A stretch of DNA of 63,773 bases, the filler included, from Reclinomonas americana ATCC 50394 (taxonomy: Eukaryota): NCBI GenBank assembly GCA_048213135.1. It is 6 parts of 6 records of this genome, joined end to end, with 100 filler letters (N's around TTAATTAATTAA, not from the genome) between each part and the next. Parts side by side here need not be neighbours in the genome. Positions count along the whole stretch, not along the records: positions 1 to 28,969 come from PS015559.1; 5 more parts are not named here. One strand, 5' to 3'. Under the pieces are notes generated by a model. That model had not been told where the DNA came from and searched no databases. It saw only the letters and a program-made list of their open reading frames with translations. Shown in pieces: positions 1 to 63,773 of this stretch. Both the position numbers and the translations under genes were made by a program. The first letter of the stretch is position 1; each line of letters starts with the position of its first letter.

Positions 1-64
1 AGAGAGAGAGAGAGAGAGAGAGTGGTGATGCTCATTTGCTTGTGTGTGTGCTTGTGGGCTGCAG

Positions 65-2813
65 ATGGCGCCGGGACCTGTGGATGTTGCGTCTTGTGTT
101 AACCATGCAGGAGGATGTGTGCTTCCCTTGTTGCTCTCTCTCGGCCTCTGTGGTGCTCCGATTCATGGCATTCTTGCTCTCCCTCCTCGCTATTCTCATT
201 CTTTGTCCCTGTTGACTCTCTTTCTTGCACTCTGTCTGGTCTCTGTCTCTCCCCTGTCTCCCTCCGTCCCTCTCCTTCTCCTCTCGTCCTCTCACCTGTT
301 GCTGCTTTCTCCATTCTCTGTTTCTCTTCTCTTTCTCTTCTCTCTCCCCAGTCTCCCCACCGTCCTCCTCCCCCATCTCTCTCCTCTCCGCCTCCCTTTC
401 TCACCCCTCTCTCCGCCTTCTTTTTCACTCGGAACCCGTTGCAGGAAATGTACATTGCCGTGATCCTGCGCGAGACGCTGAAGGTACTGTTCTTCCACGT
501 GCGTGCGTGTTTGCTGCTCGCTGGCCGCCTTGCTCACTGTTGCGCACCAGGCGCTGGAGTACCTGCATTCGTCACAAAAGCTGCATCGCGACATCAAGGG
601 TACGTACGTTTTCTCCTTCTCCGAAATGCAGCAGCACGGGGTGTTTGCAACTTGCACTGCATGCTGAATTGTCGCGGGGAAATCATGCAGCGGCCAACAT
701 TCTCGTGGCCTCCAACGGTGACGTGAAGCTTGCCGATTTTGGTGTCGCTGCGCAGGTGATGTATCTATGTGTGAGGTTAATGCCCTCCGTCGACCTCACC
801 CTCGCTCCGCAGCTCTCGGAAAACCGTACCAAGAGACACACATTTGTTGGCACACCGTTCTGGATGGCTCGTTGCGTTTCTGCTCTTGCTGCAATACCAC
901 ATCCCTCTCCCTTGTTTCACCCCGCACTCACTTTCCCCTCCCTCCGCAGCGTTGCGTTACTACAGAGCCTCTCTTGTTCTCTATCCTGGCGATTTCTAAC
1001 TCGATTGGCATGCAGTGAGGTCATCCGGCAAACCTCGGGCTACAACGAGAAGGTGCACTTGCTGCAGAGAGTGCTTGCCACTGGCCTTCTCCTCACCAGT
1101 GTCGGCACAGTGTGACATTTGGTCGTTGGGCATCACCGCGATTGAGATGGCCAAGGGCGCACCGCCGTACTCGGACCTCCACCCGATGCGTGCCCTCTTT
1201 GTCATTCCCAAGTCGCAGCCGCCACAGCTGGAGGGCAACTTCTCGCGCTCCTTCAAGGAGTTTGTGGCGGCCTGTCTGCAGAAGGAGCCAGAAGCAGTTG
1301 CGTTTCCCCGTGATACTTCGGATTTAATGTCATGCAGTCGGCGCACTCCTTCCTCGTTGCACTCCTCCGTCGTTGCACTCCTCCCTCGTTGCACTCGCCT
1401 CCCTCGTTGCACTCCTCCCTCGTTGCACTCCTTCCTTGTTGCACCTCTCCCTCGTTGCACCCCTCCGTCGTTGCACCTCCCTCGTTGCACTCCTGCCTCG
1501 TTGCACTTCTGCCTCGTTGCACTNNNNNNNNNNNNNNNNNNNNNNNNNNNNNNNNNNNNNNNNNNNNNNNNNNNNNNTTGCACTCCTCCCTCGTCGCACT
1601 CCTCCCTCGTTGCACTCGTCTCCCCTCCCTCGTTGCACTCGTCTCCCCTCCCTCGTTGCACTCCTCCCTTCTCTCGTTGCGCGCTGACCCTGCTCTCTTT
1701 CTCCCTCCTTCCCCCCTCTCAGAGACCAACCGCCCGCGAGCTGCTGAAGCACCGCTTCATCAAAAGCGCCAAGAAAACCTCCCTGCTGGTGGACCTCATT
1801 GAGCGGAGAGAGATGTACGAGGCCAACCGCGACTCTGATGACGACGATCCGGGACGTCTGTTTCGTCTCCTTTCCGTGTCCCCATTCCTGCACCTCATCA
1901 CTCACCACACGCTCCAGCAACCCACCGTCGGGTTCGGCCTCGGGCGCCGACTCCTCTGATCCGGGGTGGAGTTTCACCATGCGACCACGCGACACGCCTG
2001 GCGCAGCGTCTGGCGGCTCATCGGCCGCCGCCTCACCGGCACCCTCCCCGCAGCCGCCGTCGCACTTGTCCGCGGCCGCTTCATCCGTGGTCTCGTCGGC
2101 CACAGCCTCTGTGACACCATCCGCGTCGCCGTCGGTGTTGCAGCTGCCGTCGCCCATTCCACCGCCACGGTTCAGTCCACTGGGCGGTGCACAAGTCGAT
2201 GTTGCGTTCCGGCCGTCCACTCGTTTTCCGTGTCTTTCCCCATCACCTCCCCCTTTGTCAGATGTCTCCCACACCGCAGCAGCGAGCCAATGGTGGTGGC
2301 ATGTCACCGGCACCCGGCGAGTCGTCCTCCGTGCCGAGACCTGAGCGGTGAGTGATGGGGTGTGCGCGCAAGTTGACGTCCGTGTGGCTGATTTGTATAT
2401 GATCGGCAGAGTCCGGTCGGAGACCACCATTGCTACGTCCAACTCGCTGCTGACCAACTACGTTCTGCCGGCGCTCGAGGAGGTTCGTCTCGCTCACTTG
2501 CTGCGTTGAAATCGACACGTCACTGACGAGTGTGCACGCCGGCAGACCGGTTGCGACACACACGAAGTGGAGCGCGAACTGGTGCAAGTCGAGCGCGCCC
2601 ATCCCGGCTTCACCGAAGCGTTTATCACTGCGCTGGTCCAACGATTACGTCGGTGCGTGTCTCTTTCCTCGCTCCTGCTCCACACCTTCTCTCACCCCCT
2701 GCATCAGCACCTCGAATCCTCAAGTGGAAGCCGTGGTGCACCTGGCCGGTGGCGTCGCCGACGAACCAGACGAGTTCTCCGAGTTTCTACTGGAATGCTG
2801 GAAGGCTCGATAG
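65..2813 (+). CDS. STE20-family (GCK-III, STK24/25/26 / SvkA-like) Ser/Thr kinase, 5'-partial, multi-exon
   Basis: Spliced exons read [124 protein letters not shown]...|[14 protein letters not shown]. The C-terminal [20 protein letters not shown] resembles the GCK-III dimerisation tail. 3' exon boundaries are approximate. Confidence 0.93.
1345..1682. repeat. Intronic minisatellite, unit ~CTCCCTCGTTGCACT (contains an assembly gap)
   Basis: Many tandem variants of ctccctcgttgcact inside the kinase intron that starts at 1297. Confidence 0.9.
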
Positions 2814-3445
2814 GCGCCACCAAAGCGCGAAGCCTCCCCCGTCCCTTTAGGGGCTACCCTCTCTACGGCGACTCCAACAGCGAACTCTGTGTGTGTGTGT
2901 GTGTGTAAACTCGGGAAGCATTTTCCGTCGTTGCGTTCACTACGTGGCCAGTGATCCCACTCGTCGCGAGACCATGGATGCCAGCAGGAACAAGACAAGT
3001 GCCAGCACAATCCACCATCCACTGTGCTGATAGTTGCGCGAACCGGCCCACGACTCACTCAGAGTCGCATCCTAATCAATCACATGATGATGATGATGAT
3101 GATGATGATGCGCGCAAAGAGAGATTGTGAAGTGAGGTTACCTTGGGGAACGCCTTGCGATTGGACTGCAGTGAGAAGCGTGACGGGTACACGAAGCTGT
3201 GTCATGCCAGTGAGCGAGTGTGAGAGAGAGAGTGTCTTGTGTGTGTGCGTGTGTTTACAACGCAACTCCGTGGCCCAGCTCTCCAGTCCAGTGGCTGCTC
3301 TCTTGTCCGACTGTGCACAGGCGAGAAGTGAGCAGGCAAACAAGAGAGGAAGACACGCGTGCGCTCTCACCATTCTGTTGTTACGAGGAGGACAACTCGT
3401 CGTGTCCCTCTCTTGCAAGCATAACACCACCATGCACCGACGCAC

Positions 3446-5178
3446 ATGCTGGGCCTCGACTATTACAGCAGCAGTGACAGTAACAGTGACAGCAGCAGCA
3501 GCAGTGACGGAAGAGACGATGAGGTTTGCCTTCTCTCTCACTCTCACTCTCACTCACGCACTCACTGTGCATGGACAGCGCGAGGCACTGCTGACACTGG
3601 GCAAACGCGCACGAGGTCACCAGCGCATGCTCCCACCCTTTTTCTCTTTCCTCTTGCTCACACAGTCCGCACAGAGGAACAGTCGTCGCAGCAGCAAGAC
3701 AAGAAACGCGCTTGTCATCGACGATACGTGTCCAAAGCAGAGAAGAAGACGACCTCTTCGTCTTCCTCCTCGTCGTCTTCCACTGGAGCTGTCACTGGAG
3801 AAGCAACTGTATGGGACTCGGTGAAACGCGTGTGGGAGAGCGCACTCCCCGCGTTGGCGGAAGACGAGGAGGAGCAAGTGCACGTGTCGCGATCCCTTGC
3901 GCGTCGACTGGCCAGCTGTGTGCCGCTGAATGTCGACGAGCCTGTGCATGAGCTGGTGGGACACAAGGCTGGTGTCAATCGCGTGCTGTGGTCGCCCGAG
4001 TCGGGGAGGCTGTTGGCCTCGGCCGGCAACGATGGCACTGTGCGATTGTGGGATGTGTTTGACGAGGGTGTGCGAACGCGACGAGTCAGGCCGCTGGTCA
4101 CGGTGGAACTGGGTGCAGTGGGCGTGCGAACGGTGGAGTGGATGGTGGGCGATGAGGCGCGGCGTTTGCTGGCCGTGTTGCATGGGCAGTCGGCGGTGTC
4201 GTTGACCGACATGGAGACTGGCGTGCTGGTGGAGGTGCGAGATGAGGCCCTGCGCGTTTCTGGTTCAAGTCGCCCCTCACCTGTGTGTATGTGCAGTCCT
4301 TTGCCTCGCGCTCGGCGGCTGCGTCGTCGACACTGGCCGCCACTGCGCTTCGCTGCTCCGACACGCATCCGCACCTCTTCCTCGCCGGTTACATGCGAGA
4401 CGGCATGCTCTTGTGGGACACGCGGGCCAGCGCCACAAAGCCCGTGCGGCCGTTTGCGGTTCGCCGTCTTCTCCCGTGGTCGATGAACGAGTTTGCGTCA
4501 CCGAAAACTGTTCCCCCACCAACACAGGGCCACTTTGGCACGCTCCACAGCGCCGATTTCACCGCCGATGGCAGCACTGTGATCTCGTGCGCAGACTTGC
4601 CACGCACCACCGTGGTGAATCGCGGTGTGGTGTCGTGGGACTTTGGCTCCGGCGTCATCATGCACGACCAGTTTTACTTGGAGGGCTTCACCTGCACGTG
4701 CGTGCGGTTGCATCCTGCCGGGCGCAAGTTCTGCTTGCAGTCGCACGGCGACTACATTGCCATTATCGGTGCGCAGCCGCCACACAAGCTCAACAAGTAT
4801 CGGGTGAGTGGTCAGTCGCTCTCCAGCTCTCCCCTGTTCTCAAAAGTCACTGAACTCGCGTTGTCAGCGCTTTGAGGGCCACAGTGTCGCCGGTTTCAAC
4901 ATTCAGTTCTCGTTCAGTCAGAACGGCGCCACCATCTGCACCGGTTCGTCGGATGGCTCGTTGCACTTTTACGAGTGGGACCCGCAGCCTGGCTGCGCTG
5001 TCCAGCAGATCCGGAGAGTGAGTTGGCGATCTCTTCGTGTCGCACACCGCTCGATCCAGAGCACTCACTCGTGCCACAGGCACACACCGAGGCGTGCACC
5101 GATGCACAGTACCACCCTCTGCTGCCCTCCACTCTGGCGTCGGCCGCGTGGGATCACCGCGTACTCCTCTGGCAGTAA
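3446..5178 (+). CDS. WDR25: WD40-repeat protein 25-like, multi-exon
   Basis: Acidic N-terminus MLGLDYYSSSDS, RRYVSK, LVGHKAGVNRVLWSP...LLASAGNDGTVRLWD, WDFGSGVIMHDQFYLEGFTCTCVRLHP, KYR|RFEGHSVAGFNIQFSFS, AHTEACTDAQYHPLLPSTLASAAWD...WQ*. These match the recognisable WDR25 signature blocks. Confidence 0.85.
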
Positions 5179-5270
5179 GTAAACAACAACACGTATCATA
5201 TGTACTCTGCACACCCTCCGCCCCTCTCCGCCTCTCTAGTACTACTGCTGCGCGCCACCAAGGGAGTCCC

Positions 5271-6444
5271 TCAGATGTCGTCCGCCAAGAACGTCGAGCT
5301 GATGGTGACCTTTTCACCGGGCTTGAACGGCGGCAGTCCCATGAACGGGCATGCAGCACAGCGGAAGGCGTCGCCCAGGTAGCACTGTCACAACATGGTC
5401 AAATTCTTCGACCACACATCAAACAATGAGAGACACACAAGCAAAAACGCACACTTCCACACGCCGACTTGGGCATGTCATCCATGGCCGACACGCGAAC
5501 CGGTGTCGGCGCACTCGCCGCCGCTGCTGTCTCCGCCTCCGCCTCCTGCTTGGCCCGACCGCACGTGCAGTTCTTGCACGCACCCTTGGTCTTCTTTTGC
5601 TCACCTGTTCAGCGCGACAATCAGCCACTCCTCCTCCCTCACCTGTCTGTGTGCCACCAGTGCAACGCCTCACCTCCATACGTCGGCCGTGCTGTCAACT
5701 CACTCTCCTCCAACAACGCATCCTCGTCCACCAGCTCCACACTCGCCGTCTCCGCCGTCGCAGCTGCCGCACGGAAGGCATTGATGCTGGCCTCCAATGC
5801 TGCACCACGCACGTTACGTTACGTGAGACACCACAGCGTTGCATATGTGACAACTCCACTTGGCCGACAGCAGACCTTCTCCCTCCAACGGCGCCGCCGT
5901 CTTCTTCTTCTTTCTCAGCAACTGCCGGCCTTCACCGACCTTCCATGTTGGTCTCGACGCAGTGATCTGTGAGTATGTGATGAGTGAGTGAGGGAGAGAG
6001 TGTCTTGTTCTTCTTCTCCTTCTTCTTCTTCTCTCTCTCTGACTCACCGTTGTGCCTCGCACCACTGGACTCTGATACCCACTCAACACCAAGTCCGAGG
6101 TCAGAGTGTCATCGTCGCCACCGCTGTTGTTGAGCACCACACGACCTTCGGCTTTGACCACTCGCAGCGTGTAGCTCAACAGTCGTCGTTCTGGTCGCCA
6201 GCCCTCAAACACAACCACATCAAACGAGTCTTCACCGTAAGGCAGTTGCTCTGTGCGTCTCGCGCGTGAGTACGTGTGTGTGTGTGTGAAGAGAGAGAGA
6301 GAGTGACGATGGTGACCAGGTCGCACCCAAATAAGCTCCTCGTGTGCACATCTCCACCACCTCCTCTGCTCCCTGTGCGCGCAGCTGCTGTGCGGCGTGT
6401 GTCACTGTGGAGGCCTCCGCGCCAACAACGAGAATGCGCGACAT
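5271..6444 (-). CDS. DRE2: Anamorsin / Dre2 Fe-S cluster assembly protein
   Basis: N-terminal methyltransferase-like region ([12 protein letters not shown]...DLVLSGY...ASRPTWKVG), [10 protein letters not shown] linker, [10 protein letters not shown] and [32 protein letters not shown]...LADDI*. Confidence 0.93.
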
Positions 6445-6539
6445 CTTTGCTCTTTTCAGCAACACAAAACGAAGTCGATGGGCCTCGATGGTCGGAGGAC
6501 AGACACCCTTCGACGTTCTTTCCCTTTTGCTCCGACTTC

Positions 6540-8890
6540 ATGAGTGGTGAGACAATGTTATATCGATGCCTTACCTCACTGCTTGCTTATCATCGTTCCA
6601 CAGATCACGCGCTGGAGCGTCTACGTCGCACAGTCGACAGCTTCATCGCAAGAGGGCAAGCGGTGCCTGCAGTGCTGCTGGAGCAGTTGCGCGATGCACA
6701 GCATGAGCAGGTGTGTGTCCCCACCCCACTCCATCCATGCGTGTGTCAACGCGCTCATCGATCACCTGCAGTCGNNNNNNNNNNNNNNNNNNNNNNNNNN
6801 NNNNNNNNNNNNNNNNNNNNNNNNNNNNNNNNNNNNNNNNNNNNNNNNNNNNNNNNNNNNNNNNNNNNNNNNNNNNNNNNNNNNNNNNNNNNNNNNNNNN
6901 NNNNNNNNNNNNNNNNNNNNNNNNNNNNNNNNNNNNNNNNNNNNNNNNNNNNNNNNNNNNNNNNNNNNNNNNNNNNNNNNNNNNNNNNNNNNNNNNNNNN
7001 NNNNNNNNNNNNNNNNNNNNNNNNNNNNNNNNNNNNNNNNNNNNNNNNNNNNNNNNNNNNNNNNNNNNNNNNNNNNNNNNNNNNNNNNNNNNNNNNNNNN
7101 NNNNNNNNNNNNNNNNNNNNNNNNNNNNNNNNNNNNNNNNNNNNNNNNNNNNNNNNNNNNNNNNNNNNNNNNNNNNNNNNNNNNNNNNNNNNNNNNNNNN
7201 NNNNNNNNNNNNNNNNNNNNNNTCGTCCACCATCAGCTCCCGTTCCGACACCACGCTGTCGTCGGTACCGGCGCTGCTGGCCCGCGACCGCGATGCTCCG
7301 CTGGTGGAGCTCCTGCGTCCGTTCGACATCGTGTACATTGCCTGTTGCGTAGAGATCGTTGCGCCGTGGCTCGCCAGATGAGCTGAGTCGACGACATGTG
7401 GCAGGTGCACGTGTGCTGCTGATGGACGGCTCGTACTTTGTGCGCCTGTCGTGGATGAGCATCATCATGCGGCTAGTAGAGATGCCGGAGGGCAATCTGC
7501 GCGGTGAGCTCCCTCCACTCCGCTGCAAGCCCGAACGACGATGTTCACATGCTTGCTCACAGAAAAGGAGATGAATCGGTGGCTCAGCAGCGTGCCGGAG
7601 AACCTCAAGACCCCGTGTGTCGGCCTCTTCAAGAGTTGCGCGCGCACGCCGAGACATCAATCGCTATGTGTCGGACTCACTTCCCAGTCACCGCAGGAAT
7701 GTGCAAGCACAAGACTACACTGGTGGCGTCAGCGGCGTATTATTCTGCCACGGGCGCACCACCATTTCCACCGTCGCTGCATGCACATGGTTCATCTCCA
7801 CTCTTGGCCACTGTGCTCGATTGCTGCTGACTGCCTCTTGCATAGTGCCACAAGCGGTGTCGTTCGGCGGTGCTGCTGCTGCTGCTACTGGACCCTCCTC
7901 ATCCTCCTCGTCGTCTGCTGCGCCACCGATGCAGCAGTGTCGCGCTCTGCGGGGCCTCGTTGTCGAAGGTGCAAGTGGGGCAACTCCTGCATCTGTGCCT
8001 CGTGCCCAGGAATTGATTGTTGGATGCTGCACAGACCAGCGCACGGCCGACGCATGGGTGCACTCGATCACTCTGGAGTCGGCGATCGGACGGGTGGTGC
8101 TGACGGCCGATGCGGTGCACCTTCTTCTTCTTCTCTCTGTTTCCCTGCTCGACCGTTTCTCATCTTTTTTTGGTCAACAAGGTGGCATCGGCGGCTTCCC
8201 TCTCCTCCGACTGTTTGCTGGCCGCTCGCGTCTGCCTGGACTACGTGTGCACGTGCTGCGGCAAACGCGCCCGAGTCGATCGTAACGATGTGCTGTCGTG
8301 CCCTGAAGATTGCGCGCTGCAGGCTGCACTGCGACCCGATAGTGGTTCCTCACCGGCGCCACCATTCGCGTGGCACATGTGCCCAGTCGAGGTGCATTCC
8401 TCTTGTCTTTTCCATTTCTCCTGCCACCCCGCGCGCTCATTCCCACCCGTGCCCAGCTGGAACTGCTCGACACTGACGGTGAATGCGTGCGTGTAAGTGT
8501 GCCCGAATCACGAATGCGAGACTTGTGTGGACAAGGTGTCACGGATCTGCTCGGCGTCGGTGAGCGCGTGGAGGCGCCGTTCTGCGCACCAAGCGTATAC
8601 ATTCGCGCCGTGGACAGCGGCTTCCGGGCAAGCGTGCGCGAGTTGAAGTTCCCACTCGGTGTGCAGAAAATGGCTCTCTGTCTGGCCTCTTTGCTGCGGG
8701 CCAGTGCGCACGATCCGGTTTGGCACCTCTGTCTCACTCACTTGTCGCCTTGCGCAACTCACCAGCCATGATGCAGCAACACGCCATGCGGTCTGTAGTG
8801 CGCGCCTCGATCCCCGTCGATCGCGATGGTGTGCCGATAGGTTCGCAGCCGCACCTCTTGTGGGAGGGCTGGACGGGCGGTGTATGGTGA
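6540..8890 (+). CDS. Hypothetical multi-exon protein; C-terminal zinc-ribbon / possible RPA1-like OB fold
   Basis: Chained exons with GT-AG junctions across a gap. Contains YVCTCCGKRARV...SCPEDC followed by LELLDTDGECVRVSV...DLCG. Divergent from DRE2 (~95 bp between start codons). Confidence 0.5.
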
Positions 8891-9012
8891 AAATCGCGTA
8901 CATTATGTGGAGACCCTGCATTCCATTCCGCTCTACAACAACATCAACAACAACAACAAATAACCCGTAGTGGTACACGCGCCGACCAGCTGCAATACTG
9001 GAAGCTGTCGGC

Positions 9013-12000
9013 TCAACTGTCGAGTGACTGACCCGAGGGCGATCGGTCAAACTGTCCCATTTGCTGGTCGTCTTGCAACTCAAAATCGCCGTCGTTCGAC
9101 TCCACGTCCTCCTCCATGCCTGGTGCAGGGAGAGAAAGGGGTGAAGGTGATGAGGAAAACATGAGAATGGGCACCAATAAACAGTCTCATGACAATGATA
9201 CCTGCGCTGTCGACAGCCACAATGGCGGCCAGCATTGCCGCCGCAAAGTCCTCGTACGACGGCAGCTCAGGCACCTCCAAGTGATGGAAGCACGTCTGCG
9301 CATACAGACGGCCTGCTCGGACGAGAGGAGAGCGCGTGTGTGAGGCCGAGTAGCTGCTTCCTGGAGAAACACGAGGGACGCAACTCGAAGGGAACACGGT
9401 GATCTTCTGTTGGAAGCCACCGTACGGAATGGCAATCAACGAGGTGCACAGACGGAGGAATCGTCGCAGAGCTGTGAGTGACGCTCTCCCCATTGAGTCG
9501 CGCGATCACGACGAAGAGCGACAGCGCCCCACCAATAAAACCGCACACACACACCTGTTGAATCGCAATCACGCAGGAATCTCCGCGCATAGTCCGGGGT
9601 CGGTGATCCTTCGGGGAAGGACGACGAGAAGACCACATTCTGCAGCACCATGTCCGAGTCCAAGTAGTCCTCGCCGCACAGCAACAACATGAGCTCGGTG
9701 CAGTTGAGACCCTTCAGCCACAACGACATGTTGACGCGTGTGAAGCCGCGCTTGATGGCCTCCAGATGCTGTTTCCGGCAGCCAATCAACTTTTCGTAAA
9801 TCTGTGTGGACCAGAGGAGAGTGAGCGAGGTCGTACTTCTTTAACTTCCACAAGAAGCAACTGCAACCGCACCTGTTTCCTCACGTACTCGTACTTATTC
9901 TCCTCGCTCAGCTCCTTCTCTTCACCCGTATCACTGATAAAGTGCAAATACGTCGGCTCCGTGATCGTCTTGTGCAGCACGTACTCGCGCAGGTTGTGTG
10001 CGTATTGCGGATCGTACAACTGCGAGGCGTAGAAAGGTCAGCTACTCTCGAGCACACACACACATATCAATATGCGCGGCAGCCAACCTCCAGATCGGTG
10101 TACGACGGGTCAATGTCGAGCAAGTACTTGAAGAGCGACGGCGCAAATCGCGCGTGCACCGGGCGGTTGTCGATGAGGCACTTGAGCAGCGCCGCGCCAA
10201 CACTCTCGTACGCAAACTCGGCGTCGGTGTTTGGCACCGGCAAATACAACTCGCTGTCTGGGTCGGCACCGTTGATGCCACACGACGCCTCGAACAAGCT
10301 GCAACACAACACAAGATGAGGACACCAAGCTTGGATAAAAAGTGCATTTCACACGCCGACGTACCCCAGCTTCGGATCGAGAACACGCGTGAAGAATTCG
10401 GTAAACATGTCGTCCGACACGGCACCCATGTCCTCGCCGCTCTCGCCACTGTCCTCCAGCAGTTGCGTGTGCAGCGGTGCCAGCATGTCTTCGTCGAGTG
10501 TCATGGCGCTAAAGACCTGCCGCGCGTGGAAAAATAGTAGGGTTGTTAGATATTACACATTAGTGCACAACCGACTCGCACGCGTGTGTGCGTTCGCACC
10601 TCCACCACGTCATTGACAATGTGGGCCCGCGACACGGTGAGCTCGATGGGTGGGATGTCGCGGGACTTTTCGTCGCACACCTCGCGAATCTGTCGAATCT
10701 TGTCGTCGCTGTGTGCCGACACGTGAGTGCACACAGACAGACAGACACACGTGAACACTGAAGCACGGATCCGCACCTGCGAATCAAGAAGCGATCGCGG
10801 TGCAGCATGTGCGCATGCGGGGTGGAAAAGTACGGATGAGCCAGCAACTCAATGGCACTTGGGCGGTGACGCGGATCGATGGCCAGCAGGCGGCGAAGCA
10901 GTGACCTGCGATGTTTGAAAACGTCAGCGAGGCGCGACACCAGCACTCTTGTGCGACACGCCCGACTCACCTCAGTTGCGCAAACATCTCATCCGTCATG
11001 TCGCGGCGAAGGTTCTCTCGCAGTGCATCCTTGTCGGGGATCTCAATCTTGCCAAACAGGCCAGTGGCGGCGCCCGGTGGGTTGCCGAGGGACCCAGAGC
11101 TGGAGCGACGGGAGATCTTCTGCTGTGTTGTGGTGCGTGAGTGCACTGCCACGATAAGAAACTAGGAAACTGCGAGATCCGCACACGTGCCTTGGTCCGC
11201 GGTGGCGTGGTCGGTGTAAAGTAGTTGGTAAACACACTGGAGGCGGCCAGTGGCGTTGCGTAAATGACGCTGTGTGCGTCGGACTTGGGACGTGGTCTGT
11301 TTCGGGCGAGGCAAGGGTCAGTCCCTATCCCATGAACGGAAGCACAGCATCGACGCAACGAATCCTCCAGCGGCCCGAAGTGAGCCTCCAAAATCATCAC
11401 ACCGAGACTCCACATGTCCGACTTGTACGAGGCACGCGACGACGACATGGGCGACGACGATGACGAAGACGACGACGGATTCGACTTGCTCTGTGAGATG
11501 CATGAGGAGAGAGCACGGGAAATGCAATGGAGACAGGCAGAGTGCACGAACCGAAGGTGACAGCGAGCTGCTGGCATCGCTTCGAGATCGCCCGGCCGAC
11601 GAGCGGATGTGCTTGCCCTTCTTCGAGGAGCCCGACAGCGAGCGTGCATACATGGGCAGCAGGACCTCCGGCGCCGCAAATGGACGCGTTCCAATGAATT
11701 CACCTGCGCCGACAGTGAGTTTTCAGGGGCGGGGTTGGGATGCGAAAGCAGCAGGGAGAACGCAACTGGTGCGCGAGTCGCGCAGAATACTCTCGGTGCG
11801 CGCGAATCCAAAGTCGGCAATCTTCGGCGTACCCAGTCGCGTCATGAACACATTTTCTGGCTTCAGATCACTGTCCACTGCCGTCAGCATCCAATCACAT
11901 GACACTCGCGTTCCCCTCACTCTCTTTCACAAACCGATGCACGATGCGCTGACTGTGAATGTATCCGACTCCCTGCACAATCTGACGGAACACACACTCC

Positions 12001-15000
12001 AGCTCCCACGGTGTACGCTCGCCGGAACTCATCCACTCGCGCAGCGTTCCGCCCTGCATTTCCGATTGAGTGGCGGAGCTGGGATGACAAAGAGAGCGAG
12101 AATGTGTGCCACTTCGTCACCTCGTAGTACGGGAACTGAATGTAGGCTTTCTGCCAGTCGCGACCGCCCTTTGGCCGATCCTTGAAGACGGCCTCAATGT
12201 TGACCACAAATGGATGCTTCAGCGACGACAAGACGCAGGCCTGCACGCACCGAGTTACAACTCGGTGTTTCACATGAATGCAGTGAAATCGACACAAACC
12301 TCGTGCTCGAGCAGCGCCTCCTCGGAACGCGAAAACTCCTTCAGCACAGTCAGTCGACCATCGCCCTTGAGCTTGGCCAGGAACTGCGAGCGGCCATTCA
12401 TGTGAGCTCAGCATGACATAAACATCACACGCCAGGAGAACCAACGCACCACAGCGCGTCGCAGTTCACGAATAATGTCGTAATCTTCGGAGATGCGCCG
12501 CCGCACGAGAACTCCTGAGCGCACCAGTCGCTCATCAGCTGCCGCATCGGCCTCCAGTGCTCCACACAGCACCACCGTGTCGGCATGGGAAATGGAGAGG
12601 GCGCGAAGGCGCGTAGAAATGCTGCAAGTGCGCACACGTGTGTGTCAGCAGCACATTTCTATGTGGAAGTGACAACGGGATGCACTGTGTACCTCTCCTG
12701 CTTGCGAGCAATCGCCGCGACCTTGTCGCGCTGCTCATCCACTCGCGCACTCGCCTGTTACATTCGCGAATAAGCAACAAATATGATGCGCGCCACAGTG
12801 GTGGTGACACGAGACAAACCTCGGCCAGCGTGTTGGCCGCGGCACCATTCAACTCCATCTCCTTCAGCTCGTACTCCATGCGATTGGTACGCTTAAGCTC
12901 GTCGATCCACTGCGCCTTGAGACGAGCCTTGTCCTTGATCAATGTCAGAATCTCAGTACGCTCCACGTCCTCACGCTCCAGCGACCACATCATGCTGCGG
13001 TACTGCGCAAACACGTCGCCCAGCGACACCACCTCACGACGATGCTCAAAGTACCTGCGCGGAGGCCGATCAGAAGATGCACGACACGGAGGGACGAGTC
13101 AACGGAGACACAACTTGTACGACACAGAGAGCAACATGTCGAATGCGCTGGCACCCCACTTCTGCAAGGCTGCGTAGCGCTCGCACTGGATGGTGAGTTG
13201 GTTCTTGTATTCGCGCATCGTGTGCTGCACTGCTCGGTGTTGCTCTGTGACATGGATCCCGATGAACAAAGAAGAGTGTGGCTGTGAGGAACAATGGAGA
13301 TCACCACCACACCTTCTTCACACGCCGTCAGCCAGTCTTGGAACACTTTAAGCGTGTGTGTCAGCTCCTCCGCGGTGCCATGCAGCGACGACGGATACTC
13401 CGATGAACTACTTCCGCAACGTCAGTCTGAAAAGCGAAGACGGAAACATCGCCACCATTCGCCCGAGCTCACCTGCTCAGTGTCTCGGCGTGTTGCGACG
13501 AAAGCAGGGAGCACAGCTCGAGAACAGCACCGCATGCAGCTGCCGCTGTGTCCGAATGGGCGACAAGAGCGCCGAGTCGCTCACGGCCAACGCTCCTGTT
13601 TTTGATGCCGACAGTTTCATCAGCTGACACGACTCTTCTTCTGCATGGCGATGCATACACACCTCAGCTCCTGGATTTCCACGGCGCGGTTGTACAGTGG
13701 ATTGTCTTCGCCGATTGGACGCGGAGTCATGGGTGTGGTGGGGACACCAAAAGTCGCTACTATCGCGACGAAACACGGTGAGCACAACTTGAGAGGCGCA
13801 AATGGCACTTAGCGAAACAACTAAACCTTCGTCGCGTTCCTCGAAATCATCATTCAGGGGGGCGGACTCGCCGGGCGAGCCGAGTGGAGTCGGTTGCGAC
13901 GACGGCGACAACAAGAATTCGCGCAGATCGCGCCGCAGATTGTCGCGCAGCTCATACGAGTGCGCAAGGACGTCTTCCGGTCGACCCGCATCACCCTGCT
14001 GTTGCGCATTCAACGCAAACAGACTCTCGATCTCGTGCAACATGGTCTGCGCTCCCCTCGGCGGTCAGTCAGAGCACCTACTTGCTCACAGACACAAATG
14101 TACACACCTTGTGCGACTGCAGGTATGTAAACAATGCGTCGGTGCGACTGCGATGTCGCTGCATCTCTGCCTCCTGCAGCGACAGCTCGCGGCCCAATGC
14201 ATCCAGGCCACCGACCGGCAACTCGTCCTCGGTTTGTGACGGGGCACAGCTCTCGTTGATTTCTGCGAGACTCGGATCAGGTACATGATACGGAACCAGC
14301 ATGCTGCGCATTGTGTACCTTCGTAGCCGAGATTGAGTAGTGTGAGCGAGCACAAGTGACGCACCAAGAGGTGCGACGACGAGGCTCCGGCACGAATGCA
14401 CCCCAAATCCATCCACTCCACCAACTTGGTGCACTCCATTTCTGCGGATGCCGACAAATGAGCACCGTGCAGCACCGCACCTCACAGTCACACAACCATA
14501 CCAGTAAATGACACATGCGCCAGGCACCACGCGGCAAGGGCATGCACGCAGGTCGGGTACGTGGCTACGGCGAGCGGGAGGCACAGCTTGCGCACCAGCT
14601 CCTCGTTCCACCGCAGCGAGAGCGATGCAGATGCGTCCGAGTGGTAGCACAATTGTCGGAACACACTCCAGAAGGGTCCGTACGGAGCCAGACGTTGCTC
14701 GTGGACGTCTGTAGCACAGCACAGGAAAGGAGAAGGGTGATGGGTGGTGAGCATCGGAGCACAGCGGGATAAGACATTAAGTGACGCACTCATGGGGAAC
14801 AAGAACATGACCACTTGGCAGGCCAACAGCTGCGTGTCCTCCATCACCAGGGCGGTGCATTGCGCAATCTTCTCCACCACTTGCAGCGACCGCAGCAGCG
14901 GTACACACTCGGCTGCACAATTCGTCAGCAACTCTCTCCTCTCTCTCTCTCTTCACAAAAGAAAACCACCCACGACGCAACGTTCCAACGCAATGTTGCG

Positions 15001-17192
15001 CAGTGTCTCCAGCATGCGCAGCTGGATCGTGTTCTCGGTGCTGTGCAGCAGACGCAAGAGCAGCGAGAAATTCTCGTCCAAACAAATGGAGGCCCGCAGC
15101 GAAGGCACTGCATGGCGTGAAAAGTGAGCGACGCACACTTACAGGCATGTCAACCCGCGTAAATCGCACGCAACTGCGCTCGGAAATGTTGCACAATGCT
15201 TGCACGGCTTGCCGATCGACCTCCGAGTCCTTGCAGTTGAGCAAGAGCAGGAGAGAGTTGACGGCTTCGCGACCCATGTCCTTCAAGTATGTGTTGCATT
15301 CTGGGTCGAGTGGACGAATTAGCATTAACGGAGCACGTGACAGTTGCATGCGCACACACCGTCAGTGATGCAGCAGAGGGCCGCGGCAGAAGCTCGCTGC
15401 ACACGAATGTCGGTGAAGCGCGCCACGTTCACCAATGCATTCACGGTTCCCGATTGAGCCGTATGTAGTCGACCGGCCGCTGTTACCGGATGACAGTGAC
15501 GAAATGTACTGAGAACAAAGGAGGAGGGGCAGCGACGCAACAAGTGGCCACGAAATTCAGAATGACGCGCATGGCAAACACCTTGGTCTTGCTGTCGTCG
15601 ACGCCCATCAGTCGCGAGAGGGTGGACGATGGCAGGTCTCCCGACACATCTGCAACACGGGTCAGCTGGTGAATGCATAGAAATTCAACCTCGTGGGAGC
15701 GTCACACCTTCCCGGGTCACTTCATACAACGCTCGTGCCAGCTCACGCATGGTGGGCGTGCCGTTGGCAAACTCCACCGCCGCACACAGCGCCGAGAACA
15801 GACCCTTAGCCAGCAGTGTGCGACTGAAACCCGACACCGACAAGTTCGCAATGCACTTGGCCGTCTCGCCGACCACACTGGTGATGCGGTACTCGGGCGC
15901 ATCCGTCATGCACGTCTGCGAGTGCACATCACGATGAGCGGCAACTCAATGTATACACACAACGAGCGAATTAGAAAGAGACCTCCACGTCGCTCCAGTC
16001 ACTCGGCACACGGAAACCCGCACGCTCGCGTTCCCTAAACGCCTCGGCGCGATTCAGGCCACGACTGTCGAGACTCTCATCATCACCTGCACCGTTGCCT
16101 ACGACGCTGGCGGTGGCGGTACTTCCGTGACCAGCGAGCGTCCCTCCCACCGTGCCGGCCACAGACACACCACTGGCCGTCGGTGGGGCGCGACGAATGA
16201 ACGAATCGGGCGACGTGGGCGACGTCGGCAACGGCGGTGGCGACGACGCAGCCGTGTGCGAGCGCATGGACGCCACGGCAGCAGCGGCACCCTCTGAACT
16301 GCGCCACACCTCAGCCATGTGATCTTCGCGACTGCATGATGCGAACATGGTCAGAGAAGCGATCGCTCCATTGTGAGAGTGAGCGGCACGACTGGCGGCA
16401 ACGCACCGACTCGGCGTGCCAGTGTGACGACGCGGCTCCTCACGCATACCAGTGAGCGCGGCCATTTCTGGCGACGCAGCATCCCGCAGTGCGCGCTGTA
16501 TCTTTTGCGGCAACTTTGGCGTGCTCGCCGTCTGCACTCCGTGCGGTGCCGCTGACGACGACGACGACGGCGAGAGGGCCGAGGAGATGGCATTCAGAGA
16601 GTGCGACGGATCCACGAGTACCGCATGCGACTCATCACTGTGCATGGCGTTGCTGAGCAACGACGTCAACGTCTCGCACGTATGCTGCTCCGCGCTGCGC
16701 ATATCGCCCGCGGCCGCCGCAGTCGCCGACACCGACGAGGCCATGAGCGCATCGGCACACGCATCAGTGCAGCACAAGTACGACAAGGTGTGCGCCGCCG
16801 ACAACAGCATCTCCACATCGGTCTCCTCATCGCACACCGCCAGCAGCGCCTCGTGGCCACCGACTTTCAGAATCGTGGCGTGACAGTCGACTGCATGCAC
16901 ACACGATGAGAAAGCGATCGGAGAGGGAGCGGAGTGCGACGAAGTACCGTTCTCCGCCACTCGCGCCAACGCCTGCACACCGGTCTTGCGCATCGCCGTG
17001 TCATCGCCCTCACGAATCATGTTGACCAGTGACTTGGCGGCCGACACGCCCACGGTGCGAAAGTGACCGACCTGACTCGACATGTTGATGAGCGCCGAAA
17101 TCGCCGTGCGTCTCACCTCCACATTCTCGTGCAACGACAGTGCCGCGATCGGATCCACGCCCCCAAACTCCACCAAGTTGAGGCATGCGCCA
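9013..17192 (-). CDS. Giant ARM-repeat + coiled-coil + protein kinase + HECT E3 ubiquitin ligase (5' exons lie on the inverted contig 18031-18442)
   Basis: ARM repeats (GGVDPIAALSLHENVEVRRTAISALINMS; VNSLLLLLNCKDSEVDRQAVQALCNIS) at ~14300-17190. Kinase (TVLKEF, LKHPFVVNI, HR|DLKPEN, KIADFGFAR, GTRPFAAPE, SDMWSLGV, RPSAIELLAHPYF) at ~10820-12490. HECT (IELTVSRAHIVND, ESVGAALLKCLIDNRPVHARFAPSLFKYLL, LRRFLRLCTS, LYAQTCFHHLEVP) at ~9200-10720. The junctions I traced stay in frame. Confidence 0.8.
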
Positions 17193-17236
17193 CCTGCATC
17201 ACAGAGTGAGAGACGGNNNNNNNNNNNNNNNNNNNN

Positions 17237-17309
<73 letters not shown>

Positions 17310-17404
17310 TCTCAGCCTCCTGCTCAGCTGTGCATTTCTCCTTTGCATTGTCTCTTCTCCCTCCCCTCTCCTCCCTCCCTCCCTCCCCTTCCTCTCCACC
17401 AACG

Positions 17405-17953
17405 CACCAAGGATGCCATAGGCCTTGGGTCCCCTCTGCAAGCCGCCGACATTGCGGCAGCCATGGTTGACCATCTCCATGAGATCACGCATCTCCTTGC
17501 GAGAGTACTCGCCCGGATCCGCCACAATCTCCAGATCCGTGAGGTTGCCCGCACCCTCTCCCATCGTCGCATCTCCACTACCACCACTACCACTACCACC
17601 AGCAGCCGCAGCTGCAGCACCAACAGCAGCCGCAGACGACGAACCGGAATCGCCAGCAGATTGCGGAAGATCTGTCTCCACAATCTGTGAGCACACAACG
17701 TCGCGCCACTCTGTCATGCACACACACGCATAGACAGAGACCTGACTTGGCCACTACTCGCTCAATCTTGAGCACGCGAAACGTGCGTCGTGCATGTTCC
17801 GTTCCAACCAAGTAGTACCTCTGCACACAACAGACAGACATGATGATGATTGTGCGCACAACTCACACACTGCTGCAACACACACACACTTACTTGCGGT
17901 GTCTCGTACAAGACAAACTTTTGCAGGCAAGAGGTCACTGGTGGCAAACGCAT
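17405..17953 (-). CDS. FIG4: FIG4 N-terminal exons (on a mis-oriented contig)
   Basis: MRLPPVTSCLQKFVLYETPQ|RYYLVGTEHARRTFRVLKIER...DLEIVADPGEYSRKEMRDLMEMVNHG...KAYGILG matches the FIG4/Sac3 N-terminus (QKLVLYET.RYFLVG...YRVLKIDR). Confidence 0.88.
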
Positions 17954-18030
17954 CGGAGGTGAATGAGTGAGGCGAAAGTGACTGCGAAATTTCCTTCAGT
18001 CACTCATTGCAAACCTTCAACGAGCGCGCT
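17954..18030. promoter_or_regulatory. 77-bp putative bidirectional promoter between the FIG4 and ARM-kinase-HECT start codons
   Basis: Head-to-head ATGs at 17953(-) and 18031(+). Inverted repeats AATGAGTGA/TCACTCATT and AGTGACTG/CAGTCACT. Confidence 0.6.
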
Positions 18031-18368
18031 ATGAGTGCGCCTCACTTGCGGCGCCCGTCCATGCCCGGACTGAGTGCCGAAGACCTGCAGCAAGTGGCCA
18101 CACAAGCGCGACCTCTGTTGCGCACAATGAAAAAAGTCTCTCTCTTGCTTTGTGTGCCGACTCTCACACTGCACACACACACGCACACAGAAAGTTGAGT
18201 CGGAATGTGGAGGCTGCGCGAGTGGAGGCACTGGATGGCCGCGTGCATCCGCTCATCTCACTGGCGCGCTACTCCAATGTGGAGATACTGAAGGAGGTGG
18301 CGCTGGCCCTCGCCGATGTCACCAAACACGGTGCGTGTCTGCGCCACACACGTGCACACACACACACA

Positions 18369-18416
<48 letters not shown>

Positions 18417-18442
18417 GCGACAGACGAACGAGGCGTCGACTA
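18031..18442 (+). CDS. N-terminal exons of the ARM-repeat protein (on a mis-oriented contig)
   Basis: MSAPHLRRPSMPGLSAEDLQQ...|LSRNVEAARVEALDGRVHPLISLARYSNVEILKEVALALADVTKH|DERGVD is an ARM repeat of the same style as those at 15000-17190. Confidence 0.75.
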
Positions 18443-18768
18443 NNNNNNNNNNNNNNNNNNNNNNNNNNNNNNNNNNNNNNNNNNNNNNNNNNNNNNNNNN
18501 NNNNNNNNNNNNNNNNNNNNNNNNNNNNNNNNNNNNNNNNNNNNNNNNNNNNNNNNNNNNNNNNNNNNNNNNNNNNNNNNNNNNNNNNNNNNNNNNNNNN
18601 NNNNNNNNNNNNNNNNNNNNNNNNNNNNNNNNNNNNNNNNNNNNNNNNNNNNNNNNNNNNNNNNNNNNNNNNNNNNNNNNNNNNNNNNNNNNNNNNNNNN
18701 NNNNNNNNNNNNNNNNNNNNNNNNNNNNNNNNNNNNNNNNNNNNNNNNNNNNNNNNNNNNNNNNNNNN

Positions 18769-21700
18769 TCCATCTCGATTGTGCTCATTGGTCGCCGCTC
18801 GCGCTACTTTGCCGGCACTCGGTACCTCAAACGTGGCATCAACGATCAGGGCCACGTGGCCAACGAGGTGGAGACCGAGCAGATTGTGTACGACTCGTCG
18901 TCGGTGAACGAATTCGAGCGCGAGGGCGTGTTCACGTCGGTGGTGCAAGTGCGTGGCTCGGTGCCGGTCTACTGGTCGCACGATACACAATCGAAGGCCA
19001 TTGTGGCGCCCAAGCCCACCATTATCAGTTTCGTGGACACAACGTGCAGTCAACGTGGTGGTGGTGGTAATGATGATGACACTCACATACTCTTCATTTC
19101 GACAGTGGGCCGCTACGATCCGCAATGCACGGCAGCGCGTCTCCACTTCCAGGATCTGTTCCGACGCTACGGCATGCCAGTGATTCTGCTCGATCTGCTG
19201 AAACCACAGGAGAAGAAGCCGCGAGAGATGCCGCTGGTGCGCGAGTTTGACGAGCTGGTCAATTATCTCAACCAGTTCCTGCCGGCCGAGAAGAAGATTC
19301 AGGTGACTTGCACTACGACTCTCCCACCGACTTTTCCACTCCTCGTGACTCACTCACTTGCTCTATTTGCAGCACATTTCGTGGGACTTCCGCGGCGCCG
19401 CCAAACGCAACCTCGGTCGCGCACTGACTACGATGGCCGTGATTTGCGAGGGAGCCATTTCGGAGACCAACATTTTCCGCTCCAAAGTGATTGTCGAGCG
19501 CGCGGACTGGCTGGAGGAGAGCGGACTCTACGATTTCTCCTCGCAGCCGTTCGAGGGATACACGTTGCAGCGTGGCGTGCTGCGCACGAACTGCTTGGAC
19601 TGTCTCGACCGCACCAACATTGCGCAGTTTTTGTTTGGCAAGTCGGCGCTCGCGCACCAGGTTTGATCGCACCACCATTCATGCGTGTTATGGTTGTGGG
19701 TGCGAGTCATTTCGTCTTACACTTTGACGCTTGTGCGCAGCTGCATGCACTGGGCGCCTTCTCGCGCGCCTCGTTCGTTGGTCACGAGGACATTATTCAG
19801 GCGCTGATGGATCTGTACGATGAAGCCGGTGACAATTTTGCTCTGCAGTACGGCGGCTCACGCACCGTCAGTGCCGGTGTGCATCACCGCGGCGTCAGCT
19901 GGGACATTCTGTCCAACATTCGACGATTCTACAGGTGAGTGTGTTGCTGTGCACGCCTTGCATAATCTGTTGAGCTGACAGCCGTGTGCGACAGCAACAA
20001 CTTCTTGGATCCGGAGAAACAAGAGGCCATCAACTTGTTCCTCGGACACTACGTGCCGGAGATTGGCAAGCCGCACTTGTGGGAGTTGCCTACGGATTTC
20101 TATCTGCACAACACTGCCACCGAGTTTGGCGAAGGATCGGAGAGTATGCAAGTGTTGCGTCGGAGCGGAAGCGGGGTTGGGACAGCAAGGATGTGCGCTC
20201 ACTTCGTGCCGCAGACTCCGTGACGACTGGTGGGTGCGGCCGAATGAGGAATTCGAGGACCCGCACGCATCGCTCTTTTCGCGCATCAATCAGGAGGAGG
20301 GTCTCGCCGGCGTGGCGACATGCACCGAAGAGCAGCTGTTTGACAGGCCCAAGGACGACACGTACTTTGAGCAGGCGCACCAGACGCACAAGCTGACCAA
20401 CTTTTACAAGTTGTGTTCCACTGCGACACAGCTATCTGCTTTCCTTTACCCACTCGCTCACGTACACACTCAGGCGCTTGCTGGTGCCCTACGAGAAGCG
20501 GCTGTCAGTGGCGCGTGACAGTCGAGCGGCAAGTGCGCATCATGCACGATCTTCGTTTCGTTTCCCCCCGGTGCACTGCAGCTGCCGTTGTACTCTCCTC
20601 ACTGGCATCGCACCACAGCACCAAGGGTCGCATGGCGGCCGTCTCCATCATGCCTGCTGTCATTGACGAGGACATTCGCCAGCGATTCGCCATTGTGAAC
20701 AGGATGACCAGTGCTCATGATGTTTCGTCACGCCACGTCAGCATTCTGTGGCGCGCATTGATGCTCACCGTTGTTCGTGCCTCGCAGGATTCGTTGTCGT
20801 TTATCGACGAACCGGAAGACGACAGCATGGAAAAGTATCGCGCGTACGCACACGCCAGTCGTCACGAAATGGTGGAGACGGTGAATCGGTCCTCCGAGTA
20901 CGAGTACTTTTTGTCGGGCACGCGCACTACGGCAATGCTGGCTGTTGCGTACCCGTTGTCGACCAAACCAGGGTGGACAGTTTGCTGAAGGGATGTTCCC
21001 ACTCTGATGTGCAGACTGGTGGCCAGAGTCGAGGCATCTCGGTGCTTGCCGGTGCCATGTCGCTGGGTCACACTGTGGTTCGTGTCGTATGGCGGTGATT
21101 GGGTGGAGCCTGCTCACTGACCTGTGCTGTGTGCATCGCGCAGCAAGGAGCCAGTCAGTTCAGCGGCGTGAACGCGGTGGGCGAGTACTACCAGAAAATG
21201 TACGATCGGTTCCTGGCGCCAGAGATGTCCCCTGATATCGACGACCTCAAGGTGCGTGTGTGTGTGTGTGCGTGAGAGTGCTTGCAGCCCTTGACCACGA
21301 CTCTCATTATTTCCTCGTTCTGTTGTGCGTGTGTCAACACAGCGCTTTGACGCGTACGCCCGCGCGGACCAGGCCGGGCGATATGTCATGGGCACAGTGC
21401 CGCTCAGCGTCGGAGTGTGCGTCCCACCCCCTCTCATTGTCACCCCCCCTCTCTACGTATTGATCTCACCTGGTGCGCAGTGAGTTCCAAAACACACTCG
21501 ATACGCTGCGTCGTGAGGCCGCCGTCGACTACCGAGTGGGCCTGTCCAGCAGCGCCTCGAGCTCCACGCTCTACGAGGACGGACTGCTGGCTGTATACGG
21601 TATTTCCTACAGGGACGAATGTGTTACGCAGTGACGGTGTTTGACCCTTGCGTGCGCCATGCAGGCGAGGAGCGCGATGACGACGAAGACGAGTCCACGG

Positions 21701-24140
21701 TCGGCACTCGTGATGTACAATCCTCTGCTGCTGATGTGAGTCGCCCCCTGCGTGTGCTTCACCTCGCTGTGGCTCATGTCAATGACTCTGCGCTCTGTTT
21801 TCCAGGCGCACGCCACGGCCGTGCTCGACAGCGACGAAGAGGACGAGGAAGGCAGTGAGCGCATCGAGGAGGCAGTCCCCGACGTGCGGCGACCGCATGT
21901 GCTGGACGAGATCCTCGAGCAATCGGCGGCCGCCCCGGCTCCGACACGCAAGGGTTTGTCGAGACAGTGTGCGGCCGCAAAGCAATGATGCGTGTATCTC
22001 ATGCATGGAGCAGGTGGCAGTGGCGGTGCGGCAAGTGATGCGAGTCAAGATGTGCGACCGTCGACGGCAGGGCGCGCGGAAGCTGGCGCAGCAGCCCCGT
22101 CCGCTCTGCTGGATGCCGCTCGTCGCACAGTCACGGTTACCCCGGAGGGTGACGGTCCACTCATCAGCTTTGGTGTGCGCTCACCGTCGAAGCAGCCGAG
22201 TTGCGAAACGAAATCGTGGTGCGTGCTTGCTGGCATCCTGTGTCTCACCAGTAGCCGCTGCTTCACAGGTGCGGTCACGGACCTGTCATCGATTGGTGCC
22301 ACTGTGCGCTCGGCCGTGCGGCGACGCAAGCTGGCCGAGGAGGCAGAGGAAATGTCGCGACAGGAGCAGACCATGATTCATCCGCCGTGGAACTACTTCC
22401 TTCCGTTCCTGCGCTACGTGCAGGACTTTGCGCTGACCGACGAGCTGGTATGTACTTGTCTGCCGCCGTCTAACACCGCCCGCCCTTGCGTTTGTCTGTC
22501 TCACGCACGCGAATGTCGTTAGTTGGACGAAGTGCTGCGGCGCATTGTGGAAAAGATGATGGCGTCGCCGGAGGAGGGTGGTATTCCACGTCGCCCGCAC
22601 ATTGTGTACCGCACCAGGAGGCACGCCAGCAAGAGCTCACGGTCCATTCTGTCCAAGCTGATGCACGAGGAGTTGCATCGCGGATGCTTCACCGGCCTCG
22701 ACGCCATCAAGTGGGTGCTCGAGTGCGACGAGTTCCGCGTGTCGGAGCCGGCCGACGCCATTGTGCTGCTGCAGCACATGTCGAACTGCAATGTGTTTTC
22801 GCGACTGGACGGCGGTTCCACATTTGACGGCGACTTTACGCTGTACAAGTTTTTGGTGTGTGTGTGAACCAATATTTGCGTTTCTATGGTGTTTCGCTGA
22901 CAGGTGCGCGCTCGCAAGGCCGGCGAGGAACCGCATGTACTCAACCTGTCGGATGTGTGGGACAAGCCGAGTCGCGCTGCGGTCACTGTGATTCGCTCAC
23001 TGGCGGCGAAAATGCTCAACACGTGCACTCAACACATGACTGGCAAGGGCTTGAATTATCAGGTGCGGTGGGCGGCAAGCAATCGCAAAAAAAGGGCATG
23101 CTCCTCATCGCACCTTGCCGCAGAGTGTGATCGAGAGTCAAGGGTACACCGAGTTTGTCGCCGAGACGGGCGAGTTGCAGCGGGTAACGTTTCTTGTGTC
23201 GATCACGCCTGTGCTCTCCGGCGTGTGTTGACTTGACTTGTCTCGTTGCAGTCGAATGTGTTTTCTCTGAACGAGCGCGAACGACTAGTGTTCTTTGTCA
23301 ATGCCCACAATCTGCTGTACATTCACGGGCTGATTGCACTCGGCGTCGAATCGTCAAGTGTACATCCGCGATTCTTGCACGCCGTGTGCTACGACATTGG
23401 TGGCTTGCGCTTCTCCCTACACGACATCAAGGACGGCATTCTGCGAGGTCTGTGTCGCCCCTCCTTTTGTGCAGTGGCCTTACCCTCTCACGTCGTCTCA
23501 CCCATTGTCGTGTAGGCAACAAACCGTGCTTGCATCAGCTCCTGCCACCGTTCCGTTCCAAGAGCGATCCACGAATGGTGTGTTTCATGATGACGATGAT
23601 GAACCGATGTGTGTGCGAAGCGCATTCTCATCACGATTGTCCGTGTCGTGCGTGCAGGGTCTGGTGCTGCAGGCGCCCGATGTTCGTGTGCACTTTGTGT
23701 TGTCTGGACTCGAGGGGAAACTGTTCCTGAAGCCCATGAGAGTGCGTGTTTGTGTTTGCGCTTGGGTCCACCACTTGATGGATTTGCTCATGTGGAGGCG
23801 CAGGTGGAGAAAGTCGATTACTTGTTGCAGCGGTGTGCGGAGAAATTCGGCGAAAAAGGAGTTATTGTGGACATTGGTCGGCGCGAGGTTTGTCAACGAT
23901 CTGGAACTGCGCGCGATGTACGACAGTCTAATCCTCACCGCACCGCTCTCACTCGCGCAGCTGCTGTTGCACCGATTGTTTGGCGAGTACGCGACCGATT
24001 TCGGTTTTGGCGAGGACCCGTGTTGTCAGCCGGCGCTGGTAAGAACACTCTTCCGCCTCACCTCGAAGAATCGTGTTGCGCTCTTGCGGTTGCTGGAGAC
24101 GCATCCCGACGGTGTTTGTGTGGTGTACTTTGACACGTGA
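18769..24140 (+). CDS. FIG4: FIG4/Sac3 phosphoinositide 5-phosphatase body with C-terminal DEP and DUF547-like domains
   Basis: [43 protein letters not shown], catalytic [38 protein letters not shown]...[11 protein letters not shown]. Downstream DEP ([10 protein letters not shown]...[10 protein letters not shown], ~22523-22855) and DUF547-like ([17 protein letters not shown]...[23 protein letters not shown]...DPR...DVRVHFVL). Confidence 0.85.
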
Positions 24141-24387
24141 GTGAAGTAAGTAGATTGTTTCTCCGGCACATTCATGTTGTCCATGAAAACTGGATTCTCT
24201 TGTCTTTCCTTCATCTCCGTCGCTTCCTGTGACTGAGTGTTCACCTTCTGCCTGCCTGCCTACCCCCCTGACACTGTGCCCGCAATGTGGATTCTCGGTG
24301 GATGGTACGCTGTGCTGTGAGTCGCTGCTCGTTGGCACTCTTCTCACTTCACTGTTTCTTCCTCGCGACAGCGCCCTGGTGTCGCTA

Positions 24388-26019
24388 ATGGGCGGTCTGT
24401 CATGCGTAACCGTTCACGCCTCCACGCTCCCACACGTGCCGTCGTCGTCGCCGTCGCTGACACAGCAGCGGATCGCGTGTCTTCAGCGGAATCATGTCAA
24501 CCTCAAGTACACGCTGGAGAGGCCGCCGGACCCGCTGGAGCTGCTGCACGCACTCAACGCACTCGGGCACGAACACCTGCTACAAACGGTCTCCACTCGA
24601 GTGTACGACACGCCCACGCATCGCGTGATGCTCGGCAAGCTGGCCAGTATGGCTGTGCTGCTGGCTGAAGATCGGCTGGCGCACACACGGGGTGCGAATG
24701 GCGTGGCAATTGTCGGGGCTGACGGCGTCGGCAAGTCGACTGTGCTGCGCGTCTTCGCCGAGGTGTGTCCGCTGATGGCGCCGACGGTGGTGCCAGTGTA
24801 CGTCAGCGTCAGCAGCATGCTTGGTGAGATTGACGGACGCGGTTTCAGTGCCGGCGTGCGTCCGCTCGGCGAACTCGCCTGCGAGGCACTGGAGCGGCAC
24901 GGCTTTATCGTGCCGAGTCGACCCTCCTCCATTAATGGCAATAGCGGCAACGGCAACGGCAACAACGGCAGCAGCAACAATGCGGATGAGCGCGAGGGCG
25001 ACAACTGGAGTGCCCTCCGTGTGGCCGACTCGGTGCTGGCCGCCACCAATCGGCACATTCTCTTCCTCGTCGACGACGTGGACCAGCTGTATACCGTCAA
25101 GGCGTTGCAGTCGACACTAGAGGAGGCGCAGCTGGCGCGCGGATTGCTGCGCGAGATGGCGGCCCTGGCCGATGGGTTTCCCAGCGGTCGATTCGCCGTG
25201 GTTCTCTGCAGTTCGTCTCCGTCGCTCCCGCTGCTCATCAACCGGCAGGCCGTGCGCGACTCCAACCTGAGCAACGAGTACCCGCTGGTGCAAGACTGCC
25301 CGACTCTCACCTCCAGCCGCTTTCCCACCTTTCGGGTGCCGAACGGCTTGATGAACGACCTGAACCTAGTGCAACAAATGCTCCAGCTCGACGACGAGAA
25401 CAAGGCGCGACTGGTGCTGTTCACGTACGGAGCGACTCCACGCCGCGTGCTACGCGGCCTCCACGACCTGGCATTCTACACCGCTCACGGCGGTGTGCGA
25501 GAGGACAGCATGGATCGCACCGACAGCACGCAGCTGGCCATGAGCGACGACTTGGTGGCGGCCTTCTATCAGAAACTGCTGGAGACGATGCGCGAGAAGA
25601 ACGAGGAGTTGCTGAAGAGCCTCATGGTGGAGCCCGACGCCAAGGTGCTATCGGTGGAGCGTGTCACCGAGGTACCGTGGGAGAAGCGCTTTACGCCGCT
25701 GTCGTTTCCCGAGGCTCGCGACGTGTTTGCCGAGGTGCTGCTGAAGCGCGGCAATCAAGCCGACGATGTGCGTGGTCATCAGCTCAACGAGACCCTCTTT
25801 CGCCTGCACGACCTTGGTCTGCTGATGGTGGATCGTGCCGGTGACGGCGTGCCGCACTGGATCTACCCGATGACGATGCGGCATCTGGTGGAGAGCTATC
25901 TCGGCGAGCAGCGCGACATGCAGAAATTCGTCACCACAGTGTCGGTGGAGCTCGGCAAGTGGCTGCGCCAGCCGTTGCAGTCGGTGGCGAACTTGTTGCC
26001 CGGCAGGGGCGGCGGATAG
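24388..26019 (+). CDS. Intronless P-loop NTPase (AAA/STAND-like), function unknown
   Basis: Single ~540-codon ORF with Walker A GADGVGKST and Walker B ILFLVDDVD. First in-frame ATG is at 24388. Confidence 0.8.
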   Translation: MGGLSCVTVHASTLPHVPSSSPSLTQQRIACLQRNHVNLKYTLERPPDPLELLHALNALGHEHLLQTVSTRVYDTPTHRVMLGKLASMAVLLAEDRLAHTRGANGVAIVGADGVGKSTVLRVFAEVCPLMAPTVVPVYVSVSSMLGEIDGRGFSAGVRPLGELACEALERHGFIVPSRPSSINGNSGNGNGNNGSSNNADEREGDNWSALRVADSVLAATNRHILFLVDDVDQLYTVKALQSTLEEAQLARGLLREMAALADGFPSGRFAVVLCSSSPSLPLLINRQAVRDSNLSNEYPLVQDCPTLTSSRFPTFRVPNGLMNDLNLVQQMLQLDDENKARLVLFTYGATPRRVLRGLHDLAFYTAHGGVREDSMDRTDSTQLAMSDDLVAAFYQKLLETMREKNEELLKSLMVEPDAKVLSVERVTEVPWEKRFTPLSFPEARDVFAEVLLKRGNQADDVRGHQLNETLFRLHDLGLLMVDRAGDGVPHWIYPMTMRHLVESYLGEQRDMQKFVTTVSVELGKWLRQPLQSVANLLPGRGGG

Positions 26020-26154
26020 TGAGTGGGTGCGTTGACATTATTATTGAAACTGCGACTTGTGATTTCTCTCTTTGTTTTTTTTTTTTTGTATTCCACGATG
26101 CGAGGAGGGAACGAGAGCGACAAACGAAGCAGAGAGACAGAGCGATGAGAGCGC

Positions 26155-28759
26155 TTACTCGGGGAAGTTGCCTTCGCCATCATTGTCCACTGGCGGCGGC
26201 GGCATGCCAGCACCCGCCAGCATGCCCTGTTGCCGCATGGCCAGCATCATCGGAATCTGCGGCACGGCCTCGGCAGCGCGCGCCAGACTACAAAACGGGT
26301 TGAGGAACGAAAAATGAGTGAGGACGCACATACGCGTGTTCTTGTAGTTTTTCAGCACGCACCTCACGCGACCAGTGTTCTCGGGGTCCAAAATCTGGAA
26401 GATCGGATCGAGAGCCTCAGTGCGGATGAGCAACAGGCCCACCTCCTTGATGATGGCCAGGTACACGTGGATGATCTGACAAACCATGCGGTGAGATGCG
26501 TGAGTGTCACCCGAGTACTGCTACTGCGGAGCGGGGATACACACCTCGAGGATCAGGCGCAGCATGCGCTTGGTGATGATCTCGGCCTCCTCAATGGTCA
26601 CGCGTCCGTCCTGGCCGCAGCAACACGCAGTGAGGAACAATGCGCACAACAACACACCGCGAGATTCGCCGCTCGTTCACACACCATGTTGATGTCAAAT
26701 ATCGACAGCAGGCTGACCAACAGAGTGCGGACGCGGTTGATCGGTGGGTTACCGGCCACCGACGGCGCAAAGGCCTCCGCCACACGGAACATGGACTCGA
26801 ACTCGGCGAGCGACACACGGCCGTCTCCCTGCGCACCACCATTTCTTGAGCATCACGAAGACAGCAGTGCCGGCGAGAGACACACAAATTGACGCACGTT
26901 CTTGTCAATCAGCTTGAACACGGCGGAGAAGAGAGCAGGGAACTTGCGCTCCATGACAGCCGGCACATTCTCCGACAGCACTGAGGGGGGAAGAGAGTGA
27001 GAGGGTCAGCAGCAGGCGATGTTGTGGCAACGAAAAGAGCACGCACAGGCGAGAATGGCGGGCGGCAAGGCGGCGGCACCCGGGTTGAAGACGGCAGCCT
27101 GCTGCATGCCTTGGTTGACCTGTGAGGCCGAGTGAGCAGAGTGACAGCGGGAGAGGAATTCAACAAACAGATGCGCAACTCCCTGCATGAAGTCCTCACG
27201 AATGTTGCCGTGTGCCATGCGGTACATGGTGGCCTCCGACACCTGTCCGTCGTCGGACTTGGAGCTGGCCTCCACGAATTGCTGCATCGAAGCAGGTTGG
27301 TGCCAGTCACCGCGACACACAAAACGAACAGAGCACCAACCTCACGGGTGCGGTGGTACTGTGCCATCATCATTCCGTACGGCGACTGCGGCGAGTCGGC
27401 GAGCGCGTTCAGCTGCATCTCCACCATCTGCAGCACTGTTGAAGGAGTCCCGAGTGCATGAGTATTTCTTGCAGGTGAGAGCACACGCTTAGTGACGCAA
27501 CTCTCCGGCGGGATGAGCGCGAGCAGATCGTCGACAGTCACAGCGCCACTATTGAGAGCAGTGAGTGAGACAGTGACACACGCGCGCGCGGGTGATCTCG
27601 TGTGTCAGCACGCAACTCTCCGTCCTGGTCGACAAACATGTAGGCCAGGGAGAGGGCGTTGTGAATCAGCGTCGAGTCGAACAGGAGCACTTGCGACAGC
27701 GAGTCAATGAGCTGGTCGCTGAACATGACGACCGTCTCGAACTGTGCACATGCAGCGTGAGTTGCGCGAAAAATGTCCACCATCACAAGGAAACACAGGA
27801 TGCGCACCAGGTCAGCCAGCAGCGCCGTCAGCGAGTCCTTCGTCAGGTGGCCTGTGAGGAAAACAGATGAGAAAAACGTGAAAGCCGCCGAGCGCAGCAT
27901 CAAACACACCATCGCCGTTCTGCATTACGGGTGAGAAGCGAAACCAACACAGCACGAGGGATATACATCATCACGCACCACGTCGAGAATGGCCAGCAGA
28001 GACGGCAAGTCCTGTCGCGCAAACAGATCCAACACCTCGCGGACCTCGGCCTCGGAGATGCGTCCATCACGGTTGCGGTCAAAGAACTGCCGACACAATC
28101 AACCAATAAGACAACCGTCCATCCACACGACCCGTAAACAGAAGGGCGAAGAGACCTTGAAGAGCTGTGGGATGAGCAAGTTCGAGCGCATCTCCAGTCC
28201 GTGCATCGCACCGTCGACCACCTGCTCCAGCCGCGCTTGGCCTGCAACACGGGAAAAACCGGACCACATATTAACACGGCGCACCAGACAAAATACATCC
28301 TCGATGGTATATTACCTCGAAGACCCGGCGGCAGGCGACCCATGACCTGCAGAATCGAGCCACGAATGATGGCCTGTGCAACAGAGACAGTGAGCACAAC
28401 GAAAAAGGCAGTGACAACAGTGCTCGTTGGAGACCTTGATGGGCGTGTTGACCACCATGCGGAACTCCTCCTGCACAAGCACACAGTTAATCGATGCTGC
28501 GACTGGTGATTGTGGCTTGCGAGTGTGCGCCTCACCAGTTCCACGTTGCCGTCGCGAGCCACCGCCGCCAAAAAGGCCAACGGATCCTCCGTGTCGAGGT
28601 ACTCAGCGACCATGCGCTGTGACTCAGTGCGTCCAAGAGCTCCGTCGTCGGCCTGTCACATAAAGAGAGAGGGAGAGAGGGAAGGGAGAGGGAAAGAGGC
28701 AGGCGGAGTTGAGAGAGACAGCGTGCGAACACATCTCGGGGAAATTTTCTGAGATACAT
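26155..28759 (-). CDS. Multi-EF-hand calcium-binding protein, many short exons
   Basis: Spliced loops FDRNRDGRISEAE, LDV|NGDG|HLTKDS, VDQDGD|GAVTVDD, IDKN|GDGRVSLAEF, FDINM|DGRVTIEE, LDPENTGRV. Ends DGEGNFPE*. Confidence 0.8.
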
Positions 28760-29013
28760 GATGTGCATGTGTGTGCGCTCTTCTCTTGTGTATTGTGTCT
28801 CTGTCATTTGATGGCAATGCTGTGTTTCGGCTATCGTGCGCGCGCGCGTTGTCTGTGACATCTCACACACAAGAAAGGAAAAAAAGACAGACAAGAAAAA
28901 CGACGCGGCAAACGCGCAAAGAAGAGAGAGAGAGAGAGAGAGAGAGGAGGACGCGGCGGAAGGAAGACGNNNNNNNNNNNNNNNNNNNNNNNNNNNNNNN
29001 NNNNNNNNNNNNN

Positions 29014-29025
29014 TTAATTAATTAA
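29014..29025. other. Artificial scaffold spacer TTAATTAATTAA (also at 32954, 53764, 57580, 62169)
   Basis: Identical 12-mer with stops in all six frames, flanked by equal N runs, occurring five times. Confidence 0.97.
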
Positions 29026-29070
29026 NNNNNNNNNNNNNNNNNNNNNNNNNNNNNNNNNNNNNNNNNNNNT

Positions 29071-30082
29071 GCGACTGGCGCTGGCACCATCGCCACCTCG
29101 TTCTTCGGCCTGTTCTCGTACAACTCTGGCTTCTACCAGCAGATTACCGGCTTCACTGTGAGCGGCACCGCTACAACTTTGTGGCGGCCACGCAGTACAC
29201 AGCCAAAATACGTGTGACCGTCAACAGCAACATCAATCCCTCGGCGGCCGGCTCCATCGATATCCAGGCCACCACCGACAACAACGGCTCCGTGCCGGCT
29301 GCGCCCACTGGTGTGGCGTACTCGCGCCTGTTCTCAACTGGCGTGCGCCTCAACTTCTCGACCCCGATCAGCGTCGGCGGCTCCAACACTGCCACCTCGA
29401 GCGCCACGCAGAGCAACCTGACGACGCCGACCCCGAACTTGAGCGCCTACCGTGTGGTGTACTCGACCACCAGCGCCTCGTCGGTGACTGCTGCCACTGC
29501 CGGCTCTGCCGTCAACATTGACACCAGCTCCATCCCGTCCACCAACGGCAGCGGTACTGCGGCGTCGTGGAACAACAACCTGTCGACCTACTACATTGAC
29601 GTGACTGGCTTGCCGGCTGGCACCTCGGTCAACCTGCAGATCTGTGCCAGCAACCAGTTCTCGATTGCCTTCCCGACGTCGCCCTTCAACCCGGCCGGCA
29701 CCACCGCCAACCCGGTGACGTGCGTGTTCAGCACTGCCATCAACTTCACCACTCCGGCTGCCTCTGGCGTCGTGCCGAACCCGCCGACCAACCTGGCGGT
29801 GACGCAGTACGGCCTCAACAACATCTTCCTGCAGTGGACGATTCCGCAGAACTTTGGCAGCCGCCGTGACGGTGTTCACCATCTTCCGCGGCCAGGGCAG
29901 CGCGACCCCGGTGTCTGTGGGCACGGTGACCCTGCCGGCTGGCTGGGCGCTGACCGCCGCTTACACTGCCGACACAACGCTGACGGCCAACACGTCGTAC
30001 ACGTACCAGGTGTACGCCACTGCCACGTCGACCAACTCGGCCACGGCTGCTGGCCCGATCACTCAGACCACTCACAACACCA
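29071..30082 (+). CDS. Fibronectin type III-repeat, Thr/Ala/Ser-rich putative surface protein (partial; two apparent 1-bp frameshifts)
   Basis: PAAPTGVAYS...IDVTGLPAGTSVNLQICASN and PNPPTNLAVTQYGLNNIFLQWTIP...LTANTSYTYQVYA are FN3-like. Frame changes near 29171 and 29858. Confidence 0.7.
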
Positions 30083-30890
30083 GTTGCGTGGAGGGGGGAA
30101 AGGAGGGGAGGGAGGCGGGAAGGGAAAGAAAGAGGAGATGAGAGNNNNNNNNNNNNNNNNNNNNNNNNNNNNNNNNNNNNNNNNNNNNNNNNNNNNNNNN
30201 NNNNNNNNNNNNNNNNNNNNNNNNNNNNNNNNNNNNNNNNNNNNNNNNNNNNNNNNNNNNNNNNNNNNNNNNNNNNNNNNNNNNNNNNNNNNNNNNNNNN
30301 NNNNNNNNNNNNNNNNNNNNNNNNNNNNNNNNNNNNNNNNNNNNNNNNNNNNNNNNNNNNNNNNNNNNNNNNNNNNNNNNNNNNNNNNNNNNNNNNNNNN
30401 NNNNNNNNNNNNNNNNNNNNNNNNNNNNNNNNNNNNNNNNNNNNNNNNNNNNNNNNNNNNNNNNNNNNNNNNNNNNNNNNNNNNNNNNNNNNNNNNNNNN
30501 NNNNNNNNNNNNNNNNNNNNNNNNNNNNNNNNNNNNNNNNNNNNNNNNNNNNNNNNNNNNNNNNNNNNNNNNNNNNNNNNNNNNNNNNNNNNNNNNNNNN
30601 NNNNNNNNNNNNNNNNNNNNNNNNNNNNNNNNNNNNNNNNNNNNNNNNNNNNNNNNNNNNNNNNNNNNNNNNNNNNNNNNNNNNNNNNNNNNNNNNNNNN
30701 NNNNNNNNNNNNNNNNNNNNNNNNNNNNNNNNNNNNNNNNNNNNNNNNNNNNNNNNNNNNNNNNNNNNNNNNNNNNNNNNNNNNNNNNNNNNNNNNNNNN
30801 NNNATGCAAAACACAAAAGGCTACGAGATGAGCGACATCTCACTTTTGTCTCGCGCGCCCCTCCCCCCGTTTTTCGTGGTGCGTTCGACG

Positions 30891-31803
30891 TAACCTCGCG
30901 CTCCTTGTTGAACTTGATCTCCTTCTCCGGGTAAAAGTTGTTCCACAGGCGGCACAAGAGTTGTCCGTCGGAAATGGCCTCCCACAAGTCGCCCGCCTAA
31001 GCACACACACGCAAGCACACACGCACAAGTTGATCAGCATGCATGCTCATATAGTACAGAGAGAGAAGGAGAGAGAGAGAGGAAAGTGTGCGTTCTATGA
31101 CAAGATGATCAGACTGTGATGCAAAGAGCACACACACATGCTCTCACGCAGAGAGGAGTGTGCAATGCGTGCAATGAGCGCGAGTGACGCCACATGATCT
31201 TTCACAATGACGCACACTCACTGTGCGCGCGCGTGCAAAGAGCACACACTCGTGCACACACACATGCACACACAGGCGCGCACAATGCTCAGTGCGTGTG
31301 TGCATAGCGTGTGCGAAAGTGATGCAGTGGGCGAACAATCACACAATGATGCACACCTCAATGAGCGCATCTGTGACAGCGCGCAACACAAGACACACAG
31401 GCGAGTGTGTGTGCGAGAGGGTAATGTGTGCATGAAAGAGCAGATGCTCAAAATCGTCTAATGCACGTGTCACTAAGACGCACTCGTTGCAAGACACGCA
31501 CAGAGAGAGAGAGAGAGATAAAGGCACAGTGTGTGTGTGTGTGTGTGCGTCTGTGTTCACTTGTTGCAAGACACACAGAGGAGATTAACGAACATGCACT
31601 CTTCTCTCTCTCTCTCTCTCTTGTTACGCAACTGCCTCTGCGCCTCCTGGCATGCGCAGTGACTCTGCGGCCCATCGACTGATCTCATGTGAGTAGAGCG
31701 CATCGTCTTCCACGCGACGCTCCATGCGACGCGTGTCCATGGTCGAGCCTTCGGCCTCGCGTTGCGCCATCTTTTGGCGAAGTTCTTGCATAAAGTCTGC
31801 CAT
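30891..31803 (-). CDS. Calponin-homology domain protein, 3'-partial
   Basis: MADFMQELRQKMAQRE...HEISRWAAE followed by exon GDLWEAISDGQLLCRLWNNFYPEKEIKFNK (CH-domain L.DG..LC.L motif). Confidence 0.7.
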
Positions 31804-32019
31804 TTTTGTTGAAGGAAAGGGGGTAACGGTGGTGCCTATGCGCCTGGTGTGTGTGTGGGAGTGGAAGGGGTGTGCACGCGCGCGCGGAAGCGACTGTGCG
31901 ATGGACGAGTGATTGCGATTTGCGGGACGCGACGTTTTTCTTGCAAGTTGGAAGCATCGTTGACTTTCCGGCAACGTATTCGCCGTGGTGATATGCGGCT
32001 TCGGCAAACACTGCCCTTC

Positions 32020-32760
32020 CCTCTTTCGAATTCTCTTTGCAGCCGAACTTACAAGGCGATTCGATCACGTTCGTCCGCCTTGACTATCTGGCATCGCTTC
32101 TGCCTTGGTGTTACACACTCAGTGGCAACCTTGTAGCTCCTCTGCTCTTGACCTCTCCAAATTCTCTTGAGTCGAACTTTCAAGGTGGCTCGATCGCGAT
32201 CTCGATGACGTTCGTCCGCTTTGAATTTCCACAATCGCTTCTGCATAGGCGATACACACCCAACTGCAACCTTGTGGCCGCTCTGCTCTTGACGTCTTTC
32301 GAATTCTCCCTGCAGCAGTCCTTTCTAGGCGATCGCGATCACTTCCGTCGACAGTGACTTCCCAACATTGCTTCTGCCTTGGCCAATTGGTGCCGGCAAC
32401 TGCACGTCGACACTCACAAGTCGAACTTACAAGCGATCTTCCTGGACTTCCCAGCATCGCGTTCAGCCAGTAGCAACCCTCTTGTTCCTCTGCTCTCCGG
32501 TTACCCGTCGGTTTCCGCTTGCAACCCTTGGATCTGGAGCTCGAAGTCAAACGCGCGATCGCGATCGGCTACAACCGTGCCGAGAGATCTCTTGCGTTAT
32601 CCTATCTCGCTCGCCTGGCCTCCACTGACCCTTCGATTCGGTCAAGGTGAGCAAAACCCTGCAAGTCGATCTTTTTCGTCAATCTAGATCTCTCACCATC
32701 TCGTTCACCTTGTCACACACCCATCGGCGAGCTTGTGGCCCTCTGCTCTCCGTTGACACT
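32020..32760. repeat. Degenerate ~141-bp tandem repeat
   Basis: ttcgtccgc at 32070 and 32211; ctctgctcttg at 32140 and 32281; further decayed copies at ~32420-32500 and ~32735. Confidence 0.7.
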
Positions 32761-33402
32761 TCGAGTTCCACCTGCCTTTCTTGCATCCTGCCACTTACTC
32801 TTGATCCTTATGGTGGCGCAGCCCCGATCTCCACCGCCTTGCCCTTCACACACACACACACACACACATAGCAATCAACTTCCGCTCCCTCCTGACCTCA
32901 TCATTCATGNNNNNNNNNNNNNNNNNNNNNNNNNNNNNNNNNNNNNNNNNNNNTTAATTAATTAANNNNNNNNNNNNNNNNNNNNNNNNNNNNNNNNNNN
33001 NNNNNNNNNTGAGTACGCTCACTGTAACTCTCTCCACTGCCTCTGCCAGAGCAAGCACCTGTCAACGCACTCATCTCAACCTCTTTCTCCACCCCTCTCT
33101 CATCTCAGTCTCTCACGTTGCGTGCCTGCTAATCCCCTCGACACCTCTCAGCACGCGACGCTTGAATCTCGCTATCTCTCACTCACTCTCACGCATACAG
33201 AAAGCTGCCTGACAGCTCGCTCACAGTCGCTCTCTCCACTCCCCTCTGCCAGAGCAACCGTCCCACATGATTAATCACTCGCTTCAAACCGCATCACGCA
33301 ACACACAAAGTCTCTCTCTCCACTTCGCCGCCTACTGCTATCTCTCCCTTCCCCTTCCCTTTCCCCCTTCCCCCCTCCCTCCCCTTCCTCCTTCCCTCAT
33401 GC

Positions 33403-35188
33403 CCACCGAGTCATCCTCCGACGCCACCGCCAGCTCATCCGAATCCGCCTCAAACGGATTCCACTCAATCGAGGTAATGGGCCCGGCGTGATACGCATGC
33501 CCGCCCACGGGCTGGAACGACGGCTGGCGCGCAATAAACTTGCGCAGATCCCACACCTTGAAGGCACCATCGTCGCCGCCCGAGGCCAGCAAGTGCGCCT
33601 GATGCCTGCACTCCAACGAGTGAGAATGTAGAGGGACGAAACCACCACAAGACGGCTTCCTTTGACACCAACCTGTTCCATGAAATCACATTCACGTCGC
33701 TGTCGTGCGCCTGCACCGTCAGCTGGCACTTCTTTTCCCTGGTGTCCCAGATGCGCACGGTGTGATCGGCCGAGCAGGTGGCAAACACGGTGCGCTCCGT
33801 CGGGCTCCACTGAATGTCCTCCACCGACGACTTGTGCCCTCTCCGAGCCGCCTCCACCTGCCATGCTCCGGCCTCCAGCGGCTTCCACACGCACACGTGA
33901 TTTGCGCAGTCGCCACTCGCGAACCTGGGGAGTCGGTGTGAGTCTCTCAAGATGGAAGGGAAAGAAGCGCACTGTGCAAGAGACGCAACAATCCCGGCGT
34001 CAGCAGACTCCAGTCCATCGCAAATCCCTCGGCGGCGTGCTGATGCGAGAAGAGTGGCGCGGGGTTGGCCGACTGGCGGTGCATGGGGCCGACCAGCGAT
34101 GCAATCTTCTCCGCAATATCCCACATGTAGACGTTGCCGTCCTCGGACCACGAGGCCACAATGTTGGAGTGTTGTGGCATGCACTAGGAGGAGCAGGTCA
34201 GCGACGCAAAAGCAGAAGGAAGGATGTGAGACGTACTCACCCTCACACGGTTGACAGCGCCAGGGTGCGGCACAGTGCGATGCTCCAGCACCGGATCATC
34301 GTCGACATTGTCACCCGTCTCGTCCTCATCGTCGCCTGCTCGCACACGTCAGGCCTTGTCTTGTCTATGCTTCTCTCCCTCCATCTCGCTCTCACGCAAC
34401 TATCCAGCGCCTCATCAAACTTGGTGCGATACAAGTCCGAGAACTTCATCACATACAGCATGCTGGCACCGTCCGCCGCCTGCGATCCACTGACCAAGAA
34501 GCCCGTCATCGGGAACTACACAAGCAGCAAGTGAGCAAGCGATGGCGAAGCCAACGTTCTACTACTACACAGTAACGCAACATTGACGCGGTTCTCGCCC
34601 AAATCGTCTCGAATGCAATCAAACGACAAGCACGGCCACTCGGCGGCCACCGCGTAGTAAATCTCGTACGCACTCGAGTCGTAATCAAGCACCTCGTCCT
34701 CGCCCATTCCCTGCGATCGGCGCCACACTGCGACCGGACCCTTTGCCTCCTCATCTTCCTCGTCGTCTTCCTCTTCGTCGACTGGAGCCGCAGAGGAGCT
34801 TGCACCTCCCCCCTCCTCGTCCTCATCGATTTCCTCATCGTCGAATGCCGCCGGTTCCTCTTCGTATTCGTCCTCAAAGGCATCCTCAAAGTTCGGCAAC
34901 TCGCCGTCGTCCTCCAAATCGCGTCTGAGGGGCGCGCGCGTGTAAACAAAGTGTGTGAATGTGCCGTGATGTGCAGATCTGCACATGCCCCCCGCCCCCT
35001 CTCACTCGCGCCCACACGCACTCTTCGTCGTGTTCTCCCTCGTCGTGCTCTAGTGGCTCCTCCGCGACATCACGCACAGAGCGTGCCACTGCATCGTCTC
35101 CGGCGGCTGCTCCTGCGCCGGATGAGGCAAAGGTCACTGCGCGTCGCTTCTTGCGCCCGGATGAGCCCTCTCCTCTTCTCTTTGGCAT
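33403..35188 (-). CDS. GRWD1: Glutamate-rich WD repeat protein 1 / Rrb1, 3'-partial
   Basis: FEDAFEDEYEEE, LDYDSSAYEIYY...EWPCLSFDCIRDDLGENR|FPMTGFLVSGSQA, EGFAMDWS, GHKSSVEDIQWSPTERTVFATCSADHTVRIWD, LLASGGDDGAFKVWDLR, HAGPITSIEWNP. Confidence 0.93.
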
Positions 35189-35257
35189 GTGTGTGGGAAA
35201 GGGAAAGGGGGAGGAGAGTGCGTTGTGCGTAAGGGGGAGAGGAGAGTGTGTGCCAGA

Positions 35258-35743
35258 TTCCCGCCAATTTGTGCGAGTGGATTGTCCATCATGCCGAAAA
35301 CTCAGACGCGCTGACGGTGAAGGACCATTGTGCGTGCGTTTCCTTATGGCGATTGCGTATGACATGCGCACAATGCGAGAGAAACGCAAGGGCTTTGAGT
35401 GGAAAAGAGTGAGAGTCCGATTTCCCGCCACTTTTGCGAGTGATTGTCCATCAAACGCACTCACTGTGAGCGACCCTCGCTCACGCGTATTCCCACGGTG
35501 AATACTAGATACACAGCAGCAGGCAGAGAGAAACTCAAGTGTTCTTTTGTGAGAGTGCTGTTTCCCGCCAATTTGTGCGAGCGATTTGTCCTTTGCACTC
35601 TTATCTCAAACTTTCTCTGTGTTGAGCTCTTTTGCGCGCTCGTTTGTGTGTGTGTGCTTACAGTGAGGGTTACATAGAGGCGCAGAGGAAGAGAAGGAAG
35701 AGCTTTCATCAGGTGTGTGATTTCGTTTAGTTTTGGGCGGGAA
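35258..35743. promoter_or_regulatory. Four E2F-like TT(T)CCCGCC motifs upstream of GRWD1
   Basis: TTCCCGCCA at 35258, TTTCCCGCCA at 35421 and 35561, and reverse GGCGGGAA at ~35736. Three sit in a ~30-bp repeated block. Confidence 0.4.
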
Positions 35744-36309
35744 GTTAAATATTACTCTCTTTGTGTGTTCTCTTTCTCTTCTCTCTCTCTTTGTCACACA
35801 CACTCTCTCTGTGTGTGAGAGCGTGTGTGCGTGTGTGCCTCTCTCAGTGCGTTCGTGTCATGACATAACGCGAAATGCAATTTGTGAGTTGTGAATGAGC
35901 ACGTGTTCTCACTCTCTCACTCTCACAACACACTCTCTCTCTCACACTCTCAGAGTGTGCGCACATTCTTCTCTGCCTTTCTTTGTGTGCGTGTGGGTGT
36001 TGCTCGTGAAAGTGTGTCACTGTGACAAACCCCTTGGCGCGCATCTGCGAGTGAGTAGCCTCACACACACTCTCTCTCTCTCTTACACAGACACACTCTA
36101 CTCTCACTCTTCTCTCACTCTCTCGCTGTGTGTGCGCGCGCGTGTTTGTGAATGACCCTCTGCCGCGCTCCTTCATATTCGTTATTTTCGCTCGTTGTTG
36201 TCTCCTGTCGCACACAGCTCAGCGCGCTCAGTCTCACTCATTGCTCTCAGTCGCGCGTTCATTCATTCATTCATCCATTGCGTCATTCACGCGCTCTCTA
36301 TCACAAATC

Positions 36310-36875
36310 GCATTGTGGCACTCAATTCTTGTCTTTGTCACTCTCCTTCACTCGTTTGTGTGCGTCTCCTTGCACACTGGGCACACGTTGGCAAGGCTCT
36401 CTGTCGTGCTCATGCTTGCAGCCTCTCACACTTGCGCGCTCTCTCACAAACTCTCATTGGGACACTCAATTCTTGTCTCCCCTTTCCCCCTCGCTCATTC
36501 ACTCGTTTGTGTGCGTCTCCTTGCAAACTGGACTCACGCTGACAAGGCGCTCTGTTGCGCTCATGCTTGCAGCCTCTCATAAGTGCGCTCTCTCGCAAAC
36601 TCTCATTGAGACACTCAATTCTTGTCGTCACCCTCACTCTCCCACACGCGTCTGTGCTTTCCCATGCACTCTTGAACGCACTCTGTCGTGCTCATGCTTG
36701 CAGCCTCTCATAAGTGCGCTCTCTCGCAAACTCTCATTGGGACACTCAATTCGTCTCGCTCACTCTCCTTCATGCCTTTGCGCTCTCCCTTGCACTCTTG
36801 CACTCTTGGACTCGCACGTTCATTCATGCAGCCTCTCGCACTGTGCACTCTCATTGGGACGCTCAATTCTCTCAT
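36310..36875. repeat. Degenerate 130-150-bp tandem repeat (intergenic)
   Basis: ctcatgcttgcagcctctc at ~36410, 36560 and 36691, each followed by ctctcattgggacactcaatt variants. Confidence 0.8.
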
Positions 36876-37324
36876 CCACTCCCTTCCTCTTGGGAGCCTT
36901 TGCTGCACTCCGCACTCCTGTCCTTCACTGTGTCCCTCACCCTTGCACACTCTCTCTTTCTCTCTCTCCTTACGACGCTTTGTTCTGTCAGTCAGCCTTC
37001 TCTAATCGTGCTCTTGCCACTCGCCCACTGACCCTGTCTCACCTTTTTCTGTCGATCATCGCGACACTCAATTCTCTCACTCTCCCTTTCCTCTCTCCTT
37101 TCCGCTCTCCCTCCCCACCCTGTGGTTTCTCACCGCTGCTCGCGTCGTGAAAGTAATCTGTTCTGTGTCGGGGAAGTGAGGTTGCTTTGGCGTGAGAAGG
37201 AAGATTTTGCTCGCACTGTTCCTCTTCGTTTTGCGTGTTCGTGTGCGCGCGGGTCTGCCCTCACTCACTCTCGCTCTCCATCATGGCGACTGCAGAGTGC
37301 GCGTTCTTTTCGTTTGAGTTTGTG

Positions 37325-39377
37325 ATGGCGGATCTGGACTCGCTGGATGACCTGCTGGCGCAGCAGCGCGACATGCAGGCCGACATGTTGGCGATTGAGA
37401 GGGCGATTGGTGCGCGATAGAGAGAGAGTGAATGTGTTTTCGTGTGAACCAGTGTCATGCTCATTTCGGCGCGGGTGCAGCTCGCGGAGAGGATCCGTTC
37501 TCACGACCACGTGACGAGGATGCCGCCGCGGTGGCAGCAGCAGCCGCCGCCGCAGCACCGGCACCATTCACCGCCACACGATTGACACAGGAGGCGCTGA
37601 ATGGTGCCGCGGGTGGTGCGGGTGCTGGTGGGCGGGGTCTGGTGATTGGCGATGACGACGATGACTTTGCGGATGTGGACGGCTTGTTGAGTGAGCAGCT
37701 CAGCCCGAAAGACGAGGCACCTGCCGCGCCAGCGCCGGTGTCATCCGGCCCTGCACCACCGCTCCCGCCGCCACGACCAACATTGCCCTCGGCCTCTGGC
37801 CCTTCACGGGCGAATTACACGGCGCATGCTGTTGTCGCCGCGGCACCGACCAAGTCGATCACGTCGCCGAATGCGACAGGAGTTGCGCGCACTCTCCACC
37901 CTCTCCCTTCCGTCCTCACTGCCGCCCTGACCCTCGCCATCTGCAGGGTTATCTGACCAACGGAAGCAAAATCGTGTTGCGCGTGCAGGATCCCACACCG
38001 CGCACCGACGACATGGTGGAAGGAGAGCATGGTGACGACGAGTTGACGCCAGGCGGCAGTGCCAATGGGACGCCGGCCAAGTCGACCCCGGGCAAGACGC
38101 GCACCGGCGCGCGCTCCGACACACCGTCGTCGATGGACTCGTCGAGTGCGGGAGGGTTGTTCGCGCGTCTGAATAAGAACGTGCCGACGCCGTCCTCCAA
38201 GACACCGGCGAAGAAGTTGGCGAGTGCCGGCAGTGCCTCGGCGCACGTGGTGTACCGCTCACCCATGGGACAAACGGCCGGCACGCCCAAGGCGGCATCG
38301 GCGGCCGCCAAGGCCAGCACACCGAAGGCGGCGGCCACGGCTGGTGGCCCAACCCGAGGTGGTCCTCCTCTCGGCACGCCCACCAAGACACCGCAGCGCA
38401 TGTCGGCCGCGCAAGTCGCGTCGTCCACCATTCGCGCTCCGGGAGCACGGACCCCGACGAATGCACAGCAGTTGAGTGCTCTCGCCTGCAAGGAGGGGGT
38501 TTTGCGAAAAAATTACTCACCTTTCTGTCGATGTAGGCGAACTGGACGCTCACCCGCCAAGTCGCCAGCCACCAAATCACCCGCCAAGACGCCGCCACGA
38601 TCGAAATCACCGGGCGCCTCGTCGAACGGCCCCTCGCCAGGTACCACCAAGTCACCGTCACACGCTCGCGGTTCACGGTCACGCTCGCCACCTCGCGCCG
38701 CGTCGGTGCGCTCACAGGGACGAGTTGCGTACTCTTCACCATCTCCTCCTTTTGCACAAAAAGAAAGGCCGCTCACCCGCTACGCAGGCGCAGTCGGCAG
38801 CATCAGGGCGCTCCATGTCGCGCGGCTTCTCCTCACGCGATCGCTCATGCATGAGCAGCGGGGCCGGGGAGCGAGTATTCGCGCCAGGCACATTCGGCAC
38901 CGCCATTGCGCCGACCATTGTGTCGGAGTGCGAGGCCGTGTGCCCGGTGTTGGTGTATGGTGATGCCGAGGCCGACATGATTCTGCACGAGCGACCGCCG
39001 TCGACGGTCATGGGTCGTGCACCGCGGCGCACCAGTATTGAGACGTACACGAGGAGCAAGCGGGATGCACCAGGTGGGTGAGAGGGGAAAGGGTGGATGA
39101 GGGAAAGGGATTAAGGGGGAAGGAAGGGAGAGGGGAAGGGGGTGAAAGGGGAATGGGAAGGGTAAGGGGAAACAGGGGAGGGGAGGGAGAGAGAGAGAGA
39201 GAGGGAGCGAGAGTTGGAGGGGAGGGAGAGAGTGTGCTCGTAATTGACGATGGTTACAGCTGTCAGAGTTTGTGGAGTGTGTTTGTAATTTGATTGAGGA
39301 GTCGCGATGTGGGTAACAGACAGAGTGGTATGCGCATTGTGGTGGGAAGAGAGTGAGCGTCACAAGCCCAGCGATGC

Positions 39378-39471
<94 letters not shown>

Positions 39472-40559
39472 TGCAAGGGAGAGAGAGTACTCGTAATTGT
39501 TGATTTTCACAGCTGTCGGAATGTGCGGAGTGTGTTTGTAATTTGATTGAGGAGGTGGCTGTGGCCGGCAGATAGATTGGCGTGCCGCATTGTGGTGTGA
39601 AGGGTGCGAGCTTCACAAACGCACCAATGTTTTTGTGAGTGTTATACGAGATTTCAATTGTTGAAGCAACGGACATCGTTCATATGGTTGTGGATTGGAA
39701 GCGAGGGATCGTTGAACGATCGCAGCGATCTGATTGTGAGAGAGCGCAAGTTGTTGGAGACAACACGAGAAATTATTTGTTGAGTGAGATGGCGCGAGTT
39801 GCTGCTTCGAGAGCAGATCACCACTCTTGTCCTACGCAGATGTATTCTTCACCCTCTTCCCCACATTTCTCCCTTTCTCCTATTCATTTCCCTCTTCTCC
39901 CCCTTCCCTTTGCCCTTTGCTGACTTCTCTCCTTTCGCGCAGGCCCCGGCTCCTACATGGACGACGTGCCAACCAGCTTCGGCAAGCAAACCTTTAACGC
40001 CTTCCTCAACCGCTCACAAAGCAACCGGGTACTCCGCAACCAGATCAACTCTGCGCGTCCTCCATCGGCTGGCGCCGGCAACCGAGTACCGCGACCATCA
40101 TCCGCACCCGGATCGCGTCGCAACGGCGAGGACGAGGATGCGCCGCCAGTGTTCCAACGCCTGTACGAGCCGAATCGCAAGGGCTCAAGAGCAGGCTCGT
40201 CGGTTGCTGCGGCGTCACAGGTGCGTGCTCGCACGACATATTTTCCTCTCTCCTACTCTGCGTTGTGCTTACCTTCTTCACGAATGCAGGCAGGGAGCGT
40301 GGCCGCACAAAAACGCGGCTGTTTCGGTTCCACGTCGCCGCGAACGCCGTCGTTCCAGGTGGCCAACAAGGATCGCGAGTTGGAGGCGGCGCGCGAATTC
40401 GGCATGTACGAGGGTGCGTACAAGTCGGACTTTGATCGCATCAAGAGCAAGCCCGGCGGTCGCTTCGCCACCGCGCGCAAGGACGAGAAGGGTCGATTCT
40501 TGAGTCGAAAGGAGGGTACGATTGTCGCATACATGAACAAGCTGCTGGAGGGCCAGTAA
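37325..40559 (+). CDS. Low-complexity Pro/Ser/Thr-rich protein with a SHIPPO/STPG-like PGPGSY motif
   Basis: Exons MADLDSLDDLLAQQRDM..., SP/TP-rich middle, RDAP|GPGSYMDDVPTSFGKQ, VFQRLYEP. Ends YMNKLLEGQ*. Confidence 0.6.
39380..39469. repeat. (TG)n microsatellite flanked by a diverged ~145-bp direct duplication (39232-39376 / 39487-39630)
   Basis: Both flanks share ctcgtaattg...cagctgtc...gagtgtgtttgtaatttgattgaggag...gcattgtggtg. Confidence 0.8.
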
Positions 40560-40724
40560 CGCGTCAGCTGGCTCGGCGAGAGAACGTCGTCGTCGTTGTT
40601 GTTGTTTTCACCGCTACCCCTGATTCCTTTCACGATTTTTTCTCCATTACCTCTGTGTTCATGATTAAAACGAAAAAGCATTGATTACATGTTCACTGCC
40701 GGCGACTTTTCCTCTTCATCGCTG

Positions 40725-43700
40725 TCACTTGACGTGCACCCACCACGTCGGCGCCGTATCCACTCCTTGCGCGCGCTGCCTCTCCGAGCTCTTGGCCAGT
40801 CGGCGGTAGTGGTGCAGGACGGGCTCAGTGTAACCATTCGGCAGATCGCATCCCTCAAACACGAGGGCGAGGGCGGCACGCATGGCCAGATTGCGGTGGC
40901 TGACCTCCAGTGGCTTGTACGCGCGATCGCCGGCGTTTTGCTGATTGACCACACGGGCCATGCGCGCGAACGAGTCAAACACCTGCTCGGGGGTGACGAT
41001 TTCGTGCGCAAGCCAGTTGGCCACGTGCTGCGAGCTGATGCGCAGCGTGGCGCGATCCTCCATCAGTGGCACGTCGCTAATGTCGGGCACCTGACACGAT
41101 ACCGATTGAGTGGGCATCGTCGTCGATGTTCGCTGGGCAGCGCAGACTCTCACCTTCGAGCATCCCACACCCTGGTCGACCCATCGCACCACGTAGCCGA
41201 GCATGCTCTGCACGTTGTTGTCCAGCTCGCGTGCAATCTCCTCTCCACCCAGCTTGACATCGGCCGGCAGCAGCGGCGGCGACAGCAGGTCGGTCAGCGA
41301 CGCGCGCGGTCCGCCCTCCTTCAGCACCGCCTGCTTGGTGCGCACATCCACTTGGTGGTAATGCAGGGCGTGGAGAGTCGCGGCGGTGGGACTCGGGCAC
41401 CACGCGCAGCTGGCGCCGGCCGCCGGGTGGCCGACCTTGGTGGCCAGCAGGCCCTTCATGTCGTCGGGAGCTGGAGAGGAGAAGGAGGGGGAGAGATGAG
41501 AAGAGACGAGCAGAGAAGTGAAGAAGAAATGCCTCTCTCCCAACTCACCTGCCCACATGCCCTTGCCGATCTGGCCGTGCCCGACGAGACCGAGCGACAG
41601 GCCGGCGTCCACGTTGCCGTCCTCGTAGGCACGCATGAATGGTTGGCTTTTGATTTGTGCTTTTGGCAGCATCGCGCCGGCAATCATGCTGCGAAGGGGG
41701 AAAGGGGGTGTGAGAAGGAGAGGGAGAAAGGGAGGTAGGGAGGGAGGGAGGGAGGGAGGGAGGGAGGGAGGGAGGTAGGGAGGGAGGGAGGGGAGGGAGG
41801 GAGGGAGCGGAGGGAAGGGAGGGGAGGAAAGGGAGGGAGGGGAAGAGAAGGGGAATGGGAAGGGACGGAGAGAGGGAGGGAGAGGAAGTGAAAGGATAGG
41901 GAGGGAGTGAGGGAGTGAGGGAGGGAGGAAGCGATGGGGATAGATAATGAGTGTGACTGCGATCAGCGACTGCAGCATGTGAGAGCATGCAGTGAATGTG
42001 TGTGGGAGAGAAAGAACGAGAGAGAGAGGGAGGAAAGGAAGAAAGGAGAAAGGGAAGGGCATAGAAAGAAGGAGAAGCACAAGAAGATTAAGAGGAGCGC
42101 AGTCGCGGTGTTGGTCACTGCTGCTGGTGGCGGTAAGGAGAGGAAGAAGCGACGTCGGAACAAGTGAGTGAGAGGGAGCGAGAGTGAGAGAGAAGGGAGG
42201 GAGAGTGAAAGGGAGACGGAGTGAGTGAAGAGAAAGAGGGAAGATAGGGAAGGGCTGCGAGTGAGAGAAGGACAGGAGTACGCGTGAGCGTGTGTGTGAG
42301 AGATGGAAAAGAGTGGTAGGGAGACAGGGAGGGAACGGAGTGAGTGGATGTGAGACAAGGGAGGATGAGAGAGATGGAAGTGATAGCGATTGATTGCAAT
42401 CAGTGTGCGAGAGAGNNNNNNNNNNNNNNNNNNNNNNNNNNNNNNNNNNNNNNNNNNNNNNNNNNNNNNNNNNNNNNNNNNNNNNNNNNAGATGGAGAAT
42501 GAAAGATCGCGCCTGTGAGTGACTGATAACGTGTGGAAGAGTGCCGTGAGAGAATGCATGGGCGAGTGAGCGAGTGAGCGTAATTGTTGAGAATTGCCCG
42601 ACCTCTCCCAAAGCCACGAGACACTCACCTCGTGTGGATCTCATCGCCAGTGCGATCGAGGAAACCGGTGTTGATGAAAAACACGCGTTCTGCAGCCTCT
42701 GAGATGCACGCGGCAATGTTGACACTCGTGCGACGCTCCTCGTCCATGATGCCGATCTTAATCGTGCGTGGTGGCAACTCCAGAGCTGTGACGATGTGAG
42801 CGCATGAAGCGCAAGCCCTCCCGCCATCACTACGCGCGCACCTTCTTCCACCGCCGCAAAAAAGTCACACACAAACGCCACCTCCTCCGGACCGTGCATC
42901 TTCGGCTTGACAATGTACAGGCTGCCTGCTCGCAGATGGTGTCGCTCGGCAGCCGGCTTGCGCAGCTCATGGAGTGCCGCCACCGCAGACACCAGCGCTG
43001 CACAACCTCCGTATGTGAGAACAATCACACATTCCAACTTCTTCCCCTGCAAAGCACTCACCATCCAAAAAGTGCTCGGGCGTCGGCTCGCCATCTGCCG
43101 TGCACACAGCATCGCTGTACATGTGCAGACCGACGTTGCGAATGAGGAGGAGACTGCGACCCGGCAGCGCGAACGAGCGACCATTGTGTGGCGCCACGTA
43201 GGTGCGATCGGGTGCGAGACCGCGCGACACGGTGCGCCCGTCTTTGCTGAACGACGCCTCGAGCGTGCCCTTCATCAGACCCAGCCAGTTGGTGTAGCAG
43301 CGCGCCTTGTCACGCCCGTCCACCACCGCCACACTGTCCTCCAGGTCCATGATGGTGCTGAGCGCCGACTCCACCACCACATCGTACAGTCCCGCCCGGT
43401 GCGTGCGGCCAATCGGATGCTGCGGGTTGATGAGGATCTCCACGTGCAGGCCGTTGTGGCGCAGCAGCACGCAAGCGAGTCGCTTGGATTGTGCGTCGAC
43501 GCGGTAGCCCACAAATTGGTGCGTGTGTACCAGGCCTACATTGGCGTTGGTGGCGGTGCGCAGTTGCAGGCGATTGCCGTGAAGGACTGGAGGGGAGAGG
43601 ATGTGAGGGAAGAGGCAAGGGAAGAGAGGAAAGGAGACTGGACACGCACCGAATTCGGTGATGGAGCTGAACGGGGTGCCGCCCGTGAGTGGGAACGTGG

Positions 43701-45302
43701 CGGTGAGGAACTCCTCGACCTTGGAAAACACGGCTGCACCGCGTGCGGGGTTGTACTTGCCGTCGGCGTTGCGGCGTAGTGCGCCCTCCTCCGGCACGGC
43801 GTTGGTGCCGTAGAGGGCGTCCAGCAGACTGCCCCAGCGTGCATTGGCCGCGTTCAGGGCGAAGCGCGCGTTGTCAATGGGGCACACCAGCTGCGGTCCG
43901 GCCACGTCGGCCAGCTCCGGGTCGACGTTGGTGGTGGTCACCGTGCGCCACTGTGATGATGAGAAGGGAGATGAGAGGGTGGACAAGAAAGGGTCATGGA
44001 GGAGGAGGGGGTGAACCTTGGCGTCCTCCAGCGGCGCAATGTAGCCAATGTCGCGGAGGAAGAGGGTGTAGGCGGCGACGTCCATCGGTTTGTCGGCGTG
44101 GTCCTCGTGCCAGCAGTCGATCCAGGACTGCGAAAAGAGGGAAAGGATGAGGGAAAGGGAGGAAGGGGGGAAAGGGACGGGGGAGGAAAGGGGAGGAAAG
44201 GGAAAGGGAATGGGGGAAGGGGGAAGGAGGAAGGGGAAGGGGAAGGGGAACGGGAAGGGGAAGGGGAAGGGGGCAGGAGAGTTGCAGAGACGGAGGCAGA
44301 GCGGAGGAAATCTGACACACAGAAGTGGCTACTGAAACAAGTTGGAGATGACAGCAAACGCTCGTTGAACGAATTGTGTGTGCGTGTGCGTGTGTGTGTG
44401 CGCGCGAGAGAGAGAGAGCGAGAGTGACCACACCGTAAAATAAGACAAAGAGGGTGCAGTCGACCTTGCCGAGAACGAAGCGAAGACAGAAAGACGAATT
44501 AAGAGGAGTCAGCGATTAGGCGAGAGACGGGAAGGAACAGCCGATAGGACGATTGAATTGTGCGGAGAAGGAAAAGACTAAAGACAACAGCGAAATAGCA
44601 GTGAGGGCAGGAGAACCCGTTTCAGTCAGCAGAGAACTGTACTCCATCAAAGAGAAGTGGACAATTAGGCGAGAAAAGACGGAAGACCAGCAGGGAGATG
44701 GCAGAGAGGACAGAAGCGAGAACTGCACTCAGCCAAAGAGAAGAGGACAGACTGCCAAACAGCAGAGACGACAGCAGAGAGGGCACACGAAGGAATTCCT
44801 TACAAGCGGCAGAGAACTGCACTTAGCCAAAGAGTTGAGGACTGATCAGGCGAGGAATGAAGGAAGACCAGCAGAGAGGTGGCACAGAGGACAGAAGCGA
44901 GAGCTGCACTCTGCCCAGGAGCGAAGAAGATCAGGCGAGGAGGGAGAGCAGACAGCAGAACCAGAAGCGAGAACTTCGCTGATACTGCACACCCCCAAAG
45001 AGTAGATGACAGAAAGGATGACACCACTCAGTCAGCAGAGAGCTGCACTCCGCCGTAGAGAAGAGGACCACTTTCTTCCCCTCTTAGCCTCCTTCTCCAT
45101 TCCTCATCACCTGCAACTCATCACGCCGCTCCAACAACTCGCGATTTCGCTTCCCAAATCGCTGCGTCAAATCGCCCAACAATCGCCAAAACCGCTCCGC
45201 ACTCAACCCCGTCCCCGCCACCAGCTCATCACGCACAAACGACACCAATATCGGTTCCACACGGAGTCCACTGCGAAGAAATAATGAAGAGAATCTCAGC
45301 AT
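40725..45302 (-). CDS. glcB: Malate synthase G (bacterial GlcB type), 8 exons
   Basis: [166 protein letters not shown]. Confidence 0.96.
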
Positions 45303-45970
45303 CTTTTCATCTCTCTCTGTCTGTGAGTGCTGCACCTCACTGCGCTCTCAGAGGCTGTCTCCTCCACGCGCACAGACACGCCATCACTGCTGCTGGAGCC
45401 GCCTTCGTTGCTCAGAAGATGGTTGGAAACCTGCACAGTGAGAGAGGGAGAGTGAGTGAGTGAAGGAGAGTGAAGGAGAGTGAGAGAGTGAGTGAGAGTG
45501 TGAGAGAAAGAGGGGAGAGTGCAAATGTGTGTGAAAGTGTGTGAAAGTGTGTGAAAGTGTGTGAAAGCGTGTGTGCAAGTGTAAGAGAGGGAGCAGTGAG
45601 TGCATGCGCGTGAAAGAGAGAGTGAGTTTGTGTGAGTAAGAGAGTGAAAGTGTGCAAAAGAGAGTGAAAGCGTGCAGAAAGTGTGTGAAACTGTGTGCAA
45701 GTGTGTCGGAAGGAGAGTTTGTGAGAGAGGGAGCAGTGAGTGCATGCATGTGTGTGAGTGTGTGAGAGTGCAAGTGTCGAGAGTTATCTCTCTCATTTCG
45801 TTCGTCTTTCTCTCTTTCTCTCTCTGTGCCACTCAACAATGCGTACGCGACGGAGCAGAGTGTCACTCATTCGCTCTTTGCCTTTCTTTGCACGTGAAAG
45901 TCACTCGATTTCGGTCGATTGGCACTCCACGCACTACACTTCAACTCGGGTCGCGCCCCCACACACACAC

Positions 45971-48547
45971 ATGCGCCGCCCTGTGCTCCACGCACTGCTG
46001 CTACTGGCCTTGACAGTCTACATAACGCTGACAACAGCGGCATTTGCCTGTGAATGCGATTGCGAGTGCGACTGCTTGCATCCTATTGCACCACCAGTCA
46101 CCACACAGCCTCCGCCCACTGCTGCACCTCCATCCTCTGCTGCAACCGAGGAGCTGACTGGTGCAGAAGTGCTGCGCGACTATGTCGACTTTCACCGCGC
46201 AAGTCGCGCAGAGACACCCACCTCGACCTCACAAGTGCGTTGGTTGGTGTTTCAGGAGCCAAAGACGGCCGCGCTCGCCGAAGTGCTGCACGGAGCCGTT
46301 TCTGCGTTTACAGTAGCCGTGTTGACACGCAGAGTGTTTGTGGTACGCGAAGAATGACGTCACTTTGATCGCACATGTTGAATTGAAGTTGAGTTGTCGT
46401 AAGGTGGCTCCGGCGGTCGGGCGACTGCGCATGTTGTTTGACCCGGCCGAGGTCGACTGGGAGGCGCCGGCCAGCGGTATTGCACAACTCGTGTCCATGT
46501 TTCGCGCGCTTTCAACTTGTACTATACCACTGCATATTAACGACTGACCAAAGTGCACAGTGCGGCCAAGATCGACATGCGAGCGGCGCATGAGACGCCG
46601 GATGCCGAGCGGTTGCTCTGCGAGGACCTGCTAAGCTCGTTGAGTGGGCGCGTGATTGTGGTGCATGCGGATCAGTACTTTGTGGAGGTGTTGCGGCACA
46701 ACTTGGCGCTGAAGACGCGCTATCGTGATTTGTTGGGCGCGCTCGATGGGCGTCTCTTTCGCACGGTGATGGAGGTGCTGTTTCGTCCGCGGGCGGCCGT
46801 GCAGACCGCTGTCGATGCGTATGTGAAGACGTGGCCGGAGAAGACGTCGGTGGTGGGCTTGGCGGTGTCGAGCAGGGCATCGGAGGTGAGACACTAGGAG
46901 AGGGATGTTGTCATGCCGAGATGTTTCACAGAATGGTTTTGTAGGGCGTTCGCGATACGTTTCTCAATTGTTTCGACCGTGCGGTGCACACTACGGGGTT
47001 CCTTGAGCACTTTGCCGTGCGTGCGGTGTTGGTGAGTGTGCCGGATGATACGGGCGTGTTGACGACGGCGGGGGCGTCGGATTCGTCGATGAGCACGCAG
47101 GAGAGGGCCGGGAAGGTGAGGACGAAGGGGGAAGGGAGAAGGGCAGAGAAGGGGGAAGGGAGGAGGAAGGAGGAAGGGAGGTATGGGGAAGGGAGGAGGA
47201 AGGGAGAGGAAGAGAGAAGAGATGAGGAAGAGGAAGGGAGGGGAAGAGCGAAGGAGACTGAAGGGATTGGGATCTTGGCTGACGGTGGAAGGGAGAAAGG
47301 AAGGGAGAAGACAATGAGGAGAGAGAGCCTTGACCCCTCGGTGAGCAAATGTGAAAGGAGGGCGAAAGGCGATGGAGGTAGTGGAGATCAGACTGGAAGA
47401 ATGAAGCGCAAGAAGTGAAAGGAGGTTAAAAGAAGATGGAGGCAATACAGAAGGGAAGGGAAGGGAGAAGGGAAGAACAACCAGGGGGTTGGGTGACGGT
47501 AGGTGAAGGAGATAGAAGAGAAGGAGAGCCCACGGACGTTGAAGCTAAAGGGGAGGAGGAGGAGGAGGAAGAGGAAGGCAGCGAAGCATTCCGCACTCGC
47601 ATGTCACCCTTGCTGTTCTGCGGCGCCGAGCGATTGGTGTTGCTCATCGAGACCACCACCGAGTTCGAGGCCACCGTGTACGGCGGATTGTTGGCAAAGG
47701 CCAGCATGCCGACAGTGTTCTCTGCCTCGTCGTCGTGGGGGGAGGATGGGAGGAGCAAGGACAGGGGGAAGTAGAAGTGAAGAATGCGAAGAGGAAGGTG
47801 GGAGAAAAGTACCAGAAGTGAGTGGTGAGGATGGGTGTGGAGCAAGATAAAGGACAGGGCGAGGAGCAAGAGGAAGGGAAGAAGAAGGTAAATGGAAAAA
47901 GAAGGGGGAGAAAGGCGATGGCAAGAGGGGAATGCAAGAAGAAGAAAGAGAAAAAGGAGAACGAGAGAGGAATGGCGAATGGAACGGAGACGGGGAGGTA
48001 AAGGGAGACGACCAAGGTGGAATGGATGGGGGAAGGAAAGGGCAAGAAGGAAGAGGGGAGAGCGATGAAGAGAAAGGGGGAAAGCAAGGGGAGAGCAATG
48101 GGTGGAGAGACGTTGCAAGAGAGTGAAGTGTTTGCACGAAAAGACAATTTTCCTCCTTCCCCCCTTTCTTCCCCCTTTTTTCGCTCACCCTTGTCCAACC
48201 AGTTCCTGGGCCGCATCCTGCTGCCTCCCCTGACGCTGGCCGAGCGACCGAGTCAGATTCACCAGGAGGACTGGGAGCAGCTCGTCGGCCTGCTGGTGCT
48301 GCTGCGTACGGAGCACATGATTGTGGGCGTGCAGTCGGCGTTCGGGCAGGTGGCGTATGCGTGGCGCGGGGTGCGACCGCTGGTCGTCATGGGCGTCGAT
48401 CGGTGCATGCAGGATGTGACCACGGAGCCGATTATGACGGCGTGGGCCTCGCGCATTGTCGACGCGCCGTGCTACCCCAGCACGAGTCCGTTCGGCAGCG
48501 GGCTGGCCGATGCGTGGACACTGAATCATGTGTTACCGAGAATATGA
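45971..48547 (+). CDS. Signal-anchored glycosyltransferase resembling GT37 (xyloglucan fucosyltransferase family)
   Basis: N-terminal TM MRRPVLHALLLLALTVYITLTT and Pro/Thr stem. RWLVF...VSAFTVAVLTRRVFV, ADQYFV, LFRPRAAV, LVLLRTEHMIVGVQSAFGQVAYAWRGVRPLVV...CMQDVTTEP parallel FUT1-type blocks. Confidence 0.65.
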
Positions 48548-48622
48548 AGTGACTCGACAGTGAGAGTCCCTCTCCCCATAATCATTGTGAGACTATCGCA
48601 TCTACATTCCGATTCTTGATTT

Positions 48623-61780: not shown

Positions 61781-62666
61781 ACGGCCTTCGTTGTGATGAT
61801 TGAGAGAGAATCGGAGGACACGCGCTCCGGGACGCGAAGTCTCGACTTTGTGTGGGCATCAGTGCGGTTGAGAAGCGCAATGGGTTAAGCGGATGTGGAA
61901 CGCTAAGTGGATTCAAGCTGCAATACGAGCAGAAAGGCCGCCGGTCAAGTGCGAAGTCATCAGCTGACTTGAATTGCTGCATGGTCTGTCCGTTCCCTCC
62001 CTGACGACCTTTCTCCCTCTCTCTCTTTCTCTCTCCTCTTCCTCCTCCTTGTCAACCTTCTGTTCTCTCCCTCACCTCTTAGTCCCCCTTCTCCTCTTCT
62101 CTCCCTTCCACTCTCTCTCTCTCTNNNNNNNNNNNNNNNNNNNNNNNNNNNNNNNNNNNNNNNNNNNNTTAATTAATTAANNNNNNNNNNNNNNNNNNNN
62201 NNNNNNNNNNNNNNNNNNNNNNNNAAAGGGGTGGTGATGCGCTCTCCGCAGACAAACACGAGGAAAAACAAAATAAACGGAAAACGACCCCGCGCCCACT
62301 GACGGTTACTCCTGCGTGATGCTCACGGGCATCGCATGCACACACACACACACACAATGCACACACAGATCGAGAGGGGAGAGAGAGAGACGAGGGGGAG
62401 GAGGAGGGAGAGCGCGTGCGTACCGAAAAATTCCGACCGCACTCCGTCCACCGGCAATCCATTGCACTTCATTCAACCCAACGACAGCCGCTCCAGCGTG
62501 TGATAGGGCACATGCCCAGCACACCTCCACATATCACCGAGTAGAAAGCGTCAAACGAGCGACGTAGAATGGAAAGAAAAAAGTGCGGGACAGACGTAGC
62601 TCGCGGGCACGGGATTGTCACCTTCCCACCCATTGTCATCGTGTGTGTTTGCGCGCGTGTTTGTGA

Positions 62667-63717
62667 ATGTACTTCCTGTCGCGGCTCGCAGTAAGGTCAG
62701 CAGGTCTGGGTGCAGTGAGGAGACCTGCAGCGATGTGGGGCGCGCCCGCGGCCGGCATCATGGCCATGTCGACTGAAGCTGCCCCTGCTCCCAAGGAGAA
62801 CGTTGCGTGGCTGTGCGTCTGTGTGCGCGTATGTGTGTGCGTACAGGAGACGAGCGCTGTGCGCGTTGCAGCATGACGTGTTGTTGTTGTGATGCGTGAT
62901 GAGATGCTGTTGCGAGCGAGAGTGAGATGTCGACCTTGCTTTCTTCTCTCCATGGGGCGCCACACACGCACGCGCACCCTCCTCTCTCTCTCTTCACGCA
63001 AGAATGCTGACATGCGCACATGCAAACAGGCTCCACCACCGCCGCACATTCAGGCACTCGTGGACGAGATCTGCAAGCTGTCGATTCGCGATGTGGCGGT
63101 GCTCACCAAGGCGCTGCGGGTGCGTTGGTCACAGCCAAGAGAACGACATCCTATGTGTATGTGTCTCTGACTTGTGTGTGTGCAGACGGAGCTGAACATT
63201 CCGGAATCTGCTGGCATTCCCATGTCGTTTGCCGGTCAGTCCTTTGTCATTGTCTCCCTCTCACTCTGTGTGTGCGTGTGCAACTCACACTGAGCATGCA
63301 TGCAGGTGGTGCACCGGCTGCGGCGGCTGCGGGTGCTCCTGCTGAGGCTGCTCGTTCCGTCTCACTCTTTGTCATTGTTGTTGCCGTGCTGGTTGTTGAC
63401 TGTCGTTCTTGTGCGCACAGCGGCCAAGGCCGAGAAGACGGCCTTCAATGTGAAGCTTGAATCGTTTGATGCTGCTCAGAAGCTGAAGCTCATCAAGGAA
63501 GTGCGTGCCCTCATACCGTCACTGGGACTGAAGGAGGTTTGCAAGCACGTCGTCGGTCTTGCTTGTTTGATATGCGGTGCGTCTCACCCACGGCATGCAG
63601 GCCAAGGATTTGGTCGAGGGTGCTCCGTCAACCCTGAAGGAGGGCGTCACCAAGGAGGAGGCGGCCAAGTTCGAGGCCAAGCTGAAGGAGGCCGGTGCCA
63701 AGATCGTCTTGGAATAA
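62667..63717 (+). CDS. MRPL12: Mitochondrial ribosomal protein bL12 (L7/L12)
   Basis: Presequence [11 protein letters not shown]..., [86 protein letters not shown]...[11 protein letters not shown]. Confidence 0.95.
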
Positions 63718-63773
63718 TCGCTGGTCGTCGTTATCTGGCGACGGCTTTTTTTCTTTTCTCTCTCTCTCTCTTT

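Follow-up and report, generated by a model that had tools for sequence, protein, structure and literature searches.

A single nucleotide, C950, lies between two stretches of intron-like DNA in a protein kinase gene of Reclinomonas americana ATCC 50394 (assembly GCA_048213135.1), and the question raised by this locus is whether that one base is an exon in its own right. The exons on either side of the 145-nt interval break off within the proline codon of the APE motif of the kinase, and they are out of frame with each other when joined directly. The first-pass annotation had proposed that C950 supplies the missing base. The proposal is examined here against the reading frame, the splice signals and the homologues of the gene, within a window that comprises the whole 63,773-nt stretch of DNA analysed.

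Host gene and layout of the site

The kinase model was built by hand from homology and reading frame, and comprised 14 exons, counting C950, and 13 introns (Table 1). By homology, the gene is a STE20 kinase of the GCK-III type (MST3/MST4/STK25-like): exon 1111-1296 matched Pkinase and was 75-82% identical to proteins named STK24/25/MST4 by their sources in a protein search. A C-terminal dimerisation domain was matched weakly (PF20929, PDCD10_N-type, against exon 2546-2650; E 0.0027; 17.7 bits, under the curated cut-off of 19.8). PF20929 was present in many of the full-length homologues retrieved with exon 1111-1296. The earlier assignment to the STE20 kinases was upheld by the Pkinase match, by the STK24/25/MST4 top matches and by the segment GTPFWMA, encoded by the upstream exon 813-870 (translation). 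The opposite strand under the site had no Pfam match, so that no antisense gene was seen there, and no known RNA families or tRNAs were found in the window.

On reading the window sequence, the upstream exon ended in TTC TGG ATG GCT C, with C870 as its last base, and the downstream exon started at 1016 with T GAG GTC ATC. The first intron (I1) began at 871 with GTTGCGTTTC and contained CTCAC (927-931) and a pyrimidine run before CCGCAG, which extended up to 949. The second intron (I2) began at 951 with GTTGCGTTAC, contained CTAAC (996-1000) and ended with GCATGCAG at 1015. C950 stood directly between CAG (947-949) and GT (951-952). When homologues were searched by tblastn, the alignment stopped at WMA on one side of the interval and the exons resumed on its other side.

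Joining 870 straight to 1016 broke the frame and led to a stop 82 codons on. With C950 kept, the frame was open over 1,248 nt to TAG 2811-2813 and read FWMAPEVI. Retention of I1 alone or of I2 alone resulted in stops. Retention of the whole 147 nt (870-1016) was in frame and stop-free, but put 49 extra residues of intron-like sequence in place of the proline. The layout given in the first-pass annotation agreed with the window sequence base for base as to the exon ends at 870 and 1016 and the lone C950; the two complete introns had the lengths (79 and 65 nt) and signals that it had given them, and the loss of frame on direct joining and the recovery of WMAPEVI on inclusion of C950, both of which it had claimed, were reproduced.

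Table 1. Positions of the kinase gene, its exons and the two introns that flank C950, counted along the window
Feature	Position	Strand	Description
GCK-III-type STE20 kinase gene, part	65..2813	+	5' end cut by window edge; TAG 2811-2813
Kinase exon	65-85	+	Hand-built model
Kinase exon	445-483	+	Hand-built model
Kinase exon	551-599	+	Hand-built model
Kinase exon	691-755	+	Hand-built model
Upstream exon	813..870	+	19 residues plus C870, first base of proline codon; translation
Intron I1, 79 nt	871..949	+	Donor GTTGCGTT 871-878; branch-like CTCAC 927-931; pyrimidine tract; acceptor CAG 947-949
Candidate one-nucleotide exon C	950..950	+	Middle base of proline codon C-C-T, APE motif
Intron I2, 65 nt	951..1015	+	Donor GTTGCGTT 951-958; branch-like CTAAC 996-1000; acceptor CAG 1013-1015
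Downstream exon	1016..1052	+	T1016, third base of proline codon, then 12 residues; translation, gene model
Kinase exon	1111-1296	+	Hand-built model; Pkinase match
Kinase exon	1723-1859	+	Hand-built model
Kinase exon	1918-2200	+	Hand-built model
Kinase exon	2262-2347	+	Hand-built model
Kinase exon	2410-2482	+	Hand-built model
Kinase exon	2546-2652	+	Hand-built model
Kinase exon	2708-2813	+	Hand-built model; ends in TAG

Splice solutions and requirement for proline

Every choice of GT/GC and AG in the region was enumerated, with the two-intron class defined as solutions that leave a micro-exon of 1-30 nt. None of the 22 in-frame single-intron solutions gave WMAPEVI, and the least disruptive of them deleted FWMA. 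Only one of the 52 in-frame two-intron solutions gave FWMAPEVI, and this was the removal of 871-949 together with 951-1015. In the first models the kinase gene and an EF-hand gene each also had a junction that was one base off, and at both of these an ordinary neighbouring GT or AG restored the frame. Unlike these two, the APE junction had no ordinary alternative GT/AG that restored the frame. No frame problem was met in the remaining 1,247 coding bases of the kinase model.

Proline occupied the site in all 96 readable homologues (APE in 90, SPE in 5, APG in 1), after 24 of the 120 proteins tallied had been left out as truncated or without the anchor motif.

Splice signals in the two halves

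The other 11 introns of the kinase gene measured 55, 57, 58, 58, 61, 62, 63, 67, 91, 359 and 426 nt (median 62 nt). Both I1 and I2 fitted the short intron class (nine others of 55-91 nt), and an undivided intron of 145 nt would have about 2.3 times the gene's median length. The distance from the branch A to the 3' splice site was 19 nt in I1 and 16 nt in I2, and most other introns had branch-like YTNAY motifs 13-20 nt from the acceptor; the branch-like CTCAC and CTAAC noted at first pass were found, at a spacing shared with most other introns, and the predicted branch points are close to A930 and A999. The pyrimidine fraction was 0.76 in I1 and 0.62 in I2, compared with 0.68 in the other introns and 0.52 in exons.

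Among the kinase introns other than I1 and I2, GTTGCG was the donor in 3 of 11; it was also the donor in 3 of the 5 introns of the EF-hand gene (27.6-26.9 kb, minus strand) and in at least 3 introns of a GRWD1 gene (34.6-33.9 kb, minus strand). One of the GTTGCG introns of the EF-hand gene split the DxDxDG calcium loop, and splicing restored the loop. A branch motif plus YAG occurred 45-110 nt past GTTGCG in 22 of 68 instances in the window, and in 860 of 7,708 past all GT hexamers. Judged by the curated gene models, GTTGCG is a real and common donor in this organism, and its use in kinase, EF-hand and GRWD1 introns supports the earlier call of this donor for both I1 and I2. Nothing relevant on splicing from GTTGCG (GUUGCG) turned up among the papers retrieved in a literature search. 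The hexamer was also present at the non-donor intronic positions 539 and 1676 of the kinase gene, so that it is more frequent as background here than in the window at large.

Splice sites were scored with weight matrices trained on 19 other hand-curated introns only, and acceptor 949 was outside the training set. Three of the 19 (those of GRWD1) had been chosen from the GTTGCG list, so that the weight of GTTGCG in the donor matrix is inflated. With this matrix leaning to GTTGCG, donor 871 scored 5.6 (95th percentile of 7,693 GT sites) and donor 951 scored 6.8 (97.7th percentile). When the curated donors were themselves scored by leave-one-out, more than half did no better than donor 871, and more than half no better than donor 951. 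Acceptor 949 scored 16.3, joint top of the 8,037 AG sites in the window and above the outer acceptor 1015, which scored 3.2 (87.7th percentile) and was within the range of curated acceptors. The inner and outer donors shared 8 identical bases, GTTGCGTT. Both donors fall short of the optimum in having C at position -1, a base not seen there in any of the 19 curated introns. The three bases preceding the 19 curated donors had no AG preference.

Chance occurrence and origin of the inner site

The layout of the site exceeds what would be expected by chance. A search of the two strands of the 63.8-kb window for the compound signal (branch motif, then 8-35 nt, YAG, one base and GTTGCG) returned a single instance, the one at C950. 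When the interior of the intron was shuffled with dinucleotides preserved, AG-N-GTTGCG was obtained in 7 of 20,000 shuffles and plain AG-N-GT in 1,400 of 20,000. The other four AG-N-GTTGCG sites in the window were considered as micro-exons and rejected, being ordinary exon ends, as was AG-GGA-GTTGCG near 27183 (minus strand). An origin of I1 and I2 by tandem duplication was also rejected: their similarity was 3.5, against 5.1 ± 2.9 in shuffles, and 366 of 500 shuffles scored at least as high as observed. Beyond the shared donor the two introns were no more alike than shuffles, and a recent tandem duplication thus does not explain the inner donor. An RNA structure that would join the sites was discarded as well, since the fold of 851-1035 was not better than that of shuffles (z 0.24).

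Related loci

A search for related loci with exon 1111-1296 returned 80 loci with a best identity of 80% and no close relative, and the best identity in the protein search was 82%, on this highly conserved exon; no protein of the species itself was among the matches. The exact 26-base exon string had no matches in metagenome contigs. GRWD1 proteins were at most 65% identical over most of the query and came from scattered taxa, so that this second gene likewise pointed to no near relative among the proteins searched.

At the site itself, 60 of the 80 related loci were without a break, 11 were uninformative and 9 had a break nearby. Five of these nine were examined: one had an intron several codons upstream and four had a phase-0 intron (M/A or P/E), and an intron inside the proline codon was not found at any of the five. 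Because nearby introns elsewhere fall between codons, the pair of I1 and I2 looks lineage-specific on this comparison.

Alternative explanations

An assembly or sequencing error survives best among the alternatives, and is nevertheless improbable. On this view one base of the proline codon would be missing from the assembled sequence (871 might, for instance, be preceded by two Cs in the genome), the interval would be removed as one 145-nt intron, and the inner AG-C-GTTGCGTT would be coincidental. The draft to which the window belongs is gapped: there are 17 runs of N, of which one falls in the next intron of the kinase gene, and it is mainly for these gaps that an error is given as much weight as it is. 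The two non-donor occurrences of GTTGCG within the kinase gene, the frequency of plain AG-N-GT in shuffles and the existence of long introns in the same gene (359 and 426 nt) would also be in keeping with an error. However, two independent unlikely events would be needed, with the indel limited to a 3-base target and with the inner site coincidentally carrying an extended donor, the needed C, its own branch motif and a joint-best acceptor. The absence of frame problems from the other 1,247 coding bases also counts against an error, as does the outcome at the other two out-of-frame junctions, which were solved by ordinary GT/AG when the APE junction was not.

A real loss of one base from the genome is much less probable than that. 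This copy would be either a null allele or a pseudogene of recent origin, or else most of its transcripts would lose the 145 nt as one intron and become frameshifted and non-productive. The donor of a single intron 871-1015 is indeed good and its acceptor passable, and removal of this intron leads to a frameshift and a premature stop after 82 codons. Yet the remaining exons and all 11 of the other introns show no damage, and no stop interrupts the frame before the conserved C-terminal domain (a weak match). A pseudogene would moreover leave unexplained a top-scoring acceptor and a consensus donor so placed that the needed base is added and the frame restored.

Some other product of the locus, be it retention of 870-1016 (a 147-nt read-through that is in frame and stop-free), splicing from the weak donor 857 to acceptor 1015 (in frame, with FWMA lost, reading GTPEVI) or a shifted non-GT-AG junction (reading Ala-Arg-Glu), is barely credible, as all three remove or disfigure the GTPFWMAPE segment kept in 90 of the 96 readable homologues, the retained stretch is intron-like in composition and without homology, donor 857 is unlike the donors that this organism uses, and no TT-AG or GT-CA junction occurs in the set of 19 curated introns.

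Taken against these alternatives, C950 is quite probably a real one-nucleotide exon. This is the best reading of the site because of the frame, the unique solution that restores the proline, and the signals of the organism's type in both halves.

Proposed splicing of the two introns

With C950 as an exon, two complete and independent short U2-type GT-AG introns (871-949 and 951-1015) would abut the single base, and both would be removed. In the mature mRNA, GCT would be followed by a codon composed of C870, C950 and T1016 and then by GAG, and the proline of APE would be rebuilt. Inclusion of C950 in the mRNA would presumably be constitutive.

Factors bound at the 3' end of I1 and at the 5' end of I2 would exclude each other. 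Because these facing splice sites sit one base apart, sequential removal of I1 and I2 is the most likely course. For introns as short as about 60 nt, recognition by intron definition is to be expected. Each of the two introns would be recognised across itself in this manner, and they could be removed in either order. If I1 were removed first, the donor of I2 would lie one base beyond the new junction; if I2 were removed first, the acceptor of I1 would be followed by C and then by the downstream exon. A sequential and intron-defined order and mechanism is what we infer for the pair.

Comparison with known gene structures

Several known structures resemble the proposed one in part. The ratchet points of Drosophila are zero-length AG/GT sites in very long introns, and leave nothing in the mRNA. 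The recursive splice sites of Drosophila and the RS-exons of vertebrates are similar to the present site in that an internal AG lies beside a GT and the stretch would be removed in two successive steps, with a 5' splice site used only once the upstream piece has been dealt with. In contrast to ratchet points, one base would be kept here, and each half is itself a short intron. In fungal stwintrons, one intron sits inside a splice signal of another, and this outer signal is complete only after the first excision. Stwintrons share with I1 and I2 that two spliceosomal introns touch and that excision would occur in sequence; they differ in that the signals of both introns are intact here, and neither intron needs the removal of the other to be defined. 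The mitochondrial cox1 gene of placozoans reportedly has a single-base exon between two introns, as proposed for C950, but those introns are organellar and their splicing mechanism is unrelated.

As a gene structure, C950 would be a further case of one that is already known, the known nuclear cases being APC11, VPS55 and CYP621A. The first-pass remark that 1-nt exons are very rarely documented was fair, although three nuclear gene families are already in print (PMC4674806, PMC8831610, PMC12940212). A nuclear one-base exon was proven in APC11 of Arabidopsis (Guo and Liu, 2015; PMC4674806), and so were those of APC11 and VPS55 across land plants (Yu et al., 2022; PMC8831610). The proof consisted of cDNA, mutagenesis, RNA-seq and conservation in land plants (PMC4674806, PMC8831610). 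The plant exons have in common with C950 a base flanked by AG and GT within an apparent intron, the keeping of the frame, and having been missed by annotation. The base is handled by the ordinary spliceosome in the plant genes, and the same is proposed for C950. The Arabidopsis base is flanked by introns of different length, as it is placed 333 nt into an apparent intron of 422 nt, whereas both are short here (79 and 65 nt). The donors reported for VPS55 are GTRAGT; those of the present, predicted case are GTTGCG.

The closest analogue is CYP621A of Fusarium, for which a read-supported one-base exon was reported and called the second example (Nelson and Syed, 2026; PMC12940212). The base was hidden in an apparent intron of 139 nt, against a median of 56 nt (PMC12940212), and the apparent intron therefore exceeds twice the median in both cases (139/56 nt there; 145/62 nt here). 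In both, the base is the middle one of a codon in a conserved motif, glycine of PKG in Fusarium and proline of APE here, and the introns of the organism are very short. The Fusarium case draws on 20 orthologues and SRA reads and has donors near the fungal consensus, whereas the present case consists of one gene. A one-base exon in a protist or in a kinase gene was not met with in the literature searched.

Significance

The GTTGCG donor is odd, and is of interest for 5' splice site recognition. A broader proposal, which is doubtful at present, is that this lineage reads the 5' splice site from an intron-only GTTGCG(T) without an exon-side consensus, that one-base and ultra-short exons are recurrent and systematically unannotated in it, and that inclusion or skipping of C950 may govern, in on/off fashion, how much of a core signalling kinase is made. 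If the donor signal were intron-only, the usual lower limit on exon length would be removed, and each insertion of an intron next to an existing one would give rise to an ultra-short exon. As to the switch, skipping of C950 would result in a frameshifted mRNA, and inclusion could for that reason act on kinase dose.

Gene predictors will truncate genes with exons of this kind or call them pseudogenes. The C950 site is also a clean test of sequential, intron-defined splicing. If RNA confirms the exon, C950 would be among very few nuclear one-base exons and, by the published cases found, the first known outside plants and fungi and the first in the catalytic core of a protein kinase. The minimal exon would then not be peculiar to the spliceosomes of plants or fungi.

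GTTGCG donors

The commonest 5' splice-site hexamer was GTTGCG(T), found in 9 of the 19 curated introns (those of the kinase, EF-hand and GRWD1 genes behind the weight matrices, excluding the two that flank the proposed one-base exon C950), and in 6 of 16 when the three GRWD1 introns, which had been chosen from the GTTGCG list, are left out. At positions +3 to +6 it differs from the usual GTRAGT, and the three exon bases 5' of the curated donors showed no AG preference. A literature search on a GTTGCG-type splice donor found nothing. The calcium-binding loop (DQDGDG...) of the EF-hand gene is split by a 68-nt GTTGCG intron and would, judging from the sequence, be whole again once this intron is spliced; the predicted restoration independently validates the donor type.

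Both donors flanking C950, at 871 and 951, had C at position -1, because the coding sequence forces C in both; at the same position the 19 curated donors had G (8), T (6) or A (5), and C in none.

In the kinase gene, the next intron was filled by a minisatellite: about 11 + 6 copies of a 16-nt unit, plus a variant of 23 nt, with an assembly gap of 54 N breaking up the array. The repeat unit includes CGTTGCA, near the donor motif GTTGCG.

Features and example donor positions in the window
Feature	Position	Strand	Remark
GTTGCG(T) donors (examples)	86, 871, 951, 1297, 2201	+	
GTTGCG(T) donors (examples)	27616, 27501, 27179, 34581, 34400, 33989	-	
Intron in EF-hand loop	27616-27549	-	
Minisatellite	1343-1680		inside intron 1297-1722
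Open frame	24187-26019	+	uninterrupted, 610 codons
GRWD1/RRB1 gene	33300-35000	-	ribosome-assembly WD40
Malate synthase G-type gene	40725-44328	-	Pfam MS_TIM-barrel, MSG_insertion, MS_C
44 N + 12 bases + 44 N	28970-29069, 32910-33009, 53720-53819, 57536-57635, 62125-62224		

Other genes and sequence features

The best database matches of GRWD1/RRB1 reached only 55-65% identity over most of the query and were scattered over several groups, namely green algae, ichthyosporeans and oomycetes; therefore, the protein collection contains no close relative of the organism. The G-type form of malate synthase, which is mostly bacterial, was encoded here in a eukaryotic genome, and introns appear to interrupt its gene. 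The long open frame had weak AAA_16/STAND NTPase similarity, under curated cut-offs. Paired runs of exactly 44 N around 12 bases, in five places, were all filler joins between parts, and their regular pattern differs from ordinary scaffold gaps.

Read-through of the introns flanking C950

Read straight through, 870-1016 was in frame and stop-free for 49 codons, and ORF-based annotation could therefore silently accept the kinase with an insert. The resulting misannotation could be a kinase in which a 49-residue insert replaces the APE proline.

Follow-up and report, generated by a model that had tools for sequence, protein, structure and literature searches.

An abundant GTTGCGT class of 5' splice site in Reclinomonas americana

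GTTGCGT, with its rare variants GTTTCGT and GTTCCGT, constitutes a genuine second class of 5' splice site in the Reclinomonas americana DNA analyzed here, and donors of this class are abundant. They are linked to a base other than G at the last exon position (-1) and to G at intron position +6, and the introns which they open are otherwise ordinary short GT-AG introns, with a CTCAC/CTGAC branch site approximately 16 nt before the 3' end and with the GCAG/ACAG ends common to all introns. The reading we favor, to which we assign a probability of about 0.55, is that GTTGCGT is recognized one base out of the usual register, by U1 or by a variant with a changed 5' end; both the register and the snRNA change are what we infer from the pattern of donors.

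Abundance of GTTGCG donors in the window

The window, a stretch of 63,773 nucleotides including filler, was made up of six scaffolds joined by N44-TTAATTAATTAA-N44 spacers, and is intron-dense. All 17 donors listed in the original prediction read GTTGCG on the strand given, and the occurrence of such donors on five scaffolds was borne out. Both strands together contained 68 GTTGCG sites compared with 51.7 ± 7.1 in shuffled sequence (0 of 100 shuffles reached 68), and the GTTGCGT heptamer was present in 33 copies where 11.8 ± 3.6 were expected.

Introns were modelled with a donor-agnostic gene finder, in which the donor signal was a bare GT, and with a second gene model that had a learned donor signal. 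GTTGCG was the commonest donor hexamer in the donor-agnostic model, with 15 of 113 confident introns (17/181, 14/117 and 15/113 in successive models). Independent position frequencies gave an expectation of only 0.86 such donors among the 113; when all GT sites were taken as the reference (0.88%) the excess had a p value of 1e-13. The class made up 13% of confident introns in the donor-agnostic and 17% in the learned donor model, while the 25/120 of the curated set is inflated because six of the eight introns added by hand belong to the GTTGCG class. The view that this is a major donor class rather than a rare exception is upheld by these shares, compared with 119 of 201,541 human sites for bulge registers (PMC4856993).

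In a test independent of coding sequence, a branch-plus-3' module was sought 50-100 nt downstream of each GT hexamer. GTTGCG ranked first of the 256 GT hexamers (22 of 68 sites, vs. 9.6%) and GTTTCG second. Donors accounted for 20 of the 33 GTTGCGT copies on both strands, compared with 12/86 for GTGAGT and 9/107 for GTGCGT, and no GTTGCGT copies were found in sense exons. Splicing was needed to keep the frame in 19 of the 25 GTTGCG introns.

Introns of the class

All 25 GTTGCG introns were of the GT...AG form, 23 ending in CAG and two in TAG. The branch motif CT[CGA]A[CT] was found in 21 of them vs. 67 of the 95 other introns, the median distance from branch to 3' end was 16 nt (17 nt in the others), and GCAG was the commonest 3' end in both groups. 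Nineteen of the 25 were 60-90 nt in length, the range being the same as that of all introns (median 67.5). Homology fixed only five donors of the class, four of them GTTGCG (86, 1297, 33989 and 34581) and one the related GTTTCG (19028).

In a STE20/MST-type kinase gene (+ strand) homology supported four listed donors, each of which opens a GTTGCGT intron. The first intron (86..444, phase 0) is corrected to 359 nt and is thus not a mini-intron; it was top of 14 stop-free GT/GC variants (383.0 vs. 376.6 bits with a 62-homologue HMM). The introns 871..949, with its own CTCAC branch motif and a GCAG end, and 951..1015, with a CTAAC branch motif, enclose a 1-nt exon, the C at 950, which is the middle base of the Pro codon in the kinase APE motif and likewise has homology support. 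Only two micro-exon models were stop-free, C950 scoring 383.0 vs. 370.2 bits for the other, and the best single-intron alternatives reached 377.8 (TT-AG) and 373.2 (GT-AG) bits. All 99 homologues with W[MT]AxE had the Pro, and non-GT intron starts, scanned in the one region 871-1015, gave lower scores. The last of the four introns (1297..1722, 426 nt) contains a 16-nt minisatellite and an N gap and was top of 62 variants (383.0 vs. 377.0 bits); in the exon upstream of it the Pkinase profile stops at 249 of 263.

The GRWD1/RRB1-like gene (- strand) carried three GTTGCGT introns. That at 33925..33989, the acceptor of donor 33989 being corrected to 33925, was top of 41 variants (394.5 vs. 390.5 bits), that at 34516..34581 was top of 35 (394.5 vs. 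389.8 bits), and that at 34336..34400, in an acidic low-complexity region, came from the donor-agnostic model. In the Sac-DEP-DUF547 gene (+ strand) a related GTTTCGT intron (19028..19105) was placed by homology, the top variant leading by 13 bits (675.5 vs. 662.4) with the Syja_N profile continuing over the junction, and a GTTGCGT intron (20154..20214) was given by the donor-agnostic model. The MRPL12 gene (+ strand) had a 228-nt GTTGCGT intron (62802..63029, donor-agnostic model) and a plausible related GTTCCGT intron (63354..63420) from reading of the exon models, for which a hinge rich in Ala and Pro results if the 48-nt exon is kept; this is not decisive, because either model stays in frame. 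Of the related donors in the original prediction, GTTTCG at 19028 (+) was thus backed by homology; the other two, GTTGTG (20410) and GTTCCG (63354), are no more than plausible.

Further GTTGCGT introns on the minus strand were located in a HECT-domain region (9313..9384, gene models) and in a second kinase gene, at 11270..11359 (gene models; acceptor uncertain, 63 or 90 nt) and at 11704..11766 (donor-agnostic model), where the flanking exons match Pkinase profile positions 123-147 and 171-193 and the residue counts join gap-free. Three more lie at 14913..14981 (donor-agnostic model, in-frame stop inside), 15108..15174 (donor-agnostic model, length not a multiple of 3) and 15301..15541 (241 nt, gene model). 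The EF-hand gene (- strand) contained a GTTGCGC intron at 27120..27179 (donor-agnostic model) and two GTTGCGT introns of low confidence, 27436..27501 and 27549..27616, which were given by the learned-donor model and hand-added to the curated set. A GTTGCGC intron at 50269..50335 (-) was found by the donor-agnostic model, and a GTTGCGT intron adjoining a PWWP exon (51097..51158, -) by gene models including the set without a donor model. On the plus strand we observed a GTTGCGT intron at 7344..7404 (ab initio only, branch motif not found by regex), a weak 400-nt GTTGCGC intron at 7635..8034 (learned-donor model only), a 200-nt GTTGCGT intron at 20944..21143 (gene model, ab initio only), a GTTGCGA intron at 22200..22268 (donor-agnostic model) and a GTTGCGC intron at 37882..37946 (gene models). 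Two more GTTGCGT donors on this strand are candidates: 58309..58382 (74 nt, CTCAC branch, ACAG end) was present in the first gene models and dropped by the last, and 30083..30144 follows a strong exon and its intron enters an N gap.

The bare-GT model recovered eight of the listed donors (20154, 62802, 27179, 33989, 34400, 34581, 50335 and 51158), and the learned-donor model alone gave 7635, 27501 and 27616, two of these at low confidence. Ten GTTGCG donors were additional to the list, at 7344, 20944, 22200 and 37882 (+) and at 9384, 11359, 11766, 14981, 15174 and 15541 (-). Homology scans did not separate donors 34400, 20154, 20944 and 22200 from neighboring sites, the gene model is the sole basis for several of the long or motif-poor introns (7344, 7635, 15541 and 20944), and the gene model errs elsewhere, for example in placing donors at 34246 and 33689.

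Exon ends, position +5 and pairing with U1

As had been predicted, the last exon base was never G at GTTGCG donors (0 of 25; A 12, T 8, C 5), compared with G at 68 of the 95 others (Fisher 1e-11). Measured against local composition the lack of G had a p value of only 0.014, because G seldom precedes any GTT in this DNA (207 of 1323). The accompanying statement that GTGCGT and GTGAGT donors mostly follow G was not correct, as about half (11/21) do so. A at -1 was more frequent than background (12/25 vs. 20%, p 0.0016), with a weak contrast to non-donor GTTGCG sites (12/43), and the T seen at eight of 25 is not predicted by pairing to U10. For the -2/-1 bases the log-likelihood was -68.1 with shifted columns (-3/-2 of ordinary donors) and -97.4 with unshifted columns, the shifted columns fitting only slightly better than exon composition (-73.3). 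T was present at +7 in 20 of the 25. When only donors with T+3 were considered, G+5 was seen after an exon-final G (GTTTGT, GTTGGY) and G+6 after any other base (GTTGCG, GTTTCG, GTTGTG), which links the class, as had been claimed for it, to the -1 base and to G+6 instead of G+5.

Position +5 was selective for C. GTTGAGT served as a donor in 0 of 12 copies vs. 20 of 33 for GTTGCGT (Fisher 3e-4), and among ordinary donors GTGAGT was as common as GTGCGT. Pairing was computed with RNAduplex on idealized 11-mers, with U in place of pseudouridine. The standard U1 5' end gave -1.3 kcal/mol for GUUGCGU, a 3-bp optimum duplex with no useful pairing in either register, and -5.7 kcal/mol for GUUGAGU. With an ACGUAC-type U1 end these values became -7.2 and -2.5 kcal/mol and the shifted duplex was the optimum for GUUGCGU. 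The description of the class as GTGCGT plus one T stands for the moved G and its linkage (G+6/T+7, non-G and enriched A at -1), but a simple one-base move on standard U1 does not hold, since GTTGAGT is unused and pairing reaches only -1.3. For the same two reasons we infer a pairing partner with G opposite C+5, which would be either the main U1 with an altered 5' end or a variant U1. A G at position 5 of the main U1 itself would lead one to expect a stronger preference for C+4 in ordinary donors than was seen (C 24, T 22, A 18 of 68). An Rfam search of the window gave no match.

In the shifted register the G+1 of the intron would take the slot normally occupied by the last G of the exon, U+3 would replace U+2, and G+6 and U+7 would replace G+5 and U+6, while cleavage would stay before the sole GU. 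Pairing to the exon would be almost nil and, because of this, the intron side would have to be near perfect, which would explain the fixed heptamer.

Shifted-register 5' splice sites of human genes were reportedly described by Roca and Krainer in 2009. In common with those sites, all U1 pairs would move by one, cleavage is at GU, the normal-register score is poor and U is at +3. The human shifted register is, however, a rare exception compared with 13%-17% of introns here, and GUUGCGU has an obligatory C+5 which the standard U1 end leaves unpaired, whereas the A-containing analogue to be expected from human sites is unused here. A change in the U1 pairing region has parallels in Archamoebae, where, in the part of the preprint drawn on here, U1 ACAAAC occurs with GUUUGU in Entamoeba and U1 ACGUAC with GUGCGC in Mastigamoeba (Roy and Bowser, bioRxiv 10.1101/2022.06.08.495308). 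Those cases set a precedent for a changed U1 pairing region and for an association of G at U1 position 5 with intron C+4, the change that we predict; as described there, a single donor consensus moved with U1, whereas individual genes of the present organism mix two donor classes, of which one would be read in a different register. The organism is not an archamoeba, as best matches for three genes were 41%-51%, 42%-47% and 70%-75% identical and a mitochondrial ribosomal protein gene is present.

More tentatively, at what we would put as somewhat short of even odds, the same genes may hold two systematic 5' splice-site codes, an ordinary AG/GTG.GT and a fixed GUUGCGU, the latter read either by a U1 with a changed 5' end (G opposite C+5) that works in both registers or by a separate U1-like snRNA devoted to it. 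Such a two-code system would permit extremes such as the one-nucleotide exon. If true, no previous case would match it in having about a sixth of all introns served by a non-canonical register or a second donor code.

Alternative explanations

A dedicated second recognizer of GUUGCGU, with the register of the main U1 unshifted, is the next reading to be weighed and we regard it as rather unlikely. Candidates for such a recognizer are a variant U1-like snRNA whose 5' end is complementary to the heptamer, a minor-spliceosome snRNA that has been transformed, and an RNA-binding protein; any of them would amount to a second code for 5' splice sites within a single genome. The strict specificity for C+5 and the high proportion of GTTGCGT copies in use as donors (20/33, vs. 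12/86 and 9/107 for GTGAGT and GTGCGT) agree with it, and the lack of a strong C+4 in ordinary donors fits an unchanged main U1. The class also resembles U12-type introns in forming a second set of donors that is defined by a long invariant intronic word, with no consensus on the exon side. Unlike U12-type introns, it shares its branch motif, branch distance and 3' signals with the other introns, and RTATCCTY donors were not above chance in the window (one match, on the wrong strand); an RTATCCTT donor with a TCCTTAAC-like branch site was not seen in the GTTGCG class. The enrichment of A at -1 and the switch between G+5 and G+6 are, moreover, predictions of a shift on one U1.

Pairing of standard U1 with a bulged U at +2/+3 (GU-U-GCGU) and a normal exon end we consider improbable. 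The sequence is indeed that of GTGCGT plus one T, and bulge registers at +2/+3 and +3 have been experimentally established in human cells, Table 3 of Tan et al. (2016) giving 68 + 51 of 201,541 sites (PMC4856993). Human bulge or asymmetric-loop registers have in common with the GTTGCG class a single additional nucleotide that separates GU from the G pairing with U1 C4, but as presented in that source they retain pairing at the exon end, while G is missing from -1 in this class. Since a bulge keeps -1 opposite C9, G should be as favored there as in the other donors (68/95), and its absence (0/25) argues for a true shift rather than a bulged U that leaves exon pairing normal. The standard end also forms only the 3-bp duplex of -1.3 kcal/mol with GUUGCGU, and GUUGAGU, which should do better, is unused.

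There is little likelihood that many GTTGCG donors are gene-modelling artefacts, with true junctions at neighboring GT or GC and GTTGCG merely frequent near exon ends. The models erred at other junctions, homology left four class members unseparated from their neighbors, and a GC donor 3 nt downstream scored only 4-7 bits lower in scans. Against this stand the first rank of GTTGCG in the coding-free module test, a threefold heptamer excess that matches the number of donors, the five homology-fixed cases, the frame logic in 19 of 25 and the zero GTTGCGT copies in sense exons.

Introners, mobile elements that generate introns in Micromonas, Aureococcus and other organisms, give rise to numerous introns whose ends are identical and whose lengths are similar. 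Descent of the GTTGCG introns from a recently spread introner-like element is suggested by their identical 7-nt starts and narrow lengths (19/25 at 60-90 nt) and is scarcely credible, because they share nothing beyond splice signals and so are not copies of one element, and their length range equals that of all introns. The proposed shared origin was accordingly not upheld by the interior comparison, for which the first 8 and last 25 nt were removed and 30 random same-size sets of other short introns were used: the mean local alignment score was 5.66 vs. 6.00 ± 0.20 in the random sets, and the best interior pair scored 11, no higher than the 12 of the others.

Frequency of introns beginning GTTGCG

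The original prediction placed GTTGCG donors at 17 positions, and the word was present at all 17. Across the window, which consists of six draft-genome scaffolds with spacers (N44-TTAATTAATTAA-N44) between them plus other N gaps and has a GC content of 45–60%, GTTGCG occurred 68 times compared to 51.7 ± 7.1 in shuffled sequence and the heptamer GTTGCGT 33 times compared to 11.8 ± 3.6. No excess in the window was observed for GTTGAGT (12 vs 10.8) or for the GTTHCGT variants as a group (16 vs 17.9).

Three mutually independent lines of evidence were used for the donors: ab initio gene models, a coding-free test and protein homology. For the ab initio predictions a compact generalised HMM was written, and its Markov chains (periodic coding, intron and background) were trained on the window; introns were GT...AG segments of 20–1500 nt, the donor signal was the bare GT and the strand of predicted genes was resolved by an exon-level rule. 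All versions of the model made GTTGCG the most frequent donor hexamer. It began 17 of 181 predicted introns in the first donor-agnostic model, 14/117 introns between confident exons in a later donor-agnostic version, 15/113 when a learned acceptor and branch term was added without a donor term, and 19/112 with a learned first-order donor model. Against its 0.88% share of all GT sites (68/7,711) the value of 15/113 gave p 1e-13, and only 0.86 to 1.5 such donors were expected from independent position frequencies. Errors of the agnostic model included ordinary donors (34246 placed for 34240; 33689 for 33672) and, in the STE20/MST-type kinase gene, fusion of the introns of 756–1015.

A curated set of 120 introns was assembled from the 112 confident introns and eight manual additions (six placed via homology in the kinase gene, and 27501 and 27616 with low confidence). 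Twenty-five of these (21%) belonged to the class, a figure to be read as an upper value because six of the eight hand-added introns are class members; the unbiased shares were 13% (15/113) and 17% (19/112), in agreement with the earlier view of GTTGCG as a major donor class. An in-frame stop, or a length which was not a multiple of three, was found in 19 of the 25 class introns. The curated set took in 15 of the 17 predicted donors, leaving outside donor 30083, which has a gap within its intron, and candidate donor 58309, and it contained 10 class donors absent from the original list. The curated donors accounted for 20 of the 33 GTTGCGT copies and none of the 33 was found within sense exons; of the remaining copies, several (2201, 30083, 38724, 58309) look like further donors. 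Outside donors, sense exons held fewer copies of GTTGCG (4) than the exon antisense strand (14), and this scarcity, together with the lack of GTTGCGT in sense exons, would be consistent with a strong cryptic donor being avoided, though the numbers are small.

In the coding-free test the frequency of a CT[CG]A[CT]-N7-22-YAG module ending 50–100 nt downstream was determined for each GT hexamer. With a background of 741/7,708 (9.6%), GTTGCG ranked first (22/68, p 2e-7) and the related GTTTCG second (8/18).

For the homology scan HMMs were built from full-length homologues and all stop-free GT/GC-AG variants within 45–60 nt per junction were scored. The class donor was the best variant at 86 (+, kinase, intron 86–444, 383.0 vs 376.6 bits), 1297 (+, kinase, intron 1297–1722, 383.0 vs 377.0 bits), 34581 (-, GRWD1-like gene, 394.5 vs 389.8 bits) and 33989 (-, GRWD1-like gene, acceptor 33925, 394.5 vs 390.5 bits), and the GTTTCG donor at 19028 (+) in the Sac-DEP-DUF547 gene was best by 13 bits. 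At donors 34400, 20154, 20410, 20944 and 22200, which are located in unconserved linkers, the scan separated no variant because protein conservation there was too low to fix the position. Within the kinase, at 871–1015 (+), a single-C exon at 950 was placed between GTTGCGT introns 871–949 and 951–1015, each of which has the branch motif and CAG. The model with C950 scored 383.0 bits, compared to 377.8 for the best single-intron alternative (TT-AG) and 370.2 for the sole other stop-free micro-exon. In 99 of 99 homologues a proline occupies this position of the kinase APE motif, and C950 would be needed as an exon for this motif to be encoded.

Exon end and register of recognition

As predicted, the class follows exons which do not end in G. 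The last exon base (-1) was G in 0/25 class donors (A 12, T 8, C 5) compared to 68/95 others (Fisher 1e-11), and in the donor-agnostic set in 0/15 compared to 55/98 (p 2e-5). G precedes any GTT in the window in 207 of 1,323 cases, and against this composition 0/25 gave p 0.014. The frequency of A at -1 was 12/25 vs 20% (p 0.0016), with non-donor GTTGCG sites already at 12/43. The accompanying statement that GTGCGT/GTGAGT donors mostly follow G was not borne out, as only 11/21 did so. Among window donors with T at +3, G was at +5 after an exon-terminal G (GTTTGT, GTTTGC, GTTGGY) and at +6 after a non-G base (GTTGCG, GTTTCG, GTTGTG), and T was present at +7 in 20 of 25 class donors. Scoring the -2/-1 bases of the class on the -3/-2 columns of ordinary donors gave -68.1, compared to -97.4 on unshifted columns and -73.3 for exon composition.

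The class pattern matches the shifted U1 register described at rare human sites (PMC4856993). The proposed +1 shift was upheld in part: G+6/T+7 and the non-G base at -1 fit, but RNAduplex paired GUUGCGU with the standard U1 end at only -1.3 kcal/mol, compared to -5.7 for GUUGAGU. GTTGAGT corresponds to GTGAGT, which is equally common among ordinary donors, but it was used as a donor at 0 of 12 sites in the window compared to 20/33 for GTTGCGT, and because of this non-use and the RNAduplex energies the standard U1 end fails to explain GTTGCGT. The RNAduplex outcome hinges on the U1 end assumed. When G was placed at U1 position 5, the optimum became the shifted duplex (three pairs, a 1x1 mismatch and five pairs) at -7.2, or -9.2 with ACGCAC, and GUUGAGU dropped to -2.5. 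Divergent U1 ends have precedents, ACGUAC in Mastigamoeba and ACAAAC in Entamoeba, while Thecamonas and Mamiellales retain the standard end though their donors are C-rich (10.1101/2022.06.08.495308).

Given the GTTGAGT non-use, the RNAduplex energies and these precedents we infer that class donors are recognised one base shifted, by a partner carrying G opposite C+5; the predicted partner would be either a U1 whose position 5 is G or a second U1. The weak preference of ordinary donors for C at +4 (24 C, 22 T and 18 A of 68) argues against a changed main U1 and keeps, as a rival, recognition by a dedicated variant of U1 or by some other factor. There were no Rfam matches to snRNA or other RNA families at gathering threshold within the window, and therefore no snRNA gene is located there.

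A single U1 snRNA has to deal with thousands of differing intron starts, and how it does so is an open question; to our knowledge non-canonical registers have so far been known only as rare mammalian exceptions. One exact alternative word at 13–17% of introns would, if true, be a natural experiment, which would reveal spliceosome requirements where the exon offers no pairing and would test co-evolution of the U1 5' end and donor beyond Archamoebae. Such a class would also account for the mis-annotation that genomes of this kind are likely to suffer from standard gene finders whose training rests on G|GTRAGT. Among the papers listed by literature searches, supplements aside, none described GTTGCG, GTTGCGT or GUUGCGU as a donor, and the work found on shifted register and divergent U1 concerned only human, tunicate and Entamoeba. 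In human, bulge +2/+3 and +3 registers were reported for 119/201,541 sites (PMC4856993), whereas in the window a single alternative word accounts for 13–17% of predicted introns.

Other readings and 3' signals

If the U were bulged and the exon end paired normally, G would still be expected to be preferred at -1, and the class shows no such preference. Judged by the 3' half of its introns the class is not a separate minor-type system, since class and other introns had matching signals: the branch motif was present in 21/25 and 67/95, the median branch-to-end distance was 16 and 17 nt, and GCAG and ACAG were the commonest ends in both. The suggestion of a common origin found no support, as local alignment of the interiors of 19 short class introns gave a mean score of 5.66 (best 11), no higher than in 30 sets drawn at random from the other short introns (mean 6.00 ± 0.20, best averaging 12), and an introner reading was rejected; class intron lengths were those of introns overall. 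A U12-type reading was rejected, RTATCCTY occurring only at chance level in the window.

The branch motif of all window introns was CTCAC or CTGAC, in which C or G replaces the A of the classical TACTAAC, and it lies approximately 16 nt before the 3' end; the U2 branch-binding box of the host may be worth reading too. Intron 1297–1722 contains a 16-nt minisatellite at 1343–1680 (+), unit GCACTCCTCCCTCGTT, with approximately 11 and 6 copies flanking an N gap. The joins between units repeatedly recreate GTTGCAC, one base from the donor word.

Genes in the window

Genes were named by Pfam matches per exon. They included the STE20/MST-type kinase, WD40 proteins (one GRWD1/RRB1-like), CIAPIN1, HECT, a second kinase with ARM/HEAT repeats, a Sac-domain protein, DEP and DUF547, a STAND NTPase, an EF-hand protein, malate synthase G, PWWP, a metallophosphatase and MRPL12. 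The best homologues were scattered across eukaryotes, with identities to the spliced models of 41–51% (Sac gene), 42–47% (GRWD1-like) and 70–75% (kinase), so that no close relative was found among them. A search of metagenome contigs for relatives with the 548-aa exon gave 54 pattern matches, none of which was confirmed.

By Pfam matches per exon, the gene originally named FIG4 encodes a fusion of a Sac-domain protein with DEP and DUF547 and comprises 20 exons at 18769–24136 (+). The same architecture was observed in the best matches, which included JGI proteins without a name and proteins named for Andalucia, Diplonema and Euglena, all with 48–51% identity in the Sac part. The malate synthase G-type gene at 40729–45302 (-) gave MS_N, MSG insertion, TIM barrel and MS_C matches on consecutive exons, and since spliceosomal introns interrupt it, it is a nuclear gene of the host eukaryote. 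At 9029–17193 (-) a single gene of approximately 37 exons was predicted to combine HEAT/ARM repeats with protein kinase and HECT domains; it may be a true giant multidomain gene or several adjacent genes run together. For MRPL12 the gene model gave a single 186-nt intron at 63235–63420 (+); an alternative with two introns flanking a 48-nt exon, with donor GTTCCGT at 63354, yields the Ala/Pro-rich hinge typical of L7/L12.

Follow-up and report, generated by a model that had tools for sequence, protein, structure and literature searches.

A Reclinomonas americana locus that probably encodes an ARM-repeat member of the kinase-HECT protein family

Papers of 2005 and 2013 already noted proteins that join a protein kinase domain to a HECT ubiquitin ligase domain (PMC1266030; PMC3673628). 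The passages of these papers drawn on here describe the architecture for Leishmania major LmjF35.4000 (PMC1266030) and for Naegleria and Ectocarpus (PMC3673628). TKUL/HECT12 of Leishmania is the best known of these proteins. The L. mexicana member is presented as a dual enzyme whose autophosphorylation is reported to be needed for ligase activity (bioRxiv 10.64898/2026.05.08.723729), and a fitness loss is reported for the hect12 null mutant (PMC7647121). According to the original prediction for the locus described here, made from sequence alone, an ePK domain is absent from the NEDD4, HERC, HUWE1 and TRIP12/UPL families, and the sections of PMC3673628 that treat them agree. As those sections have it, plant UPL3/4 and TRIP12/Ufd4 carry ARM/HEAT helical repeats N-terminal to the HECT domain that are thought to recognise substrates (PMC3673628). 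These proteins are without a kinase domain, unlike the protein considered here. Phosphorylation and ubiquitin ligation are also found in one chain in the plant kinase-U-box PUB proteins and in MEKK1 (PHD/RING-like). The E3 modules of the latter proteins are RING/U-box adaptors that work without a thioester intermediate, and they are unrelated in sequence to kinase-HECT.

We analyzed a stretch of 63,773 nucleotides (the window) from Reclinomonas americana ATCC 50394 (assembly GCA_048213135.1). The locus reads as one protein-coding gene, and its host as a GC-rich, intron-dense eukaryote. We assign a probability of roughly 0.7 to the reading in which a single gene encodes a kinase-HECT family protein of approximately 2000 residues, composed of an ARM array, a coiled coil, an ePK kinase and a HECT domain. 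The features of the model are as follows.

9013..17564, minus strand: proposed coding region (37 exons, 36 GT-AG introns, 5994 nt, 1997 codons)
17408..17564, minus strand: exon 1, which includes the ATG proposed as the start (17564); codon score +30.5 bits in frame versus -37 and -42 out of frame
17194..17407, minus strand: intron 1, 214 nt, interrupted by a 20-N assembly gap (17217-17236) and containing a (GA)n run
14319..17193, minus strand: ARM-repeat region, exons 2-11, aa 53-817 (Pfam Arm, solved-structure matches, exon phases)
15983..16726, minus strand: Ser/Ala/Pro-rich segment of low complexity in exon 3, aa ~190-437, within an open frame of 302 codons
12486..14262, minus strand: helical/coiled-coil linker, exons 12-20, aa 818-1236 (three-frame views, codon scores, HSPs)
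10777..12485, minus strand: protein kinase domain, exons 20-29, aa 1237-~1600 (Pfam Pkinase, collinear HSPs)
10709..10776, minus strand: intron 29, 68 nt, GTGCGG...CAG, phase 2; no other non-coding DNA separates the kinase C-lobe from the HECT start
9202..10708, minus strand: HECT domain, exons 30-36, aa 1608-1962 (Pfam HECT, HMMER)
9013..9119, minus strand: last exon, encoding an acidic extension of the C-terminus and ending in the stop codon 9015-9013

The gene model was built by hand from three-frame views, and an independent splice-aware dynamic programme was used for comparison. The joined model is a single stop-free frame on the minus strand from the ATG at 17564 to the stop at 9013. That stop coincides with one end of the original prediction, which had placed the other end at 17192; the gene probably starts further upstream than this. 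The ATG at 17564 is a tentative start, as the frame stays open further upstream. All 36 introns are GT-AG, and 35 of them measure 56-87 nt (median 66.5 nt over the set). CAG acceptors are found in 34 of the 36, the only two others (TAG and AAG) being those that flank exons 14-15. The motifs VLKEF, HRDLKPEN, DFG, APE and TCFHH all lie where the original prediction had placed them, as seen in the three-frame views and in the joined model, and both linker junctions that it had traced keep frame through GT-AG introns: NLGYE/EINES joins 14319 to 14262 across a 56-nt intron, and ETLSS/SSEYP joins 13473 to 13410 or 13407 at a NAGNAG acceptor. The neighboring ORF in the window is a FIG4/Sac protein, with best matches at 44-51% identity spread over many lineages. 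Rfam gave no match anywhere in the window.

The exon chain was assessed with a codon model trained on exons 20-37 only, the kinase/HECT half. For 17 of the 19 untrained exons, the score was clearly above zero in the frame of the model and below zero in the other two. In the frame of the chain, exons 13, 14 and 16 score as coding sequence (+45.5, +12.9 and +12.9 bits, respectively), and exon 15 favours no frame (0.5 versus 0.2 bits). The dynamic programme, likewise trained on the kinase/HECT half only, returned the same single gene with identical start and stop, recovering 29 of the 36 junctions of the manual model and exactly matching 14 of the 19 untrained ones. It scored 1433-1436 on the gene strand, whereas the opposite strand reached 343 and shuffled sequences 114-205 (n=8); because of this difference, the exon chain is far beyond chance. 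All two-gene splits with a spacer of at least 100 nt scored 15-49 bits below the single gene. A zero-spacer split at 11897/11890 gained 7.5 bits and is an artefact that cuts through the HRD motif. Introns of 22 nt or 39 nt that would rescue other frames near 13660 and 12440 were also rejected, lying far under the 56-nt minimum seen.

It is very improbable that the chain is an artefact, whether open frames strung together by chance, an assembly error or a pseudogene in decay. This draft assembly does contain N gaps and artificial contig linkers, and enough introns will force stop-free chains through any sequence, the shuffles yielding 2.5-3.2 kb with 55-65 introns. However, no N letters occur between 9013 and 17216, the score exceeds that of the opposite strand approximately 4-fold and the scores of the 8 shuffles 7-13-fold, the introns show a tight length range and consensus, and homology is collinear over approximately 900 residues.

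The kinase-to-HECT join is secure, because the 68-nt intron 29 is the only gap and alignments to 18 kinase-HECT proteins cross the junction. HSPs from the relatives run unbroken over aa ~1562-1965, and P0043 (Eutreptiella gymnastica) and P0046 are each aligned by one HSP that reaches from the coiled coil to the end of the HECT domain. We rejected a kinase gene that would read through intron 29 and end at a stop just downstream of 10563; the HECT N-lobe is preceded by no Met of its own and would be left without a start codon, and such a gene contradicts the junction-spanning HSPs. Pfam HECT matched three exon-bearing pieces (E 2.4e-5, 1e-4 and 3.6e-7). The catalytic Cys of the TCFHH motif is Cys1933 (codon 9292-9290) and aligns with the Cys of the family. 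The last exon contains a family-like ...DG.F... motif and then extends approximately 19 residues past the usual end of the family. In other HECT ligases, C-terminal residues beyond the usual end can impair catalysis. A phmmer search of solved structures with a 70-aa HECT exon returned none at E<=0.1, and a word-index search with an 82-aa HECT exon gave no match among proteins of 145-2000 aa.

The 82-aa HECT exon (exon 34) gave 33 HMMER matches, and 8 of the 9 matches of at least 588 aa carry Pkinase directly before HECT. A further 10 kinase-HECT sequences came from cluster members (4) and from a profile search (6). Collinear HSPs were obtained to 18 of the 19 family proteins tested, the 19th (P0018) being HECT-only. 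The only close relatives found were two fragments of 97 and 245 aa in Logan contigs (P0001 and P0017). Six metagenome loci (L001-L006) from a scan with the HECT exon are spurious; only 14 residues matched, and tblastn with the full model was empty. The protein shares with the family a Pkinase domain N-terminal to HECT, a HECT domain closest to those of kinase-HECT proteins and bearing the Cys, a kinase that keeps the beta3 Lys, catalytic Asp and DFG with a degenerate glycine loop, and a conserved coiled coil before the kinase. The novelty that the original prediction had implied for a kinase-HECT fusion does not hold, given the 18 kinase-HECT sequences found and the published descriptions in the parts of PMC1266030, PMC3673628 and bioRxiv 10.64898/2026.05.08.723729 that concern them. 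Its suggestion of a lineage-specific module is likewise at odds with the occurrence of kinase-HECT proteins in Euglenozoa, Amoebozoa and other protists; the core architecture is widespread and already described. The defence role it had proposed is without support.

The kinase domain was recognized by a Pfam Pkinase match on one exon (E 1.3e-5). The beta3 Lys of VLKEF is Lys1263 (codon 12341-12339), the catalytic Asp of HRDLKPEN is Asp1357 (codon 11869-11867), and the DFG Asp is Asp1375 (codon 11815-11813); an APE motif is also present. In an alignment with 10 relatives, Lys1263, the HRD Asp, the DFG Asp, APE and the HECT Cys all line up with the family, and the Glu at the aligned alphaC position is intact. 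The glycine-rich loop is degenerate, with all three glycines missing, and GxGxxG is found in none of the aligned relatives. Two inserts in the kinase, aa 1396-1452 and ~1474-1545, are missing from the relatives. The domain is predicted to be an active ePK-type Ser/Thr kinase with intact catalytic residues. A single gene in which the kinase-like domain is a pseudokinase, with no function other than to regulate or scaffold the HECT ligase, is improbable. The loop without glycine, the two long inserts that interrupt the C-lobe, and the loss of HRD or DFG residues in some relatives (e.g., P0021 and P0035) would fit such a role. Against this, the beta3 Lys, alphaC-position Glu, HRDLKPEN, DFG and APE are all intact in this protein, and the degenerate loop is common to the whole family, including its trypanosomatid-type members, of which the Leishmania one is reported to autophosphorylate (bioRxiv 10.64898/2026.05.08.723729).

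The N-terminal region contains tandem repeats of the Arm profile (~42 residues). Pfam Arm matched exons 2, 6, 7 and 8, which are 4 of the 11 N-terminal exons, the best at 20.9 bits versus a cut-off of 20.6. Exon 2 also matched solved structures, those of Vac8 (E 1e-8) and of a designed ARM protein (E 1e-10); the likeness to Vac8 is at the level of the repeat and the comparison is limited to exon 2. Exons 5-11 are all phase 1-1, and six of these seven measure 108-126 nt, approximately one repeat per exon (~41 codons), with exon 10 (207 nt) as the exception. Pfam gave no TPR match on any N-terminal exon, Arm matches being found where TKUL proper (TPR-kinase-HECT) has TPR. It also gave no RCC1 match in the exon pieces scanned, and the RCC1 plus HECT combination of HERC was not found there. 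The low-complexity stretch in exon 3 had no Pfam match; the dynamic programme places two extra introns within it, and it may contain unrecognised introns.

The original prediction had proposed a single ARM, kinase and HECT polypeptide. Its kinase-HECT part stands firmly on the junction-spanning HSPs, and its ARM part is probable from codon and splice statistics. The link between the ARM region and the kinase is purely computational, and we consider it likely because of the codon statistics, the canonical short introns, a weak profile match and the absence of space for an intergenic region. The linker is conserved in kinase-HECT relatives from aa ~1082-1174 onward, as judged by where HSPs start (the kinase begins at aa 1237), and alignment to the relatives gave nothing over aa 1-1005. 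The model is least certain at 13827-13410 (exons 14-15).

A rival reading divides the locus at this point into two neighboring genes of the same orientation, an ARM protein ending within 13830-13420 and then a separate coiled-coil-kinase-HECT gene with a downstream start, such as the ATG at 13218 (Met1058). We regard this as unlikely, with a probability of perhaps one in five. Several observations would accord with it: exon 15 is without frame preference, the weakest acceptors (TAG and AAG) flank exons 14-15, firm homology to the relatives starts only at aa ~1082, some relatives (P0005 and P0010) have N-terminal regions without a recognised domain, and no ARM-bearing relative was found among the 18 kinase-HECT sequences. 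Read-through near exons 14-15 would give an ARM-only protein ending at a stop at 13622-13620 or 13479-13477. However, in f1, the frame used for read-through to 13479-13477, exon 14 does not look like coding sequence (-14 bits), and that ending was rejected; in the frame of the chain, exons 13, 14 and 16 do. Residues 1008-1058 weakly match the pre-coiled-coil profile of the family, a score reached by 2 of 2000 shuffles, and the joined model has no Met between residues 953 and 1058. Room for UTRs and a promoter is also missing, the longest remaining non-coding stretch being 87 nt, and the best such split, with a 200-300 nt spacer, falls 23-32 bits under the single gene.

With a single gene as the preferred reading, its product can be compared with described kinase-HECT proteins. 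Leishmania TKUL/HECT12 (LmxM.34.4000; LmjF35.4000) and the Euglenozoa TPR-kinase-HECT proteins (P0047 of Phytomonas sp. EM1 and P0043) have the same order of coiled coil, ePK with degenerate glycine loop, and HECT with Cys, and the two Euglenozoa sequences are collinear with it over ~800 residues at ~26-31% identity. From shared architecture and taxonomy, P0047 is presumably orthologous to Leishmania TKUL. These proteins have an N-terminal TPR rather than ARM and a length of ~1300-1400 aa versus ~2000 aa; they differ further in that the Reclinomonas protein has the two kinase inserts and the C-terminal tail. The aligned trypanosomatid-type proteins have HAD where it has HRD. The best total local score (313 bits) was to the RCC1-kinase-HECT protein of Tieghemostelium lacteum (KYQ89671.1, P0013), which shares the coiled coil-kinase-HECT core but has a HERC-like RCC1 propeller at its N-terminus in place of ARM. 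The 'GL-Bikonta' HECT proteins with a kinase, from Naegleria gruberi and Ectocarpus siliculosus, resemble it by their description in the relevant part of Grau-Bove et al. 2013 (PMC3673628).

From this architecture and its intact catalytic residues we infer two enzymatic activities, their coupling, and a role for the ARM array. The ARM array would recruit partners or substrates; the kinase would autophosphorylate and thereby license the HECT domain, by analogy with what is reported for TKUL, and may also phosphorylate bound substrates; and Cys1933 would accept ubiquitin from an E2 and transfer it to the recruited protein. As a more tentative proposal, to which we give slightly less than even odds, the gene may represent an undescribed ARM-bearing branch of the family, in which shuffling joined an exon-per-repeat array of symmetric phase 1-1 exons to the conserved coiled-coil-kinase-HECT core, where it would be a new module for substrate recruitment, with the acidic C-terminal extension further restraining ubiquitin transfer, perhaps under the control of phosphorylation.

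The ARM-kinase-HECT locus does not define a new class of system. The kinase-HECT core is already known, and the novelty looks to be the ARM array as N-terminal module: the modules found in the relatives are TPR, RCC1 or FYVE, with ARM repeats in none of the 18 kinase-HECT sequences and an Arm/HEAT Pfam match in none of the nine nearest long HECT relatives. This suggests that the N-terminal targeting module of the family is interchangeable, which, if true, would help to delimit the conserved catalytic core. In kinase-HECT proteins a single chain combines two major signalling chemistries. The study of these proteins is only beginning, in Leishmania; the Reclinomonas protein provides a family member with a fully canonical HRD/DFG kinase that is useful for biochemical comparison.

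The gene model was built by reading the three frames of the minus strand from 17800 to 8881 and splicing coding-looking frames at canonical sites. It comprises 37 exons and 36 GT-AG introns, with a frame of 5994 nt that runs from an ATG at 17564 to a stop at 9015-9013 and contains no internal stop. All motifs quoted in the original prediction of a single ARM/protein kinase/HECT polypeptide, and both of its exon junctions, were located in this model. The window is draft eukaryotic sequence of approximately 58% G+C with 17 N runs, but 9013-17216 holds none, so the finding rests on uninterrupted sequence. Intron length is 56–87 nt in 35 of 36 cases (median over all 36, 66.5 nt); intron 1 is 214 nt and holds a (GA)n run and a 20-N gap. 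Acceptors are CAG in 34 of the 36 introns. Five of the 36 begin with the unusual donor GTTGCGT (minus-strand intron starts 15541, 15174, 14981, 11359 and 9384) and seven further introns with GTGCG; the donor consensus of the organism is apparently not the usual GTRAGT.

The features of the window are as follows.

17564-9013, minus strand: predicted ARM-kinase-HECT gene (ARM region, exons 2–11; helical/coiled-coil linker, exons 12–20; kinase, exons 20–29; HECT, exons 30–36)
17237-17400 and 18300-18440: long (GA)n and (CA)n microsatellites, beside assembly gaps at the divergent promoter region of the genes on either side
18769-19938, plus strand: FIG4/Sac1-like phosphoinositide phosphatase gene (Pfam Syja_N, E 1.2e-42)
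3425-4483, plus strand: WD40-repeat open frame (Pfam WD40, E 1.6e-8)
33468-34295, minus strand: WD40-repeat open frame (Pfam WD40, E 6.9e-11)
42970-44328, minus strand: malate synthase G-like long open frame (Pfam MSG_insertion, E 3.1e-8), with more enzyme-typical motifs by eye and a low-complexity (Pro-Phe)n stretch ahead of it

The FIG4/Sac1-like gene and the ARM-kinase-HECT gene are arranged head-to-head; the upstream part of the former is masked by an N gap (18443-18768). Its top database relatives are just 44–51% identical and spread over many lineages, indicating an organism without a close annotated relative. Rfam gave no family at gathering score on either strand of the whole window. 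Runs of 44 N occur in five pairs (28970-29069, 32910-33009, 53720-53819, 57536-57635 and 62125-62224), with 12 nt between members; in the three pairs read (28970, 32910 and 53720) these read TTAATTAATTAA, an artificial linker with stops in all six frames. The linkers indicate that the window consists of joined contigs, so that gene order across the joints need not be real.

A stop-free chain is by itself little proof of a gene, because shuffled sequence with free introns of 45–130 nt also gave stop-free chains of 2.5–3.2 kb, although these required 55–65 introns. For this reason, a codon-usage model and splice-site matrices were trained on the kinase/HECT half only (exons 20–37, introns 20–36). 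Among the untrained exons, 17 of 19 gave clearly positive scores in the frame of the model and negative scores in the two alternatives; exon 6 scored −2.3. With the same parameters, a dynamic programme returned a single gene from 17564 to 9015, recovering 29 of 36 manual junctions overall and 14 of 19 among the untrained ones. Its score was 1433–1436, compared to 343 for the opposite strand and 114–205 in eight shuffles. Domain and structure searches used single exons as queries. Pfam matched Pkinase (E 1.3e-5), HECT on three pieces, and Arm on exons 2, 6, 7 and 8, exon 6 exceeding the curated cut-off. Against solved structures, exon 2 matched Vac8 (1e-8) and a designed ARM protein (1e-10). 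Exons 5–11 are all of phase 1-1, six of the seven being 108–126 nt long, a layout of about one armadillo repeat per exon.

The last kinase exon, with subdomain XI, ends at 10777 and the first HECT exon begins at 10708, leaving a 68-nt intron as the sole non-coding DNA between them; within the HECT part, no start codon was found ahead of the HECT N-lobe. The 82-aa HECT exon gave 33 HMMER matches among 1.84 billion representatives. A Pfam scan covered 18 of these, and in 8 of the 9 scanned matches of at least 588 aa Pkinase lay immediately N-terminal to HECT. Cluster members supplied four further Pkinase-HECT proteins, and a profile search over proteins of 1305–3725 aa six more, all TPR-Pkinase-HECT. 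Named sources of the relatives are Tieghemostelium lacteum (Amoebozoa), Papus ankaliazontas (Kinetoplastea), Spironema sp. BW2, Eutreptiella gymnastica and Phytomonas sp. EM1. By local BLASTP, the joined model matched relatives collinearly over the kinase, and a second match (aa ~1562 to ~1965) ran from the kinase C-lobe over the junction to the HECT end; with two relatives a single alignment extended from aa 1124–1150 to 1947–1960. These junction-crossing alignments indicate that the kinase-HECT fusion is real and conserved, and we regard it as nearly certain that this part is one gene.

No homology supported the link from ARM to kinase: no relative aligned to aa 1–1005 of the model, and Arm matches were found in none of 18 kinase-HECT sequences. 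Their N-terminal modules are TPR (seven), RCC1 (one) and FYVE (two, one also with TIG); eight have an unrecognised N-terminus, four of these being short or truncated. The ARM and kinase-HECT parts could be two genes meeting within 13827-13410, the weakest stretch of the model, where both non-CAG acceptors fall and where read-through would meet a stop at 13622-13620 or 13479-13477; exon 15 shows no frame preference (0.5 versus 0.2). However, chain-frame codon scores are +40 bits for exon 12, +45.5 for exon 13 and +12.9 for each of exons 14 and 16, no non-coding stretch there exceeds 87 nt, and the best two-gene split with a 200–300-nt spacer scores 23–32 bits under the single gene. Met is absent between aa 953 and 1058, and a profile built from the relatives' sequence ahead of the coiled coil weakly matches aa 1008–1058 (7.1 bits, equalled by 2 of 2000 shuffles). 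We favor one gene, ARM region included, with a probability of about 0.75. The predicted triple fusion is upheld as a real chain with a conserved kinase-HECT portion and a probable ARM join.

Catalytic residues were judged from an alignment with 10 relatives. The window protein retains the β3 Lys (1263), the aligned αC Glu, HRDLKPEN, DFG and APE; its glycine loop contains no glycine, and GxGxxG is also missing from every aligned relative. Two inserts found in no relative, aa 1396–1452 (Ser-rich) and aa ~1474–1545, may represent low-complexity loops specific to this lineage or, alternatively, exons that are modelled partly incorrectly. The HECT Cys1933 is in register with the Cys of the relatives. 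Most of these stop a few residues past a DG-F-x-x motif; the window protein has a similar DG-F motif followed by ~19 extra residues. The analysis establishes the architecture and intact catalytic residues only.

The suggestion of a lineage-specific module does not extend to the kinase-HECT core, which is widespread among protists and already in print. L. major LmjF35.4000 is an ePK that was described as unique and as carrying a HECT domain besides three TPR motifs (Parsons et al. 2005, PMC1266030), and HECT proteins with kinase domains were reported from Naegleria and Ectocarpus (Grau-Bove et al. 2013, PMC3673628). In Leishmania, a hect12 null mutant is reported to lose fitness (Burge et al. 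2020, PMC7647121). A preprint, citing another paper, states that both activities of the dual enzyme TKUL (HECT12) matter in amastigotes and that its ligase activity requires autophosphorylation (bioRxiv 10.64898/2026.05.08.723729). TKUL-like proteins have the kinase-HECT core in common with the window protein; novelty here seems to lie in the ARM module, in its layout of one exon per repeat and in the C-terminal tail. The window protein is most likely a TKUL-like dual enzyme, both activities and their coupling being proposed by analogy with the Leishmania report. The ARM array would recruit partners, and the kinase would autophosphorylate and so license the HECT domain, whose Cys would then pass on ubiquitin.
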